Shown here: positions 1-64,000 of the stretch, in pieces
Position numbering within the stretch: the first letter of the stretch is position 1
How the letters are laid out: the number at the start of each line of letters is the position of its first letter
IMG/VR virus record: IMGVR_UViG_3300031414_000001
Coordinates: 240,437 to 304,436 of that record
From: a virus
Taxonomy: Duplodnaviria > Heunggongvirae > Uroviricota > Caudoviricetes
Reading direction: 5' to 3' (one strand)
DNA: 64,000 nt
Translations under genes and position numbers: made by a program
Notes under the pieces: model-generated
What the model was told of the DNA's origin: nothing
Database searches by the model: none
Seen by the model: the letters and a program-made list of their open reading frames with translations, nothing else

Positions 1-81
1 TACCGATTGTATTACCAACAATAATAGTCAGTACTAAACCGATAAGGTATACGATTCCTATAATAATAAGAATGTCAATCA
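1..81 (-). CDS. partial small hydrophobic protein (N-terminus only; start at 81)
   Basis: Reverse-complement reads ATG at 79-81 followed by MIDILIIIGIVYLIGLVLTIIVGNTIG...; it runs off the window edge. Confidence 0.3.
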
Positions 82-435
82 TTAATCCCATCCTAAATGA
101 TAACGCCAGCCTTGAGAACCGAATGCGTCATCTTGATCACCAGCATCAAGGATACTGATCATGAATTCGATTTCTTCAGATACCATATCACCATCAACCG
201 GAGTTGAGTTGGCAATATTATCCAGTACTTCAAGGTTCAGAGGGGAATAATTTTCGAATAGATCATTTGGATCTACATCTTCATCATCGCCATAGTATTC
301 GCGGTCGAATTCTACAACGAGATTATGTATAATTCGGAGATCACGAATAAAAGAGTTACGGTCATCTTCATTACGAAATATACCGTTAATTTCTAATTCG
401 TGTTGAAGTTTACCGAAAGTACGTTCTTCACTCAT
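82..435 (-). CDS. hypothetical acidic protein (117 aa)
   Basis: Intact ORF in a co-oriented minus-strand early gene string; acidic composition. Confidence 0.5.
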   Translation of the reverse strand: MSEERTFGKLQHELEINGIFRNEDDRNSFIRDLRIIHNLVVEFDREYYGDDEDVDPNDLFENYSPLNLEVLDNIANSTPVDGDMVSEEIEFMISILDAGDQDDAFGSQGWRYHLGWD

Positions 436-710
436 ACATATCGCTCCATCAATTTATCAAAAACGTCTTTTAATGTTTGTCCGTTGAACCAATCAACTAA
501 CTCTAAATCATTAAAAGACGAATCTTCATCTTGATCTTCGGCGTGTTCATAGATTTCAACCATCCATGTTTTATTGTAATTAATATCAATCTTGAATACT
601 AATTCATGAAACACAGATTCTTCGATAGCATCCATCATATTAGATACATAATCGAATTGTTCGTCTTCCGATAGATTTTCAGGGAAGACGTATTTTACTT
701 CGTTAACCAT
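432..710 (-). CDS. hypothetical protein (start set at internal MVNEV, preceded by GGAAAAAGTT RBS)
   Basis: ORF 432..737; the Met at 710 has an SD. The ATG overlaps the upstream stop as ATGGTTAA. Confidence 0.45.
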   Translation of the reverse strand: MVNEVKYVFPENLSEDEQFDYVSNMMDAIEESVFHELVFKIDINYNKTWMVEIYEHAEDQDEDSSFNDLELVDWFNGQTLKDVFDKLMERYV

Positions 711-867
711 AACTTTTTCCAAATAACCACAGGCCAATAAGTGCCAGTAGTGGGGAGAATACTAGTGCTACTAAACCCCAAATGAAAACATTACGATTCT
801 GTTTGTTTGCGAAAACAATAACCAGAATGAATGCTGCGAACCAAATCAGGGTGAAAAGAATGCTCAT
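703..867 (-). CDS. small membrane protein (54 aa, two hydrophobic helices)
   Basis: Below the ORF-track cutoff. AAGGATTAAAAT-ATG RBS; translation MSILFTLIWFAAFILVIVFANKQNRNVFIWGLVALVFSPLLALIGLWLFGKSYG. Confidence 0.45.
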   Translation of the reverse strand: MSILFTLIWFAAFILVIVFANKQNRNVFIWGLVALVFSPLLALIGLWLFGKSYG

Positions 868-877
868 ATTTTAATCC

Positions 878-1081
878 TTACCAGTTGAGTTTACTTGCTC
901 TTTCGAGAATACGTTTTACGGCTTCTTGACGATTACGTTCATTTTCGTAATCCTCTTTTGTCCAGGGAACTTCAACAAGTGGCAGTCCATGACAACGACC
1001 TAACATATGTTCTTCTGAACCATAGTTGTTGACACAAACCTGACATACAAGTTTAGTTTTAATATGATGAACGTTAGTCAT
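878..1081 (-). CDS. small Cys/His-rich protein (possible Zn-binding); alternative longer start at 1141
   Basis: ORF with CQVC...CHG pattern; internal Met at 1081 carries a GGATGGAATGT RBS. Confidence 0.4.
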   Translation of the reverse strand: MTNVHHIKTKLVCQVCVNNYGSEEHMLGRCHGLPLVEVPWTKEDYENERNRQEAVKRILERASKLNW

Positions 1082-1340
1082 ACATTCCATCCATAATAAC
1101 ATCATAATAGTCATCAAGGAATTCGTCTTCATCGAAACCATGATGCTTAGTATGAATGGTTATATCACTAATTTCGTAGTTTGGACTATTTCGGAAAACA
1201 TCAATCTTAGTCTTAAGACTATTATGAATTTCTTCTGGAGATGCGTTAACAAACATATCACTCCATGAATAATTATTTTCGTCAAAGAATCCTAGTACTA
1301 CACAAGCAAATACAACTTTATCACTCATTTTGATTTCCAT
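1074..1340 (-). CDS. hypothetical protein (88 aa)
   Basis: Intact ORF; 4-nt overlaps with neighbours typical of a phage operon. Confidence 0.5.
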   Translation of the reverse strand: MEIKMSDKVVFACVVLGFFDENNYSWSDMFVNASPEEIHNSLKTKIDVFRNSPNYEISDITIHTKHHGFDEDEFLDDYYDVIMDGMYD

Positions 1341-1524
1341 TACTGGTTAATACATCAACAGAAATATCATAGTCATCTTCTGAATAGATATTACGAAGGG
1401 AAGATAAACGACCACCTACGCCGGATGTACCAATTGCGTTTATATGAGTCTCAGTACTTTGAGCAATAATATCATAGATTTCTTTGTTATCTTTTTTACG
1501 AATCGTATATACAACGTGAATCAT
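1321..1524 (-). CDS. hypothetical protein (67 aa)
   Basis: ORF with ATAAGGAGTACAA-ATG RBS immediately downstream of a UUCG-tetraloop terminator. Confidence 0.5.
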   Translation of the reverse strand: MIHVVYTIRKKDNKEIYDIIAQSTETHINAIGTSGVGGRLSSLRNIYSEDDYDISVDVLTSNGNQNE

Positions 1525-1544
1525 GTTGTACTCCTTATATTGTT

Positions 1545-1575
1545 TAATTAAAAGAAAGGGATACCGAAGTATCCC
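1545..1575 (-). terminator. rho-independent terminator after pnk (GGGATAC-UUCG-GUAUCCC + U-tract, minus-strand sense)
   Basis: Perfect 7-bp stem with UUCG tetraloop followed by TTTCTTTT, read in the sequence. Confidence 0.6.
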
Positions 1576-1583
1576 TTTTTGGA

Positions 1584-2510
1584 TTAGAAGTTACCGTACT
1601 CGACTTGAAGTACTTTCAACTTCAGCAGTTTACGCCACATGCGAACGACTTGATCGCGGTCATCGTAAACTTTTACAACGTTGAACTGGTCAAAGACATT
1701 GTTCATGTACAGTTCGTACTTCACAATATCATCGGAACGACTATCTTCAGCACCACGCATAAAGATATGATCATACTCAACGCCATGCTTTTTCAGCCAG
1801 GCTTCGGTATCTTCTTTACACGTTTCGTGACGACCACTCATGATGATCACGGTACGACCGAGATAAGCACGTTCCGCATGAACGGACAGAATTACTTCTG
1901 GATCTGGATCATCTACGGAAACTTTCGTTTCTTCGTATGGTCCACGTTTACCATTCATGTGAGCCAAAGTACCGTCAATGTCAACAACGATGGCTTCAGG
2001 AAGATCCGTGTTCGTTGGTACTGGAGCATTAAAAGCACTGTAGAAGTACTTTTCTGCCATACCGTCAATCACTTCTTCCGGTACTGACTTTTCACGAAGC
2101 AGGTTACGTTCTTTACACTGTTTGACGTACTCCTTAACAGCAAAGAATTCGTGGATGAAAGTTTTACCTTTCTTGAATTCTTCAAAGAAGTTTTGTTCTT
2201 TGTAAGTATAACCGTGCTCTTTGGCGAACTCTTTCCACTTCTCACGAACGGAAGGATTCAGGTTTGTGTCACCAACAATGATGTTCCACTTGTTAGCAGC
2301 AGCATGAACCGCAGCACTGTACTGAGCGTTTTGCACGTACTGTTCGTTATCTTTGCGGAACTTATAGTTGCTATGGGAACCTGCCATTGTTTGGCGAATG
2401 TCATCAAGGTTTACAATAACAGTCTTTGACCGTGCTGATTTCACTTGTTCATTCGCCCAGGTGGTCTTACCGCACCCTGGCAACCCGATTGTTACTGTTA
2501 CTTGTGGCAT
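1584..2510 (-). CDS. pnk: polynucleotide 5'-kinase/3'-phosphatase (T4 PseT/Pnk family)
   Basis: N-terminal P-loop GLPGCGKTTWA. C-terminal HAD phosphatase motifs DIDGTLA...MNGKRGPY. Colinear similarity to T4 Pnk through the C-terminus (...DDRDQVVRMWRKL...). Confidence 0.9.
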   Translation of the reverse strand: MPQVTVTIGLPGCGKTTWANEQVKSARSKTVIVNLDDIRQTMAGSHSNYKFRKDNEQYVQNAQYSAAVHAAANKWNIIVGDTNLNPSVREKWKEFAKEHGYTYKEQNFFEEFKKGKTFIHEFFAVKEYVKQCKERNLLREKSVPEEVIDGMAEKYFYSAFNAPVPTNTDLPEAIVVDIDGTLAHMNGKRGPYEETKVSVDDPDPEVILSVHAERAYLGRTVIIMSGRHETCKEDTEAWLKKHGVEYDHIFMRGAEDSRSDDIVKYELYMNNVFDQFNVVKVYDDRDQVVRMWRKLLKLKVLQVEYGNF

Positions 2511-2724
2511 TTTCTTTTCCTATTCCAAATTTATCAGAGAAAATTTTCAATACGTGCTCGGACAGACGAATACTCGCAGTATCCTCACGTGAACTGTATT
2601 TCAACGGTGTCCATTCTAACCCATTTGAATCGAGAAAGTCAAGCCCACGGAAGTAATCTTTTAACGAATTAAATTTGATTACAGTCATATCCTGGACGAT
2701 GCTATGTTGCACTTGTACTTTCAT
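2467..2724 (-). CDS. hypothetical protein (85 aa)
   Basis: ORF overlapping the pnk start; operonic. Confidence 0.4.
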   Translation of the reverse strand: MKVQVQHSIVQDMTVIKFNSLKDYFRGLDFLDSNGLEWTPLKYSSREDTASIRLSEHVLKIFSDKFGIGKENATSNSNNRVARVR

Positions 2725-2735
2725 GTGATTCTCCG

Positions 2736-2960
2736 TTAGATTATAATGTACTTGTCATGGTACTTCATCGTCAAATTGAAGAATGCTCCTTCGTCGAAGT
2801 AGAATTCACCATCGACAATAAAGGCCACGTCACCTATATTTCTTACATATTCTAGCATCTGACGCATTGTGTAAAGTGTCAGTGCTGTATTTGGGATAAC
2901 TGAAAATTCCTGATCTCGGTATAGCACTTTATGCGTTTGTAATGTTACTTGATTACTCAC
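2736..2960 (-). CDS. hypothetical protein (74 aa)
   Basis: Intact ORF in the early operon. Confidence 0.45.
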   Translation of the reverse strand: MSNQVTLQTHKVLYRDQEFSVIPNTALTLYTMRQMLEYVRNIGDVAFIVDGEFYFDEGAFFNLTMKYHDKYIII

Positions 2961-3192
2961 GAGCGTATCTTCCTAAATCATAAATTTTTGGTTTTTTGTT
3001 TTTGGGCTTACGTTCCTTCTTATACGCAGATGAACTAACTCCAAAAGTATTTTTAAGACGCTTGACAGATTTCTGAACCCCTTTCCTTGAGCGTTCAGAC
3101 TGTTTCGCGTCTATCTCTTGTAGTATTCTTCTATGTTCTTCAGGAGTTCGTACTTCGCCCTTTGTTGCTTTATACTTTGGTTTAGCCATCAC
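2953..3192 (-). CDS. small highly basic (Lys/Arg-rich) protein, possible nucleic-acid binding
   Basis: 79-aa ORF with K/R-rich composition (KPKYKATKGE...KKERKPKNKKPK). Confidence 0.5.
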   Translation of the reverse strand: MMAKPKYKATKGEVRTPEEHRRILQEIDAKQSERSRKGVQKSVKRLKNTFGVSSSAYKKERKPKNKKPKIYDLGRYARE

Positions 3193-3224
3193 TACTCCTT
3201 GTGGTAGGCTATTTAGAAGTACTG

Positions 3225-4373
3225 TTAAACTTCGAAATCCTTCAGTACTTCTTTCATGTATTTTAGCATCACACCCTTGTAATCAACAGGACGTTGTTGA
3301 TACAGGCTGAACGCAATACCTGGCTTACCAAGTTCGTTAGGCAGAACCTTCTGAACCTGTAAGGCATACTCTTTACGTTCAAGATGCTTGTTCTGATTGT
3401 AAAACGCTTCACTTTCAGTGACTAAAGCATTATAGCACGAAAATACAAGCTGTTCCATTTTTTCAATCTTTTTCATTGCGTACACATCAGTACTGAACAT
3501 CTGCTTCAGGTCGTCGGACGCACCCTGTACTACTGTTTCGTACAAGCGTGAATCAACGTTAATACCGTCCTTAGTAAAGTGCAGAGCACAGTACCAGTCA
3601 GTTTTAATCTTACAAATGCGACCATCTTTCAGAATCAATACGAAACCTTCAATGTCCGTCATCTCACGACATGCTTCAATGCTTTCGAACAATGTTTCTT
3701 TCATTGGGAATGTTTCGTCAATATCACCGAACTTAGCTGATACTGAACGTGCGTACAACTCAGGGAATACCTCTTTCAAAGCATTACCCACCAGCATTTC
3801 ACCAGTATGACGATGGCGAACATTCAGTACTGTTAATCCGTCTTCTTGATACGGAAGAACAATACGATACTCTGGTGATGTATATTCGAGATTCACAGTG
3901 TAACCAAGAATCTCAGCTTGATATACATCCTCATAGAATGCTTTATCCGCATGAAGCATCGCAGTACTGTTAATCGCGTGATCCGATTGTAATGATGCCT
4001 GAGATTTGGTACGGACTTTATAATCTTCATCCATAAAGGTACTGATGATTGAGCCGTCCAGTTTATCCATCACAACAGCGATTTCAGTACTTAAAGTACT
4101 CTTATCAAACATAGTGAATGGATTCTCATACGCATTAAAGAACTTCTTCGGTGGTCGCGAAGCAATGGTGATATAGTTACCTTCAGCATCTACTTTAAAC
4201 ATAGAGCCGCGACCTTCCAGAGCACTAGGCTCAAGGAAATCTGAATAACTCGCCAGGCGATATGAGAAAATACGGAAGATACCGCCACCAACAGAGGTGA
4301 AGTCTTTCCACGAAAACGCATCGTTCTTAGCGGTTAAAGCCATCAGATCGTTAAAAATAGTTTCAGTACTCAT
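3225..4373 (-). CDS. rnlA: RNA ligase 1 (T4 RnlA family)
   Basis: Colinear similarity to T4 Rnl1 over the whole length: FRIFSY..ASYSDFL.P.ALE.RG.MF, ligase lysine motif region, KSDWY, ASDDLK.M. Confidence 0.9.
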   Translation of the reverse strand: MSTETIFNDLMALTAKNDAFSWKDFTSVGGGIFRIFSYRLASYSDFLEPSALEGRGSMFKVDAEGNYITIASRPPKKFFNAYENPFTMFDKSTLSTEIAVVMDKLDGSIISTFMDEDYKVRTKSQASLQSDHAINSTAMLHADKAFYEDVYQAEILGYTVNLEYTSPEYRIVLPYQEDGLTVLNVRHRHTGEMLVGNALKEVFPELYARSVSAKFGDIDETFPMKETLFESIEACREMTDIEGFVLILKDGRICKIKTDWYCALHFTKDGINVDSRLYETVVQGASDDLKQMFSTDVYAMKKIEKMEQLVFSCYNALVTESEAFYNQNKHLERKEYALQVQKVLPNELGKPGIAFSLYQQRPVDYKGVMLKYMKEVLKDFEV

Positions 4374-4404
4374 TCTTTAATCCTCATTAATTAAGTAAGA
4401 GAAC

Positions 4405-4433
4405 AGTCTACACAAAAGCAGCCTGTCTGTCAA
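4405..4433 (-). promoter_or_regulatory. sigma70-type early promoter for rnlA (TTGACA-N17-TAGACT)
   Basis: Reverse complement reads gagTTGACAgacaggctgcttttgtgTAGACT, followed by the leader and the AGGATTAAAG RBS. Confidence 0.55.
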
Positions 4434-4434
4434 C

Positions 4435-4728
4435 TCAATATTCGCAAGTGTCGTCAATATTTTTCTGTAGATCGTACTTGTACATGCGAACTTTCAATTT
4501 CAAATCCGCAGGATAATGATAACATATTCCGTTATCATGACGCAAGTAAACCATGTCTACATCACGACCATAACGATTGTAATTAGTTCTTAGTAAATGT
4601 TGCGGCGGTTTTGTATGAGTTATTGTGTACAATACTTCGCCTGATGGCTTCTGTACAACTGTACCTTCTTCAATTCTACCAGCATCTACAAGTACTGTAA
4701 GGTAATCTACACCAGTTAAATCAATCAT
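4435..4728 (-). CDS. hypothetical protein (97 aa)
   Basis: Intact ORF, co-oriented. Confidence 0.45.
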   Translation of the reverse strand: MIDLTGVDYLTVLVDAGRIEEGTVVQKPSGEVLYTITHTKPPQHLLRTNYNRYGRDVDMVYLRHDNGICYHYPADLKLKVRMYKYDLQKNIDDTCEY

Positions 4729-5024
4729 TTGTCATCCCACATAACTACGTCATACAAGTTATGATATAATTCTTCAACACTCATATAAACCATTAATTCA
4801 GTACTTTCAGGAATCATATTAATGTTTCCTTGTTCATCAACTAAGAATACATTATCAACATCACATTTGATTTCCTGTTGATTCTCTCCGTAGATTTTAA
4901 TACTTCTACGTAATGTATATTTCTTTTGTCCAGTTGCTTTTGTTACTGTAGCACCATCACCAACGTATTGTGCTCTTAGTAATAATCGCATATCACCTGG
5001 CATGTATCGTACATTTATAGACAT
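4725..5024 (-). CDS. hypothetical protein (99 aa)
   Basis: Intact ORF with 4-nt overlap with the downstream gene. Confidence 0.45.
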   Translation of the reverse strand: MSINVRYMPGDMRLLLRAQYVGDGATVTKATGQKKYTLRRSIKIYGENQQEIKCDVDNVFLVDEQGNINMIPESTELMVYMSVEELYHNLYDVVMWDDK

Positions 5025-5063
5025 TTCTTTTCCTTAAAGAAAGCCCCAATTAAGGGGCAAACA

Positions 5064-5795
5064 TTAGAATAGTTGAACCATACCCATTAGTACTGAATCA
5101 TCAGGACGTGAATATGATTGTTTCTCAATTTTGAAATAGAATGAATCCGCGTCCTCTAAACAATAACGCTTCTTCAAACATCTAGTATAAGTTGAATTGT
5201 TTGGGTGAACCCATTCATAAATCTGAATTCCTTCTTCATTATATCCAACTATACTTGTACGGTTTCCCTCATGTCTATTGAAGTTCTTGCTACGCTCAGT
5301 GAAGTACTTGACTTCTGTCATAACAGGTTCTTCATATTCATAAGGCATTTCAGTTAGACGGAAGTAATAATGTGATTCATCCTCTGAATAACCCACTAAG
5401 ATAGTTTCAGTACTGCTAACTCCGTAGTGTTCTAAACTTTTAGATTCATTATCTTTTATATCCTGAAGCACCTCTCTTAGTACTTCAACTGGATCACCAT
5501 TTGGATTGGTTACTCCAGAAATCCTACGTTCTATAATAGGATCTGTATATCGTCTTTCTTCCTGAACTACACCGTTCATGAAATGCCCAACGAACTCGTC
5601 CTTATATGTTTTAACCGAGTATTGCGTACTGTTTAAAGTACTGAATACATCTGCCAACATATTAGCTTGTCCACACTGTACTCCATCTACACTTCCAGCA
5701 GTTGCGTATTCTGCCATAACGGAAGTCAATGTTTGAAAGTTTGACATATTGAGTTCATTAGCCATTTCTGTTGCAAATTTAATACGATCAATCAT
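5064..5795 (-). CDS. hypothetical protein (243 aa)
   Basis: Long intact ORF; no recognisable motif. Confidence 0.5.
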   Translation of the reverse strand: MIDRIKFATEMANELNMSNFQTLTSVMAEYATAGSVDGVQCGQANMLADVFSTLNSTQYSVKTYKDEFVGHFMNGVVQEERRYTDPIIERRISGVTNPNGDPVEVLREVLQDIKDNESKSLEHYGVSSTETILVGYSEDESHYYFRLTEMPYEYEEPVMTEVKYFTERSKNFNRHEGNRTSIVGYNEEGIQIYEWVHPNNSTYTRCLKKRYCLEDADSFYFKIEKQSYSRPDDSVLMGMVQLF

Positions 5796-5841
5796 CGCTC
5801 CACACTCCTTGTGAATAAATCTGCTAGTACTCCCTTAAAAT

Positions 5842-6957
5842 TTATTTTTCTTTCCGAACCCCAATTACACTTACTTTACCTTTAACATGGTAGTCAACCG
5901 CACCACGTGTTACCTGAACATCATTACCTAATTGTAACAATGCATAAACACGCTTAGAGTTTACCATCCAAGAGTAAAATGATTCAGCAGTGAAATCGAC
6001 AGGCATACCCTTGTGCCAGGTATCAGTTTGTTGAACATCAACAGCCGTTCCATCCATAGGGAATAGAATACCAGTACTTTCATCTTTGTAGTACTGCTTA
6101 TTGTTTTCTTCCACGATATTCAGGAAACGATAAACAACATTCTGACCTTCAAATGGATTGCCAGCAATGTAGAACATAATCTGTTCAAAGTTTGGAATAA
6201 TAGGATCTGTTTCAGGTAATTCATATACCTTATCAAGCATTTCTAGTGCTGCTTCCATACTGAACGGTACTTCTTTGTCAAATATTTCAGCTACGTCAAC
6301 ACCATAGAACCCGCTTAATTGGTCTATTAGTTTATCCCATGAATCCAGATTCAACATACTACAAGTCAGCCCAATCTTGAACATTTCTTTACGGTTAATG
6401 GTATAACCACGTTCAATATATTTCTGAACACGTAAAGTGCTCATAATAGGATAACGAGTATGTTCGTTGAAGGTCAAACGACGAGCAGCAACACTTTCCA
6501 GGAAATACGGATGTAAAATGAAGTTATCAATAGTGAAATCATACGCAGCCATATTGATATGGAAATCGTAGCTTTCAAAGATTTCTTCGGCATTTTGGAA
6601 GTACGCAAAGTGAATAAGCTGAATGGTATTACTATTTTGCGTAAAAGTGATACTACGGGCAGTTTGGTTCTGGCATGTAATGTTGAATGCTTTTTTGAAT
6701 TCAACTTTTTGTTCATCAGTTAAGATGAATAGATCTTCTTTGTTATCAGGTTTGCCAGGGCTTTTATAAGCATTTCGTAGAAATACAATCATGTCTTCCT
6801 TTGAACGGAAATACACATCGAAGTCATTGATTTGTGATTGGCTAAACAAAGAAGTAATGCTACCACCAGCGATGATAGCATTTGATTTTTTGAGAAGTGT
6901 AACCATATCTTCTCCGAGAATACGGAGAAGAATAGTTTTATAGCGTTCGTATTGCAT
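5842..6957 (-). CDS. putative nucleotidyltransferase-fold protein (371 aa)
   Basis: N-terminal IAGGSITSLFSQSQINDFDVYF fits the minimal Pol-beta-like NTase motif hG[GS]x9-13Dh[DE]h. The rest is unassignable. Confidence 0.4.
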   Translation of the reverse strand: MQYERYKTILLRILGEDMVTLLKKSNAIIAGGSITSLFSQSQINDFDVYFRSKEDMIVFLRNAYKSPGKPDNKEDLFILTDEQKVEFKKAFNITCQNQTARSITFTQNSNTIQLIHFAYFQNAEEIFESYDFHINMAAYDFTIDNFILHPYFLESVAARRLTFNEHTRYPIMSTLRVQKYIERGYTINRKEMFKIGLTCSMLNLDSWDKLIDQLSGFYGVDVAEIFDKEVPFSMEAALEMLDKVYELPETDPIIPNFEQIMFYIAGNPFEGQNVVYRFLNIVEENNKQYYKDESTGILFPMDGTAVDVQQTDTWHKGMPVDFTAESFYSWMVNSKRVYALLQLGNDVQVTRGAVDYHVKGKVSVIGVRKEK

Positions 6958-7652
6958 TAAATCCCTTTCAGACGATTTACCAATTGTGCTGCTGAATAAG
7001 TTTTGTTACGTTCTTCTTCCTGATGACCAATGATTACCAGGAACTTACGAATAGTACGGACTTCTGTCATCAACATGAATTTCAGTACTTCATATACTTC
7101 ACGTTGATTGAAGTTACTTTTCGCTTTATGCATCATATCCAGGAAGTATTTCTCAACTTCGTTACAGTACTCGGCAAGTTTCTCATTGCTGAAAACACCT
7201 ACGGCAGTACTTAGATTATGGATGCGGTCAATCAGTTTCACCACTGAACATACTTCACATTCAGACAGGCGACCGAAATAGCCATAATAAAGATCTTCAT
7301 CATGAGAGAAGTCTTTAAACTTAGCAAGACGCTGGCTGTACTGGACAGCATCAGGGAACATGTCTTGTAAAGCTTCCTGAGTTTCAGGATAGTCTTCAAT
7401 GGTATCATGAACAATGATAGCCATGTAAACTGAGTACGGATCAAGTAGTGAGTTATGTAAACTCAATGCGAGTGAAAGCATTTCTAATTGATGCGAAAAT
7501 TCAGGTGTACCATCTCGGCGTTGATTGCTATGTACACCTTCTGCGTATACGATAGCACGACGAACGTTAAAATAACGTGCGTCAGAAAGAGTCAGTCCTT
7601 CGATAATACCAAGGATTTTAGTACGTAGTTTGGCGTATTCAGTTTTTTCCAT
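6957..7652 (-). CDS. HD-domain metal-dependent phosphohydrolase
   Basis: H...HD signature (..HSNQRRDGTPEFSHQLEM.. / ..AIIVHDTIEDYPE..); 231 aa. Confidence 0.55.
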   Translation of the reverse strand: MEKTEYAKLRTKILGIIEGLTLSDARYFNVRRAIVYAEGVHSNQRRDGTPEFSHQLEMLSLALSLHNSLLDPYSVYMAIIVHDTIEDYPETQEALQDMFPDAVQYSQRLAKFKDFSHDEDLYYGYFGRLSECEVCSVVKLIDRIHNLSTAVGVFSNEKLAEYCNEVEKYFLDMMHKAKSNFNQREVYEVLKFMLMTEVRTIRKFLVIIGHQEEERNKTYSAAQLVNRLKGI

Positions 7653-7843
7653 TTTTAGTATCCTTCGAACGGTCTAACATACCCTTGATTAAGGATTTGA
7701 GTTTATCTGCTTCAGTACTTAAAATATCCAGAAGTTCACCAACGGTTTTATCCTTGAATTGATTTAGGTACTTTTGATCTTCTTTTTTATGGTCACGCAC
7801 GGTGTTTCTCCAATGAAAAGAGCGAGAAGAACTCGCTCAAATT

Positions 7844-8410
7844 TTACTTATGTCCACCTTCAATATCGTCCAGATATAGTACATCCACCTTCGGATGACT
7901 AAAATCTTCGAATATGAAGCCGTTACCTTGTCCAGTAATCATAAGGACAAAGTTTTCTGCTGGCGTGAACTCTGGTTCTTCACCAGTTTGTTGTCCAATC
8001 AGTTTCTTTAAACGCGATACTGCTTCTTCAAAAGCAGCAGGATCAATGAAGTCCATCATGAAATGAGCAAACTCACCATCACGATCACCAAAAGTACAGT
8101 TCAGTTGTTGTCCACAACCTACACGCACCCATACATCAGATCCAAGTTTAGATTTAGCCTGGTTGTAGATCGCATTGATAATCTCATGGTGACGATTAAT
8201 CATTACTTCTCGTGCTTCCAGACAATCCAAAATGTACGATACATCTGCGTCGATTTCATAGTCTCCCATGTCATCTATAGCGTATTGTACATTGTCATGG
8301 TACAGGCTGTACATGTAGTCACCATCTTTCCAGTTACCCCGAACGGTACGTGGAATGATACCCATACGCAAGTACTTCGCGAACGTTTTAGTCATACGAC
8401 TTTGCGGCAT
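7844..8410 (-). CDS. hypothetical protein (188 aa)
   Basis: Intact ORF. Confidence 0.45.
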   Translation of the reverse strand: MPQSRMTKTFAKYLRMGIIPRTVRGNWKDGDYMYSLYHDNVQYAIDDMGDYEIDADVSYILDCLEAREVMINRHHEIINAIYNQAKSKLGSDVWVRVGCGQQLNCTFGDRDGEFAHFMMDFIDPAAFEEAVSRLKKLIGQQTGEEPEFTPAENFVLMITGQGNGFIFEDFSHPKVDVLYLDDIEGGHK

Positions 8411-8443
8411 AGTTAATTTCCTTTTAGGTGTGAAAATTTAATC

Positions 8444-8734
8444 CTACACATTTCCTTCTATGCTGTCAAGGAAATTTTGCATCTCGTCAACAGTTAAGGA
8501 ATCTGAGCATAAAAATTCCATCAAGCCTGGCAGTACTGCGAACATGTCTGAGAACGTCTGTACCTCGTCCTGCTTGAATGAAAAGCCCATAGGTACTACT
8601 TGGGTCATCCATTCACCAGCAATCTTGTGTGCCGTTACAGCCATTAATACACGGTCATTATGTTCTACCGAGATATGTCTGTAACCAGTACTTTCATTTT
8701 CATCCCAAAACATACGTTTAGTCTTGAAGATCAT
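8444..8734 (-). CDS. hypothetical protein (96 aa)
   Basis: Intact ORF overlapping the downstream gene start by 4 nt. Confidence 0.45.
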   Translation of the reverse strand: MIFKTKRMFWDENESTGYRHISVEHNDRVLMAVTAHKIAGEWMTQVVPMGFSFKQDEVQTFSDMFAVLPGLMEFLCSDSLTVDEMQNFLDSIEGNV

Positions 8735-9267
8735 TTTACACCCATTAATTTACTTATTTCGTCGAAGTACTTTTTGTTCCTACCAAATGAACCATAGGGC
8801 ATAAGGGAACAGAATTCACCAAAGTCTTTGTCCATAATGGACTTGCGAACATTAGTACTGCTAAATTTGTTGTCATCCCTTTGTCCAGCACATTCAGAAA
8901 TGATACTATCAAAGTTATACAATAATCCATTGTACTTGTCAAGGAGTTTTTGAAACCCAAATGCCCTGTCAGAACCACTAACAATGATAATATCACTATA
9001 GGATTCATCAAGTTCTTCCAGTATTCCAAACAAAGTACTGCTATGTTCTTCCTGAATGTATTGTGCTGTCCAAGGATAATAATCTTTAATCATATCTAAC
9101 TTGAACTGATACGGAAGAATATTAGTATCATCTTCGGTAGTACTGGAATATATTTTAAGTTCAGAATATGGATTGTTCTTATGAATCATTAAAGCTTTAT
9201 TCAAAAGTTTACCATGTCCTTGATGGACGGGATTGAACCGCCCAAATGTCATTACGCAAGTCTTCAT
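8731..9267 (-). CDS. cytidylyltransferase-superfamily nucleotidyltransferase (NMN adenylyltransferase-like)
   Basis: N-terminal FGRFNPVHQGH = (H/T)xGH nucleotidyltransferase motif. ~178 aa, the size of archaeal/phage NMNATs. Confidence 0.55.
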   Translation of the reverse strand: MKTCVMTFGRFNPVHQGHGKLLNKALMIHKNNPYSELKIYSSTTEDDTNILPYQFKLDMIKDYYPWTAQYIQEEHSSTLFGILEELDESYSDIIIVSGSDRAFGFQKLLDKYNGLLYNFDSIISECAGQRDDNKFSSTNVRKSIMDKDFGEFCSLMPYGSFGRNKKYFDEISKLMGVK

Positions 9268-9270
9268 ATT

Positions 9271-9816
9271 TTACTCAGTGTATGGTTGAACTACAAACCC
9301 AAGACTTTTCAGTACTTCAATCTTTTCTTCTGTTAAGTTATTATCATAGATAACTAACATACTTGGGAATGGAGCACCGGATTTCTTATGTGAACCATCT
9401 TCTGTCCACGAAGGTAAACTCCGGTTATCGAATTTTAAACGACCTTTCACAAAACAAATAGCGGTGGCAGCAGTAGCTACGAACTTATGAAAGTAAGTAG
9501 TATCAGTACGTGCCGGTGGCAGAGCTACGATAGTAGTACCGTTCTCTGTAAATTCCTCATGCATCTTCTTAAACCATTTACTGATTTCTCGACCGTAAGG
9601 AGGATTACACCAAACAGTTTCGCCTTCCCATGAATGTGCTAGGCCGTCTGTTTCAGGTGTGTAGTACTTCTCACATTTTGCTGTATCATCCATAGCAGCA
9701 GGATCTAATGTGAAATTCCATACAGCATTTAGTTTCTCATAAAAGTCATCGGGAGTATCCCAAGTATTTGATGCTGAACTAAAGTGCACAGATTGTGTAT
9801 TCTTTTCTTCTTCCAT
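9271..9816 (-). CDS. DNA N6-adenine methyltransferase (phage Dam-like family)
   Basis: Catalytic motif IV WCNPPYGRE. Size and overall layout fit small phage N6A methyltransferases. Confidence 0.7.
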   Translation of the reverse strand: MEEEKNTQSVHFSSASNTWDTPDDFYEKLNAVWNFTLDPAAMDDTAKCEKYYTPETDGLAHSWEGETVWCNPPYGREISKWFKKMHEEFTENGTTIVALPPARTDTTYFHKFVATAATAICFVKGRLKFDNRSLPSWTEDGSHKKSGAPFPSMLVIYDNNLTEEKIEVLKSLGFVVQPYTE

Positions 9817-9831
9817 GAAGATTTCCTTATG

Positions 9832-10359
9832 TTATAAACTACTATAACAGTACCGTGTAATTGTATCAAAGTCAGTACTTTGTCGTCCTGATTCATAGAT
9901 AAACCTAAAGTAATGACCGTACTTCGCCATTATATTAAAGATTTCATCCTCACGAAATTCGTAGTACTTAAACGCCGAATTATCATCAGTAAAACCTATG
10001 AATTTCATTATATCGTTGGTTACATCATTTCCATTGAAAAAGAATTTCCTATCCATCAGTAAACCTTCTGCGTTGTACTTAACGTACTCTCCATAGAGTT
10101 TACCATCAAAACGATATGACAAAGAACTTACACGATTATTATTGTACCGTTCTTCTATGTGTCCATTGTATTCAACTGTTTGAATTATTGGTATCTTAGT
10201 GGGTCGGTAATCTATTTTAGCCAGTACTTCATTGTACCGCATCTCCGTTACCTTACTAATCTTATTATGGTCTATCTGAATACGATAGCCATCAAAAACA
10301 TTCAAATCTACAGAATCAGAGATTGATCCTGTATTCTTGCATTTGTATACAATTTTCAT
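9832..10359 (-). CDS. hypothetical protein, possible MORN-like repeat protein
   Basis: Repeated G-x-Y/F-x-x-Y-x-NG-like segments (YRFDGKLYGEYVKYNAEGLLMDRKFFFNGN); weak. Confidence 0.4.
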   Translation of the reverse strand: MKIVYKCKNTGSISDSVDLNVFDGYRIQIDHNKISKVTEMRYNEVLAKIDYRPTKIPIIQTVEYNGHIEERYNNNRVSSLSYRFDGKLYGEYVKYNAEGLLMDRKFFFNGNDVTNDIMKFIGFTDDNSAFKYYEFREDEIFNIMAKYGHYFRFIYESGRQSTDFDTITRYCYSSL

Positions 10360-10984
10360 TTACATCTCACATTTAGAATCAGTACTTAGCTGATTCAAAT
10401 TATACAAGGAACTACCTTCGGTAGCTCCAGTAAATCTCTGCTGAACTTCACTTACGTTACGTTCTTTTGAGATTTACGCTCTCTTACTTAAAATACGTTC
10501 AGTACTATTACTGACGAGATTTGTTGACGCATTTTCATCCCCCCGAAAGAGGAACGAATTAATCTGACGATGATAGTCATAGCAATTTCATGTCACGAAT
10601 TTCTTATTAGAGCGGAAGCGGGTTGTCCTGTTTCTCCCTATCGCGGTTCATACAACGGTCGTAGTCTTACTACACTTAGTACAATAGCTACATGAACAGC
10701 ATTGTACTTGTCAAAATCAAGACGGATCTATATTGTAATAAATCAATCGCTAATTTCAACTCCCTTATACATTAGGTAGGTGCGATCCTATATGTCTATC
10801 TAGGCATGAACTTATGTAGTACTGTCATGCTTTATACAGCCGCATTGCCGTGAGTGGTACAAACTATGCCAACATCTAACGGGTTTCTTTTGCTGTTCGT
10901 ACTGAATGAACTACTCAACTGATATTCTACTTTTCGATTATCAGGTTCAAAACTATCCTTGTTCTCAAGGTCATTCAGAGTTTT

Positions 10985-11016
10985 TTCTCAATTAAAAAAG
11001 GACGGTGCTCTCGCAT
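10985..11016 (-). terminator. rho-independent terminator after 11043..11837 (GGACG...CGUCC + U6, minus-strand sense)
   Basis: Reverse complement reads aGGACGatgcgagagcacCGTCCtttttt just downstream of the gene stop. Confidence 0.5.
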
Positions 11017-11042
11017 CGTCCTATACATTATAGCACAAAATT

Positions 11043-11837
11043 TTAAAACGTTTCACCGGAAATCTGCATCATTTGCCAACACAACGCACCCATGAATTTT
11101 AATCCAGAAGTGTGTTCAACGGCTTTTTCCAGTATATCTTTATCATCATTCATAAAGAAGTTAAAAGCAGTCAAAATCGCAGTGTACTGTAATGATGTTC
11201 CAGTGTACAGTACTTTGTCAGTATCGTTTGCCACTATCGCATTAAAACAGGTATCAATGAAATTAACTTCACGTTCAAGAATATCAGTAACTTCTTTAAA
11301 CAAATAATTCTTTTCATACGAGATATACTGACGTAATTCATCCAGTACTTGCTCGTAAAAATTATCAGGACATGTATAAGTGAATGGTTCTTCTTTTTCT
11401 ACACGTTCTGCGTAGTAATTAAAGAAATGCTCTTTCTCATTACCACTAATGAATCCACTACGACCTCTCGCACGATGACTTTTGTCACCAGACCAAGATG
11501 CCATATAAGCATTGTATGGAGTATTACCGAACCCAATCTTAAGTGTTTCTAAGTTAAAGGTACAGTACGAGTACTCTGGAACACACAATGCTTCTAACTG
11601 AAACATCGCTGCATCTTCAACATTAATGAGGATTTCACGAGTGAAACTGGAATTTTGACGGTACTGAGTTTCACGATTTAACTTCCTGGCTAAACCAGTT
11701 TTTAAACGTTCAAATGATACAATCTCAGGTACTTTATAGTTGTTATGTGATGAAGCAGTTTGACGCTGAGAGCCTGCACTCCCAGCAATAACAAAGTCTC
11801 CATCATCATGATATGAAAGGAAGAACCTTAAAAACAT
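11043..11837 (-). CDS. hypothetical protein (264 aa)
   Basis: Long intact ORF. Confidence 0.5.
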   Translation of the reverse strand: MFLRFFLSYHDDGDFVIAGSAGSQRQTASSHNNYKVPEIVSFERLKTGLARKLNRETQYRQNSSFTREILINVEDAAMFQLEALCVPEYSYCTFNLETLKIGFGNTPYNAYMASWSGDKSHRARGRSGFISGNEKEHFFNYYAERVEKEEPFTYTCPDNFYEQVLDELRQYISYEKNYLFKEVTDILEREVNFIDTCFNAIVANDTDKVLYTGTSLQYTAILTAFNFFMNDDKDILEKAVEHTSGLKFMGALCWQMMQISGETF

Positions 11838-12595
11838 TAATCAATCTCTACTAAAGTTACGTTACCTTCAACGTCGATAGTACTAGAATAGATAGAACCA
11901 GTACATTCATCTTGCATCAATTTTTGTAGAATAAGATGACGACGAACGGCTTCTTCGTATTTTCCAGTTATCGAACGGTCTTCGGTCATTGAAAGTTGTG
12001 GAACGTGAATATCGTAATCGAACTTAGTATTACGTAATTGAACAGAACGCTCAAGCTTACCTAAGTTTGTTTCACCGAAACTACGATTAAATTGTTTACG
12101 ATTGAAATCAATGAATTCAAGAATTGAACTACCATAAGGAATGATAGTGATTGTTTCATTGTTTCCAGTTACTGTATAACTATTACGATTCCAGAAAGGA
12201 CGTAGTTGATAGCGATATTGTAGAGAACGAATTCCCTCAACAATACCTTCTAAGTCTACGCATGGTATGTAGTCTGAAGGAATACGACCATCAAATGTTG
12301 TCGTTTCTTCACCAGTACTGGTAAGATAACCTGTATTTGGTAGTACTAAGAACGCTTCATTAATGGTGTTACATAATACATCATGAAGATACATAGCACA
12401 TTTATTCTTGTAATCCGTTATTAGTGGATTAAGAAGTTGGTCATACCAATCTTGATATTTCTGATCCCTGTACTTGTCGTCAAACAAGTCTTCATAAGAT
12501 AAGACCCCAAGTACTTTGGGATCTATCCCACGAGCAATATTCATGATTTCAGTATACGTTGTATGCTGATAGTTCATGTACTCTTTTATTTTCAT
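11837..12595 (-). CDS. hypothetical protein (252 aa)
   Basis: Long intact ORF; its start overlaps the stop of the upstream gene. Confidence 0.5.
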   Translation of the reverse strand: MKIKEYMNYQHTTYTEIMNIARGIDPKVLGVLSYEDLFDDKYRDQKYQDWYDQLLNPLITDYKNKCAMYLHDVLCNTINEAFLVLPNTGYLTSTGEETTTFDGRIPSDYIPCVDLEGIVEGIRSLQYRYQLRPFWNRNSYTVTGNNETITIIPYGSSILEFIDFNRKQFNRSFGETNLGKLERSVQLRNTKFDYDIHVPQLSMTEDRSITGKYEEAVRRHLILQKLMQDECTGSIYSSTIDVEGNVTLVEID

Positions 12596-12939
12596 TCGTC
12601 GTTCTCAATACGTTTACGTGCTTTTTTGATACTATTGTGCAATACAAAGAAAATACCAAAAGGCCACAAAGGTACACTGATCAATGCGAACATAATTGCG
12701 GGTAAGGTTGTCATAACAATGACTTCACCCCAATCATCTGAGTTGTTCCATTCCCAATACTGAACACCAAAATAAGTTTTAATGTCTTTTGGGCGAACAT
12801 GCTTAGCAGTATAAAGTTGGCGAATATATTCAAAGCAAGCACGGAAGTGCGAACCGATAATGTACGCCGCGAAAGACAAACCAACTACAGCATAGATAAT
12901 AATCAAATAGCCTAACATGTTATATACCCTTATACGCAA
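12592..12939 (-). CDS. small integral membrane protein (115 aa, 2-3 TM)
   Basis: Hydrophobic segments YLIIIYAVVGLSFAAYIIG and LPAIMFALISVPLWPFGIFFVL. Confidence 0.5.
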   Translation of the reverse strand: MRIRVYNMLGYLIIIYAVVGLSFAAYIIGSHFRACFEYIRQLYTAKHVRPKDIKTYFGVQYWEWNNSDDWGEVIVMTTLPAIMFALISVPLWPFGIFFVLHNSIKKARKRIENDE

Positions 12940-12961
12940 AAAGGGGCATATGCCCCTTCTA

Positions 12962-13318
12962 TTAATGGTTAGTACTGTAAGCGTAAGCTGGACGCAGAAG
13001 TTCTTGTGGGTTGATTTCAGGTTTCAGTACTGTAACTTTCACTTGATAATCTTCACCCGTAACAGGATGCTTATGTGTCTCGAAGTATACACCTTCAATG
13101 TAAGTTTCATATTCTTCTTGAGAACGAGAAACTACTGAAGCTGCGAACTTTTTACGACTTTCAGTTTTCATAGTAACACTGACGATTTCTACTTCTTCAG
13201 TGTCACTGTATTCATTGTCAACATCTTCTGAATCATATGATTCATCATGAAGTACTTTACGTACTTTTGGTTCTTCAAAGTTTTCGAACATGTTGAATTT
13301 GTCATTTCCGTTTGACAT
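12962..13318 (-). CDS. hypothetical acidic protein (118 aa)
   Basis: Intact ORF. Confidence 0.45.
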   Translation of the reverse strand: MSNGNDKFNMFENFEEPKVRKVLHDESYDSEDVDNEYSDTEEVEIVSVTMKTESRKKFAASVVSRSQEEYETYIEGVYFETHKHPVTGEDYQVKVTVLKPEINPQELLRPAYAYSTNH

Positions 13319-13341
13319 AATAATCTTCCTTGAGTTTTGTT

Positions 13342-13734
13342 TTATTCAGCGGTGTATTCAGTAATTGCGTCTTTCAGCATTTGAATACGTTTTTCAACGT
13401 CAGCTTTAGCCACGATTTCCGGTACTTCTTCGTTCAACTGTTTACATGCTTCCACCAGGAATTCGTAATCAGTATCGCAGTTTTCATGAGCTTGCGACAG
13501 GGCTTTCCAGTCGTTAGAGATGTTCTCATTTTCATCTTTGTAATGAGGCCACAACTTCCCGTACTGATCAACAGTTTTACCGTGAAGTACACGTACTGCG
13601 TTAAAGATTTGACCAATAGTGAAGTGCTTAGTACGGGTAAGATCTTCTACGCAACAAAGCATATCAGTTCCATCTTTCCTGATTAGTACTACACCAGTAA
13701 TCGCCTTTAAGTAGCCTGAATGTGATGTGTTCAT
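13342..13734 (-). CDS. hypothetical protein (130 aa)
   Basis: Intact ORF; the overlapping antisense ORFs are shorter and unsupported. Confidence 0.45.
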   Translation of the reverse strand: MNTSHSGYLKAITGVVLIRKDGTDMLCCVEDLTRTKHFTIGQIFNAVRVLHGKTVDQYGKLWPHYKDENENISNDWKALSQAHENCDTDYEFLVEACKQLNEEVPEIVAKADVEKRIQMLKDAITEYTAE

Positions 13735-13779
13735 TTTATAACCCTCTCGTTTTAGGTGTGTACATTATACCACAATAAT

Positions 13780-14109
13780 TTATTCCGTTCCATTTTTTGG
13801 TTCAGAATTATCTGTACTTAGCATTGTATGCCATTCGTTGAAGTCTGTCAACAACAAATAAAAATTATCTTCGTCTTCTTCGTCCATCACGTGAGCTAAG
13901 CCAAATAAGTACTTCGCCTGGTTAGCCGCATCCATCTGTACTGAAGAATTATAAATTCGTTCCACAGCAGCTTTGTAGTTCGGAGCATCAGAAATGTATA
14001 CAATAGAACCATCATGGTACTGTATTTCTTCCGCATTACGCGGTACTCCACGTTTGCCTAACCAAATATACTTAGGAGCATCATCAATGAATTTCAATTT
14101 ACGTTTCAT
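13780..14109 (-). CDS. hypothetical protein (109 aa)
   Basis: Intact ORF. Confidence 0.45.
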   Translation of the reverse strand: MKRKLKFIDDAPKYIWLGKRGVPRNAEEIQYHDGSIVYISDAPNYKAAVERIYNSSVQMDAANQAKYLFGLAHVMDEEDEDNFYLLLTDFNEWHTMLSTDNSEPKNGTE

Positions 14110-15019
14110 ATTTTATAGTGTTCTCGTCAATTTGAGCTAATATATTCCGAAATACATCTTTGTTATAAGGAGCAGTTTCAGACCTTTCCTGTACTAGAGT
14201 GCGGAGTTCATTTAATCCGTACTGGAACGCATCAAACAAATCAGTACTAGGTAACATTAAATCAATAAAGAAACAATTATACTCATTATAAAGATTAACA
14301 ATACTCGCATCTTTTAGTTCTGGTAACTTAATATTCTTAAGCATATAACCAGATTGTGGTTCTCCTTTACAGAAGAATTCAACTACACCATTGATTAGAT
14401 TAAGTTGAATTGAACCATGACCTGATTCATATGGGAAATGAAAGAGACTCGTAGTACAAACACCTTTGCTATTGTAATATTCATATAACTCACAACCAGT
14501 GTACGGAAATATGATTGAATGCTCACGTAGTCCATTCTTCCTTATACGTTGTGTATAAGTATGTGAACCATAGCAAATAGATTTGAATGTATTATCTGAG
14601 TAATTAATTTCAATACTGCGATCTTCAAAACGGTACTCTTTAGAGTCCATTCGAGTTTCACCCTTTTTGTTTATTTTAATTTTAGCATAAACATTCTTGA
14701 AACTAATTATTTCTTTAAAAGTACTTAAATGATAGTACATCCGATTTCCAAGAATATTAAATTCTCGTAATGATGGATGTACTACACTACGGGCTTTAAT
14801 AAATGTACCTTCATGAGTTTCTATATCTTGTGTGAATCCAGTGTTACCACGGTGAGTTCTTGAACTACTATGACCTAACATAAGTGGAGAATCAATTGGA
14901 CCATTGAATATATGGTCTAAGTGTTCTTTAAGTGAATGTGCTTTGAAGTCCAGCAAAGTATTAACCCTTAGAAACGTCAAAGGACGCATCATAGCGTCCT
15001 TTGTGTTTAGTTTTTCCAT
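14099..15019 (-). CDS. hypothetical protein (306 aa)
   Basis: Long intact ORF. Confidence 0.5.
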   Translation of the reverse strand: MEKLNTKDAMMRPLTFLRVNTLLDFKAHSLKEHLDHIFNGPIDSPLMLGHSSSRTHRGNTGFTQDIETHEGTFIKARSVVHPSLREFNILGNRMYYHLSTFKEIISFKNVYAKIKINKKGETRMDSKEYRFEDRSIEINYSDNTFKSICYGSHTYTQRIRKNGLREHSIIFPYTGCELYEYYNSKGVCTTSLFHFPYESGHGSIQLNLINGVVEFFCKGEPQSGYMLKNIKLPELKDASIVNLYNEYNCFFIDLMLPSTDLFDAFQYGLNELRTLVQERSETAPYNKDVFRNILAQIDENTIKYET

Positions 15020-15144
15020 TCTTCGATTCTTTCTTGCGGTCTACATGAGTAGCTGCTTTGTTGAAAGTATTCATGTGCTTCGCAACGAAGTTCTGAACAT
15101 CAGGTACTTCAGAAGTACTTTTCTTCTTGGACTTAGCCATTTTG

Positions 15145-15657
15145 TTACTCCAGGTATGGATTTTTGTGTGTTAAACTTTCTATGTCTTCAGCGGTAATCA
15201 TAACATGTGGCTCACCCTCTGTAAAGAGGAAGTCGTGATAACTTTCACGTACTGTAAAATTATCCATGACATAGCCTTTCGATAGAAACATAAGAATGTG
15301 TTTCTCGTCAGGTTTTGTATATGTGTTTCTTAGTTTCTCCACTTCAGATTGTGGAGTCTTATCTTTATTGTTTCGCATTACACATTCGTTGAATTCAGTA
15401 TTCATCGTCATGGGCGTTGCCATAATCCATTTATCAGTACTGTTAATAGTGACAGCAAAGCAATTACACATTGGATTATTGAAAAATTCGTACATTGTCG
15501 AACTACATAGGAAAAGACATTGAACAATGTCCTTAATGTTAAACATAATCCCATGTACTTCAAAGGCTTCTTTTGAGATCACATCATCAATCGGCCCATT
15601 CTCTTTGTGAATAATATTCATGCGTTCACTCCCTTGAACTCTTTTAATGCACCGCAT
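15145..15657 (-). CDS. hypothetical protein (170 aa)
   Basis: Intact ORF. Confidence 0.45.
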   Translation of the reverse strand: MRCIKRVQGSERMNIIHKENGPIDDVISKEAFEVHGIMFNIKDIVQCLFLCSSTMYEFFNNPMCNCFAVTINSTDKWIMATPMTMNTEFNECVMRNNKDKTPQSEVEKLRNTYTKPDEKHILMFLSKGYVMDNFTVRESYHDFLFTEGEPHVMITAEDIESLTHKNPYLE

Positions 15658-15701
15658 CGGTGCTCTAAAAGTATTTATACTCGTCCTTGAGTACGGTTTT
15701 G

Positions 15702-16145
15702 TTATGATGCGGTTAATTTCCGCAAGAATTCTTCGTGAACTCTACGGCACATCGTAATCGTTTCCTGCATTGTATCATAGTCGAACTGTACTGGCAAGCC
15801 AAAAACAGCACCATTATTTGTAAACGCAGATGGGAGTTCTTCTAAACTAAAGGAACCTTCAAAGAGATTAGTACTCAATTCGTTTCCCGCCTGAACGAAG
15901 AAAAATTCAGGACTGTAACGTATTACAATATTCTTCTTGTCAATACCTATGTTACATAAATCTTGTAAGTTCTGAGTTCGTACCTTTAACTTGTATACGT
16001 TCTTGCGAACTTCCTGAACATCCAAAGAGTATCCTTCACCTATGTAAAAATTGTTCTTCGGAGCAAGTTCTAATCCATTGATGTTACTCAAAACATCCTG
16101 GATAATGAAATTGATTGGGTCAATATTCTCAATTATGTTCAGCAT
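15702..16145 (-). CDS. hypothetical protein (147 aa)
   Basis: Intact ORF; abuts the paralog array. Confidence 0.45.
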   Translation of the reverse strand: MLNIIENIDPINFIIQDVLSNINGLELAPKNNFYIGEGYSLDVQEVRKNVYKLKVRTQNLQDLCNIGIDKKNIVIRYSPEFFFVQAGNELSTNLFEGSFSLEELPSAFTNNGAVFGLPVQFDYDTMQETITMCRRVHEEFLRKLTAS

Positions 16146-16828
16146 TTTTGTTCTTCCAATTTATGTACTAATTTTCTGTATGATTCAATATGACTGTCAT
16201 TAAAAATCCTGTCCATATTGATTGTCAAAGACACAAAATTACCAATCCAAAGATTCTCTAAAGTTCTTTGAACTTCAATAAAATATTCTTCTGGTGGTAA
16301 ATCTACTTGCGTCAACTTTTGGAAGTACCATGCTTCATCATGCTTCAAATCATTATCTAACCTATATTCAGTACAGTCAAGTACTTTCATTCCTCGATTC
16401 ATGGGTGAATAAGAAAACTTATCCTGATTAACATGATTGCCATCATTAATATCACTGAAGTGAATTAACGCAGCATCATGCCATGAAGAATGATTGTTAG
16501 ATGTAAATTTCATATAGAAATGAACACAATTATCCTTTACATGTTGAATACGAAACATACCACAATCAGAATCAATCTCTGTAAAGTCTGGATTAGAAAT
16601 ACAGTAGTTTTCTACAATCTCCAGTAGTGGTAACATCTGTTCAACAAGGATTAGTTCTTTAAGAAACACATCATCGCAATCATCATAACTGAATTGATGT
16701 ATTTTTTTCATTAACTCCAGATCAATCTCTGTTGTTATTTCAGCATCAAGTTCTGCTTGTAGTTCTGCCATAAAGTCATCATCATCAGTAATAATGTCCT
16801 TGATAGCCTTCGAAAGTGAATTGTCCAT
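16139..16828 (-). CDS. early paralog family member 1 (EEYF-motif family)
   Basis: Contains DLPPEEYFIEVQRTLENL, matching the family motif. Confidence 0.5.
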   Translation of the reverse strand: MDNSLSKAIKDIITDDDDFMAELQAELDAEITTEIDLELMKKIHQFSYDDCDDVFLKELILVEQMLPLLEIVENYCISNPDFTEIDSDCGMFRIQHVKDNCVHFYMKFTSNNHSSWHDAALIHFSDINDGNHVNQDKFSYSPMNRGMKVLDCTEYRLDNDLKHDEAWYFQKLTQVDLPPEEYFIEVQRTLENLWIGNFVSLTINMDRIFNDSHIESYRKLVHKLEEQKC

Positions 16829-17219
16829 TTAGTATATCTTCTGCTACGTCCATATGCATCGTGCTATGGTCTAAAATTTTAATATTTGTTGTATCGAAAA
16901 GGCAGAAAGATGGCATTATGTCCGGTTCATATTCGTTGATATATTTAATCGAATCAAAAATGACATTTTCCCGCAAAAGCATATTATGTAGTTTACGCCA
17001 ACCTTCGTCTGAACCTTCATCAAAAGATTCATACGGAGTAGTACTGATAAGCTCGCACTGGTGAATATGAATATGATCAATGTAATGACCTTTGCCGCGA
17101 CCCTCATATAATTTACGCAGAGCACATTCAATAGCACTCTGGTATCCACCTACATGTAAACCACCATAAGGAATATAGAATTCCTCAATCTTTACAGTAC
17201 CAGCATGAAATACAATCAT
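16785..17219 (-). CDS. hypothetical protein inside the paralog array (144 aa)
   Basis: Intact ORF; no family motif seen. Confidence 0.4.
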   Translation of the reverse strand: MIVFHAGTVKIEEFYIPYGGLHVGGYQSAIECALRKLYEGRGKGHYIDHIHIHQCELISTTPYESFDEGSDEGWRKLHNMLLRENVIFDSIKYINEYEPDIMPSFCLFDTTNIKILDHSTMHMDVAEDILNGQFTFEGYQGHYY

Positions 17220-17812
17220 ATTACCCTGAACCCTTCAAGTGTTTTTAATTTGAATTTTTCCAGATCACTAATGTTAATCATAATATCCTCACGAATTAAA
17301 TTCGGAAGAACTAGATTGTAGTACCAGTTAACTTCTTGCTGGAATAATTCATACGGAATAATGTTCTGTACTGTCAGTTGTTGGAAGAAATATTCTTCAC
17401 CATATTCCTCAAATACGTCTTCAGCATCAGAGCCAGAAGAACAAGAAATATATCGGCGTTCCCAATTCGTTTTATGATCGCCAACAACTAAACACAAATC
17501 ATCGTTGTACCTTCCATTGTACCACTGGAACTCGCTATCTGACAAGGAAAATTCTGCCCAAACCGCGTGATCTCGTTCTACAATACTAATCTCAAATACT
17601 GGATATTCAGAATCAGATTCATCATATACCGAAAAGTACTTAGGACGCATAACAATGTTCTGTCCAGTATCCCTGAAGTTCAAGAACTCGAACTCATAAC
17701 TTTCTTCAGTACCCGCAAGATGCGAGTACTTTTCTTCCATCTGAAGATATAAGTTATATACATGTCGAATCATATAGAACGTTTCTGGAGTACTGAATTC
17801 TTCACGTTTCAT
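17216..17812 (-). CDS. early paralog family member 2
   Basis: EEYGEEYFFQQLTVQNIIPYELF motif. Confidence 0.5.
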   Translation of the reverse strand: MKREEFSTPETFYMIRHVYNLYLQMEEKYSHLAGTEESYEFEFLNFRDTGQNIVMRPKYFSVYDESDSEYPVFEISIVERDHAVWAEFSLSDSEFQWYNGRYNDDLCLVVGDHKTNWERRYISCSSGSDAEDVFEEYGEEYFFQQLTVQNIIPYELFQQEVNWYYNLVLPNLIREDIMINISDLEKFKLKTLEGFRVI

Positions 17813-18392
17813 CTAAGTAACCTTTTACTTGTTCTAAGAACGTACTCCAGTACTGTTCCTGATAATTGAAATTAATACTCATTTTAAATGGAAGTGCACG
17901 AATCGTTTTATGAATAGCATCATACTCTGCCATATCTTCATAATACGGAATATCGTGTAACGTTAATAACTGGAACAACCATTCCTCAGTAATCTGTTCA
18001 GGTAATATAGCAACTACATCACCACCAGTACTCATAAAGTACGCATGACTCTCTGGAATGTTATTCATCGAAATTTGATTGTGAACCTTAGAAATACTAT
18101 TGAAGAACCAGGCAACATCATACACAACACTTAAGGAACACAATGTCTGTACTGAAGCAGCTAAACAACTAATAGTACTTCTACTGAACGTAAAATTGAT
18201 TTGCTTTTTATGATGGGCTGGATGATCTGATTCACTAACCGAAAACGAATACTGTATAGAATACTCAGTACTGTTAACACCGCACGGCACGTTTGTATCA
18301 CGTGTCTTAAGTACGAATGGCTTATCTCGTAACTTCGGCAAGTCCTTCACGATTTCATGTAATGCTGTCAGTACTTCTTTCATATTAACCAA
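17802..18392 (-). CDS. early paralog family member 3
   Basis: ILPEQITEEWLFQLLTLHDIPYYEDM motif. Confidence 0.5.
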   Translation of the reverse strand: MVNMKEVLTALHEIVKDLPKLRDKPFVLKTRDTNVPCGVNSTEYSIQYSFSVSESDHPAHHKKQINFTFSRSTISCLAASVQTLCSLSVVYDVAWFFNSISKVHNQISMNNIPESHAYFMSTGGDVVAILPEQITEEWLFQLLTLHDIPYYEDMAEYDAIHKTIRALPFKMSINFNYQEQYWSTFLEQVKGYLDET

Positions 18393-18898
18393 TTGCTAAG
18401 ACTGTAAGGATAATGTGTATCATCTTTATGTAATTCAATTAATTCAGAGTACTTCAACAAAGCATTTAATGTATTATGATGAATGTCCTTCCGAATATAT
18501 CCAATATATCCTGAAGTATGAAGTAGACACAAATAATAATAATCATATAATTCAGAATCATTATACAGTGTCTGTAACTGGAAATCTAATGCTTCATCAA
18601 ACTCCGGTATTCTACGTAACTGTCGGTCAATCCTTCGATGATTGTAGTTAGTACCTGAACCATCAAAAATATAAAATGAAGCATGGTGTCTGACAATTGA
18701 TGCGTCACCATCACTCATAAGGAGAGTATAATTCATTCCAGCTTTACCTTTTCGATAAATCTTATCCGAATAAAATCTATAAGACTTTATACCAATAGAA
18801 TTTGTACTCAACCGTTCAGTACTAGCTTCTTGATGTGCTCTAATAGAAGCTACTTTATCTGCCACAAATTTTGCTTTGTTGTATATTTCTAAACTCAT
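18380..18898 (-). CDS. early paralog family member 4 (divergent)
   Basis: Similar size and position; the motif is degenerate. Confidence 0.4.
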   Translation of the reverse strand: MSLEIYNKAKFVADKVASIRAHQEASTERLSTNSIGIKSYRFYSDKIYRKGKAGMNYTLLMSDGDASIVRHHASFYIFDGSGTNYNHRRIDRQLRRIPEFDEALDFQLQTLYNDSELYDYYYLCLLHTSGYIGYIRKDIHHNTLNALLKYSELIELHKDDTHYPYSLSNWLI

Positions 18899-19503
18899 AA
18901 CTTCGCCGTTCTCCGTATTGCGAATTCGACTAATTTAATATCATCCCGTACTTTCTTCATAGCACCGGAATCATTAAGGACTTCCCTGAATTTCTGAACA
19001 CCAGTACTATCATTAGCTATTAATTGAAGAACACATTGATGCTCTTTCTCAATATCTACAAAGTACTGATATAAATCTTCTGAACTTAAATCTAATAAAG
19101 TTAAATGCTGGAAGTACTGTTCTTCTGATATAGGAAATGGAAGTACTTTAAGTGTTTCTCTATCCTGTACCCAAATCTTATCTGAATCCAGTACTCTACC
19201 GAAATTGATTCCAGTACTTGAGGCTTCACCAAAGAATTGACAGCAATCCCATCTGTCATGTTCGAAATCCATACTGTATTCAAATACAAATACATCAGGT
19301 TCATATATCTTTAATTGTACCCATTGTGCTGTACAAATTAATCTGTACTCCAATGAACCATGTCTACCACCCATGTTATTAACACTATAAGAACCTTTCT
19401 TACATGAATCCAGTACTAAATTGTCCACAAGCTGAATTAAAATATTCTGTTCTTCATAGAACTGCTTTAATAACTCACAATTTCTCACACGCTTCCCTCG
19501 CAC
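18895..19503 (-). CDS. early paralog family member 5
   Basis: LPFPISEEQYFQHLTLLDLSSEDLYQYF motif. Confidence 0.5.
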   Translation of the reverse strand: MRGKRVRNCELLKQFYEEQNILIQLVDNLVLDSCKKGSYSVNNMGGRHGSLEYRLICTAQWVQLKIYEPDVFVFEYSMDFEHDRWDCCQFFGEASSTGINFGRVLDSDKIWVQDRETLKVLPFPISEEQYFQHLTLLDLSSEDLYQYFVDIEKEHQCVLQLIANDSTGVQKFREVLNDSGAMKKVRDDIKLVEFAIRRTAKL

Positions 19504-19594
19504 CCTCGCCGCCGCCCATTATACCTTAATATCTATAATGAGAAGCGGAAATTTTTTCTGGTTATTTTTTGTACACGTTTTTTAAGGTGAAGAC

Positions 19595-20287
19595 TTATTT
19601 ATCTCCGTGAAAATCATCAAAATGTTCACGTTCTACATCCTTCGCCCATTCTTCATCACGTGCCTCAATACGGTCTTTCTCAACCTGAATCAATCCTTCA
19701 AGAACTTCCCGTACTGATTGTACCATACTTTCTTTGTTCGTTTCATCTATTTGATCTTCTGCTATCCATCCTGCGTTGAATGAATATGCCTTGAACTTCG
19801 TAACACCGTCCATTACATATGAACCTGTATTCATGAACAAATCAATATCAGATTCTAACGGTACTGGAAACCTCGTTAACTCCTGAAACACTTGTTCCTC
19901 TTGTAAAGGATATTGTAATGAACATTGTTTAGCTTCACGTAAACTAATCGCATGACTTATTAATAATTCGGTACTATCCTTTCGGTACGTACTGAATCCT
20001 ATATTATCACAATTCGAATTCAATCGAACATGAGATGAACGCAAATTAGATACTACTGTTCCTGTATCGTAAAAACATGTACAATGAATTATCTCATAAT
20101 CCGTGTCTTCACCAATAGCATAAGCATTGAAGGTCATTCGGTCGTCACGTGCTCGTACTAAACGACAGCGAACATTATCGTTCTTAAAGGATATGTCATT
20201 TAAAACTTCTGTCTCAAATGGCTCCATCAACATCTTCAATACATCTTTAAACGCATCTTGTACGTAAAGGTTCCTAAACGTTGTCAT
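19595..20287 (-). CDS. early paralog family member 6
   Basis: LQYPLQEEQVFQELTRFPVPLESD motif. Confidence 0.5.
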   Translation of the reverse strand: MTTFRNLYVQDAFKDVLKMLMEPFETEVLNDISFKNDNVRCRLVRARDDRMTFNAYAIGEDTDYEIIHCTCFYDTGTVVSNLRSSHVRLNSNCDNIGFSTYRKDSTELLISHAISLREAKQCSLQYPLQEEQVFQELTRFPVPLESDIDLFMNTGSYVMDGVTKFKAYSFNAGWIAEDQIDETNKESMVQSVREVLEGLIQVEKDRIEARDEEWAKDVEREHFDDFHGDK

Positions 20288-20912
20288 GTATCGTTCGCTC
20301 CTGAATCTCGGTTTCTAATACTTCAATTAACTCTAAAATTTCTTCTGTACTCAAAATATCCAGTACTCGATAATCTAACTTCATCGTACAAAAGAAACCT
20401 TTTTCATCCCTCTCGTACTCAGTCATCCTGTGCGGATATATCTGTACAGCAATTAACTGAGTCAGGACTTCATTCATTGTATAACGTGTGAGGTTCTGAA
20501 AGATTATCGGGTCAATTATATCTGGTTCAAGACTTGTATCAGCCGACAAAGCAGGATATGTCTGAGCCATCTTATCTAACCTTCCTAAACTTGCACGACG
20601 TATTCCACGACTCATAACCCAAGTATAAGGCCATCGTGTAGGAAATATCGCTCGTACATCATCCCATATCTCAGGCTGGAATGGCTCGTTATTTGAATCG
20701 TAATACAAAAACTCAGTACATCCCTCAAATTCTTTATCAAGCATCTCTATGTATGCTATACTTGAGTTTACTGATGTACGATAATTTTTACCCGTACTTA
20801 ACTGCTTAACCTTAAATGTAAATCCTAATCCTTCATCTAACCTGTACATACAATACAGTTCATCCAGTACTTTCATTAATCGAAGTACTTCATCCAGCTT
20901 TGGAGGCTTCAT
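20274..20912 (-). CDS. early paralog family member 7
   Basis: IIDPIIFQNLTRYTMNEVL motif. Confidence 0.45.
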   Translation of the reverse strand: MKPPKLDEVLRLMKVLDELYCMYRLDEGLGFTFKVKQLSTGKNYRTSVNSSIAYIEMLDKEFEGCTEFLYYDSNNEPFQPEIWDDVRAIFPTRWPYTWVMSRGIRRASLGRLDKMAQTYPALSADTSLEPDIIDPIIFQNLTRYTMNEVLTQLIAVQIYPHRMTEYERDEKGFFCTMKLDYRVLDILSTEEILELIEVLETEIQERTIHDNV

Positions 20913-21525
20913 GCTCTAATCCTATTACAGTACTATAATACAAATCTTTCAACGCAGCTTCACGTTCTTCACCTAAACCAACAAATGGTGCTAAGTTCAC
21001 TGCGTACTTCTGAATACCAACATCCTCATTGATAAGAACCTGATTCAGTAGTATAGCAGTTAAATCTACCATTCCATACTTAGACATAAGCATGAACTCC
21101 ATGACTTCTAATTCTTCTGGATCATTCTCATGAAGCATCTCAAATACCTTAGTAGGATGATTACCCTTCAAGAAGTAATAAGGTTCTGCTGCGTTTGGAA
21201 TAGTACAAAGACTACGACCATCGTAAGAACTAATATATTGCCTCTGCTGTTCAGCAGTAGTCATAGAAAACATTTGCTCACGAGTAGCTTTGTGTAACCT
21301 GGAACTCTGGAAACTCAAATGAGCATTATCATAACCAACATGAATGTTACATGTTACTGAAGCACCAAACGCTGGATAGTACTTCGTAGTCTGATAATCA
21401 AAAGAAGAACCATAATTCGCTACCGCCAATGTTTCAATTCGAGGAAACATCTTCAAGTACTGTTCACGTAAATGAGTAATTAGCTCGTAGTGAAAATCAA
21501 TCGTCTGTAACATCATATGCTCCAT
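20890..21525 (-). CDS. early paralog family member 8 (divergent)
   Basis: Same size class, tandem position. Confidence 0.4.
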   Translation of the reverse strand: MEHMMLQTIDFHYELITHLREQYLKMFPRIETLAVANYGSSFDYQTTKYYPAFGASVTCNIHVGYDNAHLSFQSSRLHKATREQMFSMTTAEQQRQYISSYDGRSLCTIPNAAEPYYFLKGNHPTKVFEMLHENDPEELEVMEFMLMSKYGMVDLTAILLNQVLINEDVGIQKYAVNLAPFVGLGEEREAALKDLYYSTVIGLEHEASKAG

Positions 21526-22099
21526 CTAAGTAAGGTACTAACAAATCCAGTACTGTTTGTACTTCTAAATCAAAATCATTAAGTACCATTCCAATCGTTA
21601 TTGCTGAATGGTCATTATGACGAAACATTTGAATCATCTTCTCGCACTCTGTATCCCACATACCGTAATCTTCTTCAGGTAATGTTTCCTGTACTGTCAT
21701 ACGCTGAAAGAAATATTCTTCAGGGAAAGGATATGAAATGAAAGTATGTTTCTGACCGTCCCTGCCATTACTTGGATCGAACAGTGCGTAGTACCGTGGA
21801 TGGTCTTCTTTCCAAAACGCAATACGCATACCGTTAGAATCAAAAGTACTTAAGTATTGAGAACTCGTATTAAAGGACATGCTGAATACAATGTCCTCCT
21901 GCCAACGCCCACCATTACCAAATAACTTTAAGATGTACTGGTACTCGTTTAAGTCACCATCACTCCACCGTGCTACGGAAGCACCGTATTCATCATTTAA
22001 CTGAACATAGGCTTTATCTTGAAAAGGTATCTTAGGAACAAGGTGCTCCCACGTTCCAAGAAACATTTCCTTTATCTTTTCGTACTTTTCGTAATCCAT
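21497..22099 (-). CDS. early paralog family member 9
   Basis: ISYPFPEEYFFQRMTVQETLPEEDY motif. Confidence 0.5.
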   Translation of the reverse strand: MDYEKYEKIKEMFLGTWEHLVPKIPFQDKAYVQLNDEYGASVARWSDGDLNEYQYILKLFGNGGRWQEDIVFSMSFNTSSQYLSTFDSNGMRIAFWKEDHPRYYALFDPSNGRDGQKHTFISYPFPEEYFFQRMTVQETLPEEDYGMWDTECEKMIQMFRHNDHSAITIGMVLNDFDLEVQTVLDLLVPYLDGAYDVTDD

Positions 22100-22707
22100 T
22101 ATTGAATGTATCCTTGTTCTTTAGCTTGTTCAATAATCTGTTCAACAACACCTTCGTAGGAGATTAAATCAATAGGTGCTTCAACGTGCTTGCCGTAAAT
22201 CATGAAAGCACGGTACTTCTCATTATGTAAGTACTGAATGCTTTCTTGTACAGTTTCAAACATCTTAATACCATTAGGTGAGTAATACCCTGCTTCAGCA
22301 CCCTGGAGTACTATCATTCCCTGGCCGACGAATGTTTGACCTTCCAGTACTTCATAATCATATTCAGTACGAAGCATACCAATGCGAACGTGTGGTTCAA
22401 AGAAGTCGCCGATTGTGATTGCGGAAGAATTGCCCTGTACAGTGTACGTAACAGTAAGACCTAAAGTACCGCCAATTTCTAAAAGAGTGTGTTCGACCTG
22501 ATCGCTGAGGACGCTGGTTCGACCATTCTGAAGTTTATCTTCGATTTGGAGAAGTAACTGTATCAGTACTTCAGAGATTTTGAGGAACTTCGTGTAGTAT
22601 TCTTCGCCGAGGTTAATGAGGGATAAACCGTTATGAGCATTTTGTTTAATACGATTCAGGCGAGAATTCCATTCACGATTAGCTAAGCCGCAAGCAGTGC
22701 TTTCCAT
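22099..22707 (-). CDS. first gene of the tandem array (202 aa); family membership uncertain
   Basis: Intact ORF with AAGGAAACAAC-ATG RBS; similar size. Confidence 0.45.
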   Translation of the reverse strand: MESTACGLANREWNSRLNRIKQNAHNGLSLINLGEEYYTKFLKISEVLIQLLLQIEDKLQNGRTSVLSDQVEHTLLEIGGTLGLTVTYTVQGNSSAITIGDFFEPHVRIGMLRTEYDYEVLEGQTFVGQGMIVLQGAEAGYYSPNGIKMFETVQESIQYLHNEKYRAFMIYGKHVEAPIDLISYEGVVEQIIEQAKEQGYIQ

Positions 22708-22937
22708 GTTGTTTCCTTAATGTGGGATTAATTGTATAGGGTAATACTTATACCCCGTTTATAAGGGTGCTAAGCATTACTGGCCTTTAGTAAGCAAAAA
22801 AATTTTGCATAGTCTTTTAATGTTATATACAGAAAAGTCAAGGGATTACCTGTTCATTTTAAAAGTCAAGCACTTTTTAGTTCACTTAACTTTTTTTCAG
22901 ATAATTCCTAAAGTACTGTAATCCTGCGTAGAACGCT

Positions 22938-23138
22938 CTATGCGAGGCGTACAGTACAGCCTGACCCGCCGTAGTCCACGTGGTGCTCCGCTGCCCCTGA
23001 CAGCTTAGGCAGAGCGTTACGCATGGCTCGTACCTTCTTATCAGTCAATGGTATCTGTGAACGTACAGCATCAATAGCTGCGTCGATGGTATCAGCCTGA
23101 GCTACAACAGTGCCGAGGCAACCGATGATAGTAAACAT
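22938..23138 (-). CDS. hypothetical small protein (66 aa)
   Basis: Intact ORF. Confidence 0.4.
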   Translation of the reverse strand: MFTIIGCLGTVVAQADTIDAAIDAVRSQIPLTDKKVRAMRNALPKLSGAAEHHVDYGGSGCTVRLA

Positions 23139-23205
23139 GTTAGTACTCCTATAAAAGAATAAGCCCCGCTAGATTAGCAGGGCTTGTCGGTACTGTCAAG
23201 GACTA

Positions 23206-23613
23206 TTACAGTCCTAAGATGATACGTGCCTCGTTACGCTCACGTACTTCATTAAGGATATAGTCAAGCGTATCGGCGTTAATGTCGCCGTCATTCATTG
23301 CCTGTCGTGCTGGCTTAGTGTAAGCTCCGAAGCCTGAGCGAGTGATAGTAATGTCGTTCAGGTTAGTTGTGTACTGGTTGTCCAGTACTTTCTCTGACTT
23401 GAATACAGCATCAACGCTGAATTCTACATTGCCGTCATTGACGTTCTGTAGTTCAATAACCTGACGAGCCGCCCAACGTCTACAATCTCTTACCAGGGCA
23501 GGGAACGCCGTGTTAACAGTACTGTTCTGTACAGCGTAATCCAGGGCAGCGATGCCAAAGGTTTTAGCCAGTACCAGAACATCATTGTAAGTGTTGGTAG
23601 TGAATGTAGCCAT
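23206..23613 (-). CDS. hypothetical protein (135 aa)
   Basis: Intact ORF. Confidence 0.45.
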   Translation of the reverse strand: MATFTTNTYNDVLVLAKTFGIAALDYAVQNSTVNTAFPALVRDCRRWAARQVIELQNVNDGNVEFSVDAVFKSEKVLDNQYTTNLNDITITRSGFGAYTKPARQAMNDGDINADTLDYILNEVRERNEARIILGL

Positions 23614-23670
23614 GATGAATCTCCTGATTAAGAGCGGGAAGCGGTATTGCCTCCCGATGTGTTTAATATA

Positions 23671-23943
23671 CTACTGTTCGACCTGGGACGCAAGTACTTT
23701 AAGCTTTTCTTTTAAATCTTTTACAACATAGGTAATGTGAATGTTGTTACCGTTAACGTCAGTAACTTTGTACATTCCATCGCTGAACAGCTTAATGAAG
23801 TAATCAGGCTCGCATGCATCTTCGTCACGCTGGATAGTATAGTACTCCAGTACTGACGCTTTATCTTCTTCGTCCAGGGTATCCATGTAGTCCTGGATAG
23901 AGTTATCGCCGAACAGTTTCTTAATCAGTGTTTGTACTCTCAT
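23671..23943 (-). CDS. hypothetical protein (90 aa) with long conserved leader
   Basis: ORF preceded by GAGGAAGTAAAC RBS and the ~150-nt conserved leader module. Confidence 0.5.
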   Translation of the reverse strand: MRVQTLIKKLFGDNSIQDYMDTLDEEDKASVLEYYTIQRDEDACEPDYFIKLFSDGMYKVTDVNGNNIHITYVVKDLKEKLKVLASQVEQ

Positions 23944-24126
23944 GTTTACTTCCTCGTGTTGGTTTATGTGTTAAGTATACTCCACCAGCAGAAGAACGCA
24001 AGTACTTTTTACGATTTAATTTATAATATTTTTTGGACGGATCTTGCCACCCTATAGGGTTTGTGCGTTTCGCCGCATTGATAGTACTATAACAAAAGGG
24101 CTAACCGAAGTCAACCCCTTTTTGAA

Positions 24127-24324
24127 TTAAAAATCGCAATGTACTGCGTCTTCACCCTGGCCGTGCGGGTGCAGAATGTTCTGGACTTCTTCGAAAACAT
24201 CATTGTACACGTTGGCGTTTTCTTTGGTATACTCACCAATGACCACTTCCATTGCCTCATTAATGCCGAGGTGTTTACGTGCCAGTACGTTGTTTGCCAG
24301 TTGCTTGATTCTTTCAGTAGCCAT
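24127..24324 (-). CDS. hypothetical small protein (65 aa)
   Basis: ORF with GGAGAGAAAC RBS 7 nt downstream of an early promoter +1. Confidence 0.5.
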   Translation of the reverse strand: MATERIKQLANNVLARKHLGINEAMEVVIGEYTKENANVYNDVFEEVQNILHPHGQGEDAVHCDF

Positions 24325-24354
24325 TTTGTTTCTCTCCGTTGTTTCAGTACTGAT

Positions 24355-24383
24355 AGTATATGACAGGGGCTAACAGTTGTCAA
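24355..24383 (-). promoter_or_regulatory. early sigma70 promoter embedded in terminator hairpin (TTGACA-N17-TATACT, then ATCAGTACTGAAAC)
   Basis: Reverse complement reads ggggTTGACAactgttagcccctgtcaTATACTatcagtactgaaac. The GGGGUUGACA/UGUUAGCCCC arms form the stem. Confidence 0.6.
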
Positions 24384-24395
24384 CCCCTAATTTGA

Positions 24396-24704
24396 TTAAT
24401 CCAGTAAGCCCATACGTTCAGCAACCTGCCAGGCTTCTGATCCGTACACTGGTTCAATCTCATTCCAGTGATCAGGGTTCAAGCTTCCACCAGCGGCGAG
24501 ATGTTTCTCAATTGCCAGGATACGGCGATTTTGTTTCTCACGTACTGCCTGTTGTTCGTGGAGTTCGTGAGTCAGTTCGCTGGAAGTTTTCAGGGCAATG
24601 CGTCGGCCTGTTTCTGTATCTTGACCAACGATGTAAAAGCTTGATGCTTCTTGACCGTTATACTCTACCAGGTCATGACGTACAAAAAAGGTTAATCTAG
24701 ACAT
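24396..24704 (-). CDS. hypothetical protein (102 aa; start set at MSRLTFF with AGGAAGTAAACA RBS)
   Basis: ORF 24396..24818; the internal Met has a strong SD directly downstream of promoter +1. Confidence 0.45.
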   Translation of the reverse strand: MSRLTFFVRHDLVEYNGQEASSFYIVGQDTETGRRIALKTSSELTHELHEQQAVREKQNRRILAIEKHLAAGGSLNPDHWNEIEPVYGSEAWQVAERMGLLD

Positions 24705-24737
24705 TTGTTTACTTCCTGTTGTTGTTTCAGTACTGAT

Positions 24738-24766
24738 AGAATAGCAAAGGGGCTGAACTATGTCAA
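24738..24766 (-). promoter_or_regulatory. early sigma70 promoter in terminator hairpin (TTGACA-N17-TATTCT)
   Basis: Reverse complement reads GGGGTTGACAtagttcaGCCCCtttgcTATTCTatcagtactgaaac. The 8-bp stem GGGGUUGA/UCAGCCCC contains the -35. Confidence 0.6.
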
Positions 24767-24781
24767 CCCCTAATTTGTACT

Positions 24782-25624
24782 TTATGCGGCATCTACTAAT
24801 GAAGTTGCCAACTGCCACAATTTAGAGTTAAAGTCTAAATTCTTGTCGATGTTAGTCACGCCGCGAGTAGTACGGCGACGGCCTGTATCACTGCGGCCTG
24901 ATTGTCCACCAGCCATTACGTTCTGTTGTACGATGTTAAACGTGCTGTAAAGGCTGTTGCTGTTGCGATCAGTACTGTTCACGTTGCGAGTATTCAACAA
25001 CTGTTCAGGACTGTACAGGAAGTTGATCCCTTCGCCTGGTTTTGGTAAACCTTCTTTAGCGAAGTAACCAGCAACGGCAAATGATTTGCGTTGTTTGTCG
25101 TCTAACTGGATGCGTGACATTTCGCCTTTGTAACGGTCGATAAGGTCGAAGTCTTTAACAACCTCGAATACACCTTCGATCACGTCATCCATGATGTTCT
25201 GGCCTTTGTGATAGATCTTAGTGTTGCTTTGGGTGTTACCCATTACCAGACCATTAGCACAAACAAAACGGAATTGCCCGCTAATCAACTGATAAGCACT
25301 TGTGCCATCGTTGGCGTTAAGAAGGATGATTTCATTTGCTTCACCTTCTTTCATACCAGGTTGACGGAAACGCAACATATGCTTTGTGAATTCGCGTTTT
25401 GATTCATCGCGTACACGTGCCTGAGTTGCGAACATCGGGAAATAGTTTTCCTGAGCAAGACGATCAATCACGTCGATAGTTGGCACTGGTGCGAAACGTG
25501 CTGAACGTGATTCGTGTGCATCGTACTGGAATACGGACGGCACTACTTCCAGGAGTTCAGTTCTGGTCAATGGACGGTTTTCTTTGATAGCTTTACCGTT
25601 GATACCCTGATACATTTTAATCAT
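24782..25624 (-). CDS. DUF932-like phage/plasmid-associated protein
   Basis: 280 aa; segment QLISGQFRFVCANGLVMG resembles the conserved core of the DUF932 family. Confidence 0.4.
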   Translation of the reverse strand: MIKMYQGINGKAIKENRPLTRTELLEVVPSVFQYDAHESRSARFAPVPTIDVIDRLAQENYFPMFATQARVRDESKREFTKHMLRFRQPGMKEGEANEIILLNANDGTSAYQLISGQFRFVCANGLVMGNTQSNTKIYHKGQNIMDDVIEGVFEVVKDFDLIDRYKGEMSRIQLDDKQRKSFAVAGYFAKEGLPKPGEGINFLYSPEQLLNTRNVNSTDRNSNSLYSTFNIVQQNVMAGGQSGRSDTGRRRTTRGVTNIDKNLDFNSKLWQLATSLVDAA

Positions 25625-25700
25625 GATTCGTTCCTCTCGTTTGGTGTAAGGTAATAGTACTGGATTCTGTTTATGTTGTCCAGTACTATTTTGAATTTAA

Positions 25701-25940
25701 TTACTCGATTCCGCCATCTACAGGCCAGCAATCACGAATGAATTTAGAACGGGATGGATCATCTTTCAGTGTCTTTGTCAAGAGTACTGCGTGATCTTCC
25801 GCACCTTTTTCAGTACTGAATTCCGCACCAGGTTGATAGTGCTGGCGGTTGTTGTCGTGGTCGAGGGCTACAACGTCGAACGGGCGAGCGTCGCTATCAG
25901 ACCAGACTCTTACTTTAAATTCAATTCCTGATTTTGCCAT
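25701..25940 (-). CDS. hypothetical protein (79 aa; start at MAKSGIEF after ~170-nt leader)
   Basis: The ORF track's longer N-terminus is translated leader; the RBS sits before the internal ATG. Confidence 0.45.
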   Translation of the reverse strand: MAKSGIEFKVRVWSDSDARPFDVVALDHDNNRQHYQPGAEFSTEKGAEDHAVLLTKTLKDDPSRSKFIRDCWPVDGGIE

Positions 25941-26115
25941 TTTGTTTTGCCTCTGTGCTGTTTCAATAACTTCATTATACGTTATCCTGGTTTGAATGCA
26001 AGTACTATTCACGTTTTAATTTATAAATTTTTTACTGGACAGATATACAGTACTAATAGATTTTGAATACAGTACGCCACCCTATAGGGTTAGTCAGTTT
26101 CGCCTGATTGATAAC

Positions 26116-26144
26116 AGTATAGCAAGAAGGGCTGAACGGGTCAA
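26116..26144 (-). promoter_or_regulatory. early sigma70 promoter in terminator hairpin (TTGACC-N17-TATACT)
   Basis: Reverse complement reads GGGTTGACCcgttcagcccttcttgcTATACTgttatcaatcaggcgaaa. Confidence 0.55.
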
Positions 26145-26519
26145 CCCTTTCTATTAAAATATTTGCATTTCTTTTGCTACTGCCTGGCTGTAATAATAAA
26201 GAGCATACCAGGGCTTGACAAACGTTGTGGTGCAGTTATTAATATCTGCGTGGTTAAGTGTTAGTACTCCGTGTTTAGAATACAATCTAACTTTGCCGTT
26301 TCTGAATGATTTAAGTTCACGCATGATTAGAATACCAGGAAAAAGGAAAGTACTGTAACAATTGCGAGGATCACAATTTGTTCCATATGTTTAGCTTCAA
26401 TGTGTGCTAAACTTTCTTCTGTATACTCTACAACATATTTTTCTTTCATGTTTGCTTCCTCTGTTTCAGTACTGATAGGATAGCAAAAGGGCTTAACCTA
26501 AGTCAAGCCCTATTTTGAA

Positions 26520-27098
26520 TTAAAGATAAGTTACTGACGCTTCACGCGGATCTTCTTCAAAATCCATATCATTAGCGATGATAGTTTGTTTAACTTGTTC
26601 ATCGCTGATAAGATCGTAATACGCTGTATCTAAATCAGAGTAGTATTCTTTACCCTGTTCAGTGATAAAGCCGTCGATTTCTTTTTCAAGTTCTTCATAC
26701 ATTTCAGACTTTTTAGAAGTCATTTCGATATACCATTCACCGGACAACTCTGCTGCTGTAGTGTTGTAGTGAACATAACGTGAACCGTGATCGCGGCGTA
26801 CTTTACAGGTAATATCTTTAATGCGAATATGCTCATGTAAGCAACGGTAATGCGTCCAGCGTTTTTGTGAACGTAAAAACTTCTCAATATCCACATTTCC
26901 AGCCGTGAAACTTGCACCGTCGCCTTGTGAACAAAACCCGGAGTACTGAGATTCTACGTCTTCAAAACCTACAGATTCCAGGATTGAATGATGTTTTTCT
27001 TTTATCCAATCATTCCAATCAGGATAATCGACGTTAATATCTCTGTTCAGTTCAATTGCTTTAGCTTGCTGTTCTGCGTTCAGTTCGTTAAATTTCAT
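26520..27098 (-). CDS. hypothetical acidic protein (192 aa), possible anti-restriction-like
   Basis: Acidic, Asp/Glu-rich early protein; start set at MKFNELN. Assignment is speculative. Confidence 0.4.
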   Translation of the reverse strand: MKFNELNAEQQAKAIELNRDINVDYPDWNDWIKEKHHSILESVGFEDVESQYSGFCSQGDGASFTAGNVDIEKFLRSQKRWTHYRCLHEHIRIKDITCKVRRDHGSRYVHYNTTAAELSGEWYIEMTSKKSEMYEELEKEIDGFITEQGKEYYSDLDTAYYDLISDEQVKQTIIANDMDFEEDPREASVTYL

Positions 27099-27343
27099 TT
27101 TGATATTCTCGCTTAAATGATTAAGGCCATTCCCTAATCCATGTAAAAGATTATACAGTACTGAACGAATAACGCAAGTACTATTCACGTTTTAATTTAT
27201 AAATTTTTACCTGTACAGATATACAGTACTTTCTAGTACTAAAATCCATTGGACGCAACTTGCCACCCTATAGGGTTAGTCCATTTCGCTGGATTGAATA
27301 CAGTATAGCAAAAAGGGCTAACCGAAGTCAACCCTTTATTTTC

Positions 27344-27565
27344 TTAATGCATCAGTTTATGATCAGCCAGTACGAACGGCGTAGCCAGTGGGCTAACCTT
27401 ATCGGCGATGATCTGGCGGTCGAATCCACCCAGGAAGTTATTCAGTAGGAGGACGCCCATCAGGTTAAACTGATTGAACTCACAGATCTGCCCGATCACT
27501 TCATTAGCTTTCAGGTCTGCTTCTGTTGGTTCAGTGAACAATTCTCTTAACATATCTTCAATCAT
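27344..27565 (-). CDS. hypothetical small protein (73 aa)
   Basis: Intact ORF. Confidence 0.4.
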   Translation of the reverse strand: MIEDMLRELFTEPTEADLKANEVIGQICEFNQFNLMGVLLLNNFLGGFDRQIIADKVSPLATPFVLADHKLMH

Positions 27566-27637
27566 GGTAGTGCCCTCGTTTGTTGTCAGTACTGATAGGA
27601 TAGCAAAGGGGCTGAACTATGTCAACCCCTTATTTGA

Positions 27638-28357
27638 TTAATATTCGTATCCGTGTTTTACTGCTGCTGATTTACGAATTTTCATAGAACGATCCAGCAC
27701 TACTTGAGCACGAGTTAGGAAACCAGCACTGACCGCCGCTTCACGTACTAACCAGTAAGAATGTGGATTCGTTTCGTCGTAAAATTTCCATTTAGTTGCT
27801 TCATGGAATGCGATCACACGATAAGCCCAGGCACGTTCTGAACCTTTAACATCTGCCTCTTGTGGTTCGCAGAATGCAGGAACATCGGCCAGGAAATAAT
27901 CATAGCGACGGTTATCATCACCGTGTGTACGTTTGTTGATATATTCAATATCGCTTAACAGAGCATCGCGGATCTTATCCTGGTTCAGTACTGAACAGGT
28001 GAGATTAAACATAGTAACAAGGCTTAACAGTTTGCCCCAGCGTTGTGACAGTTTAGAAACTAAATCATTGCGGTTATTGGTACGGTCAAGTCCTTTTTGA
28101 TCAGCACGTACACGCACAAACATCGGGCTAAAGAATGTGCTATATAAATCAGTATTCAGTACTTTACGCAGTACTGAAACACGTTTTTCAATGAAGATAT
28201 TTTCATTGTTAACAATGTCAAAGATTGAATTACCAGTGCCGCCAACGGAATTAAACAGAATTTCATCGGACAGGTTATTGAAGTCGATCACGTTGTTTCT
28301 TGCCAGTACTGCCAGTGATTCAGAATTCAGAGTTGCCAGGTTGATATTCATGTTCAT
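27638..28357 (-). CDS. hypothetical protein (239 aa)
   Basis: Long intact ORF. Confidence 0.5.
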   Translation of the reverse strand: MNMNINLATLNSESLAVLARNNVIDFNNLSDEILFNSVGGTGNSIFDIVNNENIFIEKRVSVLRKVLNTDLYSTFFSPMFVRVRADQKGLDRTNNRNDLVSKLSQRWGKLLSLVTMFNLTCSVLNQDKIRDALLSDIEYINKRTHGDDNRRYDYFLADVPAFCEPQEADVKGSERAWAYRVIAFHEATKWKFYDETNPHSYWLVREAAVSAGFLTRAQVVLDRSMKIRKSAAVKHGYEY

Positions 28358-28590
28358 TTTTAGATTCTCGCTTAATTAAAGGTTTTGATTTTTTTGAGAC
28401 TGTTTGCTGTCTCGATGTGTATATATTATCAAATACAAAACATAACGCAAGTGCTTTTTGATATTATTTTTAAATTCTTTTTATTTTTAAAGTACTGACG
28501 GAACTACCCACCCTATAGGGTTAGTCAGTTTCGCCTGATTGATAACAGTATAGCAAAAGGGGCTAACATATGTCAACCCCTGGAATGAAA

Positions 28591-28941
28591 TTAATTACAA
28601 TGATAAACGATCTTGACAGGAAGATAAACGCCGTGTTGTGGTACTGACGTTTTCATGGTAAACATAGATCCGGCCTGTTCGATTGTGCCAGTATCATTCC
28701 GATAGATACTGTAATCTTTCCAGAATTGAACTACGTCCATATCGGTATCTTTCACCTGAACTTCGATCACTGGTTCAGTAACAGTGATTTGAATAATATG
28801 TTCAGGAGCGGCATTATCAACTTTCTGATAGTTACCGTTGCCAGTACCTTGATACAGTGTGTAGCTAGGGCAAGTATAAACCTGAGTACCAGCGTTCGCA
28901 CATGAAGCCACCAGCAGACCTAACAGAAGAAGTTTTCTCAT
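28591..28941 (-). CDS. putative outer-membrane lipoprotein (signal peptide + lipobox LVASC)
   Basis: MRKLLLLGLLVASCANA: type II signal peptide with Cys at +1; 116 aa. Confidence 0.55.
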   Translation of the reverse strand: MRKLLLLGLLVASCANAGTQVYTCPSYTLYQGTGNGNYQKVDNAAPEHIIQITVTEPVIEVQVKDTDMDVVQFWKDYSIYRNDTGTIEQAGSMFTMKTSVPQHGVYLPVKIVYHCN

Positions 28942-29012
28942 TTCGTTGTACCTTGTTTGTTTTCAGTACTGATAGAATAACAAAGGGCTTAACCAAAGTC
29001 AAGCCCTAATTT

Positions 29013-29480
29013 TTAAACTGATTGTATTGCGTTCATGATAGCTTCATACTTATCATAAACATCATCTGATTCTGTGTTATGTGTTGCGTGAAATAATGCC
29101 TTGACAGCAGCTTGATATTGTGCTGGTGGCACGGCCTTTAATGCTGATGTAATATCTTTAATGTACGTTGGTTCGTCTTTGAACATAGTACGTAAGACAT
29201 TAGGCAGATCTTTAATAGATGGTTCTGGTGTAGGTTCGCGGCCTGGCATAAGTCCTAACGATTTAAAGTACTTTAACTTTTCATCTGGATTCATGCGGGA
29301 AGTGTCAACGCCTTGACTTGGCATTGTGTTTAGCTTACCTTGTAGCCCTGTTCCCTGGTTACGTGATCCGCGATCACCTTGTCCAGCGTCGTGACTGTTT
29401 GAACGTCTATTACTGTTTGACCACTTATCGGCGTGACCTGCCATTGTTGCATCTTTCTTGTTAACGAATTTTCCTGGCAT
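29013..29480 (-). CDS. hypothetical protein (155 aa)
   Basis: ORF directly downstream of a strong promoter. Confidence 0.45.
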   Translation of the reverse strand: MPGKFVNKKDATMAGHADKWSNSNRRSNSHDAGQGDRGSRNQGTGLQGKLNTMPSQGVDTSRMNPDEKLKYFKSLGLMPGREPTPEPSIKDLPNVLRTMFKDEPTYIKDITSALKAVPPAQYQAAVKALFHATHNTESDDVYDKYEAIMNAIQSV

Positions 29481-29509
29481 AATAAAAAAATCCCCTATGA
29501 CTATAGTTT

Positions 29510-29539
29510 ATTATAATCATATTTAGGGGATTCTGTCAA
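29510..29539 (-). promoter_or_regulatory. strong sigma70 promoter (TTGACA-N17-TTATAAT)
   Basis: Reverse complement reads cgTTGACAgaatcccctaaatatgaTTATAATaaactatag. Confidence 0.6.
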
Positions 29540-29778
29540 CGCCTAGCGATGAAATTGTTATATTGCTCATGAGTCATTAGGTTAAGTTTGCCATTGTCAA
29601 TCACAATACGTTCATTGCGTGATACTTCTATCACACTGAACAATCCACAATTCAGCTTTCGCGGTCTGATATTACCGCCATTAAATTCTCTCACAACACG
29701 AATAGCCTTGTCAAGTACTTTAGTCTGAGCTTTAAAATGTATTCGTAATTGTGTATCATCTACCATTATCTTTTTCAT
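29536..29778 (-). CDS. hypothetical protein (80 aa; start at MKKIMVDD)
   Basis: The internal Met follows the CAGGGGG/CCCCCUG terminator hairpin and an RBS. Confidence 0.4.
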   Translation of the reverse strand: MKKIMVDDTQLRIHFKAQTKVLDKAIRVVREFNGGNIRPRKLNCGLFSVIEVSRNERIVIDNGKLNLMTHEQYNNFIARR

Positions 29779-29828
29779 TGATACACCCCAGGAATAAACA
29801 GGGGGCATATAACCCCCTGTATCGCATT

Positions 29829-30179
29829 TTAAGAGACTTTAGCGAGATGGTTAGCCAACCGTACCGCCGTCATATTGCGACGCCATGAAACACGTACAGG
29901 CTTGTTATTTGGCGTTTTCAGTACTTGCTCGCCGATGATACCTGGCCGCTGACTTGTGATCACTTCGGCATCCTGTAGTACCTTCCATTGATCGTGGAGG
30001 TTCTGCGTTTCCTGATAAGCAGGAGAAAGAAGTGTTGCTTCGTCTGGTACTTCCACCAGCACCGCCCAACGCTCACCAGTTGCGGCATCTTTGCCAAAGT
30101 CTTTGAGCTTACCGTTCAGTACTTCAACGTTAGCACGAGCGAGAGTTCTGGTAGCGAAGTAGTGAGTCTGAATAGTCAT
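29829..30179 (-). CDS. hypothetical protein (116 aa; start at MTIQTHYF with AAGAGGAAAGAAAC RBS)
   Basis: The N-terminal 28 codons of the track ORF are leader. Confidence 0.45.
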   Translation of the reverse strand: MTIQTHYFATRTLARANVEVLNGKLKDFGKDAATGERWAVLVEVPDEATLLSPAYQETQNLHDQWKVLQDAEVITSQRPGIIGEQVLKTPNNKPVRVSWRRNMTAVRLANHLAKVS

Positions 30180-30273
30180 GTTTCTTTCCTCTTTGTGGTT
30201 TACAGGGAAATTTGTTTCCCGTCTGGATGTAAGTACTATAACAGTACTGACTGAGTAACGCAAGTATTATTTT

Positions 30274-30672
30274 TTACTTTACAAAAGCTTTGCCAGTTTG
30301 ATAAATGTCAATAGCTTTCTTTGCCATTTCGTGCCGTTCAACGTTCAAGCCTACAGCTTGCCACAATGCCTGGTACTGTCCGTTATTATTCGCAAGGAAC
30401 ATTACCATATCATTAATGGTCTTTAGCTTGTACTCGCGAGGATGTTCTTTATTATAACGTTCCTTCGCTCGATTGTACAGCCTTTTCATCTTGGGATCTT
30501 TAATAACCCCAAAACCAGAAGTCTTGCCACGGTTGATCATTTCGTTATAATAATCATCCTCTGTGCGGTACTTCCTACGAGCACCGCCACCAGCCGTATT
30601 ACGTGCGATCTCGTCAAGGGCAGTCGCTATGCCTTTCGGCAACCCATAAACATTTTGACCCATTACTTGCAC
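30274..30672 (-). CDS. hypothetical basic protein (132 aa)
   Basis: Intact ORF. Confidence 0.45.
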   Translation of the reverse strand: MQVMGQNVYGLPKGIATALDEIARNTAGGGARRKYRTEDDYYNEMINRGKTSGFGVIKDPKMKRLYNRAKERYNKEHPREYKLKTINDMVMFLANNNGQYQALWQAVGLNVERHEMAKKAIDIYQTGKAFVK

Positions 30673-31025
30673 CTTACAATGATCATGCCACCGCTGGCTT
30701 TTTCATCATCCATAAAGATTTTATAACCAGACAAATAATCGTCAATGTCCAGCACTCGCCGCCCTTCAATTGTATCACCATAACGAGATGATTTCAATAC
30801 TGATTTCGACACTTTAAACGAGCCGTTGTATTCATCACGGCTGTTACGTTCAAAATCATTGAATGAACATTCCAGGTTATCAGCCTTGTCAGTACTGTTA
30901 GTACTAACACCGTTTACAGTTACGTTAATAACTGGAGCAGACTTGACAGATTCAACATATCGACCTACATTCAGACCAACAGCGAAAGTAGTAGCAGCAA
31001 TGGCGATAACAGCGATTCTTTTCAT
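30663..31025 (-). CDS. secreted/periplasmic protein with N-terminal signal peptide (120 aa)
   Basis: Start at MKRIAVIAIAATTFAVGLNVG with ACGGAGAA RBS. The track ORF's MLIECEYFIM prefix is a repeated leader, not protein. Confidence 0.5.
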   Translation of the reverse strand: MKRIAVIAIAATTFAVGLNVGRYVESVKSAPVINVTVNGVSTNSTDKADNLECSFNDFERNSRDEYNGSFKVSKSVLKSSRYGDTIEGRRVLDIDDYLSGYKIFMDDEKASGGMIIVRCK

Positions 31026-31216
31026 TTTGATTCTCCGTTCAGTTGATGTAATCATTATAAAGTACTCGCATTCAATAAGCAAGTACTTTTGATAATGTTT
31101 ACTCGCAAGTGTAGCTATTGCCAGATTGACCCATTATCACCGTACAGTTATTATTTGAATACGTGACAGTACAACCACGTAAAGCAAAGAATACTACGGC
31201 GGCGATAAGTATAAAC

Positions 31217-31417
31217 TTAAGCATTGGCTAACTCCTGGTTATATGTTACCATCCACGCTTTTTCGTGGGCTTTAAACATCTTAGCAAGATCAAGATCCAT
31301 CTTGCGGAAATCGTGGTTATGTTCCCACTGTCTAGCACCTTTCAAGTACTTAGCACGGCTTTCACGGCTTTCACGTGCTGCCATAAGTGGGAAAGGAATT
31401 GCTGGCCCGATGAACAT
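31217..31417 (-). CDS. hypothetical protein (66 aa; start at MFIGPAIPF, ACGGAGGG RBS)
   Basis: The internal Met has a near-perfect SD; upstream codons are conserved leader. Confidence 0.4.
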   Translation of the reverse strand: MFIGPAIPFPLMAARESRESRAKYLKGARQWEHNHDFRKMDLDLAKMFKAHEKAWMVTYNQELANA

Positions 31418-31559
31418 ATTGCTACCCTCCGTGCGATTCACCATGAACCGCTTCGATGTAATAATAGTACTACACACCAATAACGAAAGCAAGTACTATT
31501 TTATAAAATGCAAAAGAAAAAGCCCCAATTAAGGGGCTTGATTTATTCAGTACTTTGTG

Positions 31560-32429
31560 TTACTTCTGGCCTGGCAGAGAAACACCAGTCAGGGAACTGT
31601 TAGGCACAACAGTAGTAGGGCTAATACCGTTCCACGTGGTGGCGTAGGTATACGCTACGAGAGTATCACCAGCCTGTTTCAACGCTTCGCCTTTGGCACG
31701 GATTGCCGATGCTTCTGCGTCGCCTTTCGCCTTGATACCGTTCGCCTCTGCTACCAACTGAGCATACTTAGAATCGGCATCAGCTTTCGCATTAGTCAAC
31801 TGGATCTGAGAAGTAATTTTAGCTTTTTCCCATTCCTGCTGTGACTGTTCCACGGCTACCTGTGCCGTCATACGAGTTTCAACCGCTTTATCATAAGCTG
31901 GCGAGAAAGACAAGCCCTCGATCTGGATGCTGGAGATCGTTACAGGTTCGTTCTTCATTGCCTCTTTTACGGCCTTGTTAACATCAGCCACCAGCCGTGT
32001 GCGATCCTGTACAGCACTGATCGCTGTATACTGTCCGAACACGTTTTCCAGGGCTTGCGGAATCTGGCGATCAATAACACGTGCGATCATCGCTTCAACA
32101 GTGTTATACTTCTTATACAGATCCTCGACCTGGCCAGGCGTCACGTTGAACGACACGGAAACCGCCATATCTGCTGGCTGCTGATCGCGACTGTACGCCT
32201 GGAGTTTATCCCAACGGCGTGACTCGCCCGTTACGGAAATATCCTTAGTACTGGTAACGAATGGCATAACCAGATGGAAACCAGGCTGAGCCACTTCTAC
32301 GAATTTACCGTTTCGCAGTACTACAGTACGCTCTGTTTCTTGCGTGGTGAATGACGACGCGATAGCCGACACCAGGATCACCAACGCACCAAAACCAACC
32401 AGACCCCAGGAGAAATATTTCTTTGACAT
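31560..32429 (-). CDS. SPFH/band-7 (HflK/C-prohibitin-like) membrane protein
   Basis: N-terminal TM (LVGFGALVILVSAIASSF). SPFH-type core (VAQPGFHLVMPFV...QIPQALENVFGQYTAISAVQDR...) and a C-terminal coiled-coil-like A/E/K-rich region. Confidence 0.7.
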   Translation of the reverse strand: MSKKYFSWGLVGFGALVILVSAIASSFTTQETERTVVLRNGKFVEVAQPGFHLVMPFVTSTKDISVTGESRRWDKLQAYSRDQQPADMAVSVSFNVTPGQVEDLYKKYNTVEAMIARVIDRQIPQALENVFGQYTAISAVQDRTRLVADVNKAVKEAMKNEPVTISSIQIEGLSFSPAYDKAVETRMTAQVAVEQSQQEWEKAKITSQIQLTNAKADADSKYAQLVAEANGIKAKGDAEASAIRAKGEALKQAGDTLVAYTYATTWNGISPTTVVPNSSLTGVSLPGQK

Positions 32430-32438
32430 AGTGTTACC

Positions 32439-32633
32439 TCATGTTAATTTACCGGATGAATTATACAGGAAAGATGGAATATCTTTCTTGCTTAAATCTA
32501 CTACGAACGATGGATCTACTTCCTTACAATGTTCAATTACTCTTTCCATTGTCAACTTCGGTGCATCAGGACGTTCACGCTTACGCTCGTCAAGATACAA
32601 AGCATGTACTGGATTGATTGGCTGAATTCTCAT
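32439..32633 (-). CDS. hypothetical small protein (64 aa)
   Basis: Intact ORF. Confidence 0.4.
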   Translation of the reverse strand: MRIQPINPVHALYLDERKRERPDAPKLTMERVIEHCKEVDPSFVVDLSKKDIPSFLYNSSGKLT

Positions 32634-32855
32634 TTAAAAGTACTCCCTCGTTTCGATACAATAATAGTACTACACACCGAGCCATCACGCAAGGAATTTA
32701 TTCAAAAACTTTTCCTTGACAACGCCGCTCTGTTCCCCTATAATTACTACATAGACGCGAGAAAGCGGAAACCCCAGGGGGTGGCAAAATGTATCTATAG
32801 GTTAGAAAGCTGTATATAAAAACAGTACTGGATATTTCACCAGTACTTTATGTTT

Positions 32856-33155
32856 TTAGCTGAAAATGTAACGTGATCCGCCGAAGTAATCAACGTTGAC
32901 CATAACAGCTTTATCTGTTACAATCGTGTGTTGCGTAGTCCAGCCAATCAGGTTAGTACCATCGAATAAGGCCATATGACCATAACCATATTCGACCAGT
33001 GCTGTAAAGTCGCCTTTTTCTTCAACGACACGCCAGGCATAGGGGGAACCGTCTTTCAGCCACAACGCACAATCTGAATAATCAGGACTGAGCTTATGCT
33101 CTTTGTCAGAAAGTACTTTTGCGACTTCTGCCATCAGTACTGCTAACTTATCCAT
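32856..33155 (-). CDS. hypothetical protein (99 aa; start at MDKLAVLM, GAGAGGATAGACAA RBS)
   Basis: The track ORF's MLIECEYFIM prefix duplicates the 31050-31100 leader sequence. Confidence 0.45.
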   Translation of the reverse strand: MDKLAVLMAEVAKVLSDKEHKLSPDYSDCALWLKDGSPYAWRVVEEKGDFTALVEYGYGHMALFDGTNLIGWTTQHTIVTDKAVMVNVDYFGGSRYIFS

Positions 33156-33233
33156 TTGTCTATCCTCTCGCTTAATGTGTAACTTCATTATAAAGTACTC
33201 GCATTCAATAAGCAAGTACTTTTGATAATGATT

Positions 33234-33422
33234 TTACGCCGTGCGGATCACTGTGATATTAGTATCAATATCAATTGATGTTCCCACTTCCAGATCGATG
33301 ATAGCACACAATTCATCGTTGGTCAAATCTGGTACAGTACTGATAACATCCAGGAGATTTAACCGATGATCAGTGTTATCATCGTTGCCGATAGTGTATT
33401 CACGTTTGACCATCTGGATCAT
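33234..33422 (-). CDS. hypothetical small protein (62 aa)
   Basis: Intact ORF. Confidence 0.35.
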   Translation of the reverse strand: MIQMVKREYTIGNDDNTDHRLNLLDVISTVPDLTNDELCAIIDLEVGTSIDIDTNITVIRTA

Positions 33423-33628
33423 GCCGGAACCTCTTGCGTCGATTCTTCCCAGGAAGATTTAACCATCGGCGTTTGCCCGCTTTTTTTCCAACGGGCAATC
33501 TCTTGCTCCGCGTCGTGGCGTGTATCATGTGCTGATACATACGTACCGCAAAAACGAATTACGAATTGCTTTTTCGGTGCACCAGTAAACTCACCTGCTA
33601 CGTTGTAACGACGATCTTTTTGAGCCAT
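33419..33628 (-). CDS. hypothetical small protein (69 aa)
   Basis: Intact ORF with 4-nt overlap. Confidence 0.4.
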   Translation of the reverse strand: MAQKDRRYNVAGEFTGAPKKQFVIRFCGTYVSAHDTRHDAEQEIARWKKSGQTPMVKSSWEESTQEVPA

Positions 33629-33715
33629 GATAACTTCCTCTTAATTAATGGTTATTGCGTTTCAGTAAGTTCATTATATAGTACTCGCAGAAGAAAGCAA
33701 GTACTATTAATGGAT

Positions 33716-33952
33716 TTACAAAGAAATAACTTTGTGATACTCGCCATGCGTCAAATCAGACACATATACTTCATTGCTGTTATTCAGCTTTTCAGTACTG
33801 GTGATCACGTTGCCGTGATACGTTTCATTCGCCCAGGTTTGGATCTGCTGGCTGACTTCTTCCAGATTGTCAGATCCTGCCAGTACTAACAGTTTATCAG
33901 ATCCAGCAATCGCCGTGCCAGTACTGCTTACAATGACTTCGAATTGTGGCAT
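33716..33952 (-). CDS. hypothetical small protein (78 aa)
   Basis: Intact ORF. Confidence 0.4.
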   Translation of the reverse strand: MPQFEVIVSSTGTAIAGSDKLLVLAGSDNLEEVSQQIQTWANETYHGNVITSTEKLNNSNEVYVSDLTHGEYHKVISL

Positions 33953-34224
33953 GATATATCCTCTTAATTAAATTCAACAGACAACATTATAACAATAAAG
34001 ATAAACAAAAGAAACTCTACTTTACGACTCATTTCTTTACCCTCGTTTGCCCTTCCATGTAATACATATTACCAGATTCAAAAACAAAAGCAAGTACTTT
34101 TTATGATTTAATTTATAACTTTTTTTGAACGGATCTTGCCACCCTATAGGGTTAGTCAGTTTCGCCTGATTGATAACAGTATAGCAAAAAGGGATTGAAC
34201 TTGTCAACCCCTAATTTTAGTACT

Positions 34225-34530
34225 TTACAAATCACGCACCGCTGTAGTATGCGTAATGTATGGGGCAGAACCGCCGATCAATTCTACCTTTGCCATCAGG
34301 GATATATGATCCCCTGCTGTTGGTAATGCTAACGCTTCCTGTACTGTGATCACTTCACCGAAAGAGTACTGATATTGTACAAAGGCTAACCAGGTATTAA
34401 AGATCTCGCCCGGTTTCCATCCGTGCTGTACTAAGCACACATTATCAATTACAATCGGTTTACCTGTATGATCTCTCGTAGTACAGGTATAAGTAAATGC
34501 TTTCGCGAAGTTATCAATGTTATCAGACAT
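34225..34530 (-). CDS. hypothetical protein (101 aa)
   Basis: Intact ORF downstream of a conserved leader module. Confidence 0.45.
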   Translation of the reverse strand: MSDNIDNFAKAFTYTCTTRDHTGKPIVIDNVCLVQHGWKPGEIFNTWLAFVQYQYSFGEVITVQEALALPTAGDHISLMAKVELIGGSAPYITHTTAVRDL

Positions 34531-34771
34531 TTTCTAATGTTACCTTAAGAGATTGTGTCATACGATTTCGCATTGCTTTTAGTACCATGCGACACGCTAA
34601 CACTTTGCCTTTATCATCCAGACGTTTAAAGCCTGGCCGTTTCATTGTATGGGATTGTAATTGAGTCCAGTTATCGACCCTTTGCCCCTTGCGATAGATT
34701 ATACAATGAATCTTGTCAGAAGTACAAGTAAAAATTACAACTAATCTTTTAGTACTATAGAATAGATCCAT
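34523..34771 (-). CDS. hypothetical protein (82 aa)
   Basis: Intact ORF. Confidence 0.4.
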   Translation of the reverse strand: MDLFYSTKRLVVIFTCTSDKIHCIIYRKGQRVDNWTQLQSHTMKRPGFKRLDDKGKVLACRMVLKAMRNRMTQSLKVTLENV

Positions 34772-34819
34772 AAAGCCCCTACAACACGTTTTAAGAGGGG
34801 GTATATTGCCCCCTATAGG

Positions 34820-35197
34820 TTACACGTCTACAGTATCATAAACATTACCTGATGCGATCCAGACGCTGAATTTTGGCATCTTATCCCATTCAGCCATAGT
34901 CAGACCGAGATCGTGGAGAACGTTAGTATTTGCCATACCTGGTACATTGTGAGCAGTACTGTACAACTTTCCATTGTACTGATACGCTAAACACATTTTA
35001 TGCTGATTGACAACGCACAACATAGAAGTAATCAGGGTAGTACAGGCGAAACGTTCCCGTACTAATGACAATTCAGTACTGATGCGTTTATTCAATCTGT
35101 CAACTTCTTTATTACATTCAGCTTTTGTTTTCCCCATCATTTCGATATGGGAAAGTGCACCTACAATGTCAGCCTGGATTGTGAAGATCTTATTCAT
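34820..35197 (-). CDS. hypothetical protein (125 aa; start at MNKIFTIQ, AAAGGAGTAAACC RBS)
   Basis: The internal Met has an excellent SD. Confidence 0.45.
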   Translation of the reverse strand: MNKIFTIQADIVGALSHIEMMGKTKAECNKEVDRLNKRISTELSLVRERFACTTLITSMLCVVNQHKMCLAYQYNGKLYSTAHNVPGMANTNVLHDLGLTMAEWDKMPKFSVWIASGNVYDTVDV

Positions 35198-35388
35198 GGG
35201 TTTACTCCTTTCGTTTAGTGTGAATACATAGTAAGTCATTACAGCAGTTAAAGCAAGTACTATTTGAGTTTTAATTTATAATATTTTCTGGATAGATCTC
35301 GCCACCCTATAGGGTTAGTCCATTTCTCTGGAGTGATTACATAGTACTATAAAAGGGATTGAATAGTCAACCCCTCTTTTGTAAAGAT

Positions 35389-35571
35389 TTAAACTTCTTT
35401 CCAGCGTCCATTATAGAACGTATGCGTTTCAATATACATGTTGTTAATGTTGCTGATATATCCTACACTATCAGCAGCCCGCCGTGTAGCAGCATTCTTT
35501 GCCCCACGTTCGGACTTTGCCTGGATAGGGTAAGCCTTACTACCGATCCCGATTGCGTATTGTTTAGCCAT
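35389..35571 (-). CDS. hypothetical small protein (60 aa)
   Basis: Intact ORF. Confidence 0.35.
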   Translation of the reverse strand: MAKQYAIGIGSKAYPIQAKSERGAKNAATRRAADSVGYISNINNMYIETHTFYNGRWKEV

Positions 35572-35749
35572 GCTTCACCGCCTTGATTGCGTTAACCGCA
35601 ATAATTCCTTTACATTCGCGAGGCAAACGGCATTCACATAACCAACGGGAAATACCGCCAACATAACGAGCCGTAGGGCATTTGTTCGCGTTCTCCTGAG
35701 TGAACAAAGGCCATTCAACATTACCCCAGGTAGGTCTAACAGTTTTCAT
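35564..35749 (-). CDS. hypothetical small Cys-rich protein (61 aa)
   Basis: Intact ORF; CxxxxxxxxxC..CxC pattern. Confidence 0.35.
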   Translation of the reverse strand: MKTVRPTWGNVEWPLFTQENANKCPTARYVGGISRWLCECRLPRECKGIIAVNAIKAVKHG

Positions 35750-35826
35750 TTTTAAAACCTCGTTTGCTTAAGTGATAACTCATTGTAAAGTACTTGCCAG
35801 GATTAAGCAAGTACTTTCGAAATGAA

Positions 35827-36213
35827 TTATAGATCTTTTTTGCGTTTTACGTCTGCCAGGTTTTCAGATACTGGAATATCATGTTCACGACAAAAACGGG
35901 ATAACGTGCCACAATCAGGAACTGGATAAGTACAGGCAGCATCGAACAACGCCAGGGCAGTTTGATCGAAACAACGCTCATAGCCATATTGGAATGTATC
36001 TTGTGCCAGGTCGATCCACACTGTACCATCTTCTAACGGGCGATTGTACACGTTCGCTACAAGCTCGTTAGCACGTTCTACAGGCACCAGGACGCTAACA
36101 TATACAGAATGATATGTGTTACCATCACCACGGTTAAACCAGCGTTTCGCGGTCATAGTGACGGCGTGAACATCGGCCAGGTTAACAGTACTGAAAATAG
36201 TTCTATTGGTCAT
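35827..36213 (-). CDS. hypothetical protein (128 aa)
   Basis: Intact ORF. Confidence 0.45.
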   Translation of the reverse strand: MTNRTIFSTVNLADVHAVTMTAKRWFNRGDGNTYHSVYVSVLVPVERANELVANVYNRPLEDGTVWIDLAQDTFQYGYERCFDQTALALFDAACTYPVPDCGTLSRFCREHDIPVSENLADVKRKKDL

Positions 36214-36220
36214 AATAATC

Positions 36221-36391
36221 TCACTTAATGTTATTGGCTGCTACAAAGTCAGGGTGTTTAGATTCAAACCACTGCATGACTTCTATTCTATCAGTACCTA
36301 CACCGAAGTGCAAGAACTCTTTTTCGATTTCATCATCATTGTTAACGGGAACCAATGAGAACAATTCCCACAACTTCAATAACTCCGCCAT
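36221..36391 (-). CDS. hypothetical small protein (56 aa, below ORF-track cutoff)
   Basis: Reverse complement reads GGAGTAAACAGC-ATG MAELLKLWELFSLVPVNNDDEIEKEFLHFGVGTDRIEVMQWFESKHPDFVAANNIK. Confidence 0.4.
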   Translation of the reverse strand: MAELLKLWELFSLVPVNNDDEIEKEFLHFGVGTDRIEVMQWFESKHPDFVAANNIK

Positions 36392-36486
36392 GCTGTTTAC
36401 TCCTGAGTGATTACCCTATACCGCTTATTATACAGATTACTCATTTACGATCAAGTACTATCTCGTTTTAATTTACTTTATTTTAA

Positions 36487-36512
36487 AACAAAAAATGCCC
36501 CTCGATCTAGGG
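36487..36512. terminator. bidirectional-looking hairpin terminator (GCCCCUcgaucuAGGGGC)
   Basis: 6-bp GC stem flanked by an A-run upstream and an AT-run downstream. Confidence 0.45.
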
Positions 36513-37072
36513 GCATTAATTGGTGAATAAGGTTTCCTTTCAGAACGTCTATAATGGCACTAATGCGATTATAGAACTTCACACCTACGCGGCAATTTAA
36601 TATAAGTAGTTTGTTTATAAAATTGAGTACCGGATAATCTTTCAGTACTAACCACAATCACCCTGTAGATGTGCTTTCGCTTTGTGGTTCCTGGTATAGA
36701 CTTACCTTGTGTGCTATACGTCTTAGGGTTCTACGTACTGCCACCAGGATATCAGCCTGATGGTTCAAATCTTAACTCCTTTGGCGGCTCGCCGTGTCGT
36801 TTCGATGTAGCTATATTATCATAACCAGCGAACCGATCAAGCGATTTAATTACTTTTTTTCGATTCTTTTTCCTTGCTTTTCTTTTTCAGTACTGGCATA
36901 ATATCTACATACCAGCGAAATGGGAGACTCTAGAGAGTGGCAAGTTGCGTCTAAAATTTATATAAAAAGCAATGGACGGATCTTGCCACCCTTTTGGGTT
37001 AGACCATTTCGCTGGATTGATAGTACTTTAACATAAGGGGCTAACCGAAGTCAACCCCTGTTTTGTAAAGAT

Positions 37073-37414
37073 TTACATTGCTTCGATGACTAATTTTAAT
37101 TCATATGAACTAAAATGTTTCTTGAATAATTGTTCAGCCTGGGCTTTACTTTCGGCGTCAATTATGATTGAGTCTTCACCGCGATCCGTGCCGTAGGTTA
37201 TCGCGAACCCACGACGCACGATTTCTTTTGTTGGCAGGTGAATAGTACCGTTACGCAACAATTGCCCTTCTGGATCATTTGCGATTGCCTGGAGATCTAC
37301 TTCAACGTAAAGTTCATCGTTGAACAATTCCACAATCGGATCAATGTTCCCTCTTTTGTGTGCGATTTGTTCCAGTTGGAAAAGTACGCCTTTCAGTTCG
37401 CTTAATCTCATCAT
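37073..37414 (-). CDS. hypothetical protein (113 aa)
   Basis: Intact ORF. Confidence 0.45.
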   Translation of the reverse strand: MMRLSELKGVLFQLEQIAHKRGNIDPIVELFNDELYVEVDLQAIANDPEGQLLRNGTIHLPTKEIVRRGFAITYGTDRGEDSIIIDAESKAQAEQLFKKHFSSYELKLVIEAM

Positions 37415-37493
37415 TTTCGTTTTGCTCCGTTGGTTGGTGTGATTACATAGTACTATAAAGGGCTTGAAACAGTCAAGCCCTAAATTGTAAAGA

Positions 37494-38156
37494 TTATAAC
37501 TTTTCTAACGCTTCCTGAATCCGTTCCTGTAAGTTAGTCGTGACAATGTTTTCCAGTGTCAGATCGTCCGGGTAGTTAATATCTGAGTTTTCCAGTACTT
37601 CCCCCAGGGTTGGATCTTCCTGTACAATCAAGGCCGCCAGGTTAGGCCAAATTTGATTATACTCAAAATCCAGAACATCCCAGACGGCTTCCTGTACTGA
37701 ATCACGCCATTTCATTTCTGATAACGCAAGGTTATAGTAATGTTCATACATGGTAACAGTGATCGGCGTTTCCATCTTCTGGCGGTAGTACTGAATCAGA
37801 CGATCCACCAGCTTGATCCGGTTCGCACCGTGGATCGTGTCGTCGTCGTACAAGTTACGCTGAGCAGTGTACGCAATACGCATATGATCGCGATTGTCGT
37901 TACTCATACCCTCCACCGGATAGGCATTATCTAAGCCCATTTCTTCAAAGGCATCACACAAAAATTCCCAACCGATCCCTGTTATGTTGTGGTCCGGCGT
38001 TTTGGCGTATACATGCCAGCAAATGCCGAAAGAAGTAGTAAGGTTAAACGGCTTACCTTTAACATTAGTGTAAGTCTCGCCACGGTCTAAACAATCTTTC
38101 ATTTGTTCCAGTACTTCCAGAACCATTCTATATTGCTCTAACTTAAATAAGTTCAT
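37494..38156 (-). CDS. hypothetical protein (220 aa)
   Basis: Long intact ORF. Confidence 0.5.
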   Translation of the reverse strand: MNLFKLEQYRMVLEVLEQMKDCLDRGETYTNVKGKPFNLTTSFGICWHVYAKTPDHNITGIGWEFLCDAFEEMGLDNAYPVEGMSNDNRDHMRIAYTAQRNLYDDDTIHGANRIKLVDRLIQYYRQKMETPITVTMYEHYYNLALSEMKWRDSVQEAVWDVLDFEYNQIWPNLAALIVQEDPTLGEVLENSDINYPDDLTLENIVTTNLQERIQEALEKL

Positions 38157-38296
38157 TTTGTTTTCCTCTCGTTTCGATAAGTTCTATTATCCATATTCGA
38201 ACGAACTATGCAAGTACTAATTTACTTTTTTGATGCAAAAATAAAACCCCTTCTAAAACGCTCTGTAACGAGTTCTAAGGGGTTTTATATGTTAGC

Positions 38297-38566
38297 TTAT
38301 GCCTTTAATGATTCTGCGTTAAAAGCCCCGCTAATGGGCTTACATTGAAGATTTACGGCATAGTTTACTTTCTTGTGGATGATATACATACACGAATCAA
38401 ATTGATGATTGTAAGGCATATCATAGATCCGACGCTGTACCAGTACGCCACCAACTACAAAGGCAAGATAGCCGCTAAACTCCGCTGTATATCGCCCCGT
38501 CTGCGTCATTGTCTTTGCGATCCTGGTACGTGGATCAATCAGGTCTGAAATAGGTTTCAATTCCAT
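38297..38566 (-). CDS. hypothetical protein (89 aa)
   Basis: Intact ORF. Confidence 0.4.
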   Translation of the reverse strand: MELKPISDLIDPRTRIAKTMTQTGRYTAEFSGYLAFVVGGVLVQRRIYDMPYNHQFDSCMYIIHKKVNYAVNLQCKPISGAFNAESLKA

Positions 38567-38711
38567 AGGCGTTTACTCTCAATTAAAAGGTAGTCTAAAA
38601 CGCTCTAGGATCGATTCTAAGCGTTTCTAACAGTACTGTAACCCGATTGTATATCAGTACTGTTAGAACTGCTTAAGGGGGCATTTAGCCCCCTTATTTT
38701 ACGCCGTGGGA

Positions 38712-39410
38712 TTACTCGCCAGCGTTTTCGGTTTCAGCTTCGCTTTCGGCTTCGACTTTATACGCTTTGATAAAGTCGTCACGGTCAAGGCCGCTTTCAG
38801 ACAGAATCGCTTTGAGTTCGTTACCCATGTTACCTTTTACCGGCATATCGTACTGTTTGCCGTTGTATTCAACCGTTACACGGTCGTAGCTGTTTTTCGG
38901 CTCTGCGGCGGCTTTCAGTTTCGCTTTCGCACCAGCTTCGACGGCGGCTTTAGCCATTGTCAGATCCATGCCTGAATCGAGCAGCAGTTTCAGCATCGCT
39001 TTCTTTTCTTCTTCCATCGCGGCGTTGGCGGCGGCGGCTTCGGCTTCACGCTGAGCTTTCAGGGCGTTGCGGTTCGCTTCGCGGTCTGCTTTGCGTTTAG
39101 CGATGTTTTCCGCTTCACGTTCCAGGACAGCAGGGATCAGCGTTACAGTCGCAGACAGCAGGCGGGAAATGATTTCCACGTTGTCGGACTTGTCAACCAG
39201 GTAATCAGCCAGGGCAGCCGCCTGAGTGTTTACGAACGCCGTTACATCGCCTTCGAATTGTGCCAGTACTTCAGGGCTGTGCGACTCGCCTTCTTTCAGG
39301 GTAGCCAGTACCGGAGCAGACGCCAGCACAATGCTGTTCAGGGTTACTTTAGGAGCTTTAACAGCAGTTTCAACGGTAGCAGCAACAACAGTTTTGTTAG
39401 ACTTAGACAT
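38712..39410 (-). CDS. Ala/Glu/Lys-rich protein encoded on a GC-rich island (232 aa)
   Basis: Long ORF whose local GC is visibly higher (about 55%) than surrounding DNA. Low-complexity A/E/K repeats (AKAAVEAGAKAKLKAAAEPK). Confidence 0.55.
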   Translation of the reverse strand: MSKSNKTVVAATVETAVKAPKVTLNSIVLASAPVLATLKEGESHSPEVLAQFEGDVTAFVNTQAAALADYLVDKSDNVEIISRLLSATVTLIPAVLEREAENIAKRKADREANRNALKAQREAEAAAANAAMEEEKKAMLKLLLDSGMDLTMAKAAVEAGAKAKLKAAAEPKNSYDRVTVEYNGKQYDMPVKGNMGNELKAILSESGLDRDDFIKAYKVEAESEAETENAGE

Positions 39411-40379
39411 AATATGTACCTTCTTAAAAGTGATTGATTAATTTGTTTGTCTGATTCGCTCTTGCGTTTCAGTGATTACATCTTACTACGTTTCGTTTCT
39501 TTCGGTCAAGGACTTTTTCAACTTTCTAGAAACTTTTTTTCGTTTCATCTCCAGGCGGTAGATAGGACGCTAACAGTTAGTTAGCCTTTATAACGCTACG
39601 TTGCCTTTGTCGGTCATACGCTGTAACAGTACTATCTATTCTAGCCCTGTTACCGTTTCCTATCATCCGGCGAACCTTACCGCCTTTCGATGATTGACAT
39701 TCTACACTACTCAATCTAGCAGTCAAGTACTTTCTCAAATCTTTTTCGCGTTTCCGCTTAAGTCATTGTTTCAGTACTGAATGCCAGGTTTTTAAAGAGC
39801 GGTGTTTCGTGTCGTTGGAGCTATACTATCATACAGAACGAACCATGCAAGGACTTTTTCACTTTTTCATTAAAATAGTTTCGTTCCTCGCTTTCCTTCA
39901 TTATATGCACTTCCTGGTTCCTGTATCGAGTTCTAAGCCCTTTAACAGTACTAACATACACATTCACCAGGGATCGAACTACAAACGCTTAAACGGCTTT
40001 ATATTACGTATAAGGAAGGGCTAAAAAGTTTTGTAAAGATTGTAGAAAGTACTGGACAGCAGATCCCGAATAAGGCATAATAACTACATAGACGCGAGAA
40101 AGCGGAGACCCCAGGGGGTGGCAAGTTGCGTCCAAAATTCGTATAAAAAACTACAGACGGATCTTGCCACCCTCTAGGGTCGCCCATTTCGCTGGTGTGT
40201 GGATATAGTACTATAATCCGGCCAGGTCTGTCAAATTTATTTTTATTGAAAAAAGTACTTGCATTCGTCGCTCAGTATGATAATATAGCTCTGTCAACAC
40301 GAAAAGACAGCTTTCGATTCTGCCTGGTACTAACCAGACGCGGAAGGGGAGCTAATGGAAAAATGACAGAAAAAAACCA

Positions 40380-40520
40380 TTTAGCCGTCTAAACGTCTAG
40401 CCATCTAGACGGATAGCCATCTAGCCTTTTAGCCGTCCAGAAGGATAGCAGTCTATACGTCTATACATCCAGCTATCTACACTTCCAGAAGTCTATCCAT
40501 CTTCTGACAGCAGACGGGAT
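40380..40520. repeat. iteron-like array of about 10 direct/inverted copies of AGCC(A/G)TCTA / GTCTA(T/G)
   Basis: ttagccgtctaaacgtctagccatctagacggatagccatctagccttttagccgtccagaaggatagcagtctatacgtctatacatccagctatctacac... Confidence 0.6.
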
Positions 40521-40730
40521 TGATCCGTCTATCGAATACCAATACAGTACTGTAATTGTATCTGTATCTTGGACTCTCTCAATTAAAATTTAACAGTACT
40601 GACACTATACTCTCTAGGGTAATATCTACCGTACAAAAATATAATGCCAGTACTGTCGAAGTGCATCAAGTGCTACTCAAATACGCTTAGTACTCAATTT
40701 CCTAAGCAACGCAAGAAAGGAGGAAAAACT

Positions 40731-40802
40731 ATGAACACGAGGGTTCAAGTCACCAGGCAGTCTACACCAACCAGGCTAGGCTTCAGTACTGGCAGCTATT
40801 AA
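40731..40802 (+). CDS. 23-codon mini-ORF with perfect RBS (MNTRVQVTRQSTPTRLGFSTGSY)
   Basis: AAAGGAGG 7 nt upstream of ATG, inside an otherwise ORF-free 2-kb region. Confidence 0.35.
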   Translation: MNTRVQVTRQSTPTRLGFSTGSY

Positions 40803-41426
40803 CCACCTCCTGAACCATGTGTGTATATTACCGTACCACCAGCCAGAACGCAAGGACTTTCTTCAACTATTTTCATAATACTCTAGTACTGTAAATGTAT
40901 CCAGTACTGTACATATACACATGGGTGCTGGTGGTTCGAACTTTAGTTACAACATCTTATTCTATATTCTTTCGAAGATAGTCTAGTACAGAAATGATTT
41001 CGAGTACTATTGAGATTTAGGCTGGAGGTTCAAAGGTACTTCAAAATTTCTAGGATCGAGATTTAGGATAGAGTACTTTCCAGATTTTAGCTGAAGTGAG
41101 TTCTGGTTTTTTCAGTACTGAGATTTCCGTTCGACTTCAGGAACAGATATAGCGGAAGGGGGTTGACCAGTACTGGCAAGGGATGTTACAGTACTGGAGT
41201 GTACACTGTATGTATCTTCAGTACTGATAACTTATACATAATGTAGATTTTTACAGTACTGTATATTAATACATGGAATATCGCGAACGCTATTTTAGCT
41301 AGTTTGAATCCTTTCGATATCGCAATAGCGATACTACAGGAATCAAACACATGGCGTATAGAGCGTTCTAGGAGGTTCTAAGGGGTGTTTGAGATAGGTT
41401 TGTAGTACTGTTCTATATAGGTAAAG

Positions 41427-41438
41427 TGGGTAAATACT
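41427..41438 (+). promoter_or_regulatory. GGGTAAATAC motif (candidate late-type promoter) 33 nt upstream of first tagged gene
   Basis: gtGGGTAAATACtg. The same motif precedes genes at 47061, 48313, 59446 and (as GGTAAATTA) the SPFH gene. Confidence 0.4.
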
Positions 41439-41471
41439 GATAAGAATTTTTATTATAAGGAGATAAAAGGT

Positions 41472-43502
41472 ATGTTACCCTTTCCAATATTAAACTACTA
41501 TGGGAATAACATTGTACCTCCAGTAAAGACAATAGAAAGATTTTCAATATCCTCCAATGGTTCAGGAGTACTGTTACATTATGCTAATGGTGATTTATAT
41601 GCTTTAGGAACTAACACTGCTGGTAAGTTTGGTACAGGTGATACTACGAACATAACTGGTGCTTGGAGACTCATAGCTAGTAATGTACGTAAGTATGTAT
41701 GTTCTCATAACTTCACTATAATCATACACAATGATGGTTCAGTTCAGTACTCAGGCAATGTGAGTAATATTTTCACGTCAGCATTAGGATATTCATTTAG
41801 TACTACGAATGTGTTTACTGACATGAGTTCGGCGTTTAGTTCCTTTGATGTTCTAGGCATTAAGTCCTTAGAGTCTATGGAAGATTCAGGATATAGATTT
41901 TGGCTAATTGATAAGAATGATGTGTTATGGTGTATTGGTTCTAATCAGTACTACGCATTAGGTAGTTCTTCTAGTCTTACTACAACGAATTGGGTACAGG
42001 CAGTTAATGGTACTAATGTCGAAAGAGTTATGCCTGGATTACAATCAGTATGGATTAAGAAGAAAGATAATACGTACTGGAGAGCGGGAACTAATGCTTA
42101 TGGTTTATTAATGAGTAGTTCAGCTTCACAGACATATACGACATTTACTGTACAGAATTCATATGCCGGTACAGCGGCGAATAACACTATACGGAATCTA
42201 ACAGTAACTCCATACAACATGTATATGAATTTAGAAGACGGTTCAGTACGTATCTATGGTGTAAGAAACTCTGGTCAGACAGGTACAGGAAGCACAACTG
42301 GTACGGCATTGATTCCAGATAATCCATCGGGAACAAGTGGAGTTCTGAAGTTACTGGATAGTACTGGTTCGTTTTACAGTTCTTATTTGGTTGGGCCGAA
42401 TGGATTATTGGTAGCAGGTCAAGGTACTAATAACATGTTTGGTTTAGGTACGGGGGCATCTCCTACAACCTTTACGTTATCTAACACAGGTGTAATGACT
42501 AATTTAGATTATGCTAATTTAGATTACTTGAACTTCGTTACATCTAATGCTGGGTATGCTGTAATTGGTGGGGAAGTATATACTGCTGGTAATAGTGCTT
42601 ATACATTAGGTGCTACGTCATATATTACGTGGACATTGATGAATACACCACAGAGTCAGTTATGGGGAACATCAGGAATGGTTAGTACTATAACTAATGC
42701 TTCGACTACTTCTCCGACAATGACTAGATATTCTCACAGCAGATGTAGTTATGGAGATGATAAGTTCATTATCTATGGTGGATATAATGGTTCGACGATT
42801 TTTAATGATATTAACATTTACGATGGTACTACAGGAACGTGGAGTACTGTACCAGTGACGGGAACTACGAAGGCATTATTTGGTGCAGGTATTACTACTA
42901 TTGGTGATACGATGTATGTCTTTTGTGGTAACAGTACTACCTCGACTACGACGAACACGATTTATTCAGTTAATTTACTTACTGGAGATTGGACTACGAT
43001 TACGCCGAGTGGAAGTACTATAAGTGCTAGATCGCATGTACGGGCGTGTACTATAGGAACTATGATATACATATGGGGTGGTGAGAGTGTTAACACATGG
43101 TTCTCATTTAATCCGGTTACGAATGTAGTAGCTTCTATGCCTACATCGCCAGTAACATCTAGTATTGATGCGGATATGGTTACTGATGGTAAGGATATAT
43201 TTGTTAACATTGGTACTACGGCGTTTTACAAGTACAGTACTAGTAAAGCTGCTTGGATAGTACTAGCTAATAAGAATAATGCGGCATTGAAGCTCGCATA
43301 TAGTAATGGATATATCTATGGTTCTATGGCGGGGAATACATTCTTGTTCGCATATAAGGTCAGTACTAACATATGGACGCAATTACCTAATCCTTCATTG
43401 ATTAGTACTAGTCGTCATTGTTTAGCATCAGCGGCGGGTAAGGTTGTGTATACGGGTGGTATAGCTAGTACTAACAGCAATAACTGTTTTACAATAACAT
43501 AA
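41472..43502 (+). CDS. MLPFPxL-tagged RCC1-like + Kelch-like beta-propeller protein (676 aa)
   Basis: N-terminal tag MLPFPILNYYGN. RCC1-type GxNxxGxLGxG blades (GTNTAGKFGTGDTTN, GSNQYYALGSSSS). C-terminal Kelch-like blades (RYSHSRCSYGDDKFIIYGG, RSHVRACTIGTMIYIWGG). Confidence 0.75.
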   Translation: MLPFPILNYYGNNIVPPVKTIERFSISSNGSGVLLHYANGDLYALGTNTAGKFGTGDTTNITGAWRLIASNVRKYVCSHNFTIIIHNDGSVQYSGNVSNIFTSALGYSFSTTNVFTDMSSAFSSFDVLGIKSLESMEDSGYRFWLIDKNDVLWCIGSNQYYALGSSSSLTTTNWVQAVNGTNVERVMPGLQSVWIKKKDNTYWRAGTNAYGLLMSSSASQTYTTFTVQNSYAGTAANNTIRNLTVTPYNMYMNLEDGSVRIYGVRNSGQTGTGSTTGTALIPDNPSGTSGVLKLLDSTGSFYSSYLVGPNGLLVAGQGTNNMFGLGTGASPTTFTLSNTGVMTNLDYANLDYLNFVTSNAGYAVIGGEVYTAGNSAYTLGATSYITWTLMNTPQSQLWGTSGMVSTITNASTTSPTMTRYSHSRCSYGDDKFIIYGGYNGSTIFNDINIYDGTTGTWSTVPVTGTTKALFGAGITTIGDTMYVFCGNSTTSTTTNTIYSVNLLTGDWTTITPSGSTISARSHVRACTIGTMIYIWGGESVNTWFSFNPVTNVVASMPTSPVTSSIDADMVTDGKDIFVNIGTTAFYKYSTSKAAWIVLANKNNAALKLAYSNGYIYGSMAGNTFLFAYKVSTNIWTQLPNPSLISTSRHCLASAAGKVVYTGGIASTNSNNCFTIT

Positions 43503-43511
43503 GGAGAGAAT

Positions 43512-44612
43512 ATGTTACCATTTCCAATAATGAATCAGTACGGTAATGAAGTAGTTTATCCTGATGTGATAAAGAAGCTCAGTACTGGTCAGAACAACAC
43601 AGGGTTATTAAAAACTAATGGTGATTTTTACATACAAGGATTAAACAACGTAGGGCAAAGTGGTACAGGTAATACTAATGATGTAGTTAACTTTACTAAA
43701 GTGGATTCTGGTGTTGCTGATATTAGTGTAGGGTACAATACTTCCTTTTATAGAAAAGGTACTAACCAGATAATGGGTACTGGAGTTTTCAGTTATATAG
43801 ATGGAACAGTGCAAAAGAATACATGGACACAAATCAATTCATTGTTTACATCACTTAGTGTATCTTTTGAATTATTTTTAGATATAAGAACAAGTAGTTC
43901 AGGTTTGTTCGTATTGTACAATGGAAATTATTTGTACTGTCGTGGTTCAAATACAAATGGTGATTTAGGTGTTACTTCGAACACTAGTACTTGGTCATTA
44001 AGTGCTACTGATGTAAAGGAAGTTCATTGTGGGTATGAGTGTAGTTACATATTAAAGACTAATGGTGATTTATATGCTTCAGGTACTAACAGTAGGGGGC
44101 AATTAGGCACAGGTAATACTACTCGTTCAAATACTTGGATACTAATACAGCAGAATGTATTACAAGTTTATGCTGGTTTTTATAATCTAATCATTGCTAA
44201 GAGTGATGGGCTATATGGTGTAGGTGCTAGAGAGAATGGATTGTTAGGTGATGGTTATACCAGTTCAACAGCATCAAATCAATTAGGTTTTGTAAAATTG
44301 AATATTCCCAATGGAAGTTATAATTTAGGACGCGGTTTCATTTACAGTTCAGGAAACGCGGTACTGGATACTGGTGTTGCTTATGTATCTGGGGTTAATG
44401 CTGCGGTTGGTGGTGCTGGGGCGAATAATGGTTTATTCACACAAGCACAAGGAACATTACCAATGAACTTAAAAGGATTAAATTTAATGGCTAATGGTAT
44501 ATTAGTACATGATGGTACGGATATATGGGGTTCTGGTAATGGACGATTACTACCTGGATATGGTTCAGGAACTTATACAACCTTTGTAAAATGTACAATG
44601 CCAACTACATAA
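43512..44612 (+). CDS. MLPFPxL-tagged RCC1-like beta-propeller protein (366 aa)
   Basis: Tag MLPFPIMNQYGN. Repeats GLNNVGQSGTGNTN, GSNTNGDLGVTSN, GTNSRGQLGTGNTT, GARENGLLGDGYT. Coupled via TAAGGAGAGAAT-ATG. Confidence 0.75.
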   Translation: MLPFPIMNQYGNEVVYPDVIKKLSTGQNNTGLLKTNGDFYIQGLNNVGQSGTGNTNDVVNFTKVDSGVADISVGYNTSFYRKGTNQIMGTGVFSYIDGTVQKNTWTQINSLFTSLSVSFELFLDIRTSSSGLFVLYNGNYLYCRGSNTNGDLGVTSNTSTWSLSATDVKEVHCGYECSYILKTNGDLYASGTNSRGQLGTGNTTRSNTWILIQQNVLQVYAGFYNLIIAKSDGLYGVGARENGLLGDGYTSSTASNQLGFVKLNIPNGSYNLGRGFIYSSGNAVLDTGVAYVSGVNAAVGGAGANNGLFTQAQGTLPMNLKGLNLMANGILVHDGTDIWGSGNGRLLPGYGSGTYTTFVKCTMPTT

Positions 44613-44622
44613 GGAGAGACAG

Positions 44623-45129
44623 ATGTTACCTTTTACACAATTATTGGTTTATGGAAATACTGTAATTAGAAATGAATATAATATGTTTGTTTCTGAATTA
44701 ACTTCAAATAGTACAAATAAGTCCGTAGTTTATAATCAATCATACAGTGCTATAAATGGAACTACATATAATAGAGTTTATATGTATAGTACTGCTGCAC
44801 TATCAGGCACATTATGGGGAACACCATATGGTAATAAAATGACATGGGATAGTTCATTTTGTAGAGTTATACAACATGCGTTTCCTACCCAGGCATTATA
44901 TAGTGATTTTATTGCTAATCCTGGTAATCGAGTTGTATGTTTAGTTCGTTCAGCAACGGCGAGTGGGAGTGGGTATGTATCATTATCCAGAAATGGATAT
45001 ACAAGTTCATCATATGGATCATTTACTGGTTGTACTGTAACACAATTTATATATTTTGATCCTGTTACACAACGTGTTATGACATATAATCCTAGTACTG
45101 TTAGTACTCCAACATTTTATTACACATAA
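44623..45129 (+). CDS. MLPFxQL-tagged small protein (168 aa)
   Basis: Tag MLPFTQLLVYGN; TAAGGAGAGACAG-ATG coupling; no propeller repeats. Confidence 0.6.
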   Translation: MLPFTQLLVYGNTVIRNEYNMFVSELTSNSTNKSVVYNQSYSAINGTTYNRVYMYSTAALSGTLWGTPYGNKMTWDSSFCRVIQHAFPTQALYSDFIANPGNRVVCLVRSATASGSGYVSLSRNGYTSSSYGSFTGCTVTQFIYFDPVTQRVMTYNPSTVSTPTFYYT

Positions 45130-45140
45130 GGAGAGAATGG

Positions 45141-46307
45141 ATGTTACCATTTCCACAATTATTAGATTACGGGAATACTGTTGCTCCACCAGCACCAATT
45201 AAAAAGATACAAACATATTCGAACTCAGTATATGTTTTAATGTCCTCTGGACAATTATATGTTCGTGGATTTAATAGTTCAGGTCAATTAGGTATAGGAA
45301 GTACAGCAACAGTAACCACATGGACATTGAGTACTATACTAGTAGATGATGTATGGGTTGGTGGTAGTGCGGCTTTAATACGTAAAATGGATGGTACTTA
45401 TCAATTCACTGGCAATAATACAAATGTAGGAAATGCTAATGGAACCAGTACTACAACATGGGCTACATGGACTGTTAAGAATACATTAACATCAGGAATA
45501 GTAGATATTGCTTTGAGTTCTCAAAGCATTAGTGTACTGTTAGAAGATGGAACTATTAAGTCGGCGGGTGTTGGTACTAATGGACAGTTAGGTAATAATA
45601 GCACAACAAACAATATAGCTGGTTCTTTTGTAAACAGTACTATACCGAGTGGTATTACACCTGTTTCATTACTGGCTGGTAATACGATGCATGGATTCAT
45701 TGGGAACAATGGTAAGTTGTATCATACTGGTATGGTTAATGCTACTAATACTGTTAGTCCCGGTACTACAACATATCTGGTATATACATTGAATCCAGCT
45801 ATTGGTACTAATACTGCTTTATCATACATGAATAACGCTAATGGATTAGCTATGGGTTTGATTAGAACTCCAGCTAATGTTGTTCGAATGTATTTTGGTG
45901 GTTCAAGAATATTTGGTCAAATGGCAGATGGGGTTAATGGGAACTTATCTAACATTAAAGCTTTTGGTGATTTTACTGGAACTCCATATCCATCAGGAAC
46001 TATTCTTGGTGTAAGTACTGGTTATTCGTATTATGCTCAGATGGTTATTACGAGTACTGGAATATTTGCGGCGGGTCGTAATACTGGAGATCAGTCTGGT
46101 GCTTTAAGTACTGGAATCGCATCAGAAGCATTGACCTATACAGCATGTGTATTACCATCTAGTTTTGATACTACTAATGCGAAAGTACATATGTGTTTAA
46201 GCAGAACGTACTTAACTGATGGTAATTATCTGTATAGTTCAGGTACATATGTTACTTATGGTGGTCCAAGTAGTACTACGTTTACATTAGATGATCCAAG
46301 ATTTTAA
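45141..46307 (+). CDS. MLPFPxL-tagged RCC1-like beta-propeller protein (388 aa)
   Basis: Tag MLPFPQLLDYGN; repeats GFNSSGQLGIGSTAT, GVGTNGQLGNNSTTNN. Confidence 0.7.
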   Translation: MLPFPQLLDYGNTVAPPAPIKKIQTYSNSVYVLMSSGQLYVRGFNSSGQLGIGSTATVTTWTLSTILVDDVWVGGSAALIRKMDGTYQFTGNNTNVGNANGTSTTTWATWTVKNTLTSGIVDIALSSQSISVLLEDGTIKSAGVGTNGQLGNNSTTNNIAGSFVNSTIPSGITPVSLLAGNTMHGFIGNNGKLYHTGMVNATNTVSPGTTTYLVYTLNPAIGTNTALSYMNNANGLAMGLIRTPANVVRMYFGGSRIFGQMADGVNGNLSNIKAFGDFTGTPYPSGTILGVSTGYSYYAQMVITSTGIFAAGRNTGDQSGALSTGIASEALTYTACVLPSSFDTTNAKVHMCLSRTYLTDGNYLYSSGTYVTYGGPSSTTFTLDDPRF

Positions 46308-46317
46308 GGAGAGAGAA

Positions 46318-46971
46318 ATGTTACCATTTCCACAATTAGTTCAGTACGGTAATGTTGTTCAGACCGCATTGATGGATATTGATTTTAATAATAGTACTGT
46401 TGGTAGTACTGTAATTACAGATATTGGTGGACATGTATTCACTAAGATTGGTACAGGTTCAGCGGTAGTAGTTAATGATGCTACAAAGGGGAATGTGATG
46501 CAATTCAGTGGTTCATCATATTTTACAACACCTATGGTTCAAAATATATCTTTAAGTAATTTACATTTCAAGATGCGATTAGTATTCAAGAGTACAGTGT
46601 CATCTGAGAACATGGTATTCAGTACTGGAGATTATTATTCTAGTGGTTCAATAGTAGGTGGTATATTGCTTACCTTATTCAATAACACTGGTTCTCAATT
46701 ATTCTGTACTACAACATCTGGTGTATTCACTCGTTGTCAATTCACATATGTAGTTAATACATGGAGAGATTTAACGATAGAATGGATACCTACAACAAAG
46801 ACAATGATTATACATGATAATGATTCTAACACTAACGTGTTTAGTGGTACTGTTCCTGGTGGATTTGGTGATGGTACACAATTTGCGATTGGTGCTAGTT
46901 ATGTTCGTGGGGCTGGTAATGCTAATTTCCAGGGACAAATACAAAAAATACGTATTGATGCTGTACTATAA
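46318..46971 (+). CDS. MLPFPxL-tagged ConA/LamG-like lectin-fold protein (217 aa)
   Basis: Real start at MLPFPQLVQYGN (the track ORF starts 27 nt earlier). C-terminal ...FAIGASYVRGAGNANFQGQIQKIRIDAVL resembles the LamG/ConA-like F.G.I.E.RI signature. Confidence 0.65.
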   Translation: MLPFPQLVQYGNVVQTALMDIDFNNSTVGSTVITDIGGHVFTKIGTGSAVVVNDATKGNVMQFSGSSYFTTPMVQNISLSNLHFKMRLVFKSTVSSENMVFSTGDYYSSGSIVGGILLTLFNNTGSQLFCTTTSGVFTRCQFTYVVNTWRDLTIEWIPTTKTMIIHDNDSNTNVFSGTVPGGFGDGTQFAIGASYVRGAGNANFQGQIQKIRIDAVL

Positions 46972-46983
46972 TAGTACTCAAAT

Positions 46984-47012
46984 AAAGCTCAACTTAGGTT
47001 GGGCTTTTATTA
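46984..47012 (+). terminator. rho-independent terminator (AGCUCAAC-UUAG-GUUGGGCU + U-tract)
   Basis: Hairpin followed by TTTTATTATTTT. The same CAAC-UUAG-GUUG hairpin type recurs at 48238 and 61806. Confidence 0.6.
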
Positions 47013-47060
47013 TTTTCGTGGGTAAATACTTAATTAATATTTTAAAAAAAGGAGTTTCTA

Positions 47061-48236
47061 ATGTTACCATTTCCAATATTAAATCAATACGGTAATGAAG
47101 TAGAAGTGCCAGTAGTAAAGTTTACAACATCTGAATATAGTTCAACCTATTCTATTCTTAAGAATGGTGTTCTATATTTGAGTGGGGATAACTCAATGTA
47201 TCAGATGGGTGATGGTACAACCACTAACAAATATAATACATGGATTAAAAGAACTGAAACAGAGGAAATAATAGCTTGTAGTACTGGTTATCGTCAAACA
47301 GTATATGTTACTAAAACTGGACGAGTTATGTTAACTGGCACAGATATAACAGTGAATCCTAATGTGGTTCGAACATCGTGGTATAATATCACATCAGTAC
47401 TAGCAAGTGCTATAGATACAAGTGCTATCAAATACATTAGCATAGATCGTAATGGTTTATTAGCTATTCTTACAGATGGTACAGTATGGGGTACTGGTAC
47501 TGATAATAGTGGATGGATGGGAACTGGTTCAATACCTTCAGCGTTCTTATCAATGCGTCAGATACATCCAGGTCCAGCAGTAGCATGTACAGCGGGTACA
47601 GGTGTAGCTCGAATAGTACTACAAGATGGTACAATTTTAGGTTCAGGTAATAATACATCGTATCAAATAGACAGTACTGGAGTTAATATCAGCACCTTTA
47701 CTAATTCATTCCCTACAGTAGATCCTAGTACAATATATCAATTTAAACTTGGTAATAATAATTGTATTGTCTTTTTAAACAATGGAACATTTCATAGTAC
47801 TGGTATGGGTTCTTTTGGAGCATTAGGAAATAATAATACAGCTTCAACTGGCAATAATCAGTACTACACAGGAACATTATCATTTACTCCTGCTGATATG
47901 CGACAATATCGACATTTACAAGGTTCAAGTGCTAGTGGATGGTCATTAGTATTATCAAGCACAAATGAAATGTATGGTTGTGGTTATAATGGTGGAAATT
48001 TAGTATCTAACAGTGTACACTATGGTGTGTTTACTAAATGTGTACAAACGAGTACATATCCTAATATGATGTTTTTATCTGGTTCAGGAAACACAGTACT
48101 GATAAATCCATATCTAATTTCTCCTACTTCAGTACAACTTATTGCCAGTTCTCCTAAAGCTACAAGTCCATATGCTCAATCATTAACACCAGCATTAGGG
48201 CTTACTACTGCTGTTACGGTTACATTACCAACATAA
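47061..48236 (+). CDS. MLPFPxL-tagged RCC1-like beta-propeller protein (391 aa)
   Basis: Tag MLPFPILNQYGN; repeats GDNSMYQMGDGTTTN, GTDNSGWMGTGS, GMGSFGALGNNNTAS. Preceded by terminator + GGGTAAATAC motif (47030-47039). Confidence 0.7.
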   Translation: MLPFPILNQYGNEVEVPVVKFTTSEYSSTYSILKNGVLYLSGDNSMYQMGDGTTTNKYNTWIKRTETEEIIACSTGYRQTVYVTKTGRVMLTGTDITVNPNVVRTSWYNITSVLASAIDTSAIKYISIDRNGLLAILTDGTVWGTGTDNSGWMGTGSIPSAFLSMRQIHPGPAVACTAGTGVARIVLQDGTILGSGNNTSYQIDSTGVNISTFTNSFPTVDPSTIYQFKLGNNNCIVFLNNGTFHSTGMGSFGALGNNNTASTGNNQYYTGTLSFTPADMRQYRHLQGSSASGWSLVLSSTNEMYGCGYNGGNLVSNSVHYGVFTKCVQTSTYPNMMFLSGSGNTVLINPYLISPTSVQLIASSPKATSPYAQSLTPALGLTTAVTVTLPT

Positions 48237-48237
48237 G

Positions 48238-48268
48238 AAAAGGCTCGACTTAGGTCGGGCTTTTCTTG
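48238..48268 (+). terminator. rho-independent terminator (GGCUCGAC-UUAG-GUCGGGCU + U-tract)
   Basis: Hairpin then TTTTCTTGTTT; followed by the GGGTAAATAC motif at 48276-48285. Confidence 0.6.
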
Positions 48269-48312
48269 TTTAAGTGGGTAAATACAGTAATAAGATTCTA
48301 AAAGGGGGATTT

Positions 48313-50385
48313 ATGTTACCATTTCCACAATTAGTCGTGTATGGAAATACAGCTCCTATTCCAGGAATAGGAATAAAAAGAATGAGCAATACACAACAAG
48401 GTACTGCTCAGATGTTACAATATTCGAATGGTGAACTTTATGCTCTTGGTGCTAATACTAATGGTAAGTTCGGATATGGTGGTGCTGGTGGTGAGACTAT
48501 AACAACTTGGACACAGTTAAGTACTGGTGTTCGTTTATATTCACTAGCACAACAAACAATGATATTAATAATGAATGACGGTACTGTTAAAGGTAGTGGT
48601 TCATTAAATAATATCTTTAGTGCTGCTACAGGTGGTGCGATTGCGAACAGTACTTCATTAGTAGATATTACTGACAGGTACAGTACTTTTAATATCCCAG
48701 GTATTAAACAAATTGTTCAGTACGATACACAGGTTCGTCAATACTTGATTGATGAAAACAATCAGCTATGGGGAATGGGTACAAGAACTTCATATGTGTT
48801 AGGTAATAATACGAACAGTGGTAGTACTAGTTGGGTTCAGATTGATAATGGTGATAATTGTCAAGAGATACAATGTACGGCACAGGGATTATGGATCAAA
48901 AAGATTAATGGTACATGGTGGCGTTGTGGTACAAATGGTAGTGGTTGTTTAGTAGGTGCTGCGGCATCGACAACTTATACAACATTAACACAATTCACAG
49001 ATTTTGCTAACTTAGCAGATGTAAGTGTATTGAGTAGCAGTTTAATGATTAGATTAACTGATGGTACAATGCGTTTCTATGGTACACAGTACTGGATAAA
49101 CAGTGTTGGAGTTACTTTTACTCCGTATACCCCTACAGTTTCTGGTGTATTCGCTATGAATATTTCAGAAAGTTATCTAGGGAACTTCCAAGCAATAACA
49201 ACTCCTAATGGAATTATGGGAGAGGGTACTAATGGTGGCGGTTCATTAGGTATAGGTAATACTTCTAATGCATATGCTGGAACATGGTATGCAAGTATAG
49301 GGGTATTCACAGACCCATCAAATACCGCATTAGATACTTCTAAAATTAAATTCTTGTGCACAGGAAACAACTCAGGATTCTTTGCTTATGAAGATGAAGT
49401 ATATGTGAGTGGTTCAGTAGGATATACACAAAGTGGTGCTGCTAGTAATGGTTTCTGGCAAGTACAGAGAACTCCTAGAAGTGCTATCTGGTCAGCGGCA
49501 GATAATCATCCATTATTATCAGGTACAGTAACCAATCTCAGTTCCGCTTCACCTGTAATGAATAGATATGGACATGCTACAGCAGTATGGGGTAAAAAGC
49601 TATTAGTTAATGGTGGTATTATTAGTTCTTCCGCATTTGCTGATACGGGTGAAATTAATATCTATGATACAGAAACTGGATTATGGAGTTCTATAGCTAA
49701 TACTACATCTATCACTAGATACGCACATGCGATGTGTGTTATAGGTGATGTAGCTTATATTTGGGGTGGATATACTTCTCCTAGTGGTGGAACAAATACA
49801 AATACTATGTATTCTGTTAACTTGAATACGGGAGTATGGACAAATTTAGCTCCATCAAATAACATAACCTTTGGTGCTTATGCAAGAATGGTTAGTACTA
49901 ATGATGGTATGATCTATATGTGGGGTAGAGATATTGGTACACAAATGTATCAGTACAATCCAACCACAAATTCGTTTGTTACAAAAACATCATCAACGTT
50001 CGCTGCTGCTGGTCCTGGTGGTAGTGGTGTATCATTAACTAATGCTGCTGGTGCAGGTTTTTGTACTGATGGTACTTATATGTATAACTGTACTGCTGTA
50101 TCTCAAATGGCAAAATATGATCCAACATCAAATACATGGAAACAATATCAAAGTAAAACTACCGGGGCAGTTGGTAAATGTTCTTTCTTAAATGGTGTTC
50201 TGTACTGTATTATAAACAACACACTATATTCATATAGAATTAGTACTGGTGTATGGACAACCGGTGCGGCTTCATTAATGCCTGGTACAAGAAACGCTGC
50301 TTCAATGGAAGCAATAAATGGTGCTTTGTACTATATTGGTGGTCAAGGTACATCAAGTACTGATAATTTTTACAAGATTCAATAA
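48313..50385 (+). CDS. MLPFPxL-tagged RCC1-like + Kelch-like beta-propeller protein (690 aa)
   Basis: Real start MLPFPQLVVYGN after AAAGGGGGATTT RBS. RCC1 blades (GANTNGKFGYGGAGG) and Kelch blades (RYGHATAVWGKKLLVNGG, RYAHAMCVIGDVAYIWGG). Same architecture as 41472..43502. Confidence 0.75.
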   Translation: MLPFPQLVVYGNTAPIPGIGIKRMSNTQQGTAQMLQYSNGELYALGANTNGKFGYGGAGGETITTWTQLSTGVRLYSLAQQTMILIMNDGTVKGSGSLNNIFSAATGGAIANSTSLVDITDRYSTFNIPGIKQIVQYDTQVRQYLIDENNQLWGMGTRTSYVLGNNTNSGSTSWVQIDNGDNCQEIQCTAQGLWIKKINGTWWRCGTNGSGCLVGAAASTTYTTLTQFTDFANLADVSVLSSSLMIRLTDGTMRFYGTQYWINSVGVTFTPYTPTVSGVFAMNISESYLGNFQAITTPNGIMGEGTNGGGSLGIGNTSNAYAGTWYASIGVFTDPSNTALDTSKIKFLCTGNNSGFFAYEDEVYVSGSVGYTQSGAASNGFWQVQRTPRSAIWSAADNHPLLSGTVTNLSSASPVMNRYGHATAVWGKKLLVNGGIISSSAFADTGEINIYDTETGLWSSIANTTSITRYAHAMCVIGDVAYIWGGYTSPSGGTNTNTMYSVNLNTGVWTNLAPSNNITFGAYARMVSTNDGMIYMWGRDIGTQMYQYNPTTNSFVTKTSSTFAAAGPGGSGVSLTNAAGAGFCTDGTYMYNCTAVSQMAKYDPTSNTWKQYQSKTTGAVGKCSFLNGVLYCIINNTLYSYRISTGVWTTGAASLMPGTRNAASMEAINGALYYIGGQGTSSTDNFYKIQ

Positions 50386-50394
50386 GGAGAAAAC

Positions 50395-51054
50395 ATGTTA
50401 CCATTTCCACAATTGGTTGTATATGGAAATACTAGACCATCATATTCTGGTGTTCTTGTAATGCATGCTGACAATGGTTTTACCGATTTAGCATCTCCAT
50501 CGAGAACTATCAATAAATCAACAACAGCGTTAGTTACAAGTACTACTCAACATTTACCGGGTTTAGTATCGTCATACAATTGTACACTAGGATACATTAT
50601 TATTCCAGCAGCTAATATGGCTGATATGAATATTGGACAAAATACTGGTAATTTTACCGTTGAGTGGTTTTGTTATATAACTTCAATGGCTGGAACTCCT
50701 TGGTATATAAGTTCAGGAACAGGTACTACTAGTGATGTTAAAGTGTTTAGTAGTACTTTATATCTACAAAATAGAACAGGAGGTTCTAGTGTAGCAGTAA
50801 GTACTATTAACAACAGTACATATGTTGGTCGTTGGATACATTGTGCTTTAGTTCAAGATGGAACTACCGTTACTTGGTATATGAATGGGACCCGTATACT
50901 AACTGCTGCTGGTAGATGGGGAGATGTTAATACTCCATTGAGAATTGGCGGTTATGAAAATGTTTCAAATTCATATATTGATCAAATACGAATAACAAAT
51001 ACAGCATTATATTCTGGAGCTTCATTTGTAGCACCTGAATATCCGTTAGTTTAA
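50395..51054 (+). CDS. MLPFPxL-tagged ConA/LamG-like lectin-fold protein (219 aa)
   Basis: Tag MLPFPQLVVYGN; C-terminus YIDQIRITNTALYSGASFVAPEY (LamG-like). Confidence 0.65.
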   Translation: MLPFPQLVVYGNTRPSYSGVLVMHADNGFTDLASPSRTINKSTTALVTSTTQHLPGLVSSYNCTLGYIIIPAANMADMNIGQNTGNFTVEWFCYITSMAGTPWYISSGTGTTSDVKVFSSTLYLQNRTGGSSVAVSTINNSTYVGRWIHCALVQDGTTVTWYMNGTRILTAAGRWGDVNTPLRIGGYENVSNSYIDQIRITNTALYSGASFVAPEYPLV

Positions 51055-51069
51055 TTAAAGGAGAAAAAC

Positions 51070-51843
51070 ATGTTACCATTTCCACAATTAGTAAAGTACG
51101 GGAATGTTAGAGCACCAGAATGGTACACCGGTTCAGATGTTCTAATGGCGTTCGATTCTGTTAATTTTGTTCCTAGTACTGGATTTAACACAAATGGCTT
51201 TACTGATTATAAAGGTAAAGTAATGACTTCTGATGCTCAAAATACTGGTAAATTACCAGCTAAAGCTGATGGAACAAATAGTATCTTAAACACCTTTGGT
51301 TCATATGGTATTATATTATATGGATCAGGTATTGTAGCTGCTAATTCTCAAATACTACCATCATTAACACAACAAGATCATACGGTAGATTTCTGGTTTA
51401 GAAATACTACTACAGGTAATGCTAATCTTGAGATGGTTCCATTTATGTGGTATAATGTAATGGCTACAAATAATGATAAATGGTGTATGTGGGCTTATAT
51501 GAAAGATGGTCAGGGTCCAAGATTTACTAACAATAATAGTAATACATTAAGAACTTTATCATTATATTCCACCATGTACAACAATACAAACTGGAACCAT
51601 TATGCTTATGTATTTGTTAAATCTACTAATACTATATCTATATTTCTTAATGGAATCAAAGTAGATACATTTACTTATAATATCATTACTCCTGCTGCTG
51701 GTTCAAAATGTGGTATTGCTGGACATGTGAATAGTACTGATGCTAATGGAGGTAGCGGTGCTCACACAGCAATAGATCGATTCAGAATTCGAAATACAGC
51801 AGTATGGACAGCAAACTTCAACACTAGTACAATATACCCATAA
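51070..51843 (+). CDS. MLPFPxL-tagged ConA/LamG-like lectin-fold protein (257 aa)
   Basis: Tag MLPFPQLVKYGN; C-terminus AIDRFRIRNTAVWTANFNTS. Confidence 0.65.
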   Translation: MLPFPQLVKYGNVRAPEWYTGSDVLMAFDSVNFVPSTGFNTNGFTDYKGKVMTSDAQNTGKLPAKADGTNSILNTFGSYGIILYGSGIVAANSQILPSLTQQDHTVDFWFRNTTTGNANLEMVPFMWYNVMATNNDKWCMWAYMKDGQGPRFTNNNSNTLRTLSLYSTMYNNTNWNHYAYVFVKSTNTISIFLNGIKVDTFTYNIITPAAGSKCGIAGHVNSTDANGGSGAHTAIDRFRIRNTAVWTANFNTSTIYP

Positions 51844-51853
51844 GGAGATAAAG

Positions 51854-52480
51854 ATGTTACCATTTCCAATTATAAACAAATTAACAGAACGTCCATCAGA
51901 AAATACTATTATTACATTTCTTAAAACTGGTGGAACTCTTACAAAAACTAATATAAATGAATCTCCTAATGATTTTTTCACAGAATCATATAACGCAATT
52001 CAATTCAATTCAGGATCAGCAAATATTCAAGTAGGTTCAGGTGGGATTCCTGCTATATGGCAAATAGGGAACAGTACTAACTTCCGCATTGAAACATACG
52101 TAAAGCTTTCAAATACTGGAACTAAAATACTATGTGGTAATCTTCAGAACAATGGTACTGGTTCATGGTGGATGGTATTAAACAATGTCTTTCAGAACAG
52201 TACAGCAGTTGCTTTAGATGGATTTAGTACTACTGGTGCTGTACAACGTTTCCATTTCACTGGAATGACAACATTACCAATTAATGTATGGAATCATATT
52301 GTGCTTGAACGTATAGGAAGTACTATAACATGTTATATCAATGGAACATCTATTGGTTCATTAACTATGACATTGGGTTTCCAGACACATTCAAACGCAT
52401 TTAGAGTAGGCGACAGTACTGACAATGCTTATAGCTTTAATGGTATTATAGATAGTTTCAAAATGACAATGAATGCATAA
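51854..52480 (+). CDS. MLPFPxL-tagged jelly-roll-like protein (208 aa)
   Basis: Tag MLPFPIINKL (divergent); C-terminal FNGIIDSFKM. Confidence 0.6.
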   Translation: MLPFPIINKLTERPSENTIITFLKTGGTLTKTNINESPNDFFTESYNAIQFNSGSANIQVGSGGIPAIWQIGNSTNFRIETYVKLSNTGTKILCGNLQNNGTGSWWMVLNNVFQNSTAVALDGFSTTGAVQRFHFTGMTTLPINVWNHIVLERIGSTITCYINGTSIGSLTMTLGFQTHSNAFRVGDSTDNAYSFNGIIDSFKMTMNA

Positions 52481-52490
52481 GGAGATTAAT

Positions 52491-53654
52491 ATGCTACCAT
52501 TTCCAATTATAAGTCAGTTAACAATACAACCTGCTAAGCCAACAATACAAGCATTAAACTTTGTTGCGAGTGGCGTGTATCTGTTATACAGTACTGGAGA
52601 GTTATTTTTTAGAGGTCGAGGAAATTCAGGTTATAAAGGCGATGGAACAAATACCGCTGCTCAATATAATTCATGGAATCCATCTAATACTAATGTTATC
52701 ATGGTTAGTACTGGCCCTGGCCCTGGTGTAGTAATTAAGAATGATGGTACTTATTGGACTACAGCAAGTTCTAATTATATGGGAATAAGTACTGGTTACG
52801 TTCAGTATAAATGGTCTGATTGTACTTCTAAATTCACAGCAATTACTAGCAATCCTGGTAATATTAAGCAAATAGTTTCTACTGGTGGTGGAGTTTTTGT
52901 TCTATTGTATTCAGGAGAACTGTATGCTATTGGTACTAATTCTAATGGTTGTTTAGGTTTAGGTACATCAACGTCTTACTCAGTAACTAACTTCACATTA
53001 GTTGGTACTAACGTAAAGAAAATAAGTGCTAGTTCTAATCACGCAATGTATATTAATAATAACAATACTCTATTCAGTACTGGATATAATATCATTGGAC
53101 AATTAGGTAATAATAGTACTACTACAGGAATATCATTTACTCAACTATCAGCAGGGCAATTAACAGCTTATCCATTTGTTCAGGATGTTGTATGTATTTC
53201 TAACAGTACTGTTGTTATTTCTAGACAAACTGCGGAATCAGCAAATATAATGTTAGCATGTGGTGCAGCATTATATTCAGGTACAGGAACAACGAGTGGT
53301 GGATATACTACATTTGTATACATTGGTACAATGAGTGGTACTACAGCTAGAGTTAATGCGTTGAGTTCAACTATGGGTTCAGCCAATAACAATATGATAA
53401 TGACAGAGAAAGGATTATATGCTATTGGTTCAGGACAATATTATCAGCTAGGTAATGGCAATGCTAATGATGTGTCAGTATGGACAGCAGTTCAAAGTTT
53501 ACCAACTACAGATTACAGTACGATCAAGTTTTTTGGTTCGAGTTCAGAAGGTTCTGCCTTTGTTTACCTGGACAAAGTTTACATTTTTGGTGTTTCTGGT
53601 CAATGGGGAACAAGTAGATCCTTACCAACGTTATCAACCGATACACCATATTAA
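52491..53654 (+). CDS. MLPFPxL-tagged RCC1-like beta-propeller protein (387 aa)
   Basis: Real start MLPFPIISQL after AAGGAGATTAAT. Repeats GTNSNGCLGLGTSTS, GYNIIGQLGNNSTTTG. Confidence 0.7.
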   Translation: MLPFPIISQLTIQPAKPTIQALNFVASGVYLLYSTGELFFRGRGNSGYKGDGTNTAAQYNSWNPSNTNVIMVSTGPGPGVVIKNDGTYWTTASSNYMGISTGYVQYKWSDCTSKFTAITSNPGNIKQIVSTGGGVFVLLYSGELYAIGTNSNGCLGLGTSTSYSVTNFTLVGTNVKKISASSNHAMYINNNNTLFSTGYNIIGQLGNNSTTTGISFTQLSAGQLTAYPFVQDVVCISNSTVVISRQTAESANIMLACGAALYSGTGTTSGGYTTFVYIGTMSGTTARVNALSSTMGSANNNMIMTEKGLYAIGSGQYYQLGNGNANDVSVWTAVQSLPTTDYSTIKFFGSSSEGSAFVYLDKVYIFGVSGQWGTSRSLPTLSTDTPY

Positions 53655-53661
53655 TGCAAAT

Positions 53662-53692
53662 AAAAAAACCCGCCTTGAGCGGGTTTTTTTGT
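53662..53692. terminator. bidirectional rho-independent terminator between convergent genes (A7-CCCGCcuugaGCGGG-T7)
   Basis: Perfect 5-bp GC stem flanked by A7 and T7 between the + cluster end (53654) and the - gene end (53694). Confidence 0.7.
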
Positions 53693-53693
53693 T

Positions 53694-54206
53694 TTACTTA
53701 GAAGGTAATGATTCTACCAATTCAACGTAACGATTGAATGCTTCATTAACTACTGGATCTGAATAACCAACGGTTATGGCTTCAATATCAGTACTACGAA
53801 GACCAATCAACTGACCTTCAGTATATCCAGTACTGTTAGAAGCATAGAACTTCTCAAACGGAGCAAACATATTGATACGACGAGCATCTTCATGCTGGGT
53901 ATCAGTATGGAAATGTTCATAAAACGAATGTTTTACAAATTCCGTATGAGTGATCTCCACGATTTGAAGTTTATACTTAATCGTAACTTCTTTCTTTTCA
54001 TCGTGTAGTTCTTTGAGCCTGAACTCTGCGTTTTCCAGGGTTCCGAAACATAATGGTTGTTGCCATTCACGATCACGTTCACTGAGGCTTACGAAGCGAT
54101 AACCGCCCATTGTATCGAACAACACAGTACTGGCATCATTATCCTTACAGATATAGAATGATGATGTACGTTGTTGTGGAAGATGAACAGTACTAATAAC
54201 TTTCAT
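53694..54206 (-). CDS. hypothetical protein (170 aa), co-transcribed with ygiB-like gene
   Basis: Intact ORF 1 nt downstream of the YgiB-like gene. Confidence 0.45.
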   Translation of the reverse strand: MKVISTVHLPQQRTSSFYICKDNDASTVLFDTMGGYRFVSLSERDREWQQPLCFGTLENAEFRLKELHDEKKEVTIKYKLQIVEITHTEFVKHSFYEHFHTDTQHEDARRINMFAPFEKFYASNSTGYTEGQLIGLRSTDIEAITVGYSDPVVNEAFNRYVELVESLPSK

Positions 54207-54207
54207 A

Positions 54208-54867
54208 TTAACCCCCGAAGCTACGTGAACCAGAAGAATGTGAACTGAAAGAACTATGAGATGAAGAACTCATTTTACTTACAGTACCGCCAAATCCACC
54301 ACGAGTGGTTGTAGTAGTCGTAGCAGCTTTAGGTGCTAATGAACTTTTAGGAACACTAGCAGTACCTTTAGAAGTAAAGGAACCAAATGAAGTACCTTTG
54401 CTATCTACGAACTTACCGTACATTGGAGAGTTGTAACTCTTTGAACTGTACAGTGGTTGGCTCGGATAGTTAGCATGAGAAGAACTATATCCGCTCATTA
54501 ACGGGAACCACATAAATGAACTATGTGAACCGTTAGAAGTACTTACGTTGTTCGCAGTACTGGCTTGTGAGTTACATTGACCGATGCCAAATTCATCTTC
54601 ACAATCTTTCTGAGAAGAATACTTAGGTGCGACCTTTGCGTTTTGTGCTAATGCGTTCTGGTAATCCAGAGCACATTGATCTTTCGCAGCTTGGTTAGCA
54701 GCACTGCGTTCACAATCCTGGATAGTGTTATACACTGAAACGTTCTCTGCTTCATCGCAGCCAGTAAGGAACATAGAACCACCAACAGCGATGAAGATAG
54801 CACTATATTTCCAGAAGGTGCGTACTTTGCGAAAACGGTCATAGTTCATTACTTTAGTACGTTTCAT
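54208..54867 (-). CDS. ygiB: YgiB-like (DUF1190) lipoprotein
   Basis: Lipobox FLTGC. Colinear similarity to E. coli YgiB along the length (SVYNTIQDCERSAAN, APKYSSQKDCEDEFGIGQC, FMWFPLMSGY, QPLYSSKSYNSPMYGKF, VPKSSLAPKAATTTTTTRGGFG, ...SRSFGG C-terminus). Confidence 0.75.
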   Translation of the reverse strand: MKRTKVMNYDRFRKVRTFWKYSAIFIAVGGSMFLTGCDEAENVSVYNTIQDCERSAANQAAKDQCALDYQNALAQNAKVAPKYSSQKDCEDEFGIGQCNSQASTANNVSTSNGSHSSFMWFPLMSGYSSSHANYPSQPLYSSKSYNSPMYGKFVDSKGTSFGSFTSKGTASVPKSSLAPKAATTTTTTRGGFGGTVSKMSSSSHSSFSSHSSGSRSFGG

Positions 54868-54917
54868 TTACTTCCCTCTCAATTAAAAACTCCCCGTACA
54901 TTGTACGGGGAATGGTA

Positions 54918-55235
54918 TTACTGCTGGTCTTTCTTGACTTCTTCGAACTCAGCGTCTGATTCTTTGGTTTCGTCAACCTTAGTTTCGTCGTGCTTCGCCG
55001 ATTCAACATCGGTCAGAATTTCCTGTTCGATCTCTTGGTACTCATAGTACGCCGTGTACGCAAGGTACAGGATGAAAATGAGCACAAGACCCAGCCACGA
55101 TGCCCACAGCAGACCAGACAGGGCGAGAGCGATATACAGTGGTGAGCATTCGATGAATTGTTTGAACTCCACCTTTACTTCATTCAGTACACGCTTACCT
55201 ACAAGTACTACAACATCTTTAGTGTTCTCGTCCAT
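54918..55235 (-). CDS. small membrane protein with acidic C-terminal tail (105 aa)
   Basis: One or two TM segments (LYIALALSGLLWASWLGLVLIFILYLAY) then an E/D-rich tail. Confidence 0.5.
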   Translation of the reverse strand: MDENTKDVVVLVGKRVLNEVKVEFKQFIECSPLYIALALSGLLWASWLGLVLIFILYLAYTAYYEYQEIEQEILTDVESAKHDETKVDETKESDAEFEEVKKDQQ

Positions 55236-55277
55236 CTTTGATTCCTCTCGTTCAGTTGATATACGTAGTATACGGGA

Positions 55278-55676
55278 TTACTCAGAGTCCGTCAAGGACT
55301 TTTTACGAGCTTTTTCTTCCCGCCGTGCTATGCTAGTATTACGAAGTGTAGTTAATCCTTTCACCAGTACTGCGAACACAGCAAGGAGAACAATATAACC
55401 AATACACATAGAACCGAACAGATTAGCCATGATTACAAAGAACATGGAACCAGTCAATACTTCCATCACCTTACACAAACAACCAATAATTGTCAGTAAG
55501 ATAATAGGTGAAGTTGCTTCCAGTGGGATGTAATTACCCAGGAAGTTAATCATACGATTGAAGGTATCGCTGACTTTATCATAGCCGAATGACCAATCAA
55601 CTGCGAACAGTACAGCAATACCAATCCAGAACCAGGTATACACACTGGCAATGGTTTCTAGAACAGGATGAAACAT
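55278..55676 (-). CDS. integral membrane protein (132 aa), basic C-terminus
   Basis: Four hydrophobic helices; C-terminal RREEKARKKSL. Confidence 0.5.
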   Translation of the reverse strand: MFHPVLETIASVYTWFWIGIAVLFAVDWSFGYDKVSDTFNRMINFLGNYIPLEATSPIILLTIIGCLCKVMEVLTGSMFFVIMANLFGSMCIGYIVLLAVFAVLVKGLTTLRNTSIARREEKARKKSLTDSE

Positions 55677-56026
55677 TATTTTTTACCTCGTTTTGATAAA
55701 CACCAATCCCTGATACATGATAAGAATGCCAGGAACATACATACACCAACTACCAGTACTACAATACATAACCACAGAGTCCAGATAGCATAGAAGAATG
55801 CCACTGGTGGAGCTACAGCACCCCATAGTAAGAATGGGATAGTAAGTATTACTGACAGTACTACATGGACAATACAAGTACCTACAGCATCATCTGTATC
55901 AAAGAATTGTTCTTCTAAGAAGTCATATAGATCAGTTCCTAGAGTCCACAGTACTAATACGATGACAGCCATTACCATGATGATATATGACGGCACAGGT
56001 GCGTAAGTCAAGAACAAATTATACAT
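55676..56026 (-). CDS. small membrane protein paralog A (116 aa, ...CLSKRGKK)
   Basis: 3 TM helices, GTDLYDFLEEQFF loop, basic C-terminal tail. Confidence 0.55.
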   Translation of the reverse strand: MYNLFLTYAPVPSYIIMVMAVIVLVLWTLGTDLYDFLEEQFFDTDDAVGTCIVHVVLSVILTIPFLLWGAVAPPVAFFYAIWTLWLCIVVLVVGVCMFLAFLSCIRDWCLSKRGKK

Positions 56027-56370
56027 TAGATTTTACCTCGTTTCGCTAAGCACCATGCGTTGAATGAATGTAATAAATGGCGAACTAAGCGAACACTGTA
56101 CATGAACAGTATGATTGAACACCATAAGTTGAACGCAGCCCAGCCATAGATAAGATTTTCAGTGAAGATAAGCCCAAAGGCATTAATAACTAATACCCAC
56201 CAGAAGTAGATCTTCATGAAGTCTAAGGAGTTCCACCATAACTTCTTGAAGCGATCATACCAGTCAGTACCGAACAGCCACATCATGTATACTAACAAGG
56301 TCAGTACTACATATACAGCAGAAGGGTAGTAGATGTATGGTTGTACGAAAGTCCAGATTGATTCAATCAT
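56026..56370 (-). CDS. small membrane protein paralog B (114 aa, ...CLAKRGKI)
   Basis: Same topology; GTDWYDRFKKLWW loop. Confidence 0.55.
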   Translation of the reverse strand: MIESIWTFVQPYIYYPSAVYVVLTLLVYMMWLFGTDWYDRFKKLWWNSLDFMKIYFWWVLVINAFGLIFTENLIYGWAAFNLWCSIILFMYSVRLVRHLLHSFNAWCLAKRGKI

Positions 56371-56705
56371 ATGCGGCGTCCTCGTTTATCTGCGAAGTAC
56401 TGACGAAGATCCATAATCTTACCATGAATAAAGATGGCTAAAGTTATGATTAGTACAATAGTGAAATAGCCTAAGTGGACATAAGGGGCTTTCCCAAATC
56501 CATCAAATGTTAGTCCGATTACTATTGAGGCAATACTAATACCTATGCTGAATAATACATGCATGAACAACGGTAGTCCTTCCGCAAATTTAGCACTACT
56601 ATAGTAATAGTCAGCACAGGTTAACCACCCAATACCAATTACTACTAATGAAGCTATATTCAGGAATAAACAAACCAGTTCAAGTACTTCAAAGATGTTT
56701 GTCAT
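56367..56705 (-). CDS. small membrane protein paralog C (112 aa, ...FADKRGRRI)
   Basis: LTCADYYYSSAKF loop, basic tail. Confidence 0.55.
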   Translation of the reverse strand: MTNIFEVLELVCLFLNIASLVVIGIGWLTCADYYYSSAKFAEGLPLFMHVLFSIGISIASIVIGLTFDGFGKAPYVHLGYFTIVLIITLAIFIHGKIMDLRQYFADKRGRRI

Positions 56706-56753
56706 TTGCTTATCTCGGTTAACAAAGAACTCCCCGAAGGGAGTTCTATCAGA

Positions 56754-57533
56754 TTACTTTACTTCTTCCAGGTACTGACTACGTTCGTAGATCCAGTCCA
56801 TGTAGTGAAGCAGATGGCTACGCTTACGCAGCGTCGGATTAGTACGGATTTCATGAATCGCTTCATCCCAGGTAATGGAAGTGCGGTTCAGTTCAGTCAG
56901 TACATCGCGACAGTAACGTTGACCTGCATCACAAGCACCAGCACGGTTCAACGCACGAGTGCTGATAGTGCGGTTTTTGAAGTCACGCCCGATTTTGCGG
57001 AATTCTTCGGTAGTCAGGTAACGCAGGTTACGAGTAACATCGTTACGAGTTTTCAGAATCGCAAGACCTTCATCCGTGAACATGAAGTGACGGATCGCAG
57101 GGTTGCGAGAACTGATCAACACATCATTGAATTCACGCCAATCCAGAAGTTTGAGTGCTTCAGTAACTGGCACGGCATCTTGCGTACATGCGATTTGAGA
57201 ACCGAAACGACGAGCGGTACGATTGTTACCGAGAATGTCTTTGATCACAGTGTACGGCATCTGAATGTCAGCAAGTACATTCCAGCCATCCTGGTAGTAC
57301 GCAGTTTCCAGAAGTTCAATCCACTGATCAGTACTGAGATTAGTTGGCGTCGCACGGTTGTTTTTGATCAGTGATTTGATGATCGGCTTAGACATTTTGA
57401 ACAGGTAAGTGTTCAGTACTTCAGTGTCTACACCTTCCAGATCACAAATACGAATGGATTTCCATTGTACGTGCGGCAGAAGTGCTTTGTCCAGTGTCAG
57501 AAGTGTTGCGTCTTCAATTTGAAGTTTAATCAT
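56754..57533 (-). CDS. hypothetical soluble protein (259 aa) inserted in the membrane-protein array
   Basis: Long intact ORF; no motif. Confidence 0.5.
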   Translation of the reverse strand: MIKLQIEDATLLTLDKALLPHVQWKSIRICDLEGVDTEVLNTYLFKMSKPIIKSLIKNNRATPTNLSTDQWIELLETAYYQDGWNVLADIQMPYTVIKDILGNNRTARRFGSQIACTQDAVPVTEALKLLDWREFNDVLISSRNPAIRHFMFTDEGLAILKTRNDVTRNLRYLTTEEFRKIGRDFKNRTISTRALNRAGACDAGQRYCRDVLTELNRTSITWDEAIHEIRTNPTLRKRSHLLHYMDWIYERSQYLEEVK

Positions 57534-57559
57534 TTTTCACTACCCTTACGAAGTTAAAG

Positions 57560-57898
57560 TTAACGACCACGTTTAGACCAGAAATACTTCCTGGACGTTT
57601 CGAACCAATTGAAAAGATTGAATGCGACAAACAGAACAATTAAGATCATGTTTATCACGCCTACAATACCATATGCGAAGTTATGTGTAAACTCAGCACT
57701 CCTGGCCTGAGTGACAGCACCTAAGCCCATAATAAAGATCCAGAAGAACCACGCAATAGCATTACAAATTGCGAGAACACCGACGAAATCTTTATTCAGT
57801 TTAAAGTAGTAGTTAGCACCTGTCCAGTACCCGACGAGGGCAACAATCAGAAATGCTAATACTACGAATGCCAGTACTACACAGATTTCAATAAACAT
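57560..57898 (-). CDS. small membrane protein paralog D (112 aa, ...FWSKRGR)
   Basis: WTGANYYFKLNKDF loop, basic tail. Confidence 0.55.
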   Translation of the reverse strand: MFIEICVVLAFVVLAFLIVALVGYWTGANYYFKLNKDFVGVLAICNAIAWFFWIFIMGLGAVTQARSAEFTHNFAYGIVGVINMILIVLFVAFNLFNWFETSRKYFWSKRGR

Positions 57899-58236
57899 TA
57901 CAGTTTACCCCGCTTTTTGCCGAAGTACTCTTTCAGTTCACCGAAACCATAATAACATCCGAAGCAAACAATCACCACGTACATTAGCAATGATACGCCA
58001 GTACACCACATTAAACCGTAGCGAAAGCCTTTCTCGATGCTTTGTTCAACTAAACTGACGAGTGCCATGTTTACCAGGAAACACATCGCCTGAATACCGA
58101 TAGCAAGTTTTAACATTTGCTTCGTATCAGATTCCAGTTTAGTATAATAGTCGGCGTATGTCAAGTTCCCGACGAGATAAATTATTGAGATCGCGACCCA
58201 CACAAACAAGTTGATAGGGGCTAAAATGTCGTACAT
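57898..58236 (-). CDS. small membrane protein paralog E (112 aa, ...FGKKRGKL)
   Basis: LTYADYYTKLESD loop, basic tail. Confidence 0.55.
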   Translation of the reverse strand: MYDILAPINLFVWVAISIIYLVGNLTYADYYTKLESDTKQMLKLAIGIQAMCFLVNMALVSLVEQSIEKGFRYGLMWCTGVSLLMYVVIVCFGCYYGFGELKEYFGKKRGKL

Positions 58237-58238
58237 AG

Positions 58239-58574
58239 TTACACCACCTTATTACGTTTACGTCCGAAATACTGACGAATGCCACCTGAATGACGCACGA
58301 ACAGTACTACAGCACCAATTGTTAATACCCATGAACATACGCAGCTAATACCAACGTACATTTCCCAGGGACTGATTTTTTTTGCGGCATCAGGTAAAGC
58401 AGCAGCGAATATCACGAAGGATATTACAGTGGCTACTAATGAAAGTAGTTTGTAATCACTGATGAAACTATCTGAGAACTTATCATAGTAATCAGCATAA
58501 GTTAAGTAACCAATGTACAGTACTACAACTGACACTAACCAAATGTGTGTGACAATTAATCCATAGAGTTCCAT
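58239..58574 (-). CDS. small membrane protein paralog F (111 aa, ...FGRKRNKVV)
   Basis: LTYADYYDKFSDS loop, basic tail. Confidence 0.55.
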   Translation of the reverse strand: MELYGLIVTHIWLVSVVVLYIGYLTYADYYDKFSDSFISDYKLLSLVATVISFVIFAAALPDAAKKISPWEMYVGISCVCSWVLTIGAVVLFVRHSGGIRQYFGRKRNKVV

Positions 58575-58583
58575 ACAATCCCC

Positions 58584-59372
58584 TTATGATTCTAAGCAGA
58601 CTTTCTCTGCATGTTTTTCCCACTTATTCGGGAACTGAGTATACAAGCCAGCAAGCTGTACTGGCATACGTAATGATGGCATACGAAGCTTATCACTGTT
58701 ACGAAGCATGAAGTCCAGGATCTGGTCAGAACCTTTCTGGTCTACACCAAGACTCTTAACAATGTTAGTAGTACGCATGATGTTTTCAATATGAACCATA
58801 ACACTTTCATTGTCATGAATTTCGAGGTCAATGAACGCACCACGAGTCATAAGAGCACATACATGCGGAGCTAGAGAACTACGACCTTTAGAAATCTTAA
58901 CCAAATCTTTGTTCGTAATGAATACTACTTTACCTTTGAACTCGAATTGAGTAGGAATTCCAGCATCACGAAGTACCTGAGAAGAACTCATGTAAGTAAT
59001 GATACGTTTGTCATCTGACTCCAGAGATGCTTTCAGGAGGTTCAGTTTATCTTCTGTATCGAATACATCAACGTCATCGAGTAACAGTACTGAACCCAAC
59101 TGACGAGCGTTATACAACGCCTGGTATAAACCTAAACCAGTACATTTACCATTCAGATAAAAGTAGTTACAGAAACCTGTATCGTGTGCTTCTTCTAAAC
59201 GCTGAATGACATTGTATGATTTACCAATACCACTCGCACCCGTTACAGTCATGGACTTAATCGGGTTATACGGATTCAGGATACATTCTACCATATCCAT
59301 CATTGCGTCGAAGTTATCTGCGATGCGTAATTTCAGTTTTTCACGATGTAAAGACATTTTGACCTCTCTCAC
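58584..59372 (-). CDS. AAA+/P-loop ATPase (262 aa)
   Basis: Walker A TGASGIGKS; Walker B VLLLDDVD. Confidence 0.65.
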   Translation of the reverse strand: MREVKMSLHREKLKLRIADNFDAMMDMVECILNPYNPIKSMTVTGASGIGKSYNVIQRLEEAHDTGFCNYFYLNGKCTGLGLYQALYNARQLGSVLLLDDVDVFDTEDKLNLLKASLESDDKRIITYMSSSQVLRDAGIPTQFEFKGKVVFITNKDLVKISKGRSSLAPHVCALMTRGAFIDLEIHDNESVMVHIENIMRTTNIVKSLGVDQKGSDQILDFMLRNSDKLRMPSLRMPVQLAGLYTQFPNKWEKHAEKVCLES

Positions 59373-59412
59373 TTAACGCAACCATTATAGCAGACAGAAA
59401 CTGGCGATGCAA

Positions 59413-59422
59413 GGGTAAATAC
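59413..59422 (+). promoter_or_regulatory. GGGTAAATAC motif 23 nt upstream of the tagged gene at 59446
   Basis: caaGGGTAAATACgtaaaaac. Confidence 0.4.
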
Positions 59423-59445
59423 GTAAAAACAAGAGGATTTTTTAC

Positions 59446-60084
59446 ATGCTACCATTTCCACAACTGTTCACATACGGGAACACGATAGAAACAGCACCTG
59501 TTTTTTTAATGACAGACTTTTTAACAACGGCTGATATTAAAGATAAAGGTCCATATTCAATACCAGTAACTAATAATGGTAACATTCCTGTCGGGGCTGA
59601 CGCATACGGAACTTATATGAATTTTACAGGTCTAACAACTCAATGGTTAGAATTTGCTTCAACCAATTTGAATATAGGTGAAGCTGAAATTCGTGTTAAA
59701 CTATCAAACTTCCAATATAGAAACACGATGTATCAAAATGTTATTTTAGATGGTAGACCATATCAAACAAATGGTCCATATTTAAATTTCGCTTATACAT
59801 CAAATGTTACAGCACCATTCCAGGTTTATGCGAACTACAATTCAAGCCAAACATTATATTCTGGAACAATTAATGCTGCTTCATACCCAATAGAAGTTAT
59901 ATTAAAAATCAGAACTACAGGAACTTCTATTTTAATTAATGGTGTTCAAGTTGCTAGTTCTTCTAATACTATTAATTTTGTTAATCAACAATTCAAAGTT
60001 GGGAGAAATGCTTTTATTGCTACTGCTGCTGTTCCATATCTATATGCTAAAGTATATCATTTAGAGATCAGAAAATACCTATAA
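59446..60084 (+). CDS. MLPFPxL-tagged jelly-roll/lectin-like protein (212 aa), orphan copy outside main array
   Basis: Tag MLPFPQLFTYGN; C-terminal LYAKVYHLEIRKYL. Confidence 0.65.
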   Translation: MLPFPQLFTYGNTIETAPVFLMTDFLTTADIKDKGPYSIPVTNNGNIPVGADAYGTYMNFTGLTTQWLEFASTNLNIGEAEIRVKLSNFQYRNTMYQNVILDGRPYQTNGPYLNFAYTSNVTAPFQVYANYNSSQTLYSGTINAASYPIEVILKIRTTGTSILINGVQVASSSNTINFVNQQFKVGRNAFIATAAVPYLYAKVYHLEIRKYL

Positions 60085-60112
60085 AAAAGGGAGCCATCGG
60101 CTCCCTTTTCTT

Positions 60113-61111
60113 TTATGCGATCATTGCTTTGACCGCTTTTACAATCTTCTGCCAGAATGACAGTTCAGCAGGAATCAGGATTGTATGTTGTTCCTGTACT
60201 TTCTGTTGCATTTCTTCAGACTGGCGTTGTGTCGCTGCGATGTTCTCTTTACGAATCTTCTCGCGACGCTCAGCTAATGCTGTTTTACTTAACTCGAATA
60301 CTGAGGATTGAATCTTATTGTGAATCAGATTCAAGAAATCATCAGCAGACATTTTCTTTTTGTTGTACGTCTTGTACACCGAGAAGTTAATGTTTGGGTT
60401 CTGGATACGGTACTTATGCTCACGCTCGATAAGCATTACCACCAGCGAGTTCATCAGTTCATTCCATGCATCCGTATTATAACGGGTAAGCAATGAATCG
60501 CTTGTATAGTTATAACTATTGTTCGGAGCGGAGATGTTACGAACGAACTTACCATTCTTCATATACATCTCGACCAGATGTTTACGCAGGAACGGAGGGA
60601 ACACAGCACCTTTAGCTAAATGCTCAATGTCCTTCATCGACCCCAGGTTCTTCTGGAAATCCAGGTAACAGAAGTTCTGTACCAAAGTACGGGCAGCGTT
60701 ATACGGGTTACGTCCGAATGAGATTTGTTCATCGAACCACGATTTAAACTCACTGTATTCCGCAAACAAATTACCACGAGCGGAGTTACAACGTTCACAG
60801 AGTAAATGCTGATTATCAATTGTATCAGCACCCGCCAGTGATTTCAGAATATCATGATCCATAGTCATGGCAGTTGGTTTCTTCTTATACAACTGAGAAG
60901 ATACTAGTACTAAACCGTTCTGAGGATGAATGGTGAAGTACAGTTTGTCATCACCACAGCAATCACATTTCAATCCATCACGTTTAGCAATGTTGATCAG
61001 CATTAAGTTACCACTGCTGATTTTGATTTGTGAGCGTACTGCTTCAGTGTTATCCAGGACGTACTGAGCTTTTACTTTCACGTTGTTCATGCTATCTGCT
61101 AATGCTTTCAT
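60113..61111 (-). CDS. HNH endonuclease-domain protein (332 aa)
   Basis: CDCCG zinc knuckle then MTMDHDILKSLAGADTIDNQHLLCERCNSARGN (HNH catalytic His/Asn/His and CxxC). C-terminal ~180 aa unassigned. Confidence 0.65.
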   Translation of the reverse strand: MKALADSMNNVKVKAQYVLDNTEAVRSQIKISSGNLMLINIAKRDGLKCDCCGDDKLYFTIHPQNGLVLVSSQLYKKKPTAMTMDHDILKSLAGADTIDNQHLLCERCNSARGNLFAEYSEFKSWFDEQISFGRNPYNAARTLVQNFCYLDFQKNLGSMKDIEHLAKGAVFPPFLRKHLVEMYMKNGKFVRNISAPNNSYNYTSDSLLTRYNTDAWNELMNSLVVMLIEREHKYRIQNPNINFSVYKTYNKKKMSADDFLNLIHNKIQSSVFELSKTALAERREKIRKENIAATQRQSEEMQQKVQEQHTILIPAELSFWQKIVKAVKAMIA

Positions 61112-61150
61112 ATCAATTCTCTCTTAAAATTTACAGGGAGTCTTTCGTTT

Positions 61151-61186
61151 CAGTACAGTCATAATAGCAAAAGGCTCGACGGTCGT
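61151..61186 (-). promoter_or_regulatory. early sigma70 promoter in terminator hairpin (TTGACG-N17-TATTAT, then tgtACTGAAAC)
   Basis: Reverse complement reads aagggcTTGACGaccgtcgagccttttgcTATTATgactgtactgaaacg. Confidence 0.5.
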
Positions 61187-61202
61187 CAAGCCCTTTTTGT
61201 GT

Positions 61203-61547
61203 TTATTGTGGAGTAATTGAGTTTCGGTACTTGATTAGACCTTTAACCACGACAGTTAGGCCGCCGATACCACCGAACATACAAACACACATTAAGAACA
61301 TAAATCCTAATGGCGTTAGTTCATCGGGTTTTAATTTAGTTAGTATCTGAACGAGTAACATAGCGAATGCCATAATCAAATACAGTACTGAGGACAACCG
61401 CATATCAAAGTTATCAGTGAAGTACTTGGACACTAATGTATTACGTTTAAAGAATACAAGTATCCATCCACAACAGATGTAAAGAATAAATGAGCACACA
61501 ACGAATGGTGCTATTACATTTGAAATGTCAATGATATGTTGAAGCAT
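61203..61547 (-). CDS. integral membrane protein (114 aa)
   Basis: Three hydrophobic helices. Confidence 0.5.
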   Translation of the reverse strand: MLQHIIDISNVIAPFVVCSFILYICCGWILVFFKRNTLVSKYFTDNFDMRLSSVLYLIMAFAMLLVQILTKLKPDELTPLGFMFLMCVCMFGGIGGLTVVVKGLIKYRNSITPQ

Positions 61548-61813
61548 TAAGATTCCTCCCCAAATGGAGAACGCAGATTACGATTACGCTCACAGCGTTT
61601 CTTGATACACGCATGAACAATGTTAGTGCTTACCTCAGTGAAAAGATACTCAGCAATCTCTGAACGAGTATAACCCTTTTCGAAAAGGGTATTGAAAGTA
61701 TCTTGTACTGTTTGTGAAAAAGCCCTTGATGCTTCTTCATTAAGCAGAGCACCGTTAGGTTTCAGATCGTTGTTATGGTCTTCCATAGTACTATCCTCAA
61801 TGAAAAAGCCCAA
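61547..61813 (-). CDS. hypothetical protein (88 aa)
   Basis: Intact ORF. Confidence 0.45.
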   Translation of the reverse strand: MGFFIEDSTMEDHNNDLKPNGALLNEEASRAFSQTVQDTFNTLFEKGYTRSEIAEYLFTEVSTNIVHACIKKRCERNRNLRSPFGEES

Positions 61814-61832
61814 CTTAGTTGGGCTTTATTAA

Positions 61833-62219
61833 TTACAGAACCAGGTTTGGATGATTTTGTTTAATCGCAGCCACCACATTATCAATTGACGCTATGTAGT
61901 TTTTTTCACCTTTACGCAGAACAAGGTTCTTTTGTTTCATGCCGATCAGTTCGTAGTGTTCACCACCGAAGTTGATTACCGCACCTACCGCTGAATCTGT
62001 AAGACCGAGTACGACCGTATTAGCACGGAGTTTCGCCATTTCAGAACTATCGCCGCCACTGAATACACCAGAGATTTTCATTTGAAAACCATCGTCAGTG
62101 AAGGTACAGCGACCACGTTCCATTTGAGCCAAGCCATGCTTTTCTACGATCTGTATAAACGCTTTGTTCAGGTCAATAGTGATGGCAGCAATTTTGGCAC
62201 GAATTTCTTCATTAGTCAT
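61833..62219 (-). CDS. hypothetical protein (128 aa)
   Basis: Intact ORF. Confidence 0.45.
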   Translation of the reverse strand: MTNEEIRAKIAAITIDLNKAFIQIVEKHGLAQMERGRCTFTDDGFQMKISGVFSGGDSSEMAKLRANTVVLGLTDSAVGAVINFGGEHYELIGMKQKNLVLRKGEKNYIASIDNVVAAIKQNHPNLVL

Positions 62220-62288
62220 GATACAAACTCCGGTTCAGTTAAGATAGAGCTATCTTACAGGATAGCTCAGGACTCGTCAAGGACTATT

Positions 62289-62723
62289 TTAAAGTAAATC
62301 CAAATAGTACTTTGGTTTAATTGTGTTGGTATACTTATACCATTCTGGTTTCATAACCAGCTTTTCAATAATACGAGCACGAGATAGTTCTATTTCTGAT
62401 TCAGTTGGATTGTAATCATTACAGAACTCATGTGGTATATCATTAATACAGTTAATAGCAGTATTAGTTATATTAATACCACGCCGCAAACATTCTGTAA
62501 CTAAATCTTCATGTCGCATCTTCAGATACAATAACTTGTCATAGAAGAACGTAACATGACCAGTACCGAGAATGTAAGTACTGTTAATTTTGAAAGAGCT
62601 TTTGGTTTTACCATCCTGAACATGTTTACGAACAGCACCAAATACACGTGGTAATTCACGATATTCAGCCATAAGGTGTTGGTCAGCGAGTTCTTTAACA
62701 GGAATTAGATTAATGCGGGTCAT
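62289..62723 (-). CDS. denV: pyrimidine-dimer DNA glycosylase / endonuclease V (T4 DenV family)
   Basis: Near-identity stretches to T4 endonuclease V: [46 protein letters not shown]-like C-terminus. Confidence 0.9.
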
Positions 62724-62795
62724 TACTTATTCTCATTTAATTTCAACAAGGCTATAATAGCAAAAAAGGCTGACTCTCGTCAACCTCTTTTTTTG

Positions 62796-63068
62796 TTACT
62801 GCTCACGTTTTACATCATTTAATTTTGGCATTTCTTGCACAACAGTAAATGAATGGAGTGGTTTTTTTCTGTCTTGTGTACTATAAACTTTTCCAACATT
62901 GCGTTCAAAGATTATCATCAGTGTGTTATCTTGGCTCACAAAAATTCTATGTTCATCAGTACTGAAAGATTTTACAAAATGAAACCCTTGAGATTTAAGC
63001 AAATCAGCAAGGTCTGACATTTTAACAGTATTCCATTTTTTAATAACATTCATGTCCGAACGAATCAT
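62796..63068 (-). CDS. hypothetical protein (90 aa)
   Basis: Intact ORF. Confidence 0.4.
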   Translation of the reverse strand: MIRSDMNVIKKWNTVKMSDLADLLKSQGFHFVKSFSTDEHRIFVSQDNTLMIIFERNVGKVYSTQDRKKPLHSFTVVQEMPKLNDVKREQ

Positions 63069-63240
63069 AATTAATATCCTTATTAATTTGTTTTCTGTAT
63101 GTTATTTATTATCCAGACAAATGTTAACCAGTGCTGGCACAGATACTGCCTGATTATCGTGCATATCCACTAGATCAAAAATGTTCTGAGAACAGTAATG
63201 AATAGCATTACCAATATCAGTCCCTTGTTCTTTGAGTTCG

Positions 63241-63441
63241 TTAAGACGTTTGATTATCATCTGGTAGATCATTCTTCTTTCCTTTAGTACTTGGCTCGAT
63301 TAAACCATTAGCACAATCAATAATGAACTGACGTTTTTCTTCTCTGCTTAAACCATGTGGCATTTCAAAGAAATCATCTTCTTCTAATATGCGATTCAAT
63401 TCATTGAATGTTTCTTTGCTAAACATTTTTAAGCTTCCCAA
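63241..63441 (-). CDS. hypothetical small protein (66 aa)
   Basis: Intact ORF. Confidence 0.35.
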   Translation of the reverse strand: MGSLKMFSKETFNELNRILEEDDFFEMPHGLSREEKRQFIIDCANGLIEPSTKGKKNDLPDDNQTS

Positions 63442-63685
63442 TAATATCGTAGTACTCTAAATTAATAAGGTACAACAAGTAATCATAGTACTTGATTTCG
63501 TCGTCATACCTGGAACGTACTTTGGCTTTATCAGCTTCAGTTTTAGAATTACGAAGTTCTTTATTACGAGTCTTCTGTAGTAATTCTAATTTATCCTTTA
63601 GCTGTTTGATAGTACTGTTAACCTCATGGCGTGTAGTCCATGAAGCTTTGTACTTATTCATCGCCGCAATTACGCTCCGTTTCAT
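63419..63685 (-). CDS. hypothetical basic protein (88 aa)
   Basis: Intact ORF. Confidence 0.4.
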   Translation of the reverse strand: MKRSVIAAMNKYKASWTTRHEVNSTIKQLKDKLELLQKTRNKELRNSKTEADKAKVRSRYDDEIKYYDYLLYLINLEYYDIIGKLKNV

Positions 63686-63869
63686 AACATTTCACCTTAG
63701 ATACGTATTTCATTTTATAGTACAGGTTATCTAAACGTACAGTATAGATAGCATCGGCAATTAAATCGTCAACTTCCCGTTCTGTTTCAGCCCGGATCAC
63801 GATGGGAATTTCTTCATACACATCTTCACCGAACTTTAAACCTTTTAGAAGTACATTGTATACTAACAT
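63654..63869 (-). CDS. hypothetical small protein (71 aa)
   Basis: Intact ORF. Confidence 0.35.
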   Translation of the reverse strand: MLVYNVLLKGLKFGEDVYEEIPIVIRAETEREVDDLIADAIYTVRLDNLYYKMKYVSKVKCYETERNCGDE

Positions 63870-64000
63870 AAAATGTTATCCTCTGTCAAGCAGATTCTTT
63901 TGCGAAATAGTTTTTAACTAGCATGAATAGATACCAGTATGATCCTATCACAAGTGCGACATTGATACAAGCGTCCAGATCAACGCTCTTGATGAAAATC

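Follow-up and report, generated by a model that had tools for sequence, protein, structure and literature searches.

A conserved tandem array of diverged paralogs with an embedded ADP-ribosyltransferase-fold gene in Rak2-like jumbo phages

Gene content and layout of the array

The minus-strand gene block at 16139–22707 is, with high probability, a conserved operon-like unit in which nine old tandem paralogs, an embedded gene of ADP-ribosyltransferase (ART) fold and an unrelated opening gene stand together at the border of the unique region. The nine paralogs belong to a lineage-specific family that is undescribed until now, being neither named nor delimited in the literature that we searched. 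The window (the whole 64-kb stretch of DNA analysed) comes from a Rak2-like jumbo myophage, and its DNA is ~85% identical to that of Xanthomonas phage XbC2 and Erwinia phage Kaldavass. An earlier note on this sequence had described 11 packed minus-strand ORFs within these limits, as we also find, but the overlaps that it put at 1–40 nt are in fact 1–44 nt, and one 91-nt gap (19504–19594), which it did not mention, interrupts the array.

The block opens with a gene that is not a family member (22099–22707, 202 aa; family HMM E = 9.5). Its hhalign probability against the family is only 0.3%, marking it as unrelated; it has no Pfam or PHROG match, and its homologs are confined to XbC2 apart from a weak match to g027 of Yersinia phage fHe-Yen9-04. 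Then follow the member at 21497–22099 (200 aa, motif PFPEEYFFQRMTV; HMM E = 5e-12, leave-one-out P = 54%), which aligns to the 17216 orthogroup with an hhalign P of 92% over 113 columns, a degenerate member at 20890–21525 (211 aa, FQ replaced by FM in ELEVMEFMLMSKYG; own HMM E = 0.14), and members at 20274–20912 (212 aa, motif DIIDPIIFQNLTRY; HMM E = 6e-11, leave-one-out hhalign P = 92.7%) and 19595–20287 (230 aa, motif PLQEEQVFQELTRF; HMM E = 1e-16). The last of these matches phrog_27532 at 1e-49 and the 18895 orthogroup with an hhalign P of 96.3%.

Beyond the gap lie the member chosen for structure modelling (18895–19503, 202 aa, motif PISEEQYFQHLTLL) and a shorter one (18380–18898, 172 aa, motif EFDEALDFQLQTLY; HMM E = 1e-13, leave-one-out hhalign P = 93.2%) that has no ortholog in XbC2 and is apparently missing from Kaldavass too. 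The member at 17802–18392 (196 aa, motif QITEEWLFQLLTLH; leave-one-out P = 96.7%) has the top family-HMM score among the window ORFs (E = 8e-22), and is followed by another at 17216–17812 (198 aa, motif YGEEYFFQQLTVQ; HMM E = 9e-14, leave-one-out P = 93.9%). The ART-fold gene (16785–17219, 144 aa), a non-member with a family-HMM E of 6.4, comes next, and the array closes with a member that carries an acidic N-terminal extension (16139–16828, 229 aa, true motif DEAWYFQKLTQV; HMM E = 4e-13, leave-one-out P = 93.1% spanning 66 columns). Downstream of the array, on the same strand, is a DNA adenine methyltransferase gene.

The paralogs form one family

Where the earlier note had assigned at least seven of the genes to one paralogous family, profile-profile comparison, a converged iterative HMM and leave-one-out tests raise the number to nine of the 11, and leave outside it the unrelated opening gene and the ART-fold gene. 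Orthogroup comparison with hhalign joins eight orthogroups at P = 22–96%, whereas flanking genes all stay at or below 20%; when each orthogroup is left out in turn, all nine members are recovered at P = 54–97%, against ≤2% for non-members. The iterated family HMM converges at 128 proteins from 11 loci. Every match to it in the window falls inside the array, no ORF in the rest of the 64 kb matches the family, and eight window genes score between 6e-11 and 8e-22, the next-best window ORF having an E of 0.1. The degenerate member at 20890–21525 was admitted through its orthologs in GAP32 (2e-12) and Yen9-04 (3e-12); its orthogroup matches those of 20274 (94.5%) and 17802 (81.5%) by hhalign, with a leave-one-out P of 72%.

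Within-window pairwise BLASTP gives a best E of only 0.004, from which one could suppose that nothing but a chance resemblance in a short motif connects otherwise unrelated genes. We reject this reading, whose probability is close to nil: the profile comparisons, which link the members to one another, the iterated HMM, the leave-one-out tests and the motif count (below) all contradict it, and Foldseek pairs the single modelled member with paralog-level BFVD models, from RaK2 and Yen9-03 proteins that are 9–13% identical to it, at a probability of 1.00, albeit with TM-scores of only 0.41–0.49. Nor did the members prove to belong to a known housekeeping family, since none was matched. The family is without a Pfam or PDB match, and PHROGs divides it among at least six entries (phrog_27532, 24375, 23379, 22368, 26432 and 23172). 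Searching 1.84 billion proteins with a family profile gave 33 representatives, all single-domain, and those that were traced came from Rak2-like phages or metagenome contigs.

Motif and predicted fold

The shared motif consists of an acidic pair, two residues, F-Q, one residue and S/L-T, and is present in eight of the nine members. Six of the seven instances quoted in the earlier note are homologous; the seventh, DLPPEEYFIEVQ for 16139–16828, was misplaced, the true motif (DEAWYFQKLTQ) lying 10 residues upstream, and the members at 18380–18898 (FDEALDFQLQTLY) and 20890–21525 had been overlooked. Six-frame translation of the window gives 239 ORFs of 50 aa or more, of which eight contain the pattern [EDA][EDAP]xxFQxx[STL], all of them in the array. 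Outside the motif the proteins are highly diverged, as had been noted: paralogs are 9–20% identical, and F131 is the sole invariant position, with Q132 conserved in at least 90% of 111 sequences (family HMM frequencies: F 98%, Q 95%).

An AlphaFold model of one member (18895–19503), built on a shallow alignment of 23 sequences, predicts that a helical hairpin at the N-terminus is followed by an antiparallel beta-meander of eight strands, the short (S/T)EExxFQx(S/L)T helix and further helices, together a domain of ~170 residues in proteins of ~200 aa. No solved structure is recognisably related to the modelled fold. Residues 127–134, which hold the motif, are predicted as a helix that comes after the beta-meander, and the conserved positions are hydrophobic except for the E, Q and S/T that sit on this single helix. 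Inside a single orthogroup, conservation is highest in the N-terminal helices, the motif and helix 4, and variation is greatest in the sheet loops and C-terminal helices. The family proteins are soluble and mostly acidic (median pI 4.9). From secondary structure and conservation, the family looks like a scaffold that presents a variable surface rather than like an enzyme.

The embedded ADP-ribosyltransferase-fold gene

The product of 16785–17219 has the ART fold, with its split beta-sheet NAD-binding core, and is a bare catalytic domain that lacks a target-recognition domain. The 47 homologs all keep F14, D67, W74, Y93, N95, E98 and S104, and nearly all keep H5; H5, Y93 and E98 are candidate triad residues, picked out only by their conservation in this set. 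The protein has no Pfam family at E ≤ 0.01 (the best, DUF5454 at 0.044 and DUF3990 at 0.081, come from one ortholog each) and no PDB match with sequence or profile, and the sole published support for its identity is a GenBank note on gp123 of Klebsiella phage Muenster (HHpred 4GV2_A, 99.8%). In its minimal-domain size and its conserved H, Y and E it resembles small stand-alone ADP-ribosyltransferases, although it differs from them in having no sequence-level Pfam or PDB match. The RES-domain toxins MbcT, ParT and NatT, the anti-CRISPR AcrIF11 and T4 Alt, ModA and ModB are comparable to this gene only, and not to the surrounding family. The product may be a transferase, an NADase or inactive.

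All the Rak2-like phages that were fetched have the ART-fold gene inside their array, where family members invariably flank it on either side. In Vibrio phages helene 12B3 and S4-7, an ART-like homolog has no family member within the ~7 kb fetched per side, which suggests that the putative enzyme is independent of the family; in S4-7 it is two genes away from a nicotinamide phosphoribosyltransferase.

Non-coding elements and the probable terminal repeat

Upstream of the array is a non-coding leader (22708–22937, minus strand) that, in an alignment of six phages from two genera, is better conserved than coding sequence. It holds an A-tract with GTGCTTGACTTTTAAAATG (22873–22855) and GGCCAGTAATGCT/TAGC (22785–22769); the element occurs once in the window and has no Rfam match. 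The terminal-repeat boundary probably falls at 22773/22772, given that the annotated repeat of CBB ends at the homologous nucleotide, which is also where the Kaldavass record is cut. Counted from this probable boundary, the array begins 65 nt inward, and it lies just outside the repeat. A second intergenic element fills the internal gap (19504–19594, minus strand; AAATTTCCGCTTCTCATTATAG...TATAATGG). It is conserved in six phages and unique in the window (0 matches expected by chance), and possibly acts as an internal promoter or regulatory site.

The description of the array as early genes was not borne out by its surroundings. In the adjoining region of small genes, cassettes of terminator and sigma-70 promoter recur between 23.9 and 40.2 kb only, with none in the array, and no consensus sigma-70 promoter is found in 22708–22937 or within the array. 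The leader does have a -35-like module, AAAAGT(A/G)CTTGAC, in common with the adjacent cassettes. The literature search yielded no transcriptome from any Rak2-like phage.

Distribution, copy number and evolution

The array is found in every Rak2-like genome examined. Its size, which had been called unusual, is that of a small version: relatives have 13–19 copies, as counted within the fetched stretches, and RaK2 has at least 32, so that the range per genome runs from 6 (CBB) through 8 (GAP32) and 9 (the window) to ≥32, with members gained or lost even between close relatives. Between the genera Mimasvirus and Eneladusvirus, each paralog has a 1:1 ortholog and the gene order is kept. The diversifying selection proposed earlier does not fit, as gene-wide dN/dS against XbC2 is 0.15–0.35, i.e. 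purifying. On the other hand, the genes are indeed fast-evolving, at 25–47% identity to their GAP32 orthologs compared with 37–91% (most 56–91%) for flanking genes. Judged by their conserved order, 1:1 orthology and purifying dN/dS, the copies seem to be ancient genes, each kept in its own right, and not a churning array; at the same time, quick divergence, gain and loss and variable copy number suggest a family that is accessory and fast-evolving in its behaviour.

Eukaryotic viruses have terminal multigene families of comparable form, such as MGF360/505 of ASFV and the Bcl-2-like and ankyrin/PRANC families of poxviruses, for which host-immune targets have been demonstrated. The array shares with them tandem paralogs near a genome end, near-noise identity with a fold that is probably common to the copies, and a lineage-variable copy number with each copy under purifying selection. 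It differs in virus realm, host and fold, and its host targets are putative. Among phages, the terminal repeat of T5 carries the pre-early genes, and T4 has hyperplastic regions. These resemble the array as non-essential-looking gene blocks at or near a long direct terminal repeat whose content differs between relatives, except that the array lies just outside the repeat and the T5 genes within it. The lineage-specific expansions of jumbo phages, in which ORFan families are expanded in one lineage, are the same phenomenon, and the published statement on such expansion in RaK2 probably covers genes of this family. In the supplementary files of the CBB paper, CBB_54, 55, 56 and 58 appear in the annotation table only, and the list of 22 paralogs was not located there.

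Possible functions of the array

Our leading reading, offered tentatively, is that the array encodes diversified host-protein binders which are co-expressed with an NAD-using enzyme and serve, outside the virion, in host takeover or counter-defence. A fixed scaffold would be made up of the hydrophobic core together with the conserved helix and the hairpin at the N-terminus; in it, from sequence and secondary structure, the (S/T)-E-E start may be read as a helix N-cap and the invariant Phe as a core residue, while the beta-sheet surface and C-terminal helices would be the diversified parts. Given such a scaffold with a diversified surface, each paralog would bind a different bacterial protein. 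The paralogs and the predicted NAD-using enzyme of the same transcription unit would work together, and host change would drive the gain and loss of copies. The company of the array appears host-directed, with the ART-fold gene inside it and the DNA adenine methyltransferase downstream, and host takeover or counter-defence, as the earlier note had proposed, stays a plausible inference; the family has no structural or sequence similarity to characterised anti-defence proteins or DNA mimics (Ocr, ArdA, anti-CRISPRs and others whose structures are solved).

Stable 1:1 orthology and purifying selection would, however, suit conserved phage-internal roles equally well. The paralogs might be subunits of a hetero-oligomeric assembly, might help replication or packaging close to the genome end, or might be regulators, subfunctionalised long ago. 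We consider this possibility unlikely, but several observations speak for it: the fixed order across genera, dN/dS of 0.15–0.35, presence in all Rak2-like genomes examined and a position adjoining the terminal-repeat boundary. Against it, close relatives lose copies without replacement (CBB 6, GAP32 8, window 9), the five-fold variation in copy number between genera would be unusual for a machine of fixed stoichiometry, and the array proteins diverge much faster than their neighbours. The motif itself could be taken for a protease cleavage site, making the proteins substrates or decoys of a Gln-specific protease. Sites of 3C or TEV type read ExxYxQ then S/G, or LEVLFQ then GP, and the only support for this idea is that EEQYFQ/H, EEWLFQ/L and TEEGYFQ/YST resemble such viral cysteine-protease sites; it is highly improbable, as the prediction makes the motif a helix (block-mean pLDDT 83–90) and not an extended loop, and the T4-type prohead protease cleaves after Glu. 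Packaging in the virion, or injection with the DNA, would agree with the place of the array beside the physical genome end and with its small, mostly acidic proteins, which are like some phage internal proteins. We consider it very unlikely: the structural proteins of RaK2, from mass spectrometry or prediction, all lie in two other gene clusters (54 identified; PMC3622015), and the CBB and BF records, which label other genes there 'structural protein', have only 'hypothetical protein' in the array. Both observations suggest that the array proteins are absent from the virion.

A more specific proposal is that the EExxFQxST helix docks the paralogs on the 144-aa ART-fold enzyme, the variable surface of each presenting a different host substrate to it. 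The enzyme's constant place inside the array, flanked by members in every Rak2-like phage fetched, its want of a target-recognition domain, and the retention of a single short, invariant motif, as a common docking element would show, all speak for such an adaptor set. The cap-like (S/T)EE appears structural, however, as does the invariant Phe, and the ART-like homologs of helene 12B3 and S4-7 have no family member within the ~7 kb fetched per side, and we regard the proposal as rather improbable. Its fullest form, modular targeting in which 9 to >30 paralogs serve as interchangeable substrate adaptors that dock through the invariant helix, is a long shot. If it were true, one minimal NAD-using enzyme could modify many host proteins, and the array, based on a fold not seen before, would be a phage counterpart to the adaptor families of F-box or BTB type.

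Identity of the window and delimitation of the family

Over the region studied, the window is about 85% identical in DNA sequence to Xanthomonas phage XbC2 and Erwinia phage Kaldavass. Synteny is also recognisable with Cronobacter phage GAP32, Pectobacterium phage CBB, Serratia phage BF, the Erwinia SNUABM phages, Yersinia phage fHe-Yen9-04 and Escherichia phage A4, the syntenic relatives belonging to the genera Mimasvirus, Eneladusvirus and Asteriusvirus. As a plasmid search with the window returned 0 matches, sequence comparison thus assigns it to a Rak2-like jumbo myophage of 350–380 kb.

The array of 11 minus-strand ORFs at 16139–22707 lies exactly where an earlier note on this DNA had placed it. 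The tight packing described there holds for neighbours, which overlap by 1–44 nt, but is interrupted once, by a 91-nt gap at 19504–19594. Similarly, six of the seven motif strings quoted in support of a common family are homologous, but the one for 16139–16828 was misplaced; the real motif of this protein is DEAWYFQKLTQ, ten residues upstream. Searched as the pattern [EDA][EDAP]xxFQxx[STL], the EExxFQx(S/L)T motif was present in eight of the window's 239 six-frame ORFs of 50 aa or more, and all eight are inside the array.

Pairwise BLASTP within the window was nearly silent (best E = 0.004) and could not decide whether these genes are related, so we assembled orthogroups from six related loci for profile–profile comparison. 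Among the 153 pairs tested, hhalign joined orthogroups 16139, 17216, 17802, 18895, 19595, 20274, 20890 and 21497 (named by gene start) into one connected set, with links of 22–96% probability and best E-values of 2e-9 to 6e-7, while no flanking gene came up to 20%. An iterated HMM search, covering the 441 ORFs of 100 aa or more found in the window and ten loci, converged at 128 proteins, brought in 18380–18898, and matched nothing in the window outside the array. With one exception, members scored E = 6e-11 or better in the window, and the next-best ORF E = 0.1. The exception is 20890–21525 (E = 0.14), whose GAP32 and fHe-Yen9-04 orthologs scored 2e-12 and 3e-12. When each orthogroup was left out in turn, the remaining alignment still recovered it (hhalign probability 54–97%). 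Genes 16785–17219, 22099–22707 and all flanking genes reached at most 2% against the family. On this basis the flanking genes 15702–16145 and 15145–15657 were rejected as members, as was 22099–22707 as a cryptic member, the latter also by the family HMM. By these profile comparisons, the array consists of nine family members and two non-members. The claim of a single paralogous family with at least seven genes is therefore borne out and extended, the overlooked members being 18380–18898, with motif FDEALDFQLQTLY, and 20890–21525, with a degenerate motif in which FQ has become FM.

Evolution and copy number

Within Mimasvirus and Eneladusvirus every paralog is matched by a reciprocal-best ortholog, and gene order is kept; orthology therefore places the duplications before the origin of both genera. 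No recent duplicates of array genes were found in the window (best within-genome E = 0.01). Protein identity to GAP32 is 25–47% for array members as against 37–91%, mostly 56–91%, for flanking genes. The earlier suggestion of diversifying selection was not supported: gene-wide, pairwise dN/dS against XbC2 is 0.15–0.35 for array members (flanking genes: 0.03–0.19 downstream and 0.05–0.45 upstream), and the family is thus fast-evolving yet, gene-wide, under purifying selection.

Membership also varies among genomes. Gene 18380 is missing from XbC2, 17216 is missing from GAP32 and CBB, and CBB retains just six members. Counting in other genera only what falls within the fetched stretches, we found 13 members in A4, 15 in Hallingskeid, 18 in RaK2 and 19 in Munch. 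Upstream of the RaK2 array, positions 245000–263800 (ORF363–ORF416) hold 14 more matches to the family HMM with the motif tEEgyFQyST, mostly shorter (100–215 aa). By HMM matching, then, RaK2 carries at least 32 family genes over roughly 30 kb, and the domain also exists in truncated versions.

Two other groups of paralogs were seen in the window. A second tandem array (41472–53654, plus strand, and 59446–60084) comprises about 10 genes with a common N-terminus, MLPFPQL..YGN. Six of the seven genes scanned have Kelch and/or RCC1-like beta-propeller repeats, and their Kelch-type relatives in CBB include one virion component. At 57560–58574 (minus strand) there are three adjacent mutual paralogs of 111–112 aa (BLASTP E = 1e-7 and 7e-6) with no Pfam match.

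Database matches and predicted structure

Sequence and profile searches of Pfam, PHROGs and PDB with the family returned nothing informative, Pfam giving no match at all and PHROGs breaking the family up into at least six families. Searched in full with HMMER, a set of 1.84 billion representative proteins yielded no more than 33 clusters, whose proteins are all single-domain and 153–234 aa long. Of the ten representatives that were traced, one stands for a cluster of Serratia phage BF and related Erwinia phages, and the remaining nine trace to metagenome contigs no longer than 371 kb. A word-indexed search of 5.8 billion proteins, queried with a 111-sequence alignment, gave 14 matches, mostly orthologs of its first sequence and none with a Pfam domain.

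Expansion as such is already known: paralogues make up nearly 10% of RaK2 gene products according to the RaK2 paper, and lineage-specific expansions have been described in other jumbo phages. No paper in the searchable literature delimits the EExxFQx(S/L)T family, and in the supplementary files of the CBB paper the four array genes searched (CBB_54, 55, 56 and 58) occur only in the annotation table. The family itself is thus undelimited in the literature searched and split by PHROGs.

The sole member modelled, 18895–19503, gave a pLDDT of 90.1 and pTM of 0.87 from a shallow alignment of 23 sequences. In the model, N-terminal helices (10–18 and 20–36) precede eight antiparallel strands (42–122), a helix carrying the motif (127–134), a further helix (142–151) and strand (157–163), and two final helices (166–176 and 179–199). 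Every named Foldseek match in BFVD at E <= 0.001 is a Rak2-like phage protein, including paralog-level proteins of 9–13% identity; the model is confident and has no known structural relative. Conserved positions across the family are hydrophobic except for E127, Q132 and S/T134–135 of the motif helix. When a single orthogroup is compared, conservation is highest in the N-terminal hairpin, the motif and helix 4, and variation is greatest in the sheet loops and C-terminal helices. The proteins are soluble and mostly acidic (median pI 4.9). As for the start of 18895–19503, the longest ORF begins with GTG and most database orthologs begin seven codons downstream (MRNCELL...), directly after a G-rich Shine–Dalgarno-like stretch; this second GTG is probably the true start.

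The two non-member genes

Gene 16785–17219 (144 aa) is the best-conserved of the block, with 65% identity to GAP32. It has no sequence match in Pfam or PDB, and an AlphaFold2 model from 47 homologs (pLDDT 90.9) predicts an ADP-ribosyltransferase (ART) fold, encoded inside the array. The GenBank note on its ortholog in Klebsiella phage Muenster makes the same assignment, by HHpred. Among the homologs, Y93, N95 and E98 are invariant and H5 nearly so. Homologs of the first gene of the block, 22099–22707, were confined to XbC2 apart from a weak match in fHe-Yen9-04, and searches yielded no family assignment.

Probable genome end, leader and promoters

The 230-nt non-coding leader upstream of the block (22708–22937) is better conserved across genera than the array proteins. 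Within it, GGCCAGTAATGCT|TAGC is conserved at 22769–22785 (minus strand), 65 nt upstream of the array, with a boundary at 22773|22772. In the CBB record a 22,456-bp terminal repeat is annotated to end at AACGCT|TAGCG, leaving 64 nt to the first array gene, and the Kaldavass record is linearised exactly at the homologous nucleotide, window 22773|22772. This conservation and the record boundaries of other authors suggest that GGCCAGTAATGCT|TAGC is probably the boundary of a direct terminal repeat, and hence a physical DNA end. The XbC2 sequence starts near window 41149, and extrapolation from the BF and SNUABM records leads to about 41170. These record ends make it probable that the stretch between 22773 and about 41150 represents one direct terminal repeat, about 18.4 kb long, in collapsed form. 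The window would then seem to join both ends of the unique region via one repeat copy, with the array probably the first gene block of that region. The leader was also considered as a structured RNA and rejected: its stem is conserved but almost invariant, giving no covariation support, and an Rfam search of window positions 15–25 kb found nothing credible. A terminal-repeat boundary is the better explanation of leader conservation.

In the probable repeat, 6–10 copies of an intergenic terminator and sigma-70 promoter cassette precede small genes between 23995 and 40216 (on the minus strand, for example, 24332–24393, 24715–24776, 26454–26515, 27574–27635 and 28951–29012). Read on the minus (coding) strand, each consists of a G+C-rich hairpin overlapping TTGACA-N17-TAT(C/T/A)CT, with CAGTACTGAAAC coming next; AGTACT is present in all copies. 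The array has no such cassette. Its only intergenic gap (19504–19594, 91 nt) is conserved in two genera, unique in the window, and reads AAATTTCCGCTTCTCATTATAG ... TATAATGG; given this conservation and a -10 hexamer that is perfect but lacks a -35 partner, it may act as an internal promoter specific to the phage. A T4-type MotA-box or late-promoter reading of both conserved intergenic elements, at 22855–22873 and 19533–19554, was discarded, as the spacings misfit. Also within the probable repeat, 24782–25624 (minus strand) encodes a DUF932 protein (Pfam E = 1e-32), a domain otherwise typical of plasmids and integrative elements.

Possible functions

The family is old, tandemly duplicated and lineage-restricted, with accessory-like gain and loss. 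The reading we favour, tentatively and at rather less than even confidence, is that the paralogs would combine a common fixed scaffold with surfaces that vary from copy to copy, that each copy would have its own host protein to bind, and that together with the predicted NAD-using enzyme they would act as host-takeover or counter-defence factors. Read from sequence and secondary structure, (S/T)-E-E would form a helix N-cap and the invariant Phe would be a core residue, so that the motif would mark the scaffold and not an active site. The literature search returned no transcriptome or functional study of array genes in Rak2-like phages. A phage-internal role for the paralogs is less probable, though still to be reckoned with. 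It is improbable that the paralogs are adaptors for the ART-fold enzyme. The gene for this enzyme lies within the array, and its homologs stand alone in the 130-kb Vibrio phages helene 12B3, eugene 12A10 and S4-7, with no family member in the flanking stretches fetched, roughly 7 kb on each side; in S4-7 the homolog is two genes from a nicotinamide phosphoribosyltransferase.

The remaining alternatives are far less credible. Proteomics of the RaK2 virion (PMC3622015) placed all structural proteins in two gene clusters other than the array, and none of the array genes carries a structural annotation in the CBB or BF record; on these data the array proteins are absent from virions, and packaged proteins are a very unlikely reading. 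That the conserved motif is a protease site deserves hardly more than mention. Chance resemblance without a real family has a nearly negligible probability, given the connected profiles of the members.

The Rak2-like jumbo phages (Klebsiella RaK2 and K64-1, E. coli 121Q and PBECO4, Cronobacter GAP32, Pectobacterium CBB, and Erwinia, Serratia and Yersinia phages) are therapy and biocontrol candidates, and orphans still account for more than half of their genes. Recognising 9 to more than 30 ‘hypothetical proteins’ per genome as one family reduces this dark matter, and the family profile, the confident model without structural relative and the co-encoded predicted NAD-using enzyme are directly testable material. 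The probable terminal-repeat boundary coincides exactly with a sequence conserved 65 nt upstream of the array, which may help to fix genome ends in Rak2-like phages. The closest functional analogy, one of resemblance and not of membership, is with the terminal multigene families of large eukaryotic DNA viruses; if the paralogs do bind host proteins, the array would be a bacterial-virus counterpart of those of pox- and asfarviruses.

Follow-up and report, generated by a model that had tools for sequence, protein, structure and literature searches.

PeSL promoter/terminator cassettes have been published for T4-like phages, and the jumbo phage PA5oct carries two highly expressed non-coding RNAs in its terminal repeat (PMC7318152). 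XbC2 has a terminal repeat of 17,581 bp with T5-type ends (PMC11273794). The 64,000-nt stretch of DNA analysed here (the window) belongs to a Rak2-like jumbo myovirus related to PA5oct. It contains a direct terminal repeat of ~18.4 kb, the early region, located approximately at 22773..41149 (unstranded). The repeat ends were placed by record-end alignments to XbC2 and Kaldavass, where position 1 of XbC2 corresponds to window position 41149 and the start of the Kaldavass record to 22773. The intergenic spacers of the early region are built from three reusable parts, a PeSL-type cassette, a ~50-nt unit and a promoter of a second kind (type B). The first matches the T4-like cassettes, while for the units, whose RNAs are predicted from sequence, the PA5oct RNAs serve as an analogy. 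We found 73 promoter-like sites versus 43 ± 6 in shuffles and 26 terminator-like sites versus 15 ± 4, and nearly all genes of the repeat end in a terminator-like hairpin.

PeSL-type hairpins and type-B promoters

Terminator hairpins with an enclosed promoter are a known kind of element. That such hairpins hold the -35 element of consensus sigma70 promoters, as proposed in the first-pass annotation, was borne out by 13 minus-strand hairpins of the GGGGTTGAC class (class A) between 24.1 and 37.5 kb, which enclose TTGAC, and by one more at 61192. The G+C-rich hairpin would terminate the transcript of the upstream gene, its 5' arm would double as the -35 of a promoter (P1) for host sigma70, and its T-run would form the promoter spacer. 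At 24086..24118, the 5' arm of the hairpin GGGGTTGAC-TTCG-GTTAGCCC includes the -35 TTGACT, which is followed by N17 and the -10 TATAGT. Further class-A hairpins with P1 are located, also on the minus strand, at 26116..26148 (TTGACC-17-TATACT), 27302..27335 (TTGACT-18-TATACT), 28547..28581 and 34178..34212 (both TTGACA-18-TATACT), 35341..35374, and 37025..37058 (TTGACT-18-TAAAGT). Short-form class-A modules were identified on the same strand at 24355..24388, where the hairpin is followed by ATCAGTACTGAAAC and then an RBS, and at 24738..24771, 26478..26511, 27597..27630, 28974..29007, and 37447..37480. The sequence ATCAGTACTGAAAC, previously regarded as a conserved +1 region, does recur, exactly three times with two near-copies, but all of these belong to short-form modules. 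A second class of hairpins enclosing a -35 (class B, AGTACTTGC) is represented on the minus strand at 35782..35815, where AGTACTTGC-N9-GCAAGTACT holds the -35 and is followed by TTTACAAT, and at 33673..33705, 33187..33220, and 31054..31087.

The type-B promoter consists of a UP-like AT block and AGTACTTGCn-N17-TAnnnT. The repeat contains about 20, the majority of which have no unit, and P2, the type-B promoter that follows a unit, is the putative ordinary own promoter of the downstream gene. The conserved block would be absent from its transcripts. The minus-strand P2 copies are located at 23974..24006 (AGTACTTGCGT-N-TATACT, with the UP-like block TTATAAATTAAA before it and an RBS and the gene 23943..23671 after it), 25974..26006 (TTGCAT-N-TATAAT), 27150..27182 (TTGCGT-N-TATAAT), 28423..28455 (predicted transcript with the 5' hairpin GAGAC-N8-GTCTC), 34066..34098, 35228..35261, and 36813..36845, the last being back-to-back with a plus-strand promoter. 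Transcripts from P2 and from the short-form modules are, like the unit, predicted to start with small variable hairpins. The single ~150-nt 5' UTR envisaged earlier thus resolves into a ~50-nt unit and an independent type-B promoter, of which the supposed AT-rich palindrome is the UP-like element and aaaagtacttgc the -35. Nor is the 12-bp palindrome AATTTATAAATT conserved at a fixed position; it occurs in only two of eight copies, including the UP-like block at 25974..26006, whereas the AT core TTATAAATTAAA is shared by five of eight, and the palindrome is incidental.

Comparison with XbC2 and Kaldavass showed that the intergenic cassettes serve as recombination joints between relatives. A window-specific cassette of 930 bp (27630..28558, minus strand), comprising a unit, P2 and a gene for 239 amino acids, is absent from both phages and has a PeSL hairpin at each end (left joint 28547..28581, right joint 27597..27630); the breakpoints fall inside these hairpins and the flanks overlap by 24 bp within the hairpin. 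Conversely, XbC2 and Kaldavass carry an extra gene whose joint lies in the UP/-35 region of the P2 at 35228..35261. The proviso that the repeated block might prove to be a DNA-level mobile repeat was half right: the cassettes are recombination joints, but the unit is under RNA-type constraint, as described below.

Copies and anatomy of the ~50-nt unit

The promoter-proximal unit is present in 11 copies in the window, eight on the minus and three on the plus strand, and all 11 are inside the terminal repeat. It is predicted to be transcribed from 1–3 nt past the start site and comprises a 5'-terminal hairpin (H1), whose stem of 3–5 bp can have any sequence and whose loop is invariably G(C/A)GAAA, a linker of 4–5 nt, and a second hairpin, ACCC-N3-4-GGGU (H2). 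In an alternative pairing (H3), the H2 strand GGGUG pairs with a downstream YRYCY segment. H1 corresponds to the stretch GGCGAAACtga of the first-pass annotation, where it was not recognised as a hairpin. A search with CTAACCCTATAGGGTGG allowing up to three mismatches gave seven matches versus 0.11 expected. The eighth minus-strand site, 40146-40206, is a variant (CCCTAGAGGG) detected by the covariance model, which also added the plus-strand units at 32745-32805, 36901-36961, and 40082-40142. The module reported at eight minus-strand sites is confirmed at all eight, with the correction that the copy at 40.2 kb carries its promoter without a hairpin.

On the minus strand, units were identified at 24026..24087 (cmsearch 70.1 bits; H1 TGCG-GCGAAA-CGCA, H2 ACCC-TATA-GGGT, 3' segment GGCAAGATCCGTCC), 26056..26117 (63 bits; H1 TCAG-GCGAAA-CTGA), 27242..27303 (66.2 bits; H1 TCCA-GCGAAA-TGGA), 34118..34179 (65.2 bits), and 35281..35342 (72.4 bits; H1 TCCA-GAGAAA-TGGA), and with the covariance model at 28487..28548 (H1 TCAG-GCGAAA-CTGA, within the 930-bp cassette) and 36965..37026 (H3 followed by ATTGCTTTTT). 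The leftmost early promoter (TTGACA-18-TACTAT, without hairpin) and unit 40146-40206 together span 40146..40234, with H3 followed by GTAGTTTTTT. Among 69 units in eight genomes, each has a promoter-like site directly upstream and none runs straight into an RBS; P2 follows 38, 22 are in a convergent pair, and a terminator follows five. In the copies read directly, 8–9 nt separate the end of the -10 from H1. The unit is strongly asymmetric and has a single orientation relative to its own promoter.

The plus-strand units have no same-strand gene downstream. At both 36.9 kb and 40.1 kb, two units converge as an inverted pair with one promoter per unit. At 36872..36961, a promoter (CCTTGC-N17-ATAATA) precedes unit 36901-36961 (59 bits), which has the compensatory change CUC-UAGA-GAG in H2 and H1 CCAGCGAAATGG, with CCGGCGAAACGG in orthologues. 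At 40053..40142, a promoter (TGGACA-17-CATAAT) precedes unit 40082-40142, directed to the genome end. No other copy is conserved as widely; a near-identical one is present in the E. coli phage fEgEco12, and XaC1 has a terminal pair. The third plus-strand locus, 32716..32860, is predicted to encode a stand-alone small RNA of ~110 nt: a perfect promoter (TTGACA-17-TATAAT) precedes unit 32745-32805, and the terminator AGTACTGG-N8-CCAGTACT, whose tail is U-rich, follows at 32824-32857. The same layout recurs in BF, Yen9-04, CBB, GAP32, and XbC2, covering at least four genera.

Constraint on the unit

Covariance analysis, proposed in the first-pass annotation as a check for RNA structure, gave a clear signal in H1. 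Its three inner pairs are unpaired in 0–1 of 93 distinct sequences and show 23–32 double changes each, and at least 18 distinct, perfectly complementary stems were found. The covariation score was reached by none of 500 shuffles, a test that overstates independence because paralogous units are related sequences, and the signal collapsed when partner columns were slid. An A-U to G-C swap was also seen between orthologues (window versus XbC2/Kaldavass). H2 shows the rare compensatory variants CUC/GAG and CCU/AGG; 82 sequences close it with A-U, ten with G-U and one with another combination. Such G-U pairs are possible on the sense strand only. The variants CCCAAAAGGG and CCCTAGAGGG of CCCTATAGGG, earlier considered compensatory, proved to be loop changes, and CCCCAGGGGG belongs to the plus-strand units. 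The H3 partner columns are 98–100% purine/pyrimidine-consistent at about 50/50 base variation, compared with only about 50% for loop columns, and the support consists of one-sided, wobble-compatible changes only. With its small hairpins, the unit is predicted to fold no more stably than shuffles (z -0.2 to -0.9). Overall, the unit behaves as sense-strand RNA under RNA-type constraints.

A phage protein that bound duplex CCC-N4-GGG together with the neighbouring RTCYA motif, and so switched off or modulated early promoters, would fit a site at +20 to +60 with an inverted repeat, and might also bind the 8-bp RTCTA repeats near the genome end (40377-40500), which the 3' segment (CCGTCTA / GTATCTAT) resembles. 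Such an operator or roadblock is very unlikely, as complementarity of H1 is kept and its sequence is not, G-U but not A-C 'pairs' occur in a strand-specific pattern, and the unit is asymmetric with one orientation to the promoter; the H2 loop of 3 or 4 nt moreover varies the half-site spacing, unlike the need of a dimeric DNA-binding protein. For the 3' segment itself, the resemblance makes a DNA-level reading possible. Of the shared post-initiation control point suggested earlier, a conserved, RNA-level-looking element just past +1 stands, but its operator version is disfavoured by the covariation.

Formation of H2 precludes that of H3, both show constraint, and H3 was scored as terminator-like at 36991-36974, 40172-40155, and 27268-27251, as expected if H2 were an antiterminator and H3 with a U-tract a terminator gating P1 transcription into the gene. 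We regard this attenuator as very improbable, as a T-rich tail follows H3 in only three window units and an A-run in most, and H3, with as many as three G-U pairs, is weak and loses to H2 in every fold. It is also rather improbable that H1, with or without H2, only shields early transcripts from RppH-/RNase E-dependent decay in the manner of the ompA 5' hairpin. H1 does begin 1–3 nt from the predicted start site with a free stem sequence, and small variable hairpins also open the P2 and short-form transcripts, but a generic stabiliser needs no invariant hexaloop, invariant CCC/GGG hairpin or constrained 3' segment across five lineages, and leaves the gene-less plus-strand copies and convergent pairs unexplained.

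Distribution and proposed role

The unit was found in five lineages of giant Rak2-like phages, E. coli phages included; in CBB, XbC2, and fEgEco12, it occurs nowhere but in the terminal repeats. No match to the unit was obtained in a consensus-pattern search of 185,579 bacterial and archaeal genomes, nor did any Rfam family match it; it is a previously undescribed structured RNA motif of ~50 nt. In megablast searches with the stretch around 27242..27303, BF, Yen9-04, and two further Erwinia phages matched only the 78 bp that hold the unit, and the unit is thus better conserved than the flanking genes. Proteins encoded in the repeat matched families of unknown function only, and a binding partner for the unit was not found among them.

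The variable short stem and invariant, G-initiated purine-rich loop of H1 recall boxB. Together with the two-hairpin layout, the sense-strand position immediately 3' of early promoters, the terminator-like hairpins closing almost every gene of the repeat and a conserved rrn-type boxA at 39800-39789, which suggests that the phage uses host Nus-type antitermination elsewhere, this is consistent with put-like or nut-like processive antitermination in cis, whereby the nascent unit binds its own polymerase, either unaided or together with a factor from phage or host, for read-through of PeSL terminators. We consider this unlikely: no boxA adjoins any unit, the plus-strand units lack a downstream gene, and a strong conserved terminator ~20 nt past one unit seemingly forms its 3' end. 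Furthermore, another promoter follows every gene-ward unit, although antitermination would make it superfluous, and the stems of merely 3–5 bp are far shorter than those of put.

The most likely role, proposed tentatively, is that of an autonomous early non-coding RNA domain. Host RNA polymerase would make the RNA early and in many copies, as a stand-alone terminated small RNA, a convergent pair or a detachable 5' leader. Where, as in most tandem copies, no terminator separates the unit from P2, a discrete small RNA would need processing, or the unit would stay on the mRNA. In units with a U-tract after H3, switching between H2 and H3 may help to fix the 3' end, and the domain would act via a protein reading the invariant loop and H2.

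The terminal repeat and its promoter cassettes

Xanthomonas phage XbC2 and Erwinia phage Kaldavass share 87-93% identity with the window between 24 and 30 kb; Serratia phage BF, Yersinia phage fHe-Yen9-04 (Yen9-04), the Erwinia pEa_SNUABM phages, Pectobacterium phage CBB, and Cronobacter phage GAP32 are more distant kin, and all of these relatives are Rak2-like jumbo myoviruses. Rak2-like phages are among the largest phages in culture, and we know of no information so far on the control of their early genes. Position 1 of XbC2 aligns at window 41149, and the start of the Kaldavass record falls at window 22773. XbC2 has a T5-type direct terminal repeat of 17,581 bp (PMC11273794), and in CBB a terminal repeat is annotated over the first 22,456 bp. 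Based on these alignment ends and on the repeats of XbC2 and CBB, we infer that window ~22773-41149 corresponds to the terminal repeat, its limits being placed by alignment. The genes of the repeat are all small, lie on the minus strand, and mostly lack an assigned function; searches of 20 repeat-encoded proteins against Pfam and PHROGs returned only Band_7, DUF932, a ParE-like domain, and phage families of unknown function.

Between 24.1 and 37.5 kb, the minus strand contains 13 hairpins of the pattern GGGGTTGAC-loop-GTYARCCC, after which come a T-run and a -10. Their stems of 8-10 bp contain four to six G-C pairs and lie in intergenic positions after a stop codon, and each hairpin is associated with a consensus sigma70-type promoter, TTGAC(A/T/C)-N17-18-TA(T/A)ACT/TATTCT, scoring 9-11 of 12. 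Several also score as terminator-like with a T-rich tail. Consensus scans yielded 73 promoter-like sites where shuffles gave 43 ± 6, and for terminator-like sites the figures were 26 and 15 ± 4; these hairpins rank among the best of both. Similar small intergenic cassettes, in which a sigma70 early promoter of consensus type is joined to a terminator stem-loop, both being predicted in the window, are the promoter-early stem-loops (PeSLs) of the T4-like phages RB49/phi1, PST/T4, and nt-1/KVP40 (Arbiol 2010, PMC2839356; Comeau 2014, PMC4122927), for which promoter and terminator activity and mini-circle formation were studied with reporter fusions and inverse PCR (PMC2839356). The promoters are presumably used early by the host RNA polymerase, and the hairpins presumably terminate.

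Also as in PeSLs, the cassettes are dense where small ORFans abound, and indel joints between close relatives fall within them. A 930-bp cassette at window 28558..27630, comprising the RNA unit described below, a second promoter (P2), and a gene for a 239-aa protein, is missing from XbC2 and Kaldavass, and its flanks share a 24-bp overlap inside the PeSL hairpin. The joint of an extra gene in XbC2 and Kaldavass lies in the UP/-35 region of a P2 at ~35250, and in XbC2 one unit plus hairpin has been exchanged for another paralogue. Judged from these alignments, the indels and joints are the behavior reported for the PeSLs of T4-like phages, and because of this modular shuffling the hairpin/promoter part is counted as a new occurrence of a known kind, with another geometry. 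The window hairpin encloses the -35, whereas the RB49 stem-loop mostly lies between the -35 and -10 or over the -10, a geometry with one local example (29532-29489). The cassettes further differ from T4-like PeSLs in belonging to Rak2-like jumbo phages, where they lie inside a long terminal repeat, in falling into two sequence classes, and in carrying the extra RNA unit in about half of the class A cassettes. Class B consists of a type-B promoter inside its own hairpin (AGTACTTGC-N9-GCRAGTACT). Five short-form modules, that is, cassettes without the unit, contain a '+1 box', ATCAGTACTGAAAC. A class A PeSL with the short-form '+1 box' (GGGCTTGACGACCGTCGAGCC...TATTATGACTGTACTGAAAC) was also observed at 61165-61192 (minus strand), outside the inferred terminal repeat, so that the class A cassette, unlike the unit, is not strictly confined to the repeat. 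The PeSL at 29489-29539 (minus strand) represents a third geometry, with a perfect TTGACA-18-TATAAT whose -10 is enclosed by the hairpin AATCCCCTA...TAGGGGATT, followed by a T-run (T7); it directly follows a ParE-like toxin-domain gene at 29536-29808 (Pfam E = 2.8e-11).

The first-pass annotation had described at least eight intergenic modules with a conserved ~150-nt leader containing two palindromes, and listed eight sites. The module is present at all eight sites: the 17-mer CTAACCCTATAGGGTGG with up to three mismatches gave seven matches against 0.11 expected, and the eighth site holds a variant copy recovered with a covariance model. A single leader was not borne out, since the spacers show a ~50-nt unit plus a separate type-B promoter, P2, and the AT-rich block with its palindrome and 'aaaagtacttgc', both taken for leader elements, are that promoter. 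Nor is the 12-bp palindrome a shared feature, as it occurs in only two of the eight copies, with a common core TTATAAATTAAA in five. Read from the intergenic spacers, the type-B promoter consists of (A)AGTACTTGCn, 15-18 nt, and TAnnnT, with the AT-rich block at the position of an UP element; about 20 are found on the minus strand of the repeat, most of them alone before genes and some inside their own hairpin. The combination of an upstream early promoter with a second promoter near the gene, having a conserved box around -35/-30, resembles the tandem early and middle promoters of T4. The type-B box (AGTACTTGC) differs, however, from the MotA box (TGCTTtA), and we know of no structured RNA module between the tandem promoters of T4. 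A third promoter based on a TATAAT-like hexamer after H3, the last part of the unit, was rejected for want of a -35 at the correct distance, as was a leader peptide in the AT block, its ATG not being conserved. RpoD-like promoters with an UP-like element are listed in passages of the CBB paper that mention neither the hairpins nor the unit (PMC5259590).

The hexamer AGTACT occurs 291 times in the window against 21 expected (14-fold), spread evenly over the terminal repeat, the rest of the window, and coding sequence, and is enriched 15-22-fold in all relatives examined (L001, L002, L004, L020, L021, and L022); several G+C-rich 6-bp palindromes were wholly absent in the same comparison. The hexamer is found in the '+1 box' and in many hairpin stems, and it also contributes to the -10 flank and to the -35 box of type-B promoters. 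Candidate explanations are a site for a DNA-binding protein, a modification target, and restriction avoidance.

Copies, context, and structure of the unit

The unit lies between the upstream sigma70 promoter (P1) and P2, and contains three parts, H1, H2, and H3. Using a covariance model built on 36 aligned copies from the window, BF, Yen9-04, and pEa_SNUABM_12, we found 11 units in the window, eight on the minus strand (40146-40206, 36965-37026, 35281-35342, 34118-34179, 28487-28548, 27242-27303, 26056-26117, and 24026-24087) and three on the plus strand (32745-32805, 36901-36961, and 40082-40142). One further weak match inside coding sequence is probably false. A sigma70-type -10 ends 8-9 nt before H1 in the copies read directly from the window, BF, Yen9-04, pEa_SNUABM_12, CBB, and E. 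coli phage fEgEco12, which puts the predicted transcript start 1-3 nt before H1. We discarded a T7/T3-type promoter reading of CTAACCCTATAGGGTGG, since its spacing falls 5 nt short and a sigma70 promoter accompanies every unit.

The sequence context was computed for 69 units from eight genomes, and a looser promoter pattern was found directly upstream of every one. In 38, a type-B promoter follows within ~25-70 nt, and then a small variable 5' hairpin, a ribosome-binding site, and a gene; 22 lie in convergent pairs, each unit with its own promoter and with no ORF between; five are followed by an intrinsic terminator, and the remainder have variant second promoters. In no case out of 69 is a unit followed immediately by a ribosome-binding site. 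For the plus-strand unit at 32745, the promoter is perfect (12/12) and a strong terminator lies at 32824-32847, giving a predicted RNA of ~110 nt, and this promoter-unit-terminator gene is also found in BF, Yen9-04, CBB, GAP32, and XbC2. The most conserved instance is the convergent pair beside the genome end, which is present even in XaC1 and fEgEco12. Pairing between the two arms of convergent pairs was rejected as a selected structure, as the partner H1 sequences usually differ and complementarity is not maintained in Kaldavass. Small ORFs overlie units at window 24047-24160, 34037-34207, and 39999-40187, and in Kaldavass (L023) CDS0005, CDS0010, CDS0014, and CDS0032, some of them annotated as hypothetical proteins, overlap units; these ORFs are probably gene-calling artefacts on the RNA motif.

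In H1, complementarity is kept while the sequence is free (TCAG/CTGA, TCCA/TGGA, TGCG/CGCA, AGACA/TGTCT, TCGAA/TTCGA, GCCA/TGGC, CGC/GCG, GGAG/CTCC, and more), at least 18 distinct stems sharing the invariant loop G(C/A)GAAA (73 of the 93 distinct sequences). The inner three pairs are unpaired in 0-1 of the 93 sequences, with 23-32 double changes each, and the covariation score was reached by none of 500 shuffles and the signal lost on sliding the partner columns, the unit paralogues in these statistics not being independent samples. Between orthologues ~92-95% identical, compared with blastn and MAFFT, an A-U pair of H1 is replaced by G-C (CCAGCGAAATGG to CCGGCGAAACGG). The stem of H2 (ACCC-N3-4-GGGU) is nearly invariant, with compensatory CUC/GAG and CCU/AGG variants. 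Its closing A-U pair changes to G-U in ten sequences and to any other combination in only one, a pattern that fits sense-strand RNA and not duplex DNA, and its loop is free in sequence and either 3 or 4 nt long, which argues against a dimeric DNA operator. With both strand-specific and spacing evidence against it, a role of the unit as a DNA operator is very unlikely.

H3 is formed by GGGUG with a downstream YRYCY, and is the partner that RNAalifold prefers for the GGG strand. Its five columns show ~50/50 variation that is 98-100% purine/pyrimidine-consistent, against ~50% in the loop columns between, all of this support coming from one-sided changes. H2 and H3 are mutually exclusive, and single-sequence folds give H1 and H2. 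This alternative pairing would suit an H2/H3 attenuator, although it could operate only in copies that have a U-tract, which are few: just three in the window have a T-rich tail after H3. We consider such an attenuator scarcely probable. CsrA-type GGA loops or a RegB-type GGAG in the H3 loop were rejected as a shared feature, since they occur in CBB- and BF-type units and are absent from most window units. In single-sequence folds the folding energy of the units was no better than that of shuffles, so that the case for structure is one of covariation and not of stability.

Possible roles of the unit

We infer that the unit acts as RNA. It shares with lambda nut sites and the rrn leader antiterminator a short hairpin of variable stem and conserved, G-initiated, purine-rich loop downstream of early promoters, and like these it appears to be read as RNA. 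The boxB loop is a GNRA-like pentaloop recognized by an arginine-rich peptide of the N type, whereas H1 has a hexaloop, GNGAAA (6-nt G(C/A)GAAA on a 3-5-bp stem), and unlike nut the unit occurs in many copies, some without downstream genes. No boxA (CGCTCTTA / GCTCTTTAACAA) was found next to any unit; YGCTCTTTA has 28 matches in the window against 28.4 expected, which is chance level, and no N-like protein was identified among the 20 repeat-encoded proteins searched against Pfam and PHROGs. Downstream of the last unit, an acidic protein of 90 aa gave a weak KOW2_Spt5 match (20.2 bits, under the cut-off of 28.9), which we put down to chance. The put RNAs of HK022 are cis-acting antiterminator RNAs with two stem-loops downstream of early promoters, and the unit likewise has two stem-loops, possibly acting without base-pairing to a target. 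The two put stem-loops are long (~70 nt), however, whereas the unit has stems of 3-5 bp and 4 bp within ~40 nt and shows no sequence or Rfam relation to put, and what follows the units is promoters or terminators and not genes to be antiterminated. The position of the unit and the many terminators would fit a cis antitermination role; against it stand the copy followed by a terminator, the copies that lack a gene, and the absence of boxA, and in our view it is unlikely.

A plain 5' stabilizer would account for the placement of H1 but leave the invariant parts without explanation, and seems rather improbable. We tentatively prefer an autonomous early non-coding RNA domain, made in numerous copies and recognized by a protein via the invariant loop and H2. 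This preference is based on the unit never standing directly before a gene, on the gene-less plus-strand and convergent copies, and on the one promoter-unit-terminator gene. The non-coding transcripts predicted here would resemble those of the jumbo phage PA5oct, in which highly expressed ncRNAs are encoded in the long direct terminal repeat and the repeat genes are transcribed early by the host RNA polymerase; unlike the unit, the PA5oct ncRNAs are 236-451 nt long, unrelated in sequence, and not described as a repeated motif (PMC7318152).

Further elements were observed near the genome end. The region 39411-40145 (minus strand) comprises ~730 nt without a credible ORF, with several hairpins and three type-B promoters (39855-39823, 39731-39699, and ~39509-39480), and by analogy with the PA5oct repeat may encode further non-coding RNAs. 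An rrn-type boxA lies at 39789-39800 (minus strand), inside an ORF-free stretch of ~890 nt; upstream of it, at a distance of ~25 nt, is the first type-B promoter directed at the genes (39855-39823). The boxA is situated away from the units and is the only conserved boxA, occurring once per repeat, with counterparts in the relatives' records L001 (1399), L002 (708), L003 (1407), L004 (1394), L020 (4175), L022 (1336), and L023 (16930). Its sequence is GCTCTTTAAAAA in the window and in XbC2, Kaldavass, CBB, and GAP32, whereas BF, pEa_SNUABM_12, and Yen9-04 match the E. coli consensus GCTCTTTAACAA exactly; in BF, AGACAAT follows 6 nt beyond it, as in the rrn leader. The boxA is kept while its flanks diverge, and it points to a long untranslated early transcript subject to antitermination by Nus factors; our literature search found no paper connecting boxA to Rak2-like phages. 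At 40377-40500, ~16 head-to-tail 8-bp repeats with the core RTCTA (CCGTCTAA, ACGTCTAG, CCATCTAG) lie ~650-770 bp from the inferred left genome end, a position conserved in BF-type phages. The array may serve in packaging, in end recognition, or in protein binding, and its repeat core is similar to the unit's 3' segment (CCGTCTG / GTATCTAT).

Distribution and significance

With the covariance model, the unit was found in the Mimasvirus phages CBB and GAP32, in the Eneladusvirus phages BF, pEa_SNUABM_12, and Yen9-04, in XbC2 and Kaldavass, and in metagenomic relatives. The distant XaC1 has one strong terminal copy, and fEgEco12 (Asteriusvirus) at least nine copies in its terminal repeat. In CBB, XbC2, and fEgEco12 all copies fall within the determined terminal repeat, and no unit was found outside the repeat region in the 64-kb window or in 50 kb of BF. 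The consensus pattern had no match in 185,579 bacterial and archaeal genomes. Rfam 15 gave nothing at gathering score in the whole window, and no relevant match at E<=10 on 23900-28700, which contains four units. An IMG/VR scan with AGNGAAAT-N7-ACCC-N4-GGGTG returned 15 single matches, which we attribute to chance as the covariance model scored none of them. Conservation of the unit exceeds that of the genes on either side, and in the module at 27.2 kb it is the sole BF/Yen9-04 megablast match.

A bolder reading, to which we assign a small likelihood, is that the units represent a new multi-copy class of early phage RNA, spread through the Rak2-like phages including the E. coli 121Q/fEgEco12 group, that directly reprograms a host machine. 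In one version, the promoter-proximal unit RNA would modify the transcribing RNA polymerase, for example by making it terminator-resistant, and such a polymerase could traverse, or even pull in, the terminal repeat. In another, the unit RNA would serve as a stoichiometric decoy that, during the opening minutes of an infection, titrates a host protein involved in RNA binding or defence.

PeSL-style modular shuffling operates well beyond the T4-like phages in which it was described, and the early region of the terminal repeat now has a parts list: promoters of two classes, composite terminators, one boxA, and the new RNA motif. For annotation, the motif accounts for long 'empty' intergenic gaps over which small, probably spurious ORFs were called. 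As it also occurs in E. coli phages, standard E. coli genetics can be applied to it. The motif has strong covariation support, is conserved above the neighboring proteins, and is confined to DNA that presumably enters the cell ahead of the rest.

Follow-up and report, generated by a model that had tools for sequence, protein, structure and literature searches.

A probable prohibitin-type SPFH membrane protein encoded by a Mimasvirus-like jumbo myophage

The 64,000-nt stretch of DNA analysed here (the window) comes from a Mimasvirus-like (CBB/Kaldavass-type) jumbo myophage and carries a conserved gene, under purifying selection, for a 289-aa SPFH protein. The product has the full architecture of cage-forming SPFH proteins, i.e., an N-terminal helix, an SPFH core, a helix of ~80 residues and a conserved tail. 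Its gene is the distal member of a compact two-gene unit that runs from a predicted sigma-70-type promoter through a small gene (orf64) and the SPFH gene to an intrinsic terminator (Table 1). On balance, we favour the reading that this is a prohibitin-type SPFH protein which would be made early and whose copies would build a homo-oligomeric cage on the inner membrane of the host, facing the periplasm. The identity proposed in the initial annotation, a phage-encoded SPFH/band-7 membrane protein, is supported.

Table 1. Features of the SPFH gene and its surroundings (positions in the window)
Feature	Position	Strand	Basis or remark
SPFH gene CDS, 289 aa, ATG start	31560..32429 (stop codon 31560-31562)	minus	ORF list
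N-terminal hydrophobic signal-anchor helix, codons 5-27, MSKK in front	32349..32417	minus	hydropathy, AF2, charge bias
SPFH (Band 7) domain, codons 28-199	31833..32348	minus	Pfam, AF2, Foldseek
Single long Ala/Lys-rich helix, codons 177-256	31662..31901	minus	AF2 helix, mostly pLDDT >90; composition
C-terminal tail, codons 263-289	31563..31643	minus	invariant W266, G268, P271, P276 (71-sequence alignment)
Shine-Dalgarno GAGG, 7 nt 5' of the SPFH ATG, overlapping the orf64 stop codon	32437..32440	minus	sequence reading
orf64, 64-aa soluble protein, directly 5' of the SPFH gene	32439..32633	minus	ORF list
Predicted sigma-70-type early promoter TTGCGT-N17-TACTAT, 5' of orf64	32664..32692	minus	regex scan
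Intrinsic terminator AAGCCCC-TTAATT-GGGGCTT plus T run, 21 nt past the stop codon	31512..31539	minus	terminator scan
GGTAAATTA, initially read as a late-like motif	32445..32453	minus	within the orf64 coding sequence (codons ..G-K-L-T-stop)

Gene call, domain architecture and membrane anchor

The 289-aa ORF is a real gene. The ORF list, the GAGG site and an independent gene call with the same boundaries on an ENA metagenome contig all agree with the coordinates first given for it, and the number of chance ORFs of this length expected in the window is ~3e-4 (estimated from stop-codon frequency at 38.5% GC). Against the orthologues of Kaldavass, XbC2 and CBB, dN/dS lies between 0.04 and 0.10. The SPFH core, for which a search against PF01145 had been suggested, was recovered by Pfam, by a profile search of PDB sequences and by fold search, so that the refutation named at the outset, a domain search that misses the fold, does not apply. 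The Band_7 profile (PF01145) matched at E=2.3e-30 (106.4 bits, the cut-off being 23.6, over positions 2-171 of the 176 in the profile), PHROG_200 at E=1.9e-50, and the profile of the protein found HflC (3e-17), prohibitin (1e-14) and HflK (3e-13) among the PDB sequences. The AF2 model has a mean pLDDT of 84.3, rising to ~90 in the beta/alpha SPFH core. Foldseek matched this model to prohibitin, HflK/C, erlin and stomatin (E 1e-10 to 6e-15), the top matches being the human prohibitin complex, HflK/C and erlin with E of 6e-15 to 1e-13 over ~250-290 aligned columns; 63 PDB chains matched at E<=1e-3, and the best 50 of these 63 were all SPFH-family or vault.

The C-terminal part of the protein had been described as an Ala/Glu/Lys-rich, coiled-coil-like tail. 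The long AF2 helix and its richness in Ala and Lys bear this out in part, whereas 'Glu-rich' is wrong, because residues 200-262 comprise 24% Ala, 13% Lys and only 6% Glu. The ~80-residue helix region aligns over nearly its full length with the PHB1/2 and HflK/C chains, and its counterpart in the SPFH cages of known structure is the coiled-coil segment that forms the wall. The tail beyond the helix has a pLDDT of 41-55 in the monomer model; by analogy with the HflK/C and prohibitin structures, it may act as the 'cap' of a cage.

The N-terminal transmembrane helix of the initial annotation is also seen here: Kyte-Doolittle windows of 19 residues starting at positions 5-11 score 1.9-2.1 (maximum 2.1), and AF2 places a helix at residues 3-23. 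A charge-bias heuristic (more positive N-terminal side) favours an N-in/C-out orientation in 68 of 71 family members, the bias being small in the window protein itself (net charge +3 on the N side, +1 on the C side). A possible signal-peptidase site, A-I-A|S, lies at residues 22-25 and might release the SPFH domain. Its -3 residue varies among orthologues (F in CBB) and the relatives in the family use an uncleaved anchor; we therefore judge the helix to be an uncleaved anchor and cleavage to be less likely. The label 'lipoprotein', which PHROG_200 and Pharokka attach to such proteins, was rejected since the protein has no Cys. None of the 71 homologues has a lipobox within its first 45 residues, and LipoP was negative for CBB_29.

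Relatives and family placement

Orthologues are found in a series of published jumbo phages: Erwinia phage Kaldavass (XPP59872.1, 98% identity), XbC2_16 (93%), CBB_29 (AMM43594.1, 80%), GAP32_025 (49%), a protein of Serratia phage BF named 'SPFH domain / Band 7 family' (49%), pEa_SNUABM_47_00021 (49%) and fHe-Yen9-04 g012 (46.5%). They are 285-291 aa long, share the architecture of the window protein with nothing essential different, and group in a single clade at 100% NJ bootstrap support. The order small ORF, SPFH gene, terminator is kept near the left genome end in Kaldavass, XbC2, CBB, GAP32 and Eneladusvirus. CBB, GAP32 and Eneladusvirus also encode, two genes 5' of the SPFH gene, a membrane protein with two TM helices (CBB_27, GAP32_023); it was searched for in the window and is missing from its lineage. 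The orthologues bear differing annotations ('lipoprotein', 'structural protein', 'hypothetical', 'SPFH'). The kind of gene is already known, as the SPFH annotation exists in published Eneladusvirus relatives, and the window copy adds little new because near-identical orthologues have already been deposited and annotated.

Phage-borne SPFH membrane proteins are not confined to this group. They include Kayvirus MbpS, ORFs of the T4-like phages 44RR, Aeh1 and RB43, gp200 of Vi01-like phages and a protein of the N4-like phage GIB1, which have only 20-25% identity to the window protein and lie in other genomic contexts. PHROG_200 groups many of them. SPFH proteins are common across phages and giant viruses, with 438 phage records matching at E<=1e-3 and further matches in BFVD. 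Phage SPFH membrane proteins without assigned function have been noted since 2006 and papers up to 2026 call their role unclear; the literature searched on phage-encoded SPFH proteins (exclusion, defence, jumbo phages) holds annotations and speculation but no demonstrated function.

The closest non-phage relatives are 'prohibitin family proteins', many of them on plasmids, with 44-49% identity over the full length. These bacterial and plasmid proteins share the N-terminal anchor, the helix and the W-x-G..P..P tail with the phage protein, yet form a clade separate from the phage proteins. Examples are WP_045340601.1 on the Enterobacter IncFII/IncR plasmid pMB9539_2, WP_011077945.1 near sppA on the Pseudomonas plasmid pCAR1, and further members in Kosakonia and Shewanella. 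Some plasmid copies sit in F-type tra operons in the order traB-x-SPFH-x-traV; others of the family stand alone in chromosomes (e.g., Shewanella). Our search of the literature on prohibitin family proteins and conjugation found no function for these bacterial and plasmid relatives, and a search for a partner gene common to the phage and plasmid loci yielded none, the small ORFs 5' of the plasmid SPFH genes encoding membrane proteins unrelated to orf64.

By sequence similarity, the phage protein is best placed in the bacterial 'prohibitin family' (prohibitin-type SPFH) clade: its identity to PGAP-named prohibitin family proteins is 44-50% over 88-100% of the query, an assignment that stands for similarity to named proteins plus the best fold match. 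That fold match is mitochondrial prohibitin (8rrh_A, E=6e-15, TM 0.61-0.64), aligned over the whole chain. PHB1 and PHB2 are of similar length (~270-300 aa) and ~20% identical to the phage protein; unlike the single-copy phage gene, they are two paralogues that build a eukaryotic hetero-oligomer. The stomatin/NfeD pairs (E. coli QmcA-YbbJ, Pyrococcus PH1511) also have the SPFH fold in common with the phage protein. QmcA faces the cytoplasm, which is opposite to the orientation predicted for the phage protein, and no NfeD-family gene (PF01957) was found among nine neighbouring ORFs (Pfam, E<=0.1). HHpred on CBB_29 had matched the PH stomatin.

'HflK/C-like', as the protein had first been called, fits it only loosely. 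An orthologue of HflK or HflC was rejected on scores far below the NCBIfam cut-offs and on the single copy without a paired paralogue: the equivalog profiles gave 37.6 bits against 159.4 (TIGR01933, HflK) and 23.9 against 134.4 (TIGR01932, HflC), NF008181 gave 27.8 against 660 and NF008259 15.4 against 427. Each related phage genome has one SPFH match except CBB, which has two because the gene lies in its terminal repeat, and a Pfam scan of the neighbouring ORFs gave no Band_7 match, so that there is no K/C-like pair. In common with the phage protein, the E. coli proteins have the SPFH fold, basic residues ahead of an N-terminal anchor, the long wall helix and a compact size; the periplasmic orientation is theirs too, and is predicted for the phage protein. 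The identity is ~20%, a K/C pair faces one gene, and the long N-terminal extension of HflK is missing, the alignment beginning at HflK residue 86. The orthologues thus need a corrected annotation, being neither lipoproteins nor HflK/C orthologues.

These comparisons bear on the initially suggested modulation of host FtsH, considered here as mimicry in which the phage protein replaces or competes with host HflK/C and tunes proteolysis by FtsH directly, to the benefit of the phage. The membership of the same superfamily, the same predicted N-in/C-out orientation and the rank of HflK and HflC as best PDB sequence and profile matches are consistent with such mimicry. So is the presence of proteases of the FtsH family in both of the nearest assemblies of known structure, those of HflK/C and prohibitin. 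Prohibitin associates with the m-AAA protease. However, HflK/C is an obligate hetero-oligomer whereas the phage has one gene, the low identity and the equivalog scores set the protein apart, and it falls in a 'prohibitin family' clade apart from HflK/C, common on plasmids and in some cases within tra operons. The phage moreover appears strictly virulent, and therefore the logic of lambda CII degradation is not transferable. Mimicry of HflK/C is in our view doubtful.

Transcription unit and neighbourhood

The promoter 5' of orf64 shares a repeat family (D13) with a promoter at 31496-31468. In the regex scan, the minus strand between 26 kb and 36 kb carries ~12 promoters that resemble it, with the form (AGTAC)TTGC(T/G)T-N16-17-TAnnAT; on the plus strand, the same form has four matches in the whole window. 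The authors of the CBB and GAP32 studies predicted early genes for the corresponding region of these phages, together with promoters that are RpoD-like and have UP elements. The RNA fold of the terminator has -13.1 kcal/mol (z = -2.3), and the GAP32 record has a rho-independent terminator annotated at the same place, after GAP32_025. Small genes of early type make up the block in which the unit of orf64 and the SPFH gene sits.

orf64 is predicted to be co-transcribed with the SPFH gene; it is conserved in position and fast-evolving. Its orthologues lie directly 5' of the SPFH gene in XbC2 (95% identity), Kaldavass (66%) and GAP32 (GAP32_024, 36%, E=3e-8), and CBB_28 and pEa47_20 hold the same position yet match it weakly. 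No match to orf64 was found in Pfam or PADLOC.

The initial annotation had taken GGTAAATTA for a late-like motif and suggested a scaffold for lysis or assembly proteins. The sequence does contain a TAAAT core and ends 15 nt before the ATG, and such a scaffold would fit with mbpS, an SPFH gene that lies in the lysis module of the distantly related Kayvirus phages. GGTAAATTA lies, however, inside the orf64 coding sequence and occurs twice in the window (both strands together) against ~1.3 occurrences expected from base composition. The motif that truly recurs is GGGTAAATA, with four copies, on the plus strand only, 24-35 nt ahead of the genes for the MLPFPQL paralogues, and GGTAAATTA is unlike it. 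It is also unlike the ATAAATA/TATAAATA consensus, ATAAATA being the late consensus reported for CBB. No T4-type late promoter (TATAAATA or ATAAATA) was found upstream of the SPFH gene, and the minus-strand matches to ATAAATA in the window, at 15672, 19596 and 63103 only, are not near it. We judge GGTAAATTA to be a chance match and no part of the system; the late-gene label was rejected with it. The scaffold suggestion loses its support with the motif, the signals present being an early-type promoter and a terminator. Furthermore, no holin, endolysin or structural gene is nearby, the Kayvirus protein is only ~21% identical, and a late-expressed scaffold driven by GGTAAATTA is very improbable.

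Nine neighbouring ORFs were compared with Pfam in case one of them encoded a partner related to NfeD, to a protease or to lysis, and the only domain recovered was ParE-like, in the ORF at 29536..29808. No PADLOC family was matched at E<=0.01 by the SPFH protein and four neighbours, and the window as a whole gave no match in scans for Rfam families and for tRNAs.

Virion detection and possible roles

Orthologues have repeatedly been detected in virion preparations. In CBB virions purified with PEG, chloroform and CsCl, mass spectrometry identified CBB_29 with eight unique peptides (29.6% coverage), and in the supplementary table of that study it is entered among the structural proteins that CBB and GAP32 have in common, the Rak2 column being blank. 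Mass spectrometry likewise found the Eneladusvirus orthologue in three phages purified on CsCl, where its values are in the range of those for the neck protein in the same table, and more distant SPFH proteins occurred in preparations of RisingSun and Sajous1. An early protein of the inner membrane would not predict detection in purified virions. All four observations would fit a true virion protein, carried inside the particle or bound to it, which acts either at the next infection (e.g., at the inner membrane where DNA enters) or in the structure of the particle. On the other hand, the predicted Sec/YidC-type anchor and the periplasmic orientation fit poorly with capsid assembly in the cytoplasm, and the promoter is early-type without a late motif. 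No homologue at E<1e-20 is present in the Asteriusvirus phages or in Rak2, which places the SPFH protein outside the conserved Rak2-like virion. SPFH cages are stable particles of megadalton size, which could co-purify with phage. Evident non-structural proteins, moreover, are in the same proteomes (ClpP and a methyltransferase in CBB, rIIA and rIIB in Sajous1). We consider a genuine virion protein unlikely; the repeated detection is a loose end that deserves a proper control.

The reading that we prefer is that of an early membrane cage. Host RNA polymerase would transcribe the unit of orf64 and the SPFH gene early in infection, and the protein would insert into the host inner membrane with its N-terminus in the cytoplasm and its bulk in the periplasm, as do HflK/C and mitochondrial prohibitin. 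As its architecture suggests, copies of the protein could then assemble with one another into a ring or cage and so enclose a patch of the inner membrane. Host FtsH may tentatively be named, by analogy, as the leading single candidate for a client, because AAA proteases of the FtsH family are what the relatives of the same topology, HflK/C and prohibitin, surround. Alternatively, the protein might stabilise or protect the inner membrane in a general way while the phage takes over the cell, or it might exclude incoming DNA.

The last two could be joined in an envelope module shared by mobile elements: while the element breaches the envelope, a cage in the periplasm would either keep the inner membrane stable or bar competing DNA from entering, as in superinfection exclusion or entry exclusion. 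The early-type expression signals, which resemble those of T4 imm and sp, would suit such a module, and so would the predicted periplasm-facing location, the presence of the family in small phages, and the many close non-phage relatives on conjugative plasmids, some of them between traB and traV. But no PADLOC defence model was matched, the literature searched reports no exclusion phenotype for any SPFH protein, and many family members are ordinary chromosomal genes, as in Shewanella; we regard such a module as improbable. A variant, to which we give little credence, would link the tra-operon copies with the virion data: the SPFH protein, carried by the virion or made immediately on entry, might form a periplasmic cage around the point of breach in the inner membrane and seal or exclude there, and the copies in the tra operons of F-type conjugative plasmids might do likewise.

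Kaldavass and CBB are cultivable, and they offer a clean, conserved single-gene case for the study of phage SPFH proteins. What would sharpen such a study is that the transcription unit is of early type, that the protein is predicted to face the periplasm and that it is akin to prohibitin-type genes in plasmid tra operons.

Fold and family of the SPFH protein

The SPFH gene occupies exactly the position and has the length (289 aa) that the initial annotation had given it. An ENA metagenome contig encoding an identical protein carries the same gene boundaries, set by an independent gene caller, and matching small neighbours (64, 66, 41, 120 and 129 aa). The open frame is not a product of chance, because only ~3e-4 ORFs of this length are expected in the window (an estimate at 38.5% GC). 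The gene is under purifying selection (dN/dS 0.04-0.10 in unsaturated comparisons). At the N-terminus, the hydrophobic helix noted earlier comes after MSKK (Kyte-Doolittle 1.9-2.1 for 19-residue windows from residues 5-11). The tail had been described as Ala/Glu/Lys-rich, which holds for Ala (24% of residues 200-262) and Lys (13%) but not for Glu (6%).

Pfam Band_7 (PF01145) matched residues 28-199 (E=2.3e-30, 106 bits; cut-off 23.6). Against PDB sequences, the single protein recovered HflK (5e-8) and prohibitin-1/-2 (~1e-6), and a profile of 71 SPFH homologues recovered HflC (3e-17), prohibitin (1e-14) and HflK (3e-13), together with QmcA and stomatin. The AlphaFold2 model built on this alignment (mean pLDDT 84.3) comprises a helix (residues 3-23), an SPFH core (25-175; beta-rich, then alpha/beta), a continuous single helix (177-256) and a low-confidence C-terminal tail; in the tail W266, G268, P271 and P276 are invariant across the 71-sequence alignment. 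Foldseek placed the human prohibitin complex first in the PDB (8rrh_A, E=6e-15, TM 0.61/0.64), followed by HflK/C, erlin-1/2, stomatin, QmcA, flotillin and vault. The model thus shows the complete predicted architecture of SPFH proteins solved as closed rings or cages. The initial annotation would have given up its membrane-scaffold reading had a domain search missed the SPFH fold; since Pfam, the PDB profile and Foldseek all recovered it, this reading stands.

The epithet "HflK/C-like" is correct at superfamily level only. Orthology was rejected: the protein scored 37.6 bits on the NCBIfam HflK equivalog (cut-off 159.4) and 23.9 bits on HflC (cut-off 134.4), is ~20% identical to HflK/C, falls in another clade, and is encoded by a single-copy gene in each related phage genome rather than as a K/C pair. 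A lipoprotein, the label of PHROG_200 (match 1.9e-50), was likewise rejected, as the protein has no cysteine and a lipobox occurs in 0/71 homologues; for CBB_29, the orthologue in phage CBB, the CBB supplementary table gives LipoP negative and TMHMM = 1. A stomatin coupled to NfeD was also discarded (NfeD match in 0/9 neighbours), and PADLOC defence models gave no match to the protein. Annotators should therefore label it neither a lipoprotein nor an HflK/C orthologue.

Distribution among phages and plasmids

At the nucleotide level, the surroundings of the gene share 92% identity with Erwinia phage Kaldavass (366.6 kb) and 90% with 'Xanthomonas' phage XbC2. Orthologues occur in Kaldavass (97.9% identity; annotated 'lipoprotein'), XbC2 (93.1%), Pectobacterium phage CBB (CBB_29, 80.4%; 'structural protein'), Cronobacter phage GAP32 (GAP32_025, 48.9%), Serratia phage BF and Erwinia pEa_SNUABM phages (48.6%; annotated SPFH), and Yersinia phages fHe-Yen9-03/04 (46%). 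In each of these phages it is found in a run of small same-strand genes, 7-14 kb from the left record end, and in CBB this region is within the 22.5-kb terminal repeat. The jumbo-phage proteins form one clade in a neighbour-joining tree (100% bootstrap), apart from bacterial and plasmid sequences, which points to a single ancient acquisition with vertical descent thereafter. No homologue was found at E<1e-20 in Asteriusvirus phages or Rak2, so the gene is accessory within the Rak2-like group. Distant SPFH genes are present in 438 phage records, among them Kayvirus, Vi01-like, N4-like, P1 and Stx phages, and also in giant eukaryotic viruses.

The nearest non-phage relatives are named 'prohibitin family protein' in their sources (44-50% identity, nearly full length). 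Prohibitin-type SPFH genes were found at E<1e-20 in 102 plasmid records, 48 of them typed as conjugative. IncFII/IncR plasmids of Kosakonia and Enterobacter carry the gene within their F-type transfer operon (order traB, 155-aa membrane protein, SPFH, traV), and the gene product is 44-49% identical to the phage protein. In Pseudomonas pCAR1 it lies ~1 kb from a divergently oriented sppA, and in Shewanella the relative is a stand-alone chromosomal gene. A literature search found no paper giving these bacterial and plasmid relatives a function.

Phage SPFH ORFs were tabulated already in 2006 (PMC1524935); the Eneladusvirus paper deals explicitly with precisely this group of orthologues and describes its function as poorly understood (PMC7760394), and a 2026 paper does so for another phage SPFH (PMC13239085). 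The gene is of a known, already annotated kind, with near-identical orthologues in GenBank. Our analysis adds a predicted early two-gene unit, a predicted periplasmic orientation, corrected labels, and the finding that the jumbo-phage clade is monophyletic and related to prohibitin-type genes that are frequent on plasmids and lie within tra operons.

Predicted transcription unit and detection in virions

The initial annotation had seen a late-like motif, GGTAAATTA, before the gene and considered a role in lysis or assembly. This sequence ends 15 nt 5' of the SPFH ATG, within the coding sequence of orf64, the 64-aa gene directly upstream, and its two occurrences in the window compare with ~1.3 expected (calculated), so the motif is dismissed. 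The truly recurrent motif is GGGTAAATA, with four copies, all on the + strand and each 24-35 nt before an MLPFPQL paralogue gene. The late consensus proposed for CBB, ATAAATA (PMC5259590), occurs on the minus strand of the window only at 15672, 19596 and 63103.

Instead of a late or lysis gene, we read an early-type unit of promoter, orf64, SPFH and terminator. Promoters of the form (AGTAC)TTGC(T/G)T-N16-17-TAnnAT number ~12 on the minus strand between 26 and 36 kb, the orf64 promoter among them, versus 4 on the + strand of the entire window. The orf64 promoter and the one at 31496-31468, just 3' of the SPFH terminator, are homologues sharing 72% identity (repeat family D13). In the GAP32 record a rho-independent terminator is annotated at the corresponding site, with promoters of the TTGACA/TATAAT type near it, and for CBB the terminal repeat is predicted by its authors to hold early genes and RpoD-like promoters with UP elements (PMC5259590). 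Because of these signals and predictions, the locus is predicted to be a two-gene early unit.

Features in and around the SPFH locus and in related plasmids
Feature	Position	Strand	Detail
SPFH CDS	31560..32429	-	ATG start, 289 aa, ORF list
Shine-Dalgarno GAGG	7 nt 5' of SPFH ATG	-	read from sequence
orf64	32439-32633	-	64-aa gene directly upstream of SPFH
GGTAAATTA	32445-32453	-	inside last orf64 codons (..S-G-K-L-T-stop)
Putative promoter TTGCGT-N17-TACTAT	32692-32664	-	upstream of orf64
Predicted terminator, GC-rich hairpin + T run	31539-31520		directly after SPFH stop; -13.1 kcal/mol, z = -2.3
Cassettes (examples)	35814, 35260, 34097, 33704, 33219, 32692, 31496, 31086, 28450, 27181, 26005	-	
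Plasmid prohibitin-type SPFH genes	L004/L005 6001-6891; L010 4950-5834; L011 4962-5843		

orf64 shares 95% identity with its XbC2 counterpart, 66% with that of Kaldavass (L001 7431-7619; the adjoining SPFH protein, 98%) and 36% with GAP32_024, while its resemblance to CBB_28 and pEa47_20 can barely be made out; it keeps its position but evolves much faster than the SPFH protein. No domain match was found for orf64.

Throughout the small-gene block at ~24000-37100 (-), intergenic regions are repeated cassettes (families D1, D3, D4, D9, D13 and D14), each combining a hairpin of the ACCCTATAGGGT type with an A/T-rich UP-like stretch and an AGTACTTGC(T/G)T-N16-17-TAnnAT promoter; one family is a 131-nt repeat in 7 copies. 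They resemble the promoter-early stem-loop (PeSL) cassettes known in T4-type phages.

Proteomic data raise the question of whether the protein belongs to the virion. CBB_29 was detected by ESI-MS/MS (8 unique peptides, 29.55% coverage) in PEG-precipitated, chloroform-extracted, CsCl-banded CBB virions, and the CBB supplementary table lists it as a structural protein common to GAP32, not Rak2. In Eneladusvirus, three phages purified in CsCl yielded the orthologue, at values resembling those listed alongside for the neck protein, and distant SPFH proteins were seen in RisingSun lysate and Sajous1 preparations. However, an exported, periplasm-facing protein would be hard to package into a capsid assembling in the cytoplasm, the promoter is of early type, and other Rak2-like phages lack the gene. 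Moreover, the proteomes include evident non-structural proteins (ClpP and a methyltransferase in CBB, rIIA/rIIB in Sajous1), and SPFH cages, being large and stable, could co-purify with phage. We therefore consider true virion association quite improbable.

The same puzzle of early promoter versus virion detection is posed by a 155-aa ORF at 29013-29480 (-), which has a 12/12 sigma-70 consensus promoter (29539-29510, -) inside the early-type block. It is orthologous to a Kaldavass 'virion structural protein' (92%) and to CBB_38 (51%), which was MS-detected in CBB virions and is listed as common to GAP32 and Rak2 structural proteins. A 90-aa ORF at 29536-29808 (-) carries a ParE-like toxin domain (PF24732, E=2.8e-11, above cut-off).

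Predicted topology, possible function and neighbouring elements

Basic residues stand before the hydrophobic helix of the SPFH protein, and TTQETERT after it is acidic/neutral. Across the 71 aligned homologues, net charge averages +2.3 in the N-flank and -0.27 in the C-flank, and the N side is more positive in 68/71, the margin being small for the window protein alone. By the positive-inside rule, this predicts an N-in/C-out protein with its SPFH domain in the periplasm. HflK/C is N-in/C-out, and prohibitin has an equivalent orientation. Residues 22-25 (A-I-A|S) form a possible cleavage site; its -3 position is F in CBB and variable elsewhere, and because it is not conserved an uncleaved N-terminal anchor is favoured.

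We infer that the protein would be expressed early in infection, insert into the inner membrane facing the periplasm, and homo-oligomerise into a cage isolating a membrane patch. FtsH, proposed in the initial annotation, is the most defensible single candidate for the client, because both same-topology relatives partner with FtsH-family proteases; we hold this only tentatively, given the ~20% identity to HflK/C and the different clade. Membrane stabilisation and exclusion functions are comparably plausible, in view of the early signals and the kinship with tra-operon genes.

Antisense to neighbouring minus-strand genes lies a perfect sigma-70 consensus, TTGACA-N17-TATAAT (32716-32744, +), followed by a conserved GAAAGCGGAnACCCCAGGGGGTGGCAA and a terminator-like hairpin (32824-32847). 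This element (32716-32858, +) has related copies at two further places on the + strand, around 40060-40180 and 36890-37000. Of the 2-kb query, only this stretch of ~110 nt is conserved, at 80-98% nucleotide identity, in distant jumbo phages, namely E. coli Asteriusvirus, Salmonella Munch/7t3, Yersinia fHe-Yen9-03 and Serratia BF. Other copies have GGGTGGCAAG paired with a CTTGCCACCC located downstream; the pair in Munch is GGGTGCGGA and TCCGCACCC, apparently through a compensatory change. The element had no Rfam match; it could represent a small RNA or a structured leader.

On the + strand, 41472-53654 and 59446-60084 hold 12 paralogous genes whose products start MLPFP(Q/I)L..YGN and differ at the C-terminus (Kelch beta-propeller, RCC1-like and ConA-like lectin modules). 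Their counterparts are the Kelch and RCC1 proteins described in CBB, GAP32 and 121Q, and GGGTAAATA, upstream of 4 of the 12, is a candidate late promoter. These paralogues look like a swappable-adaptor family, possibly of fibres or whiskers.
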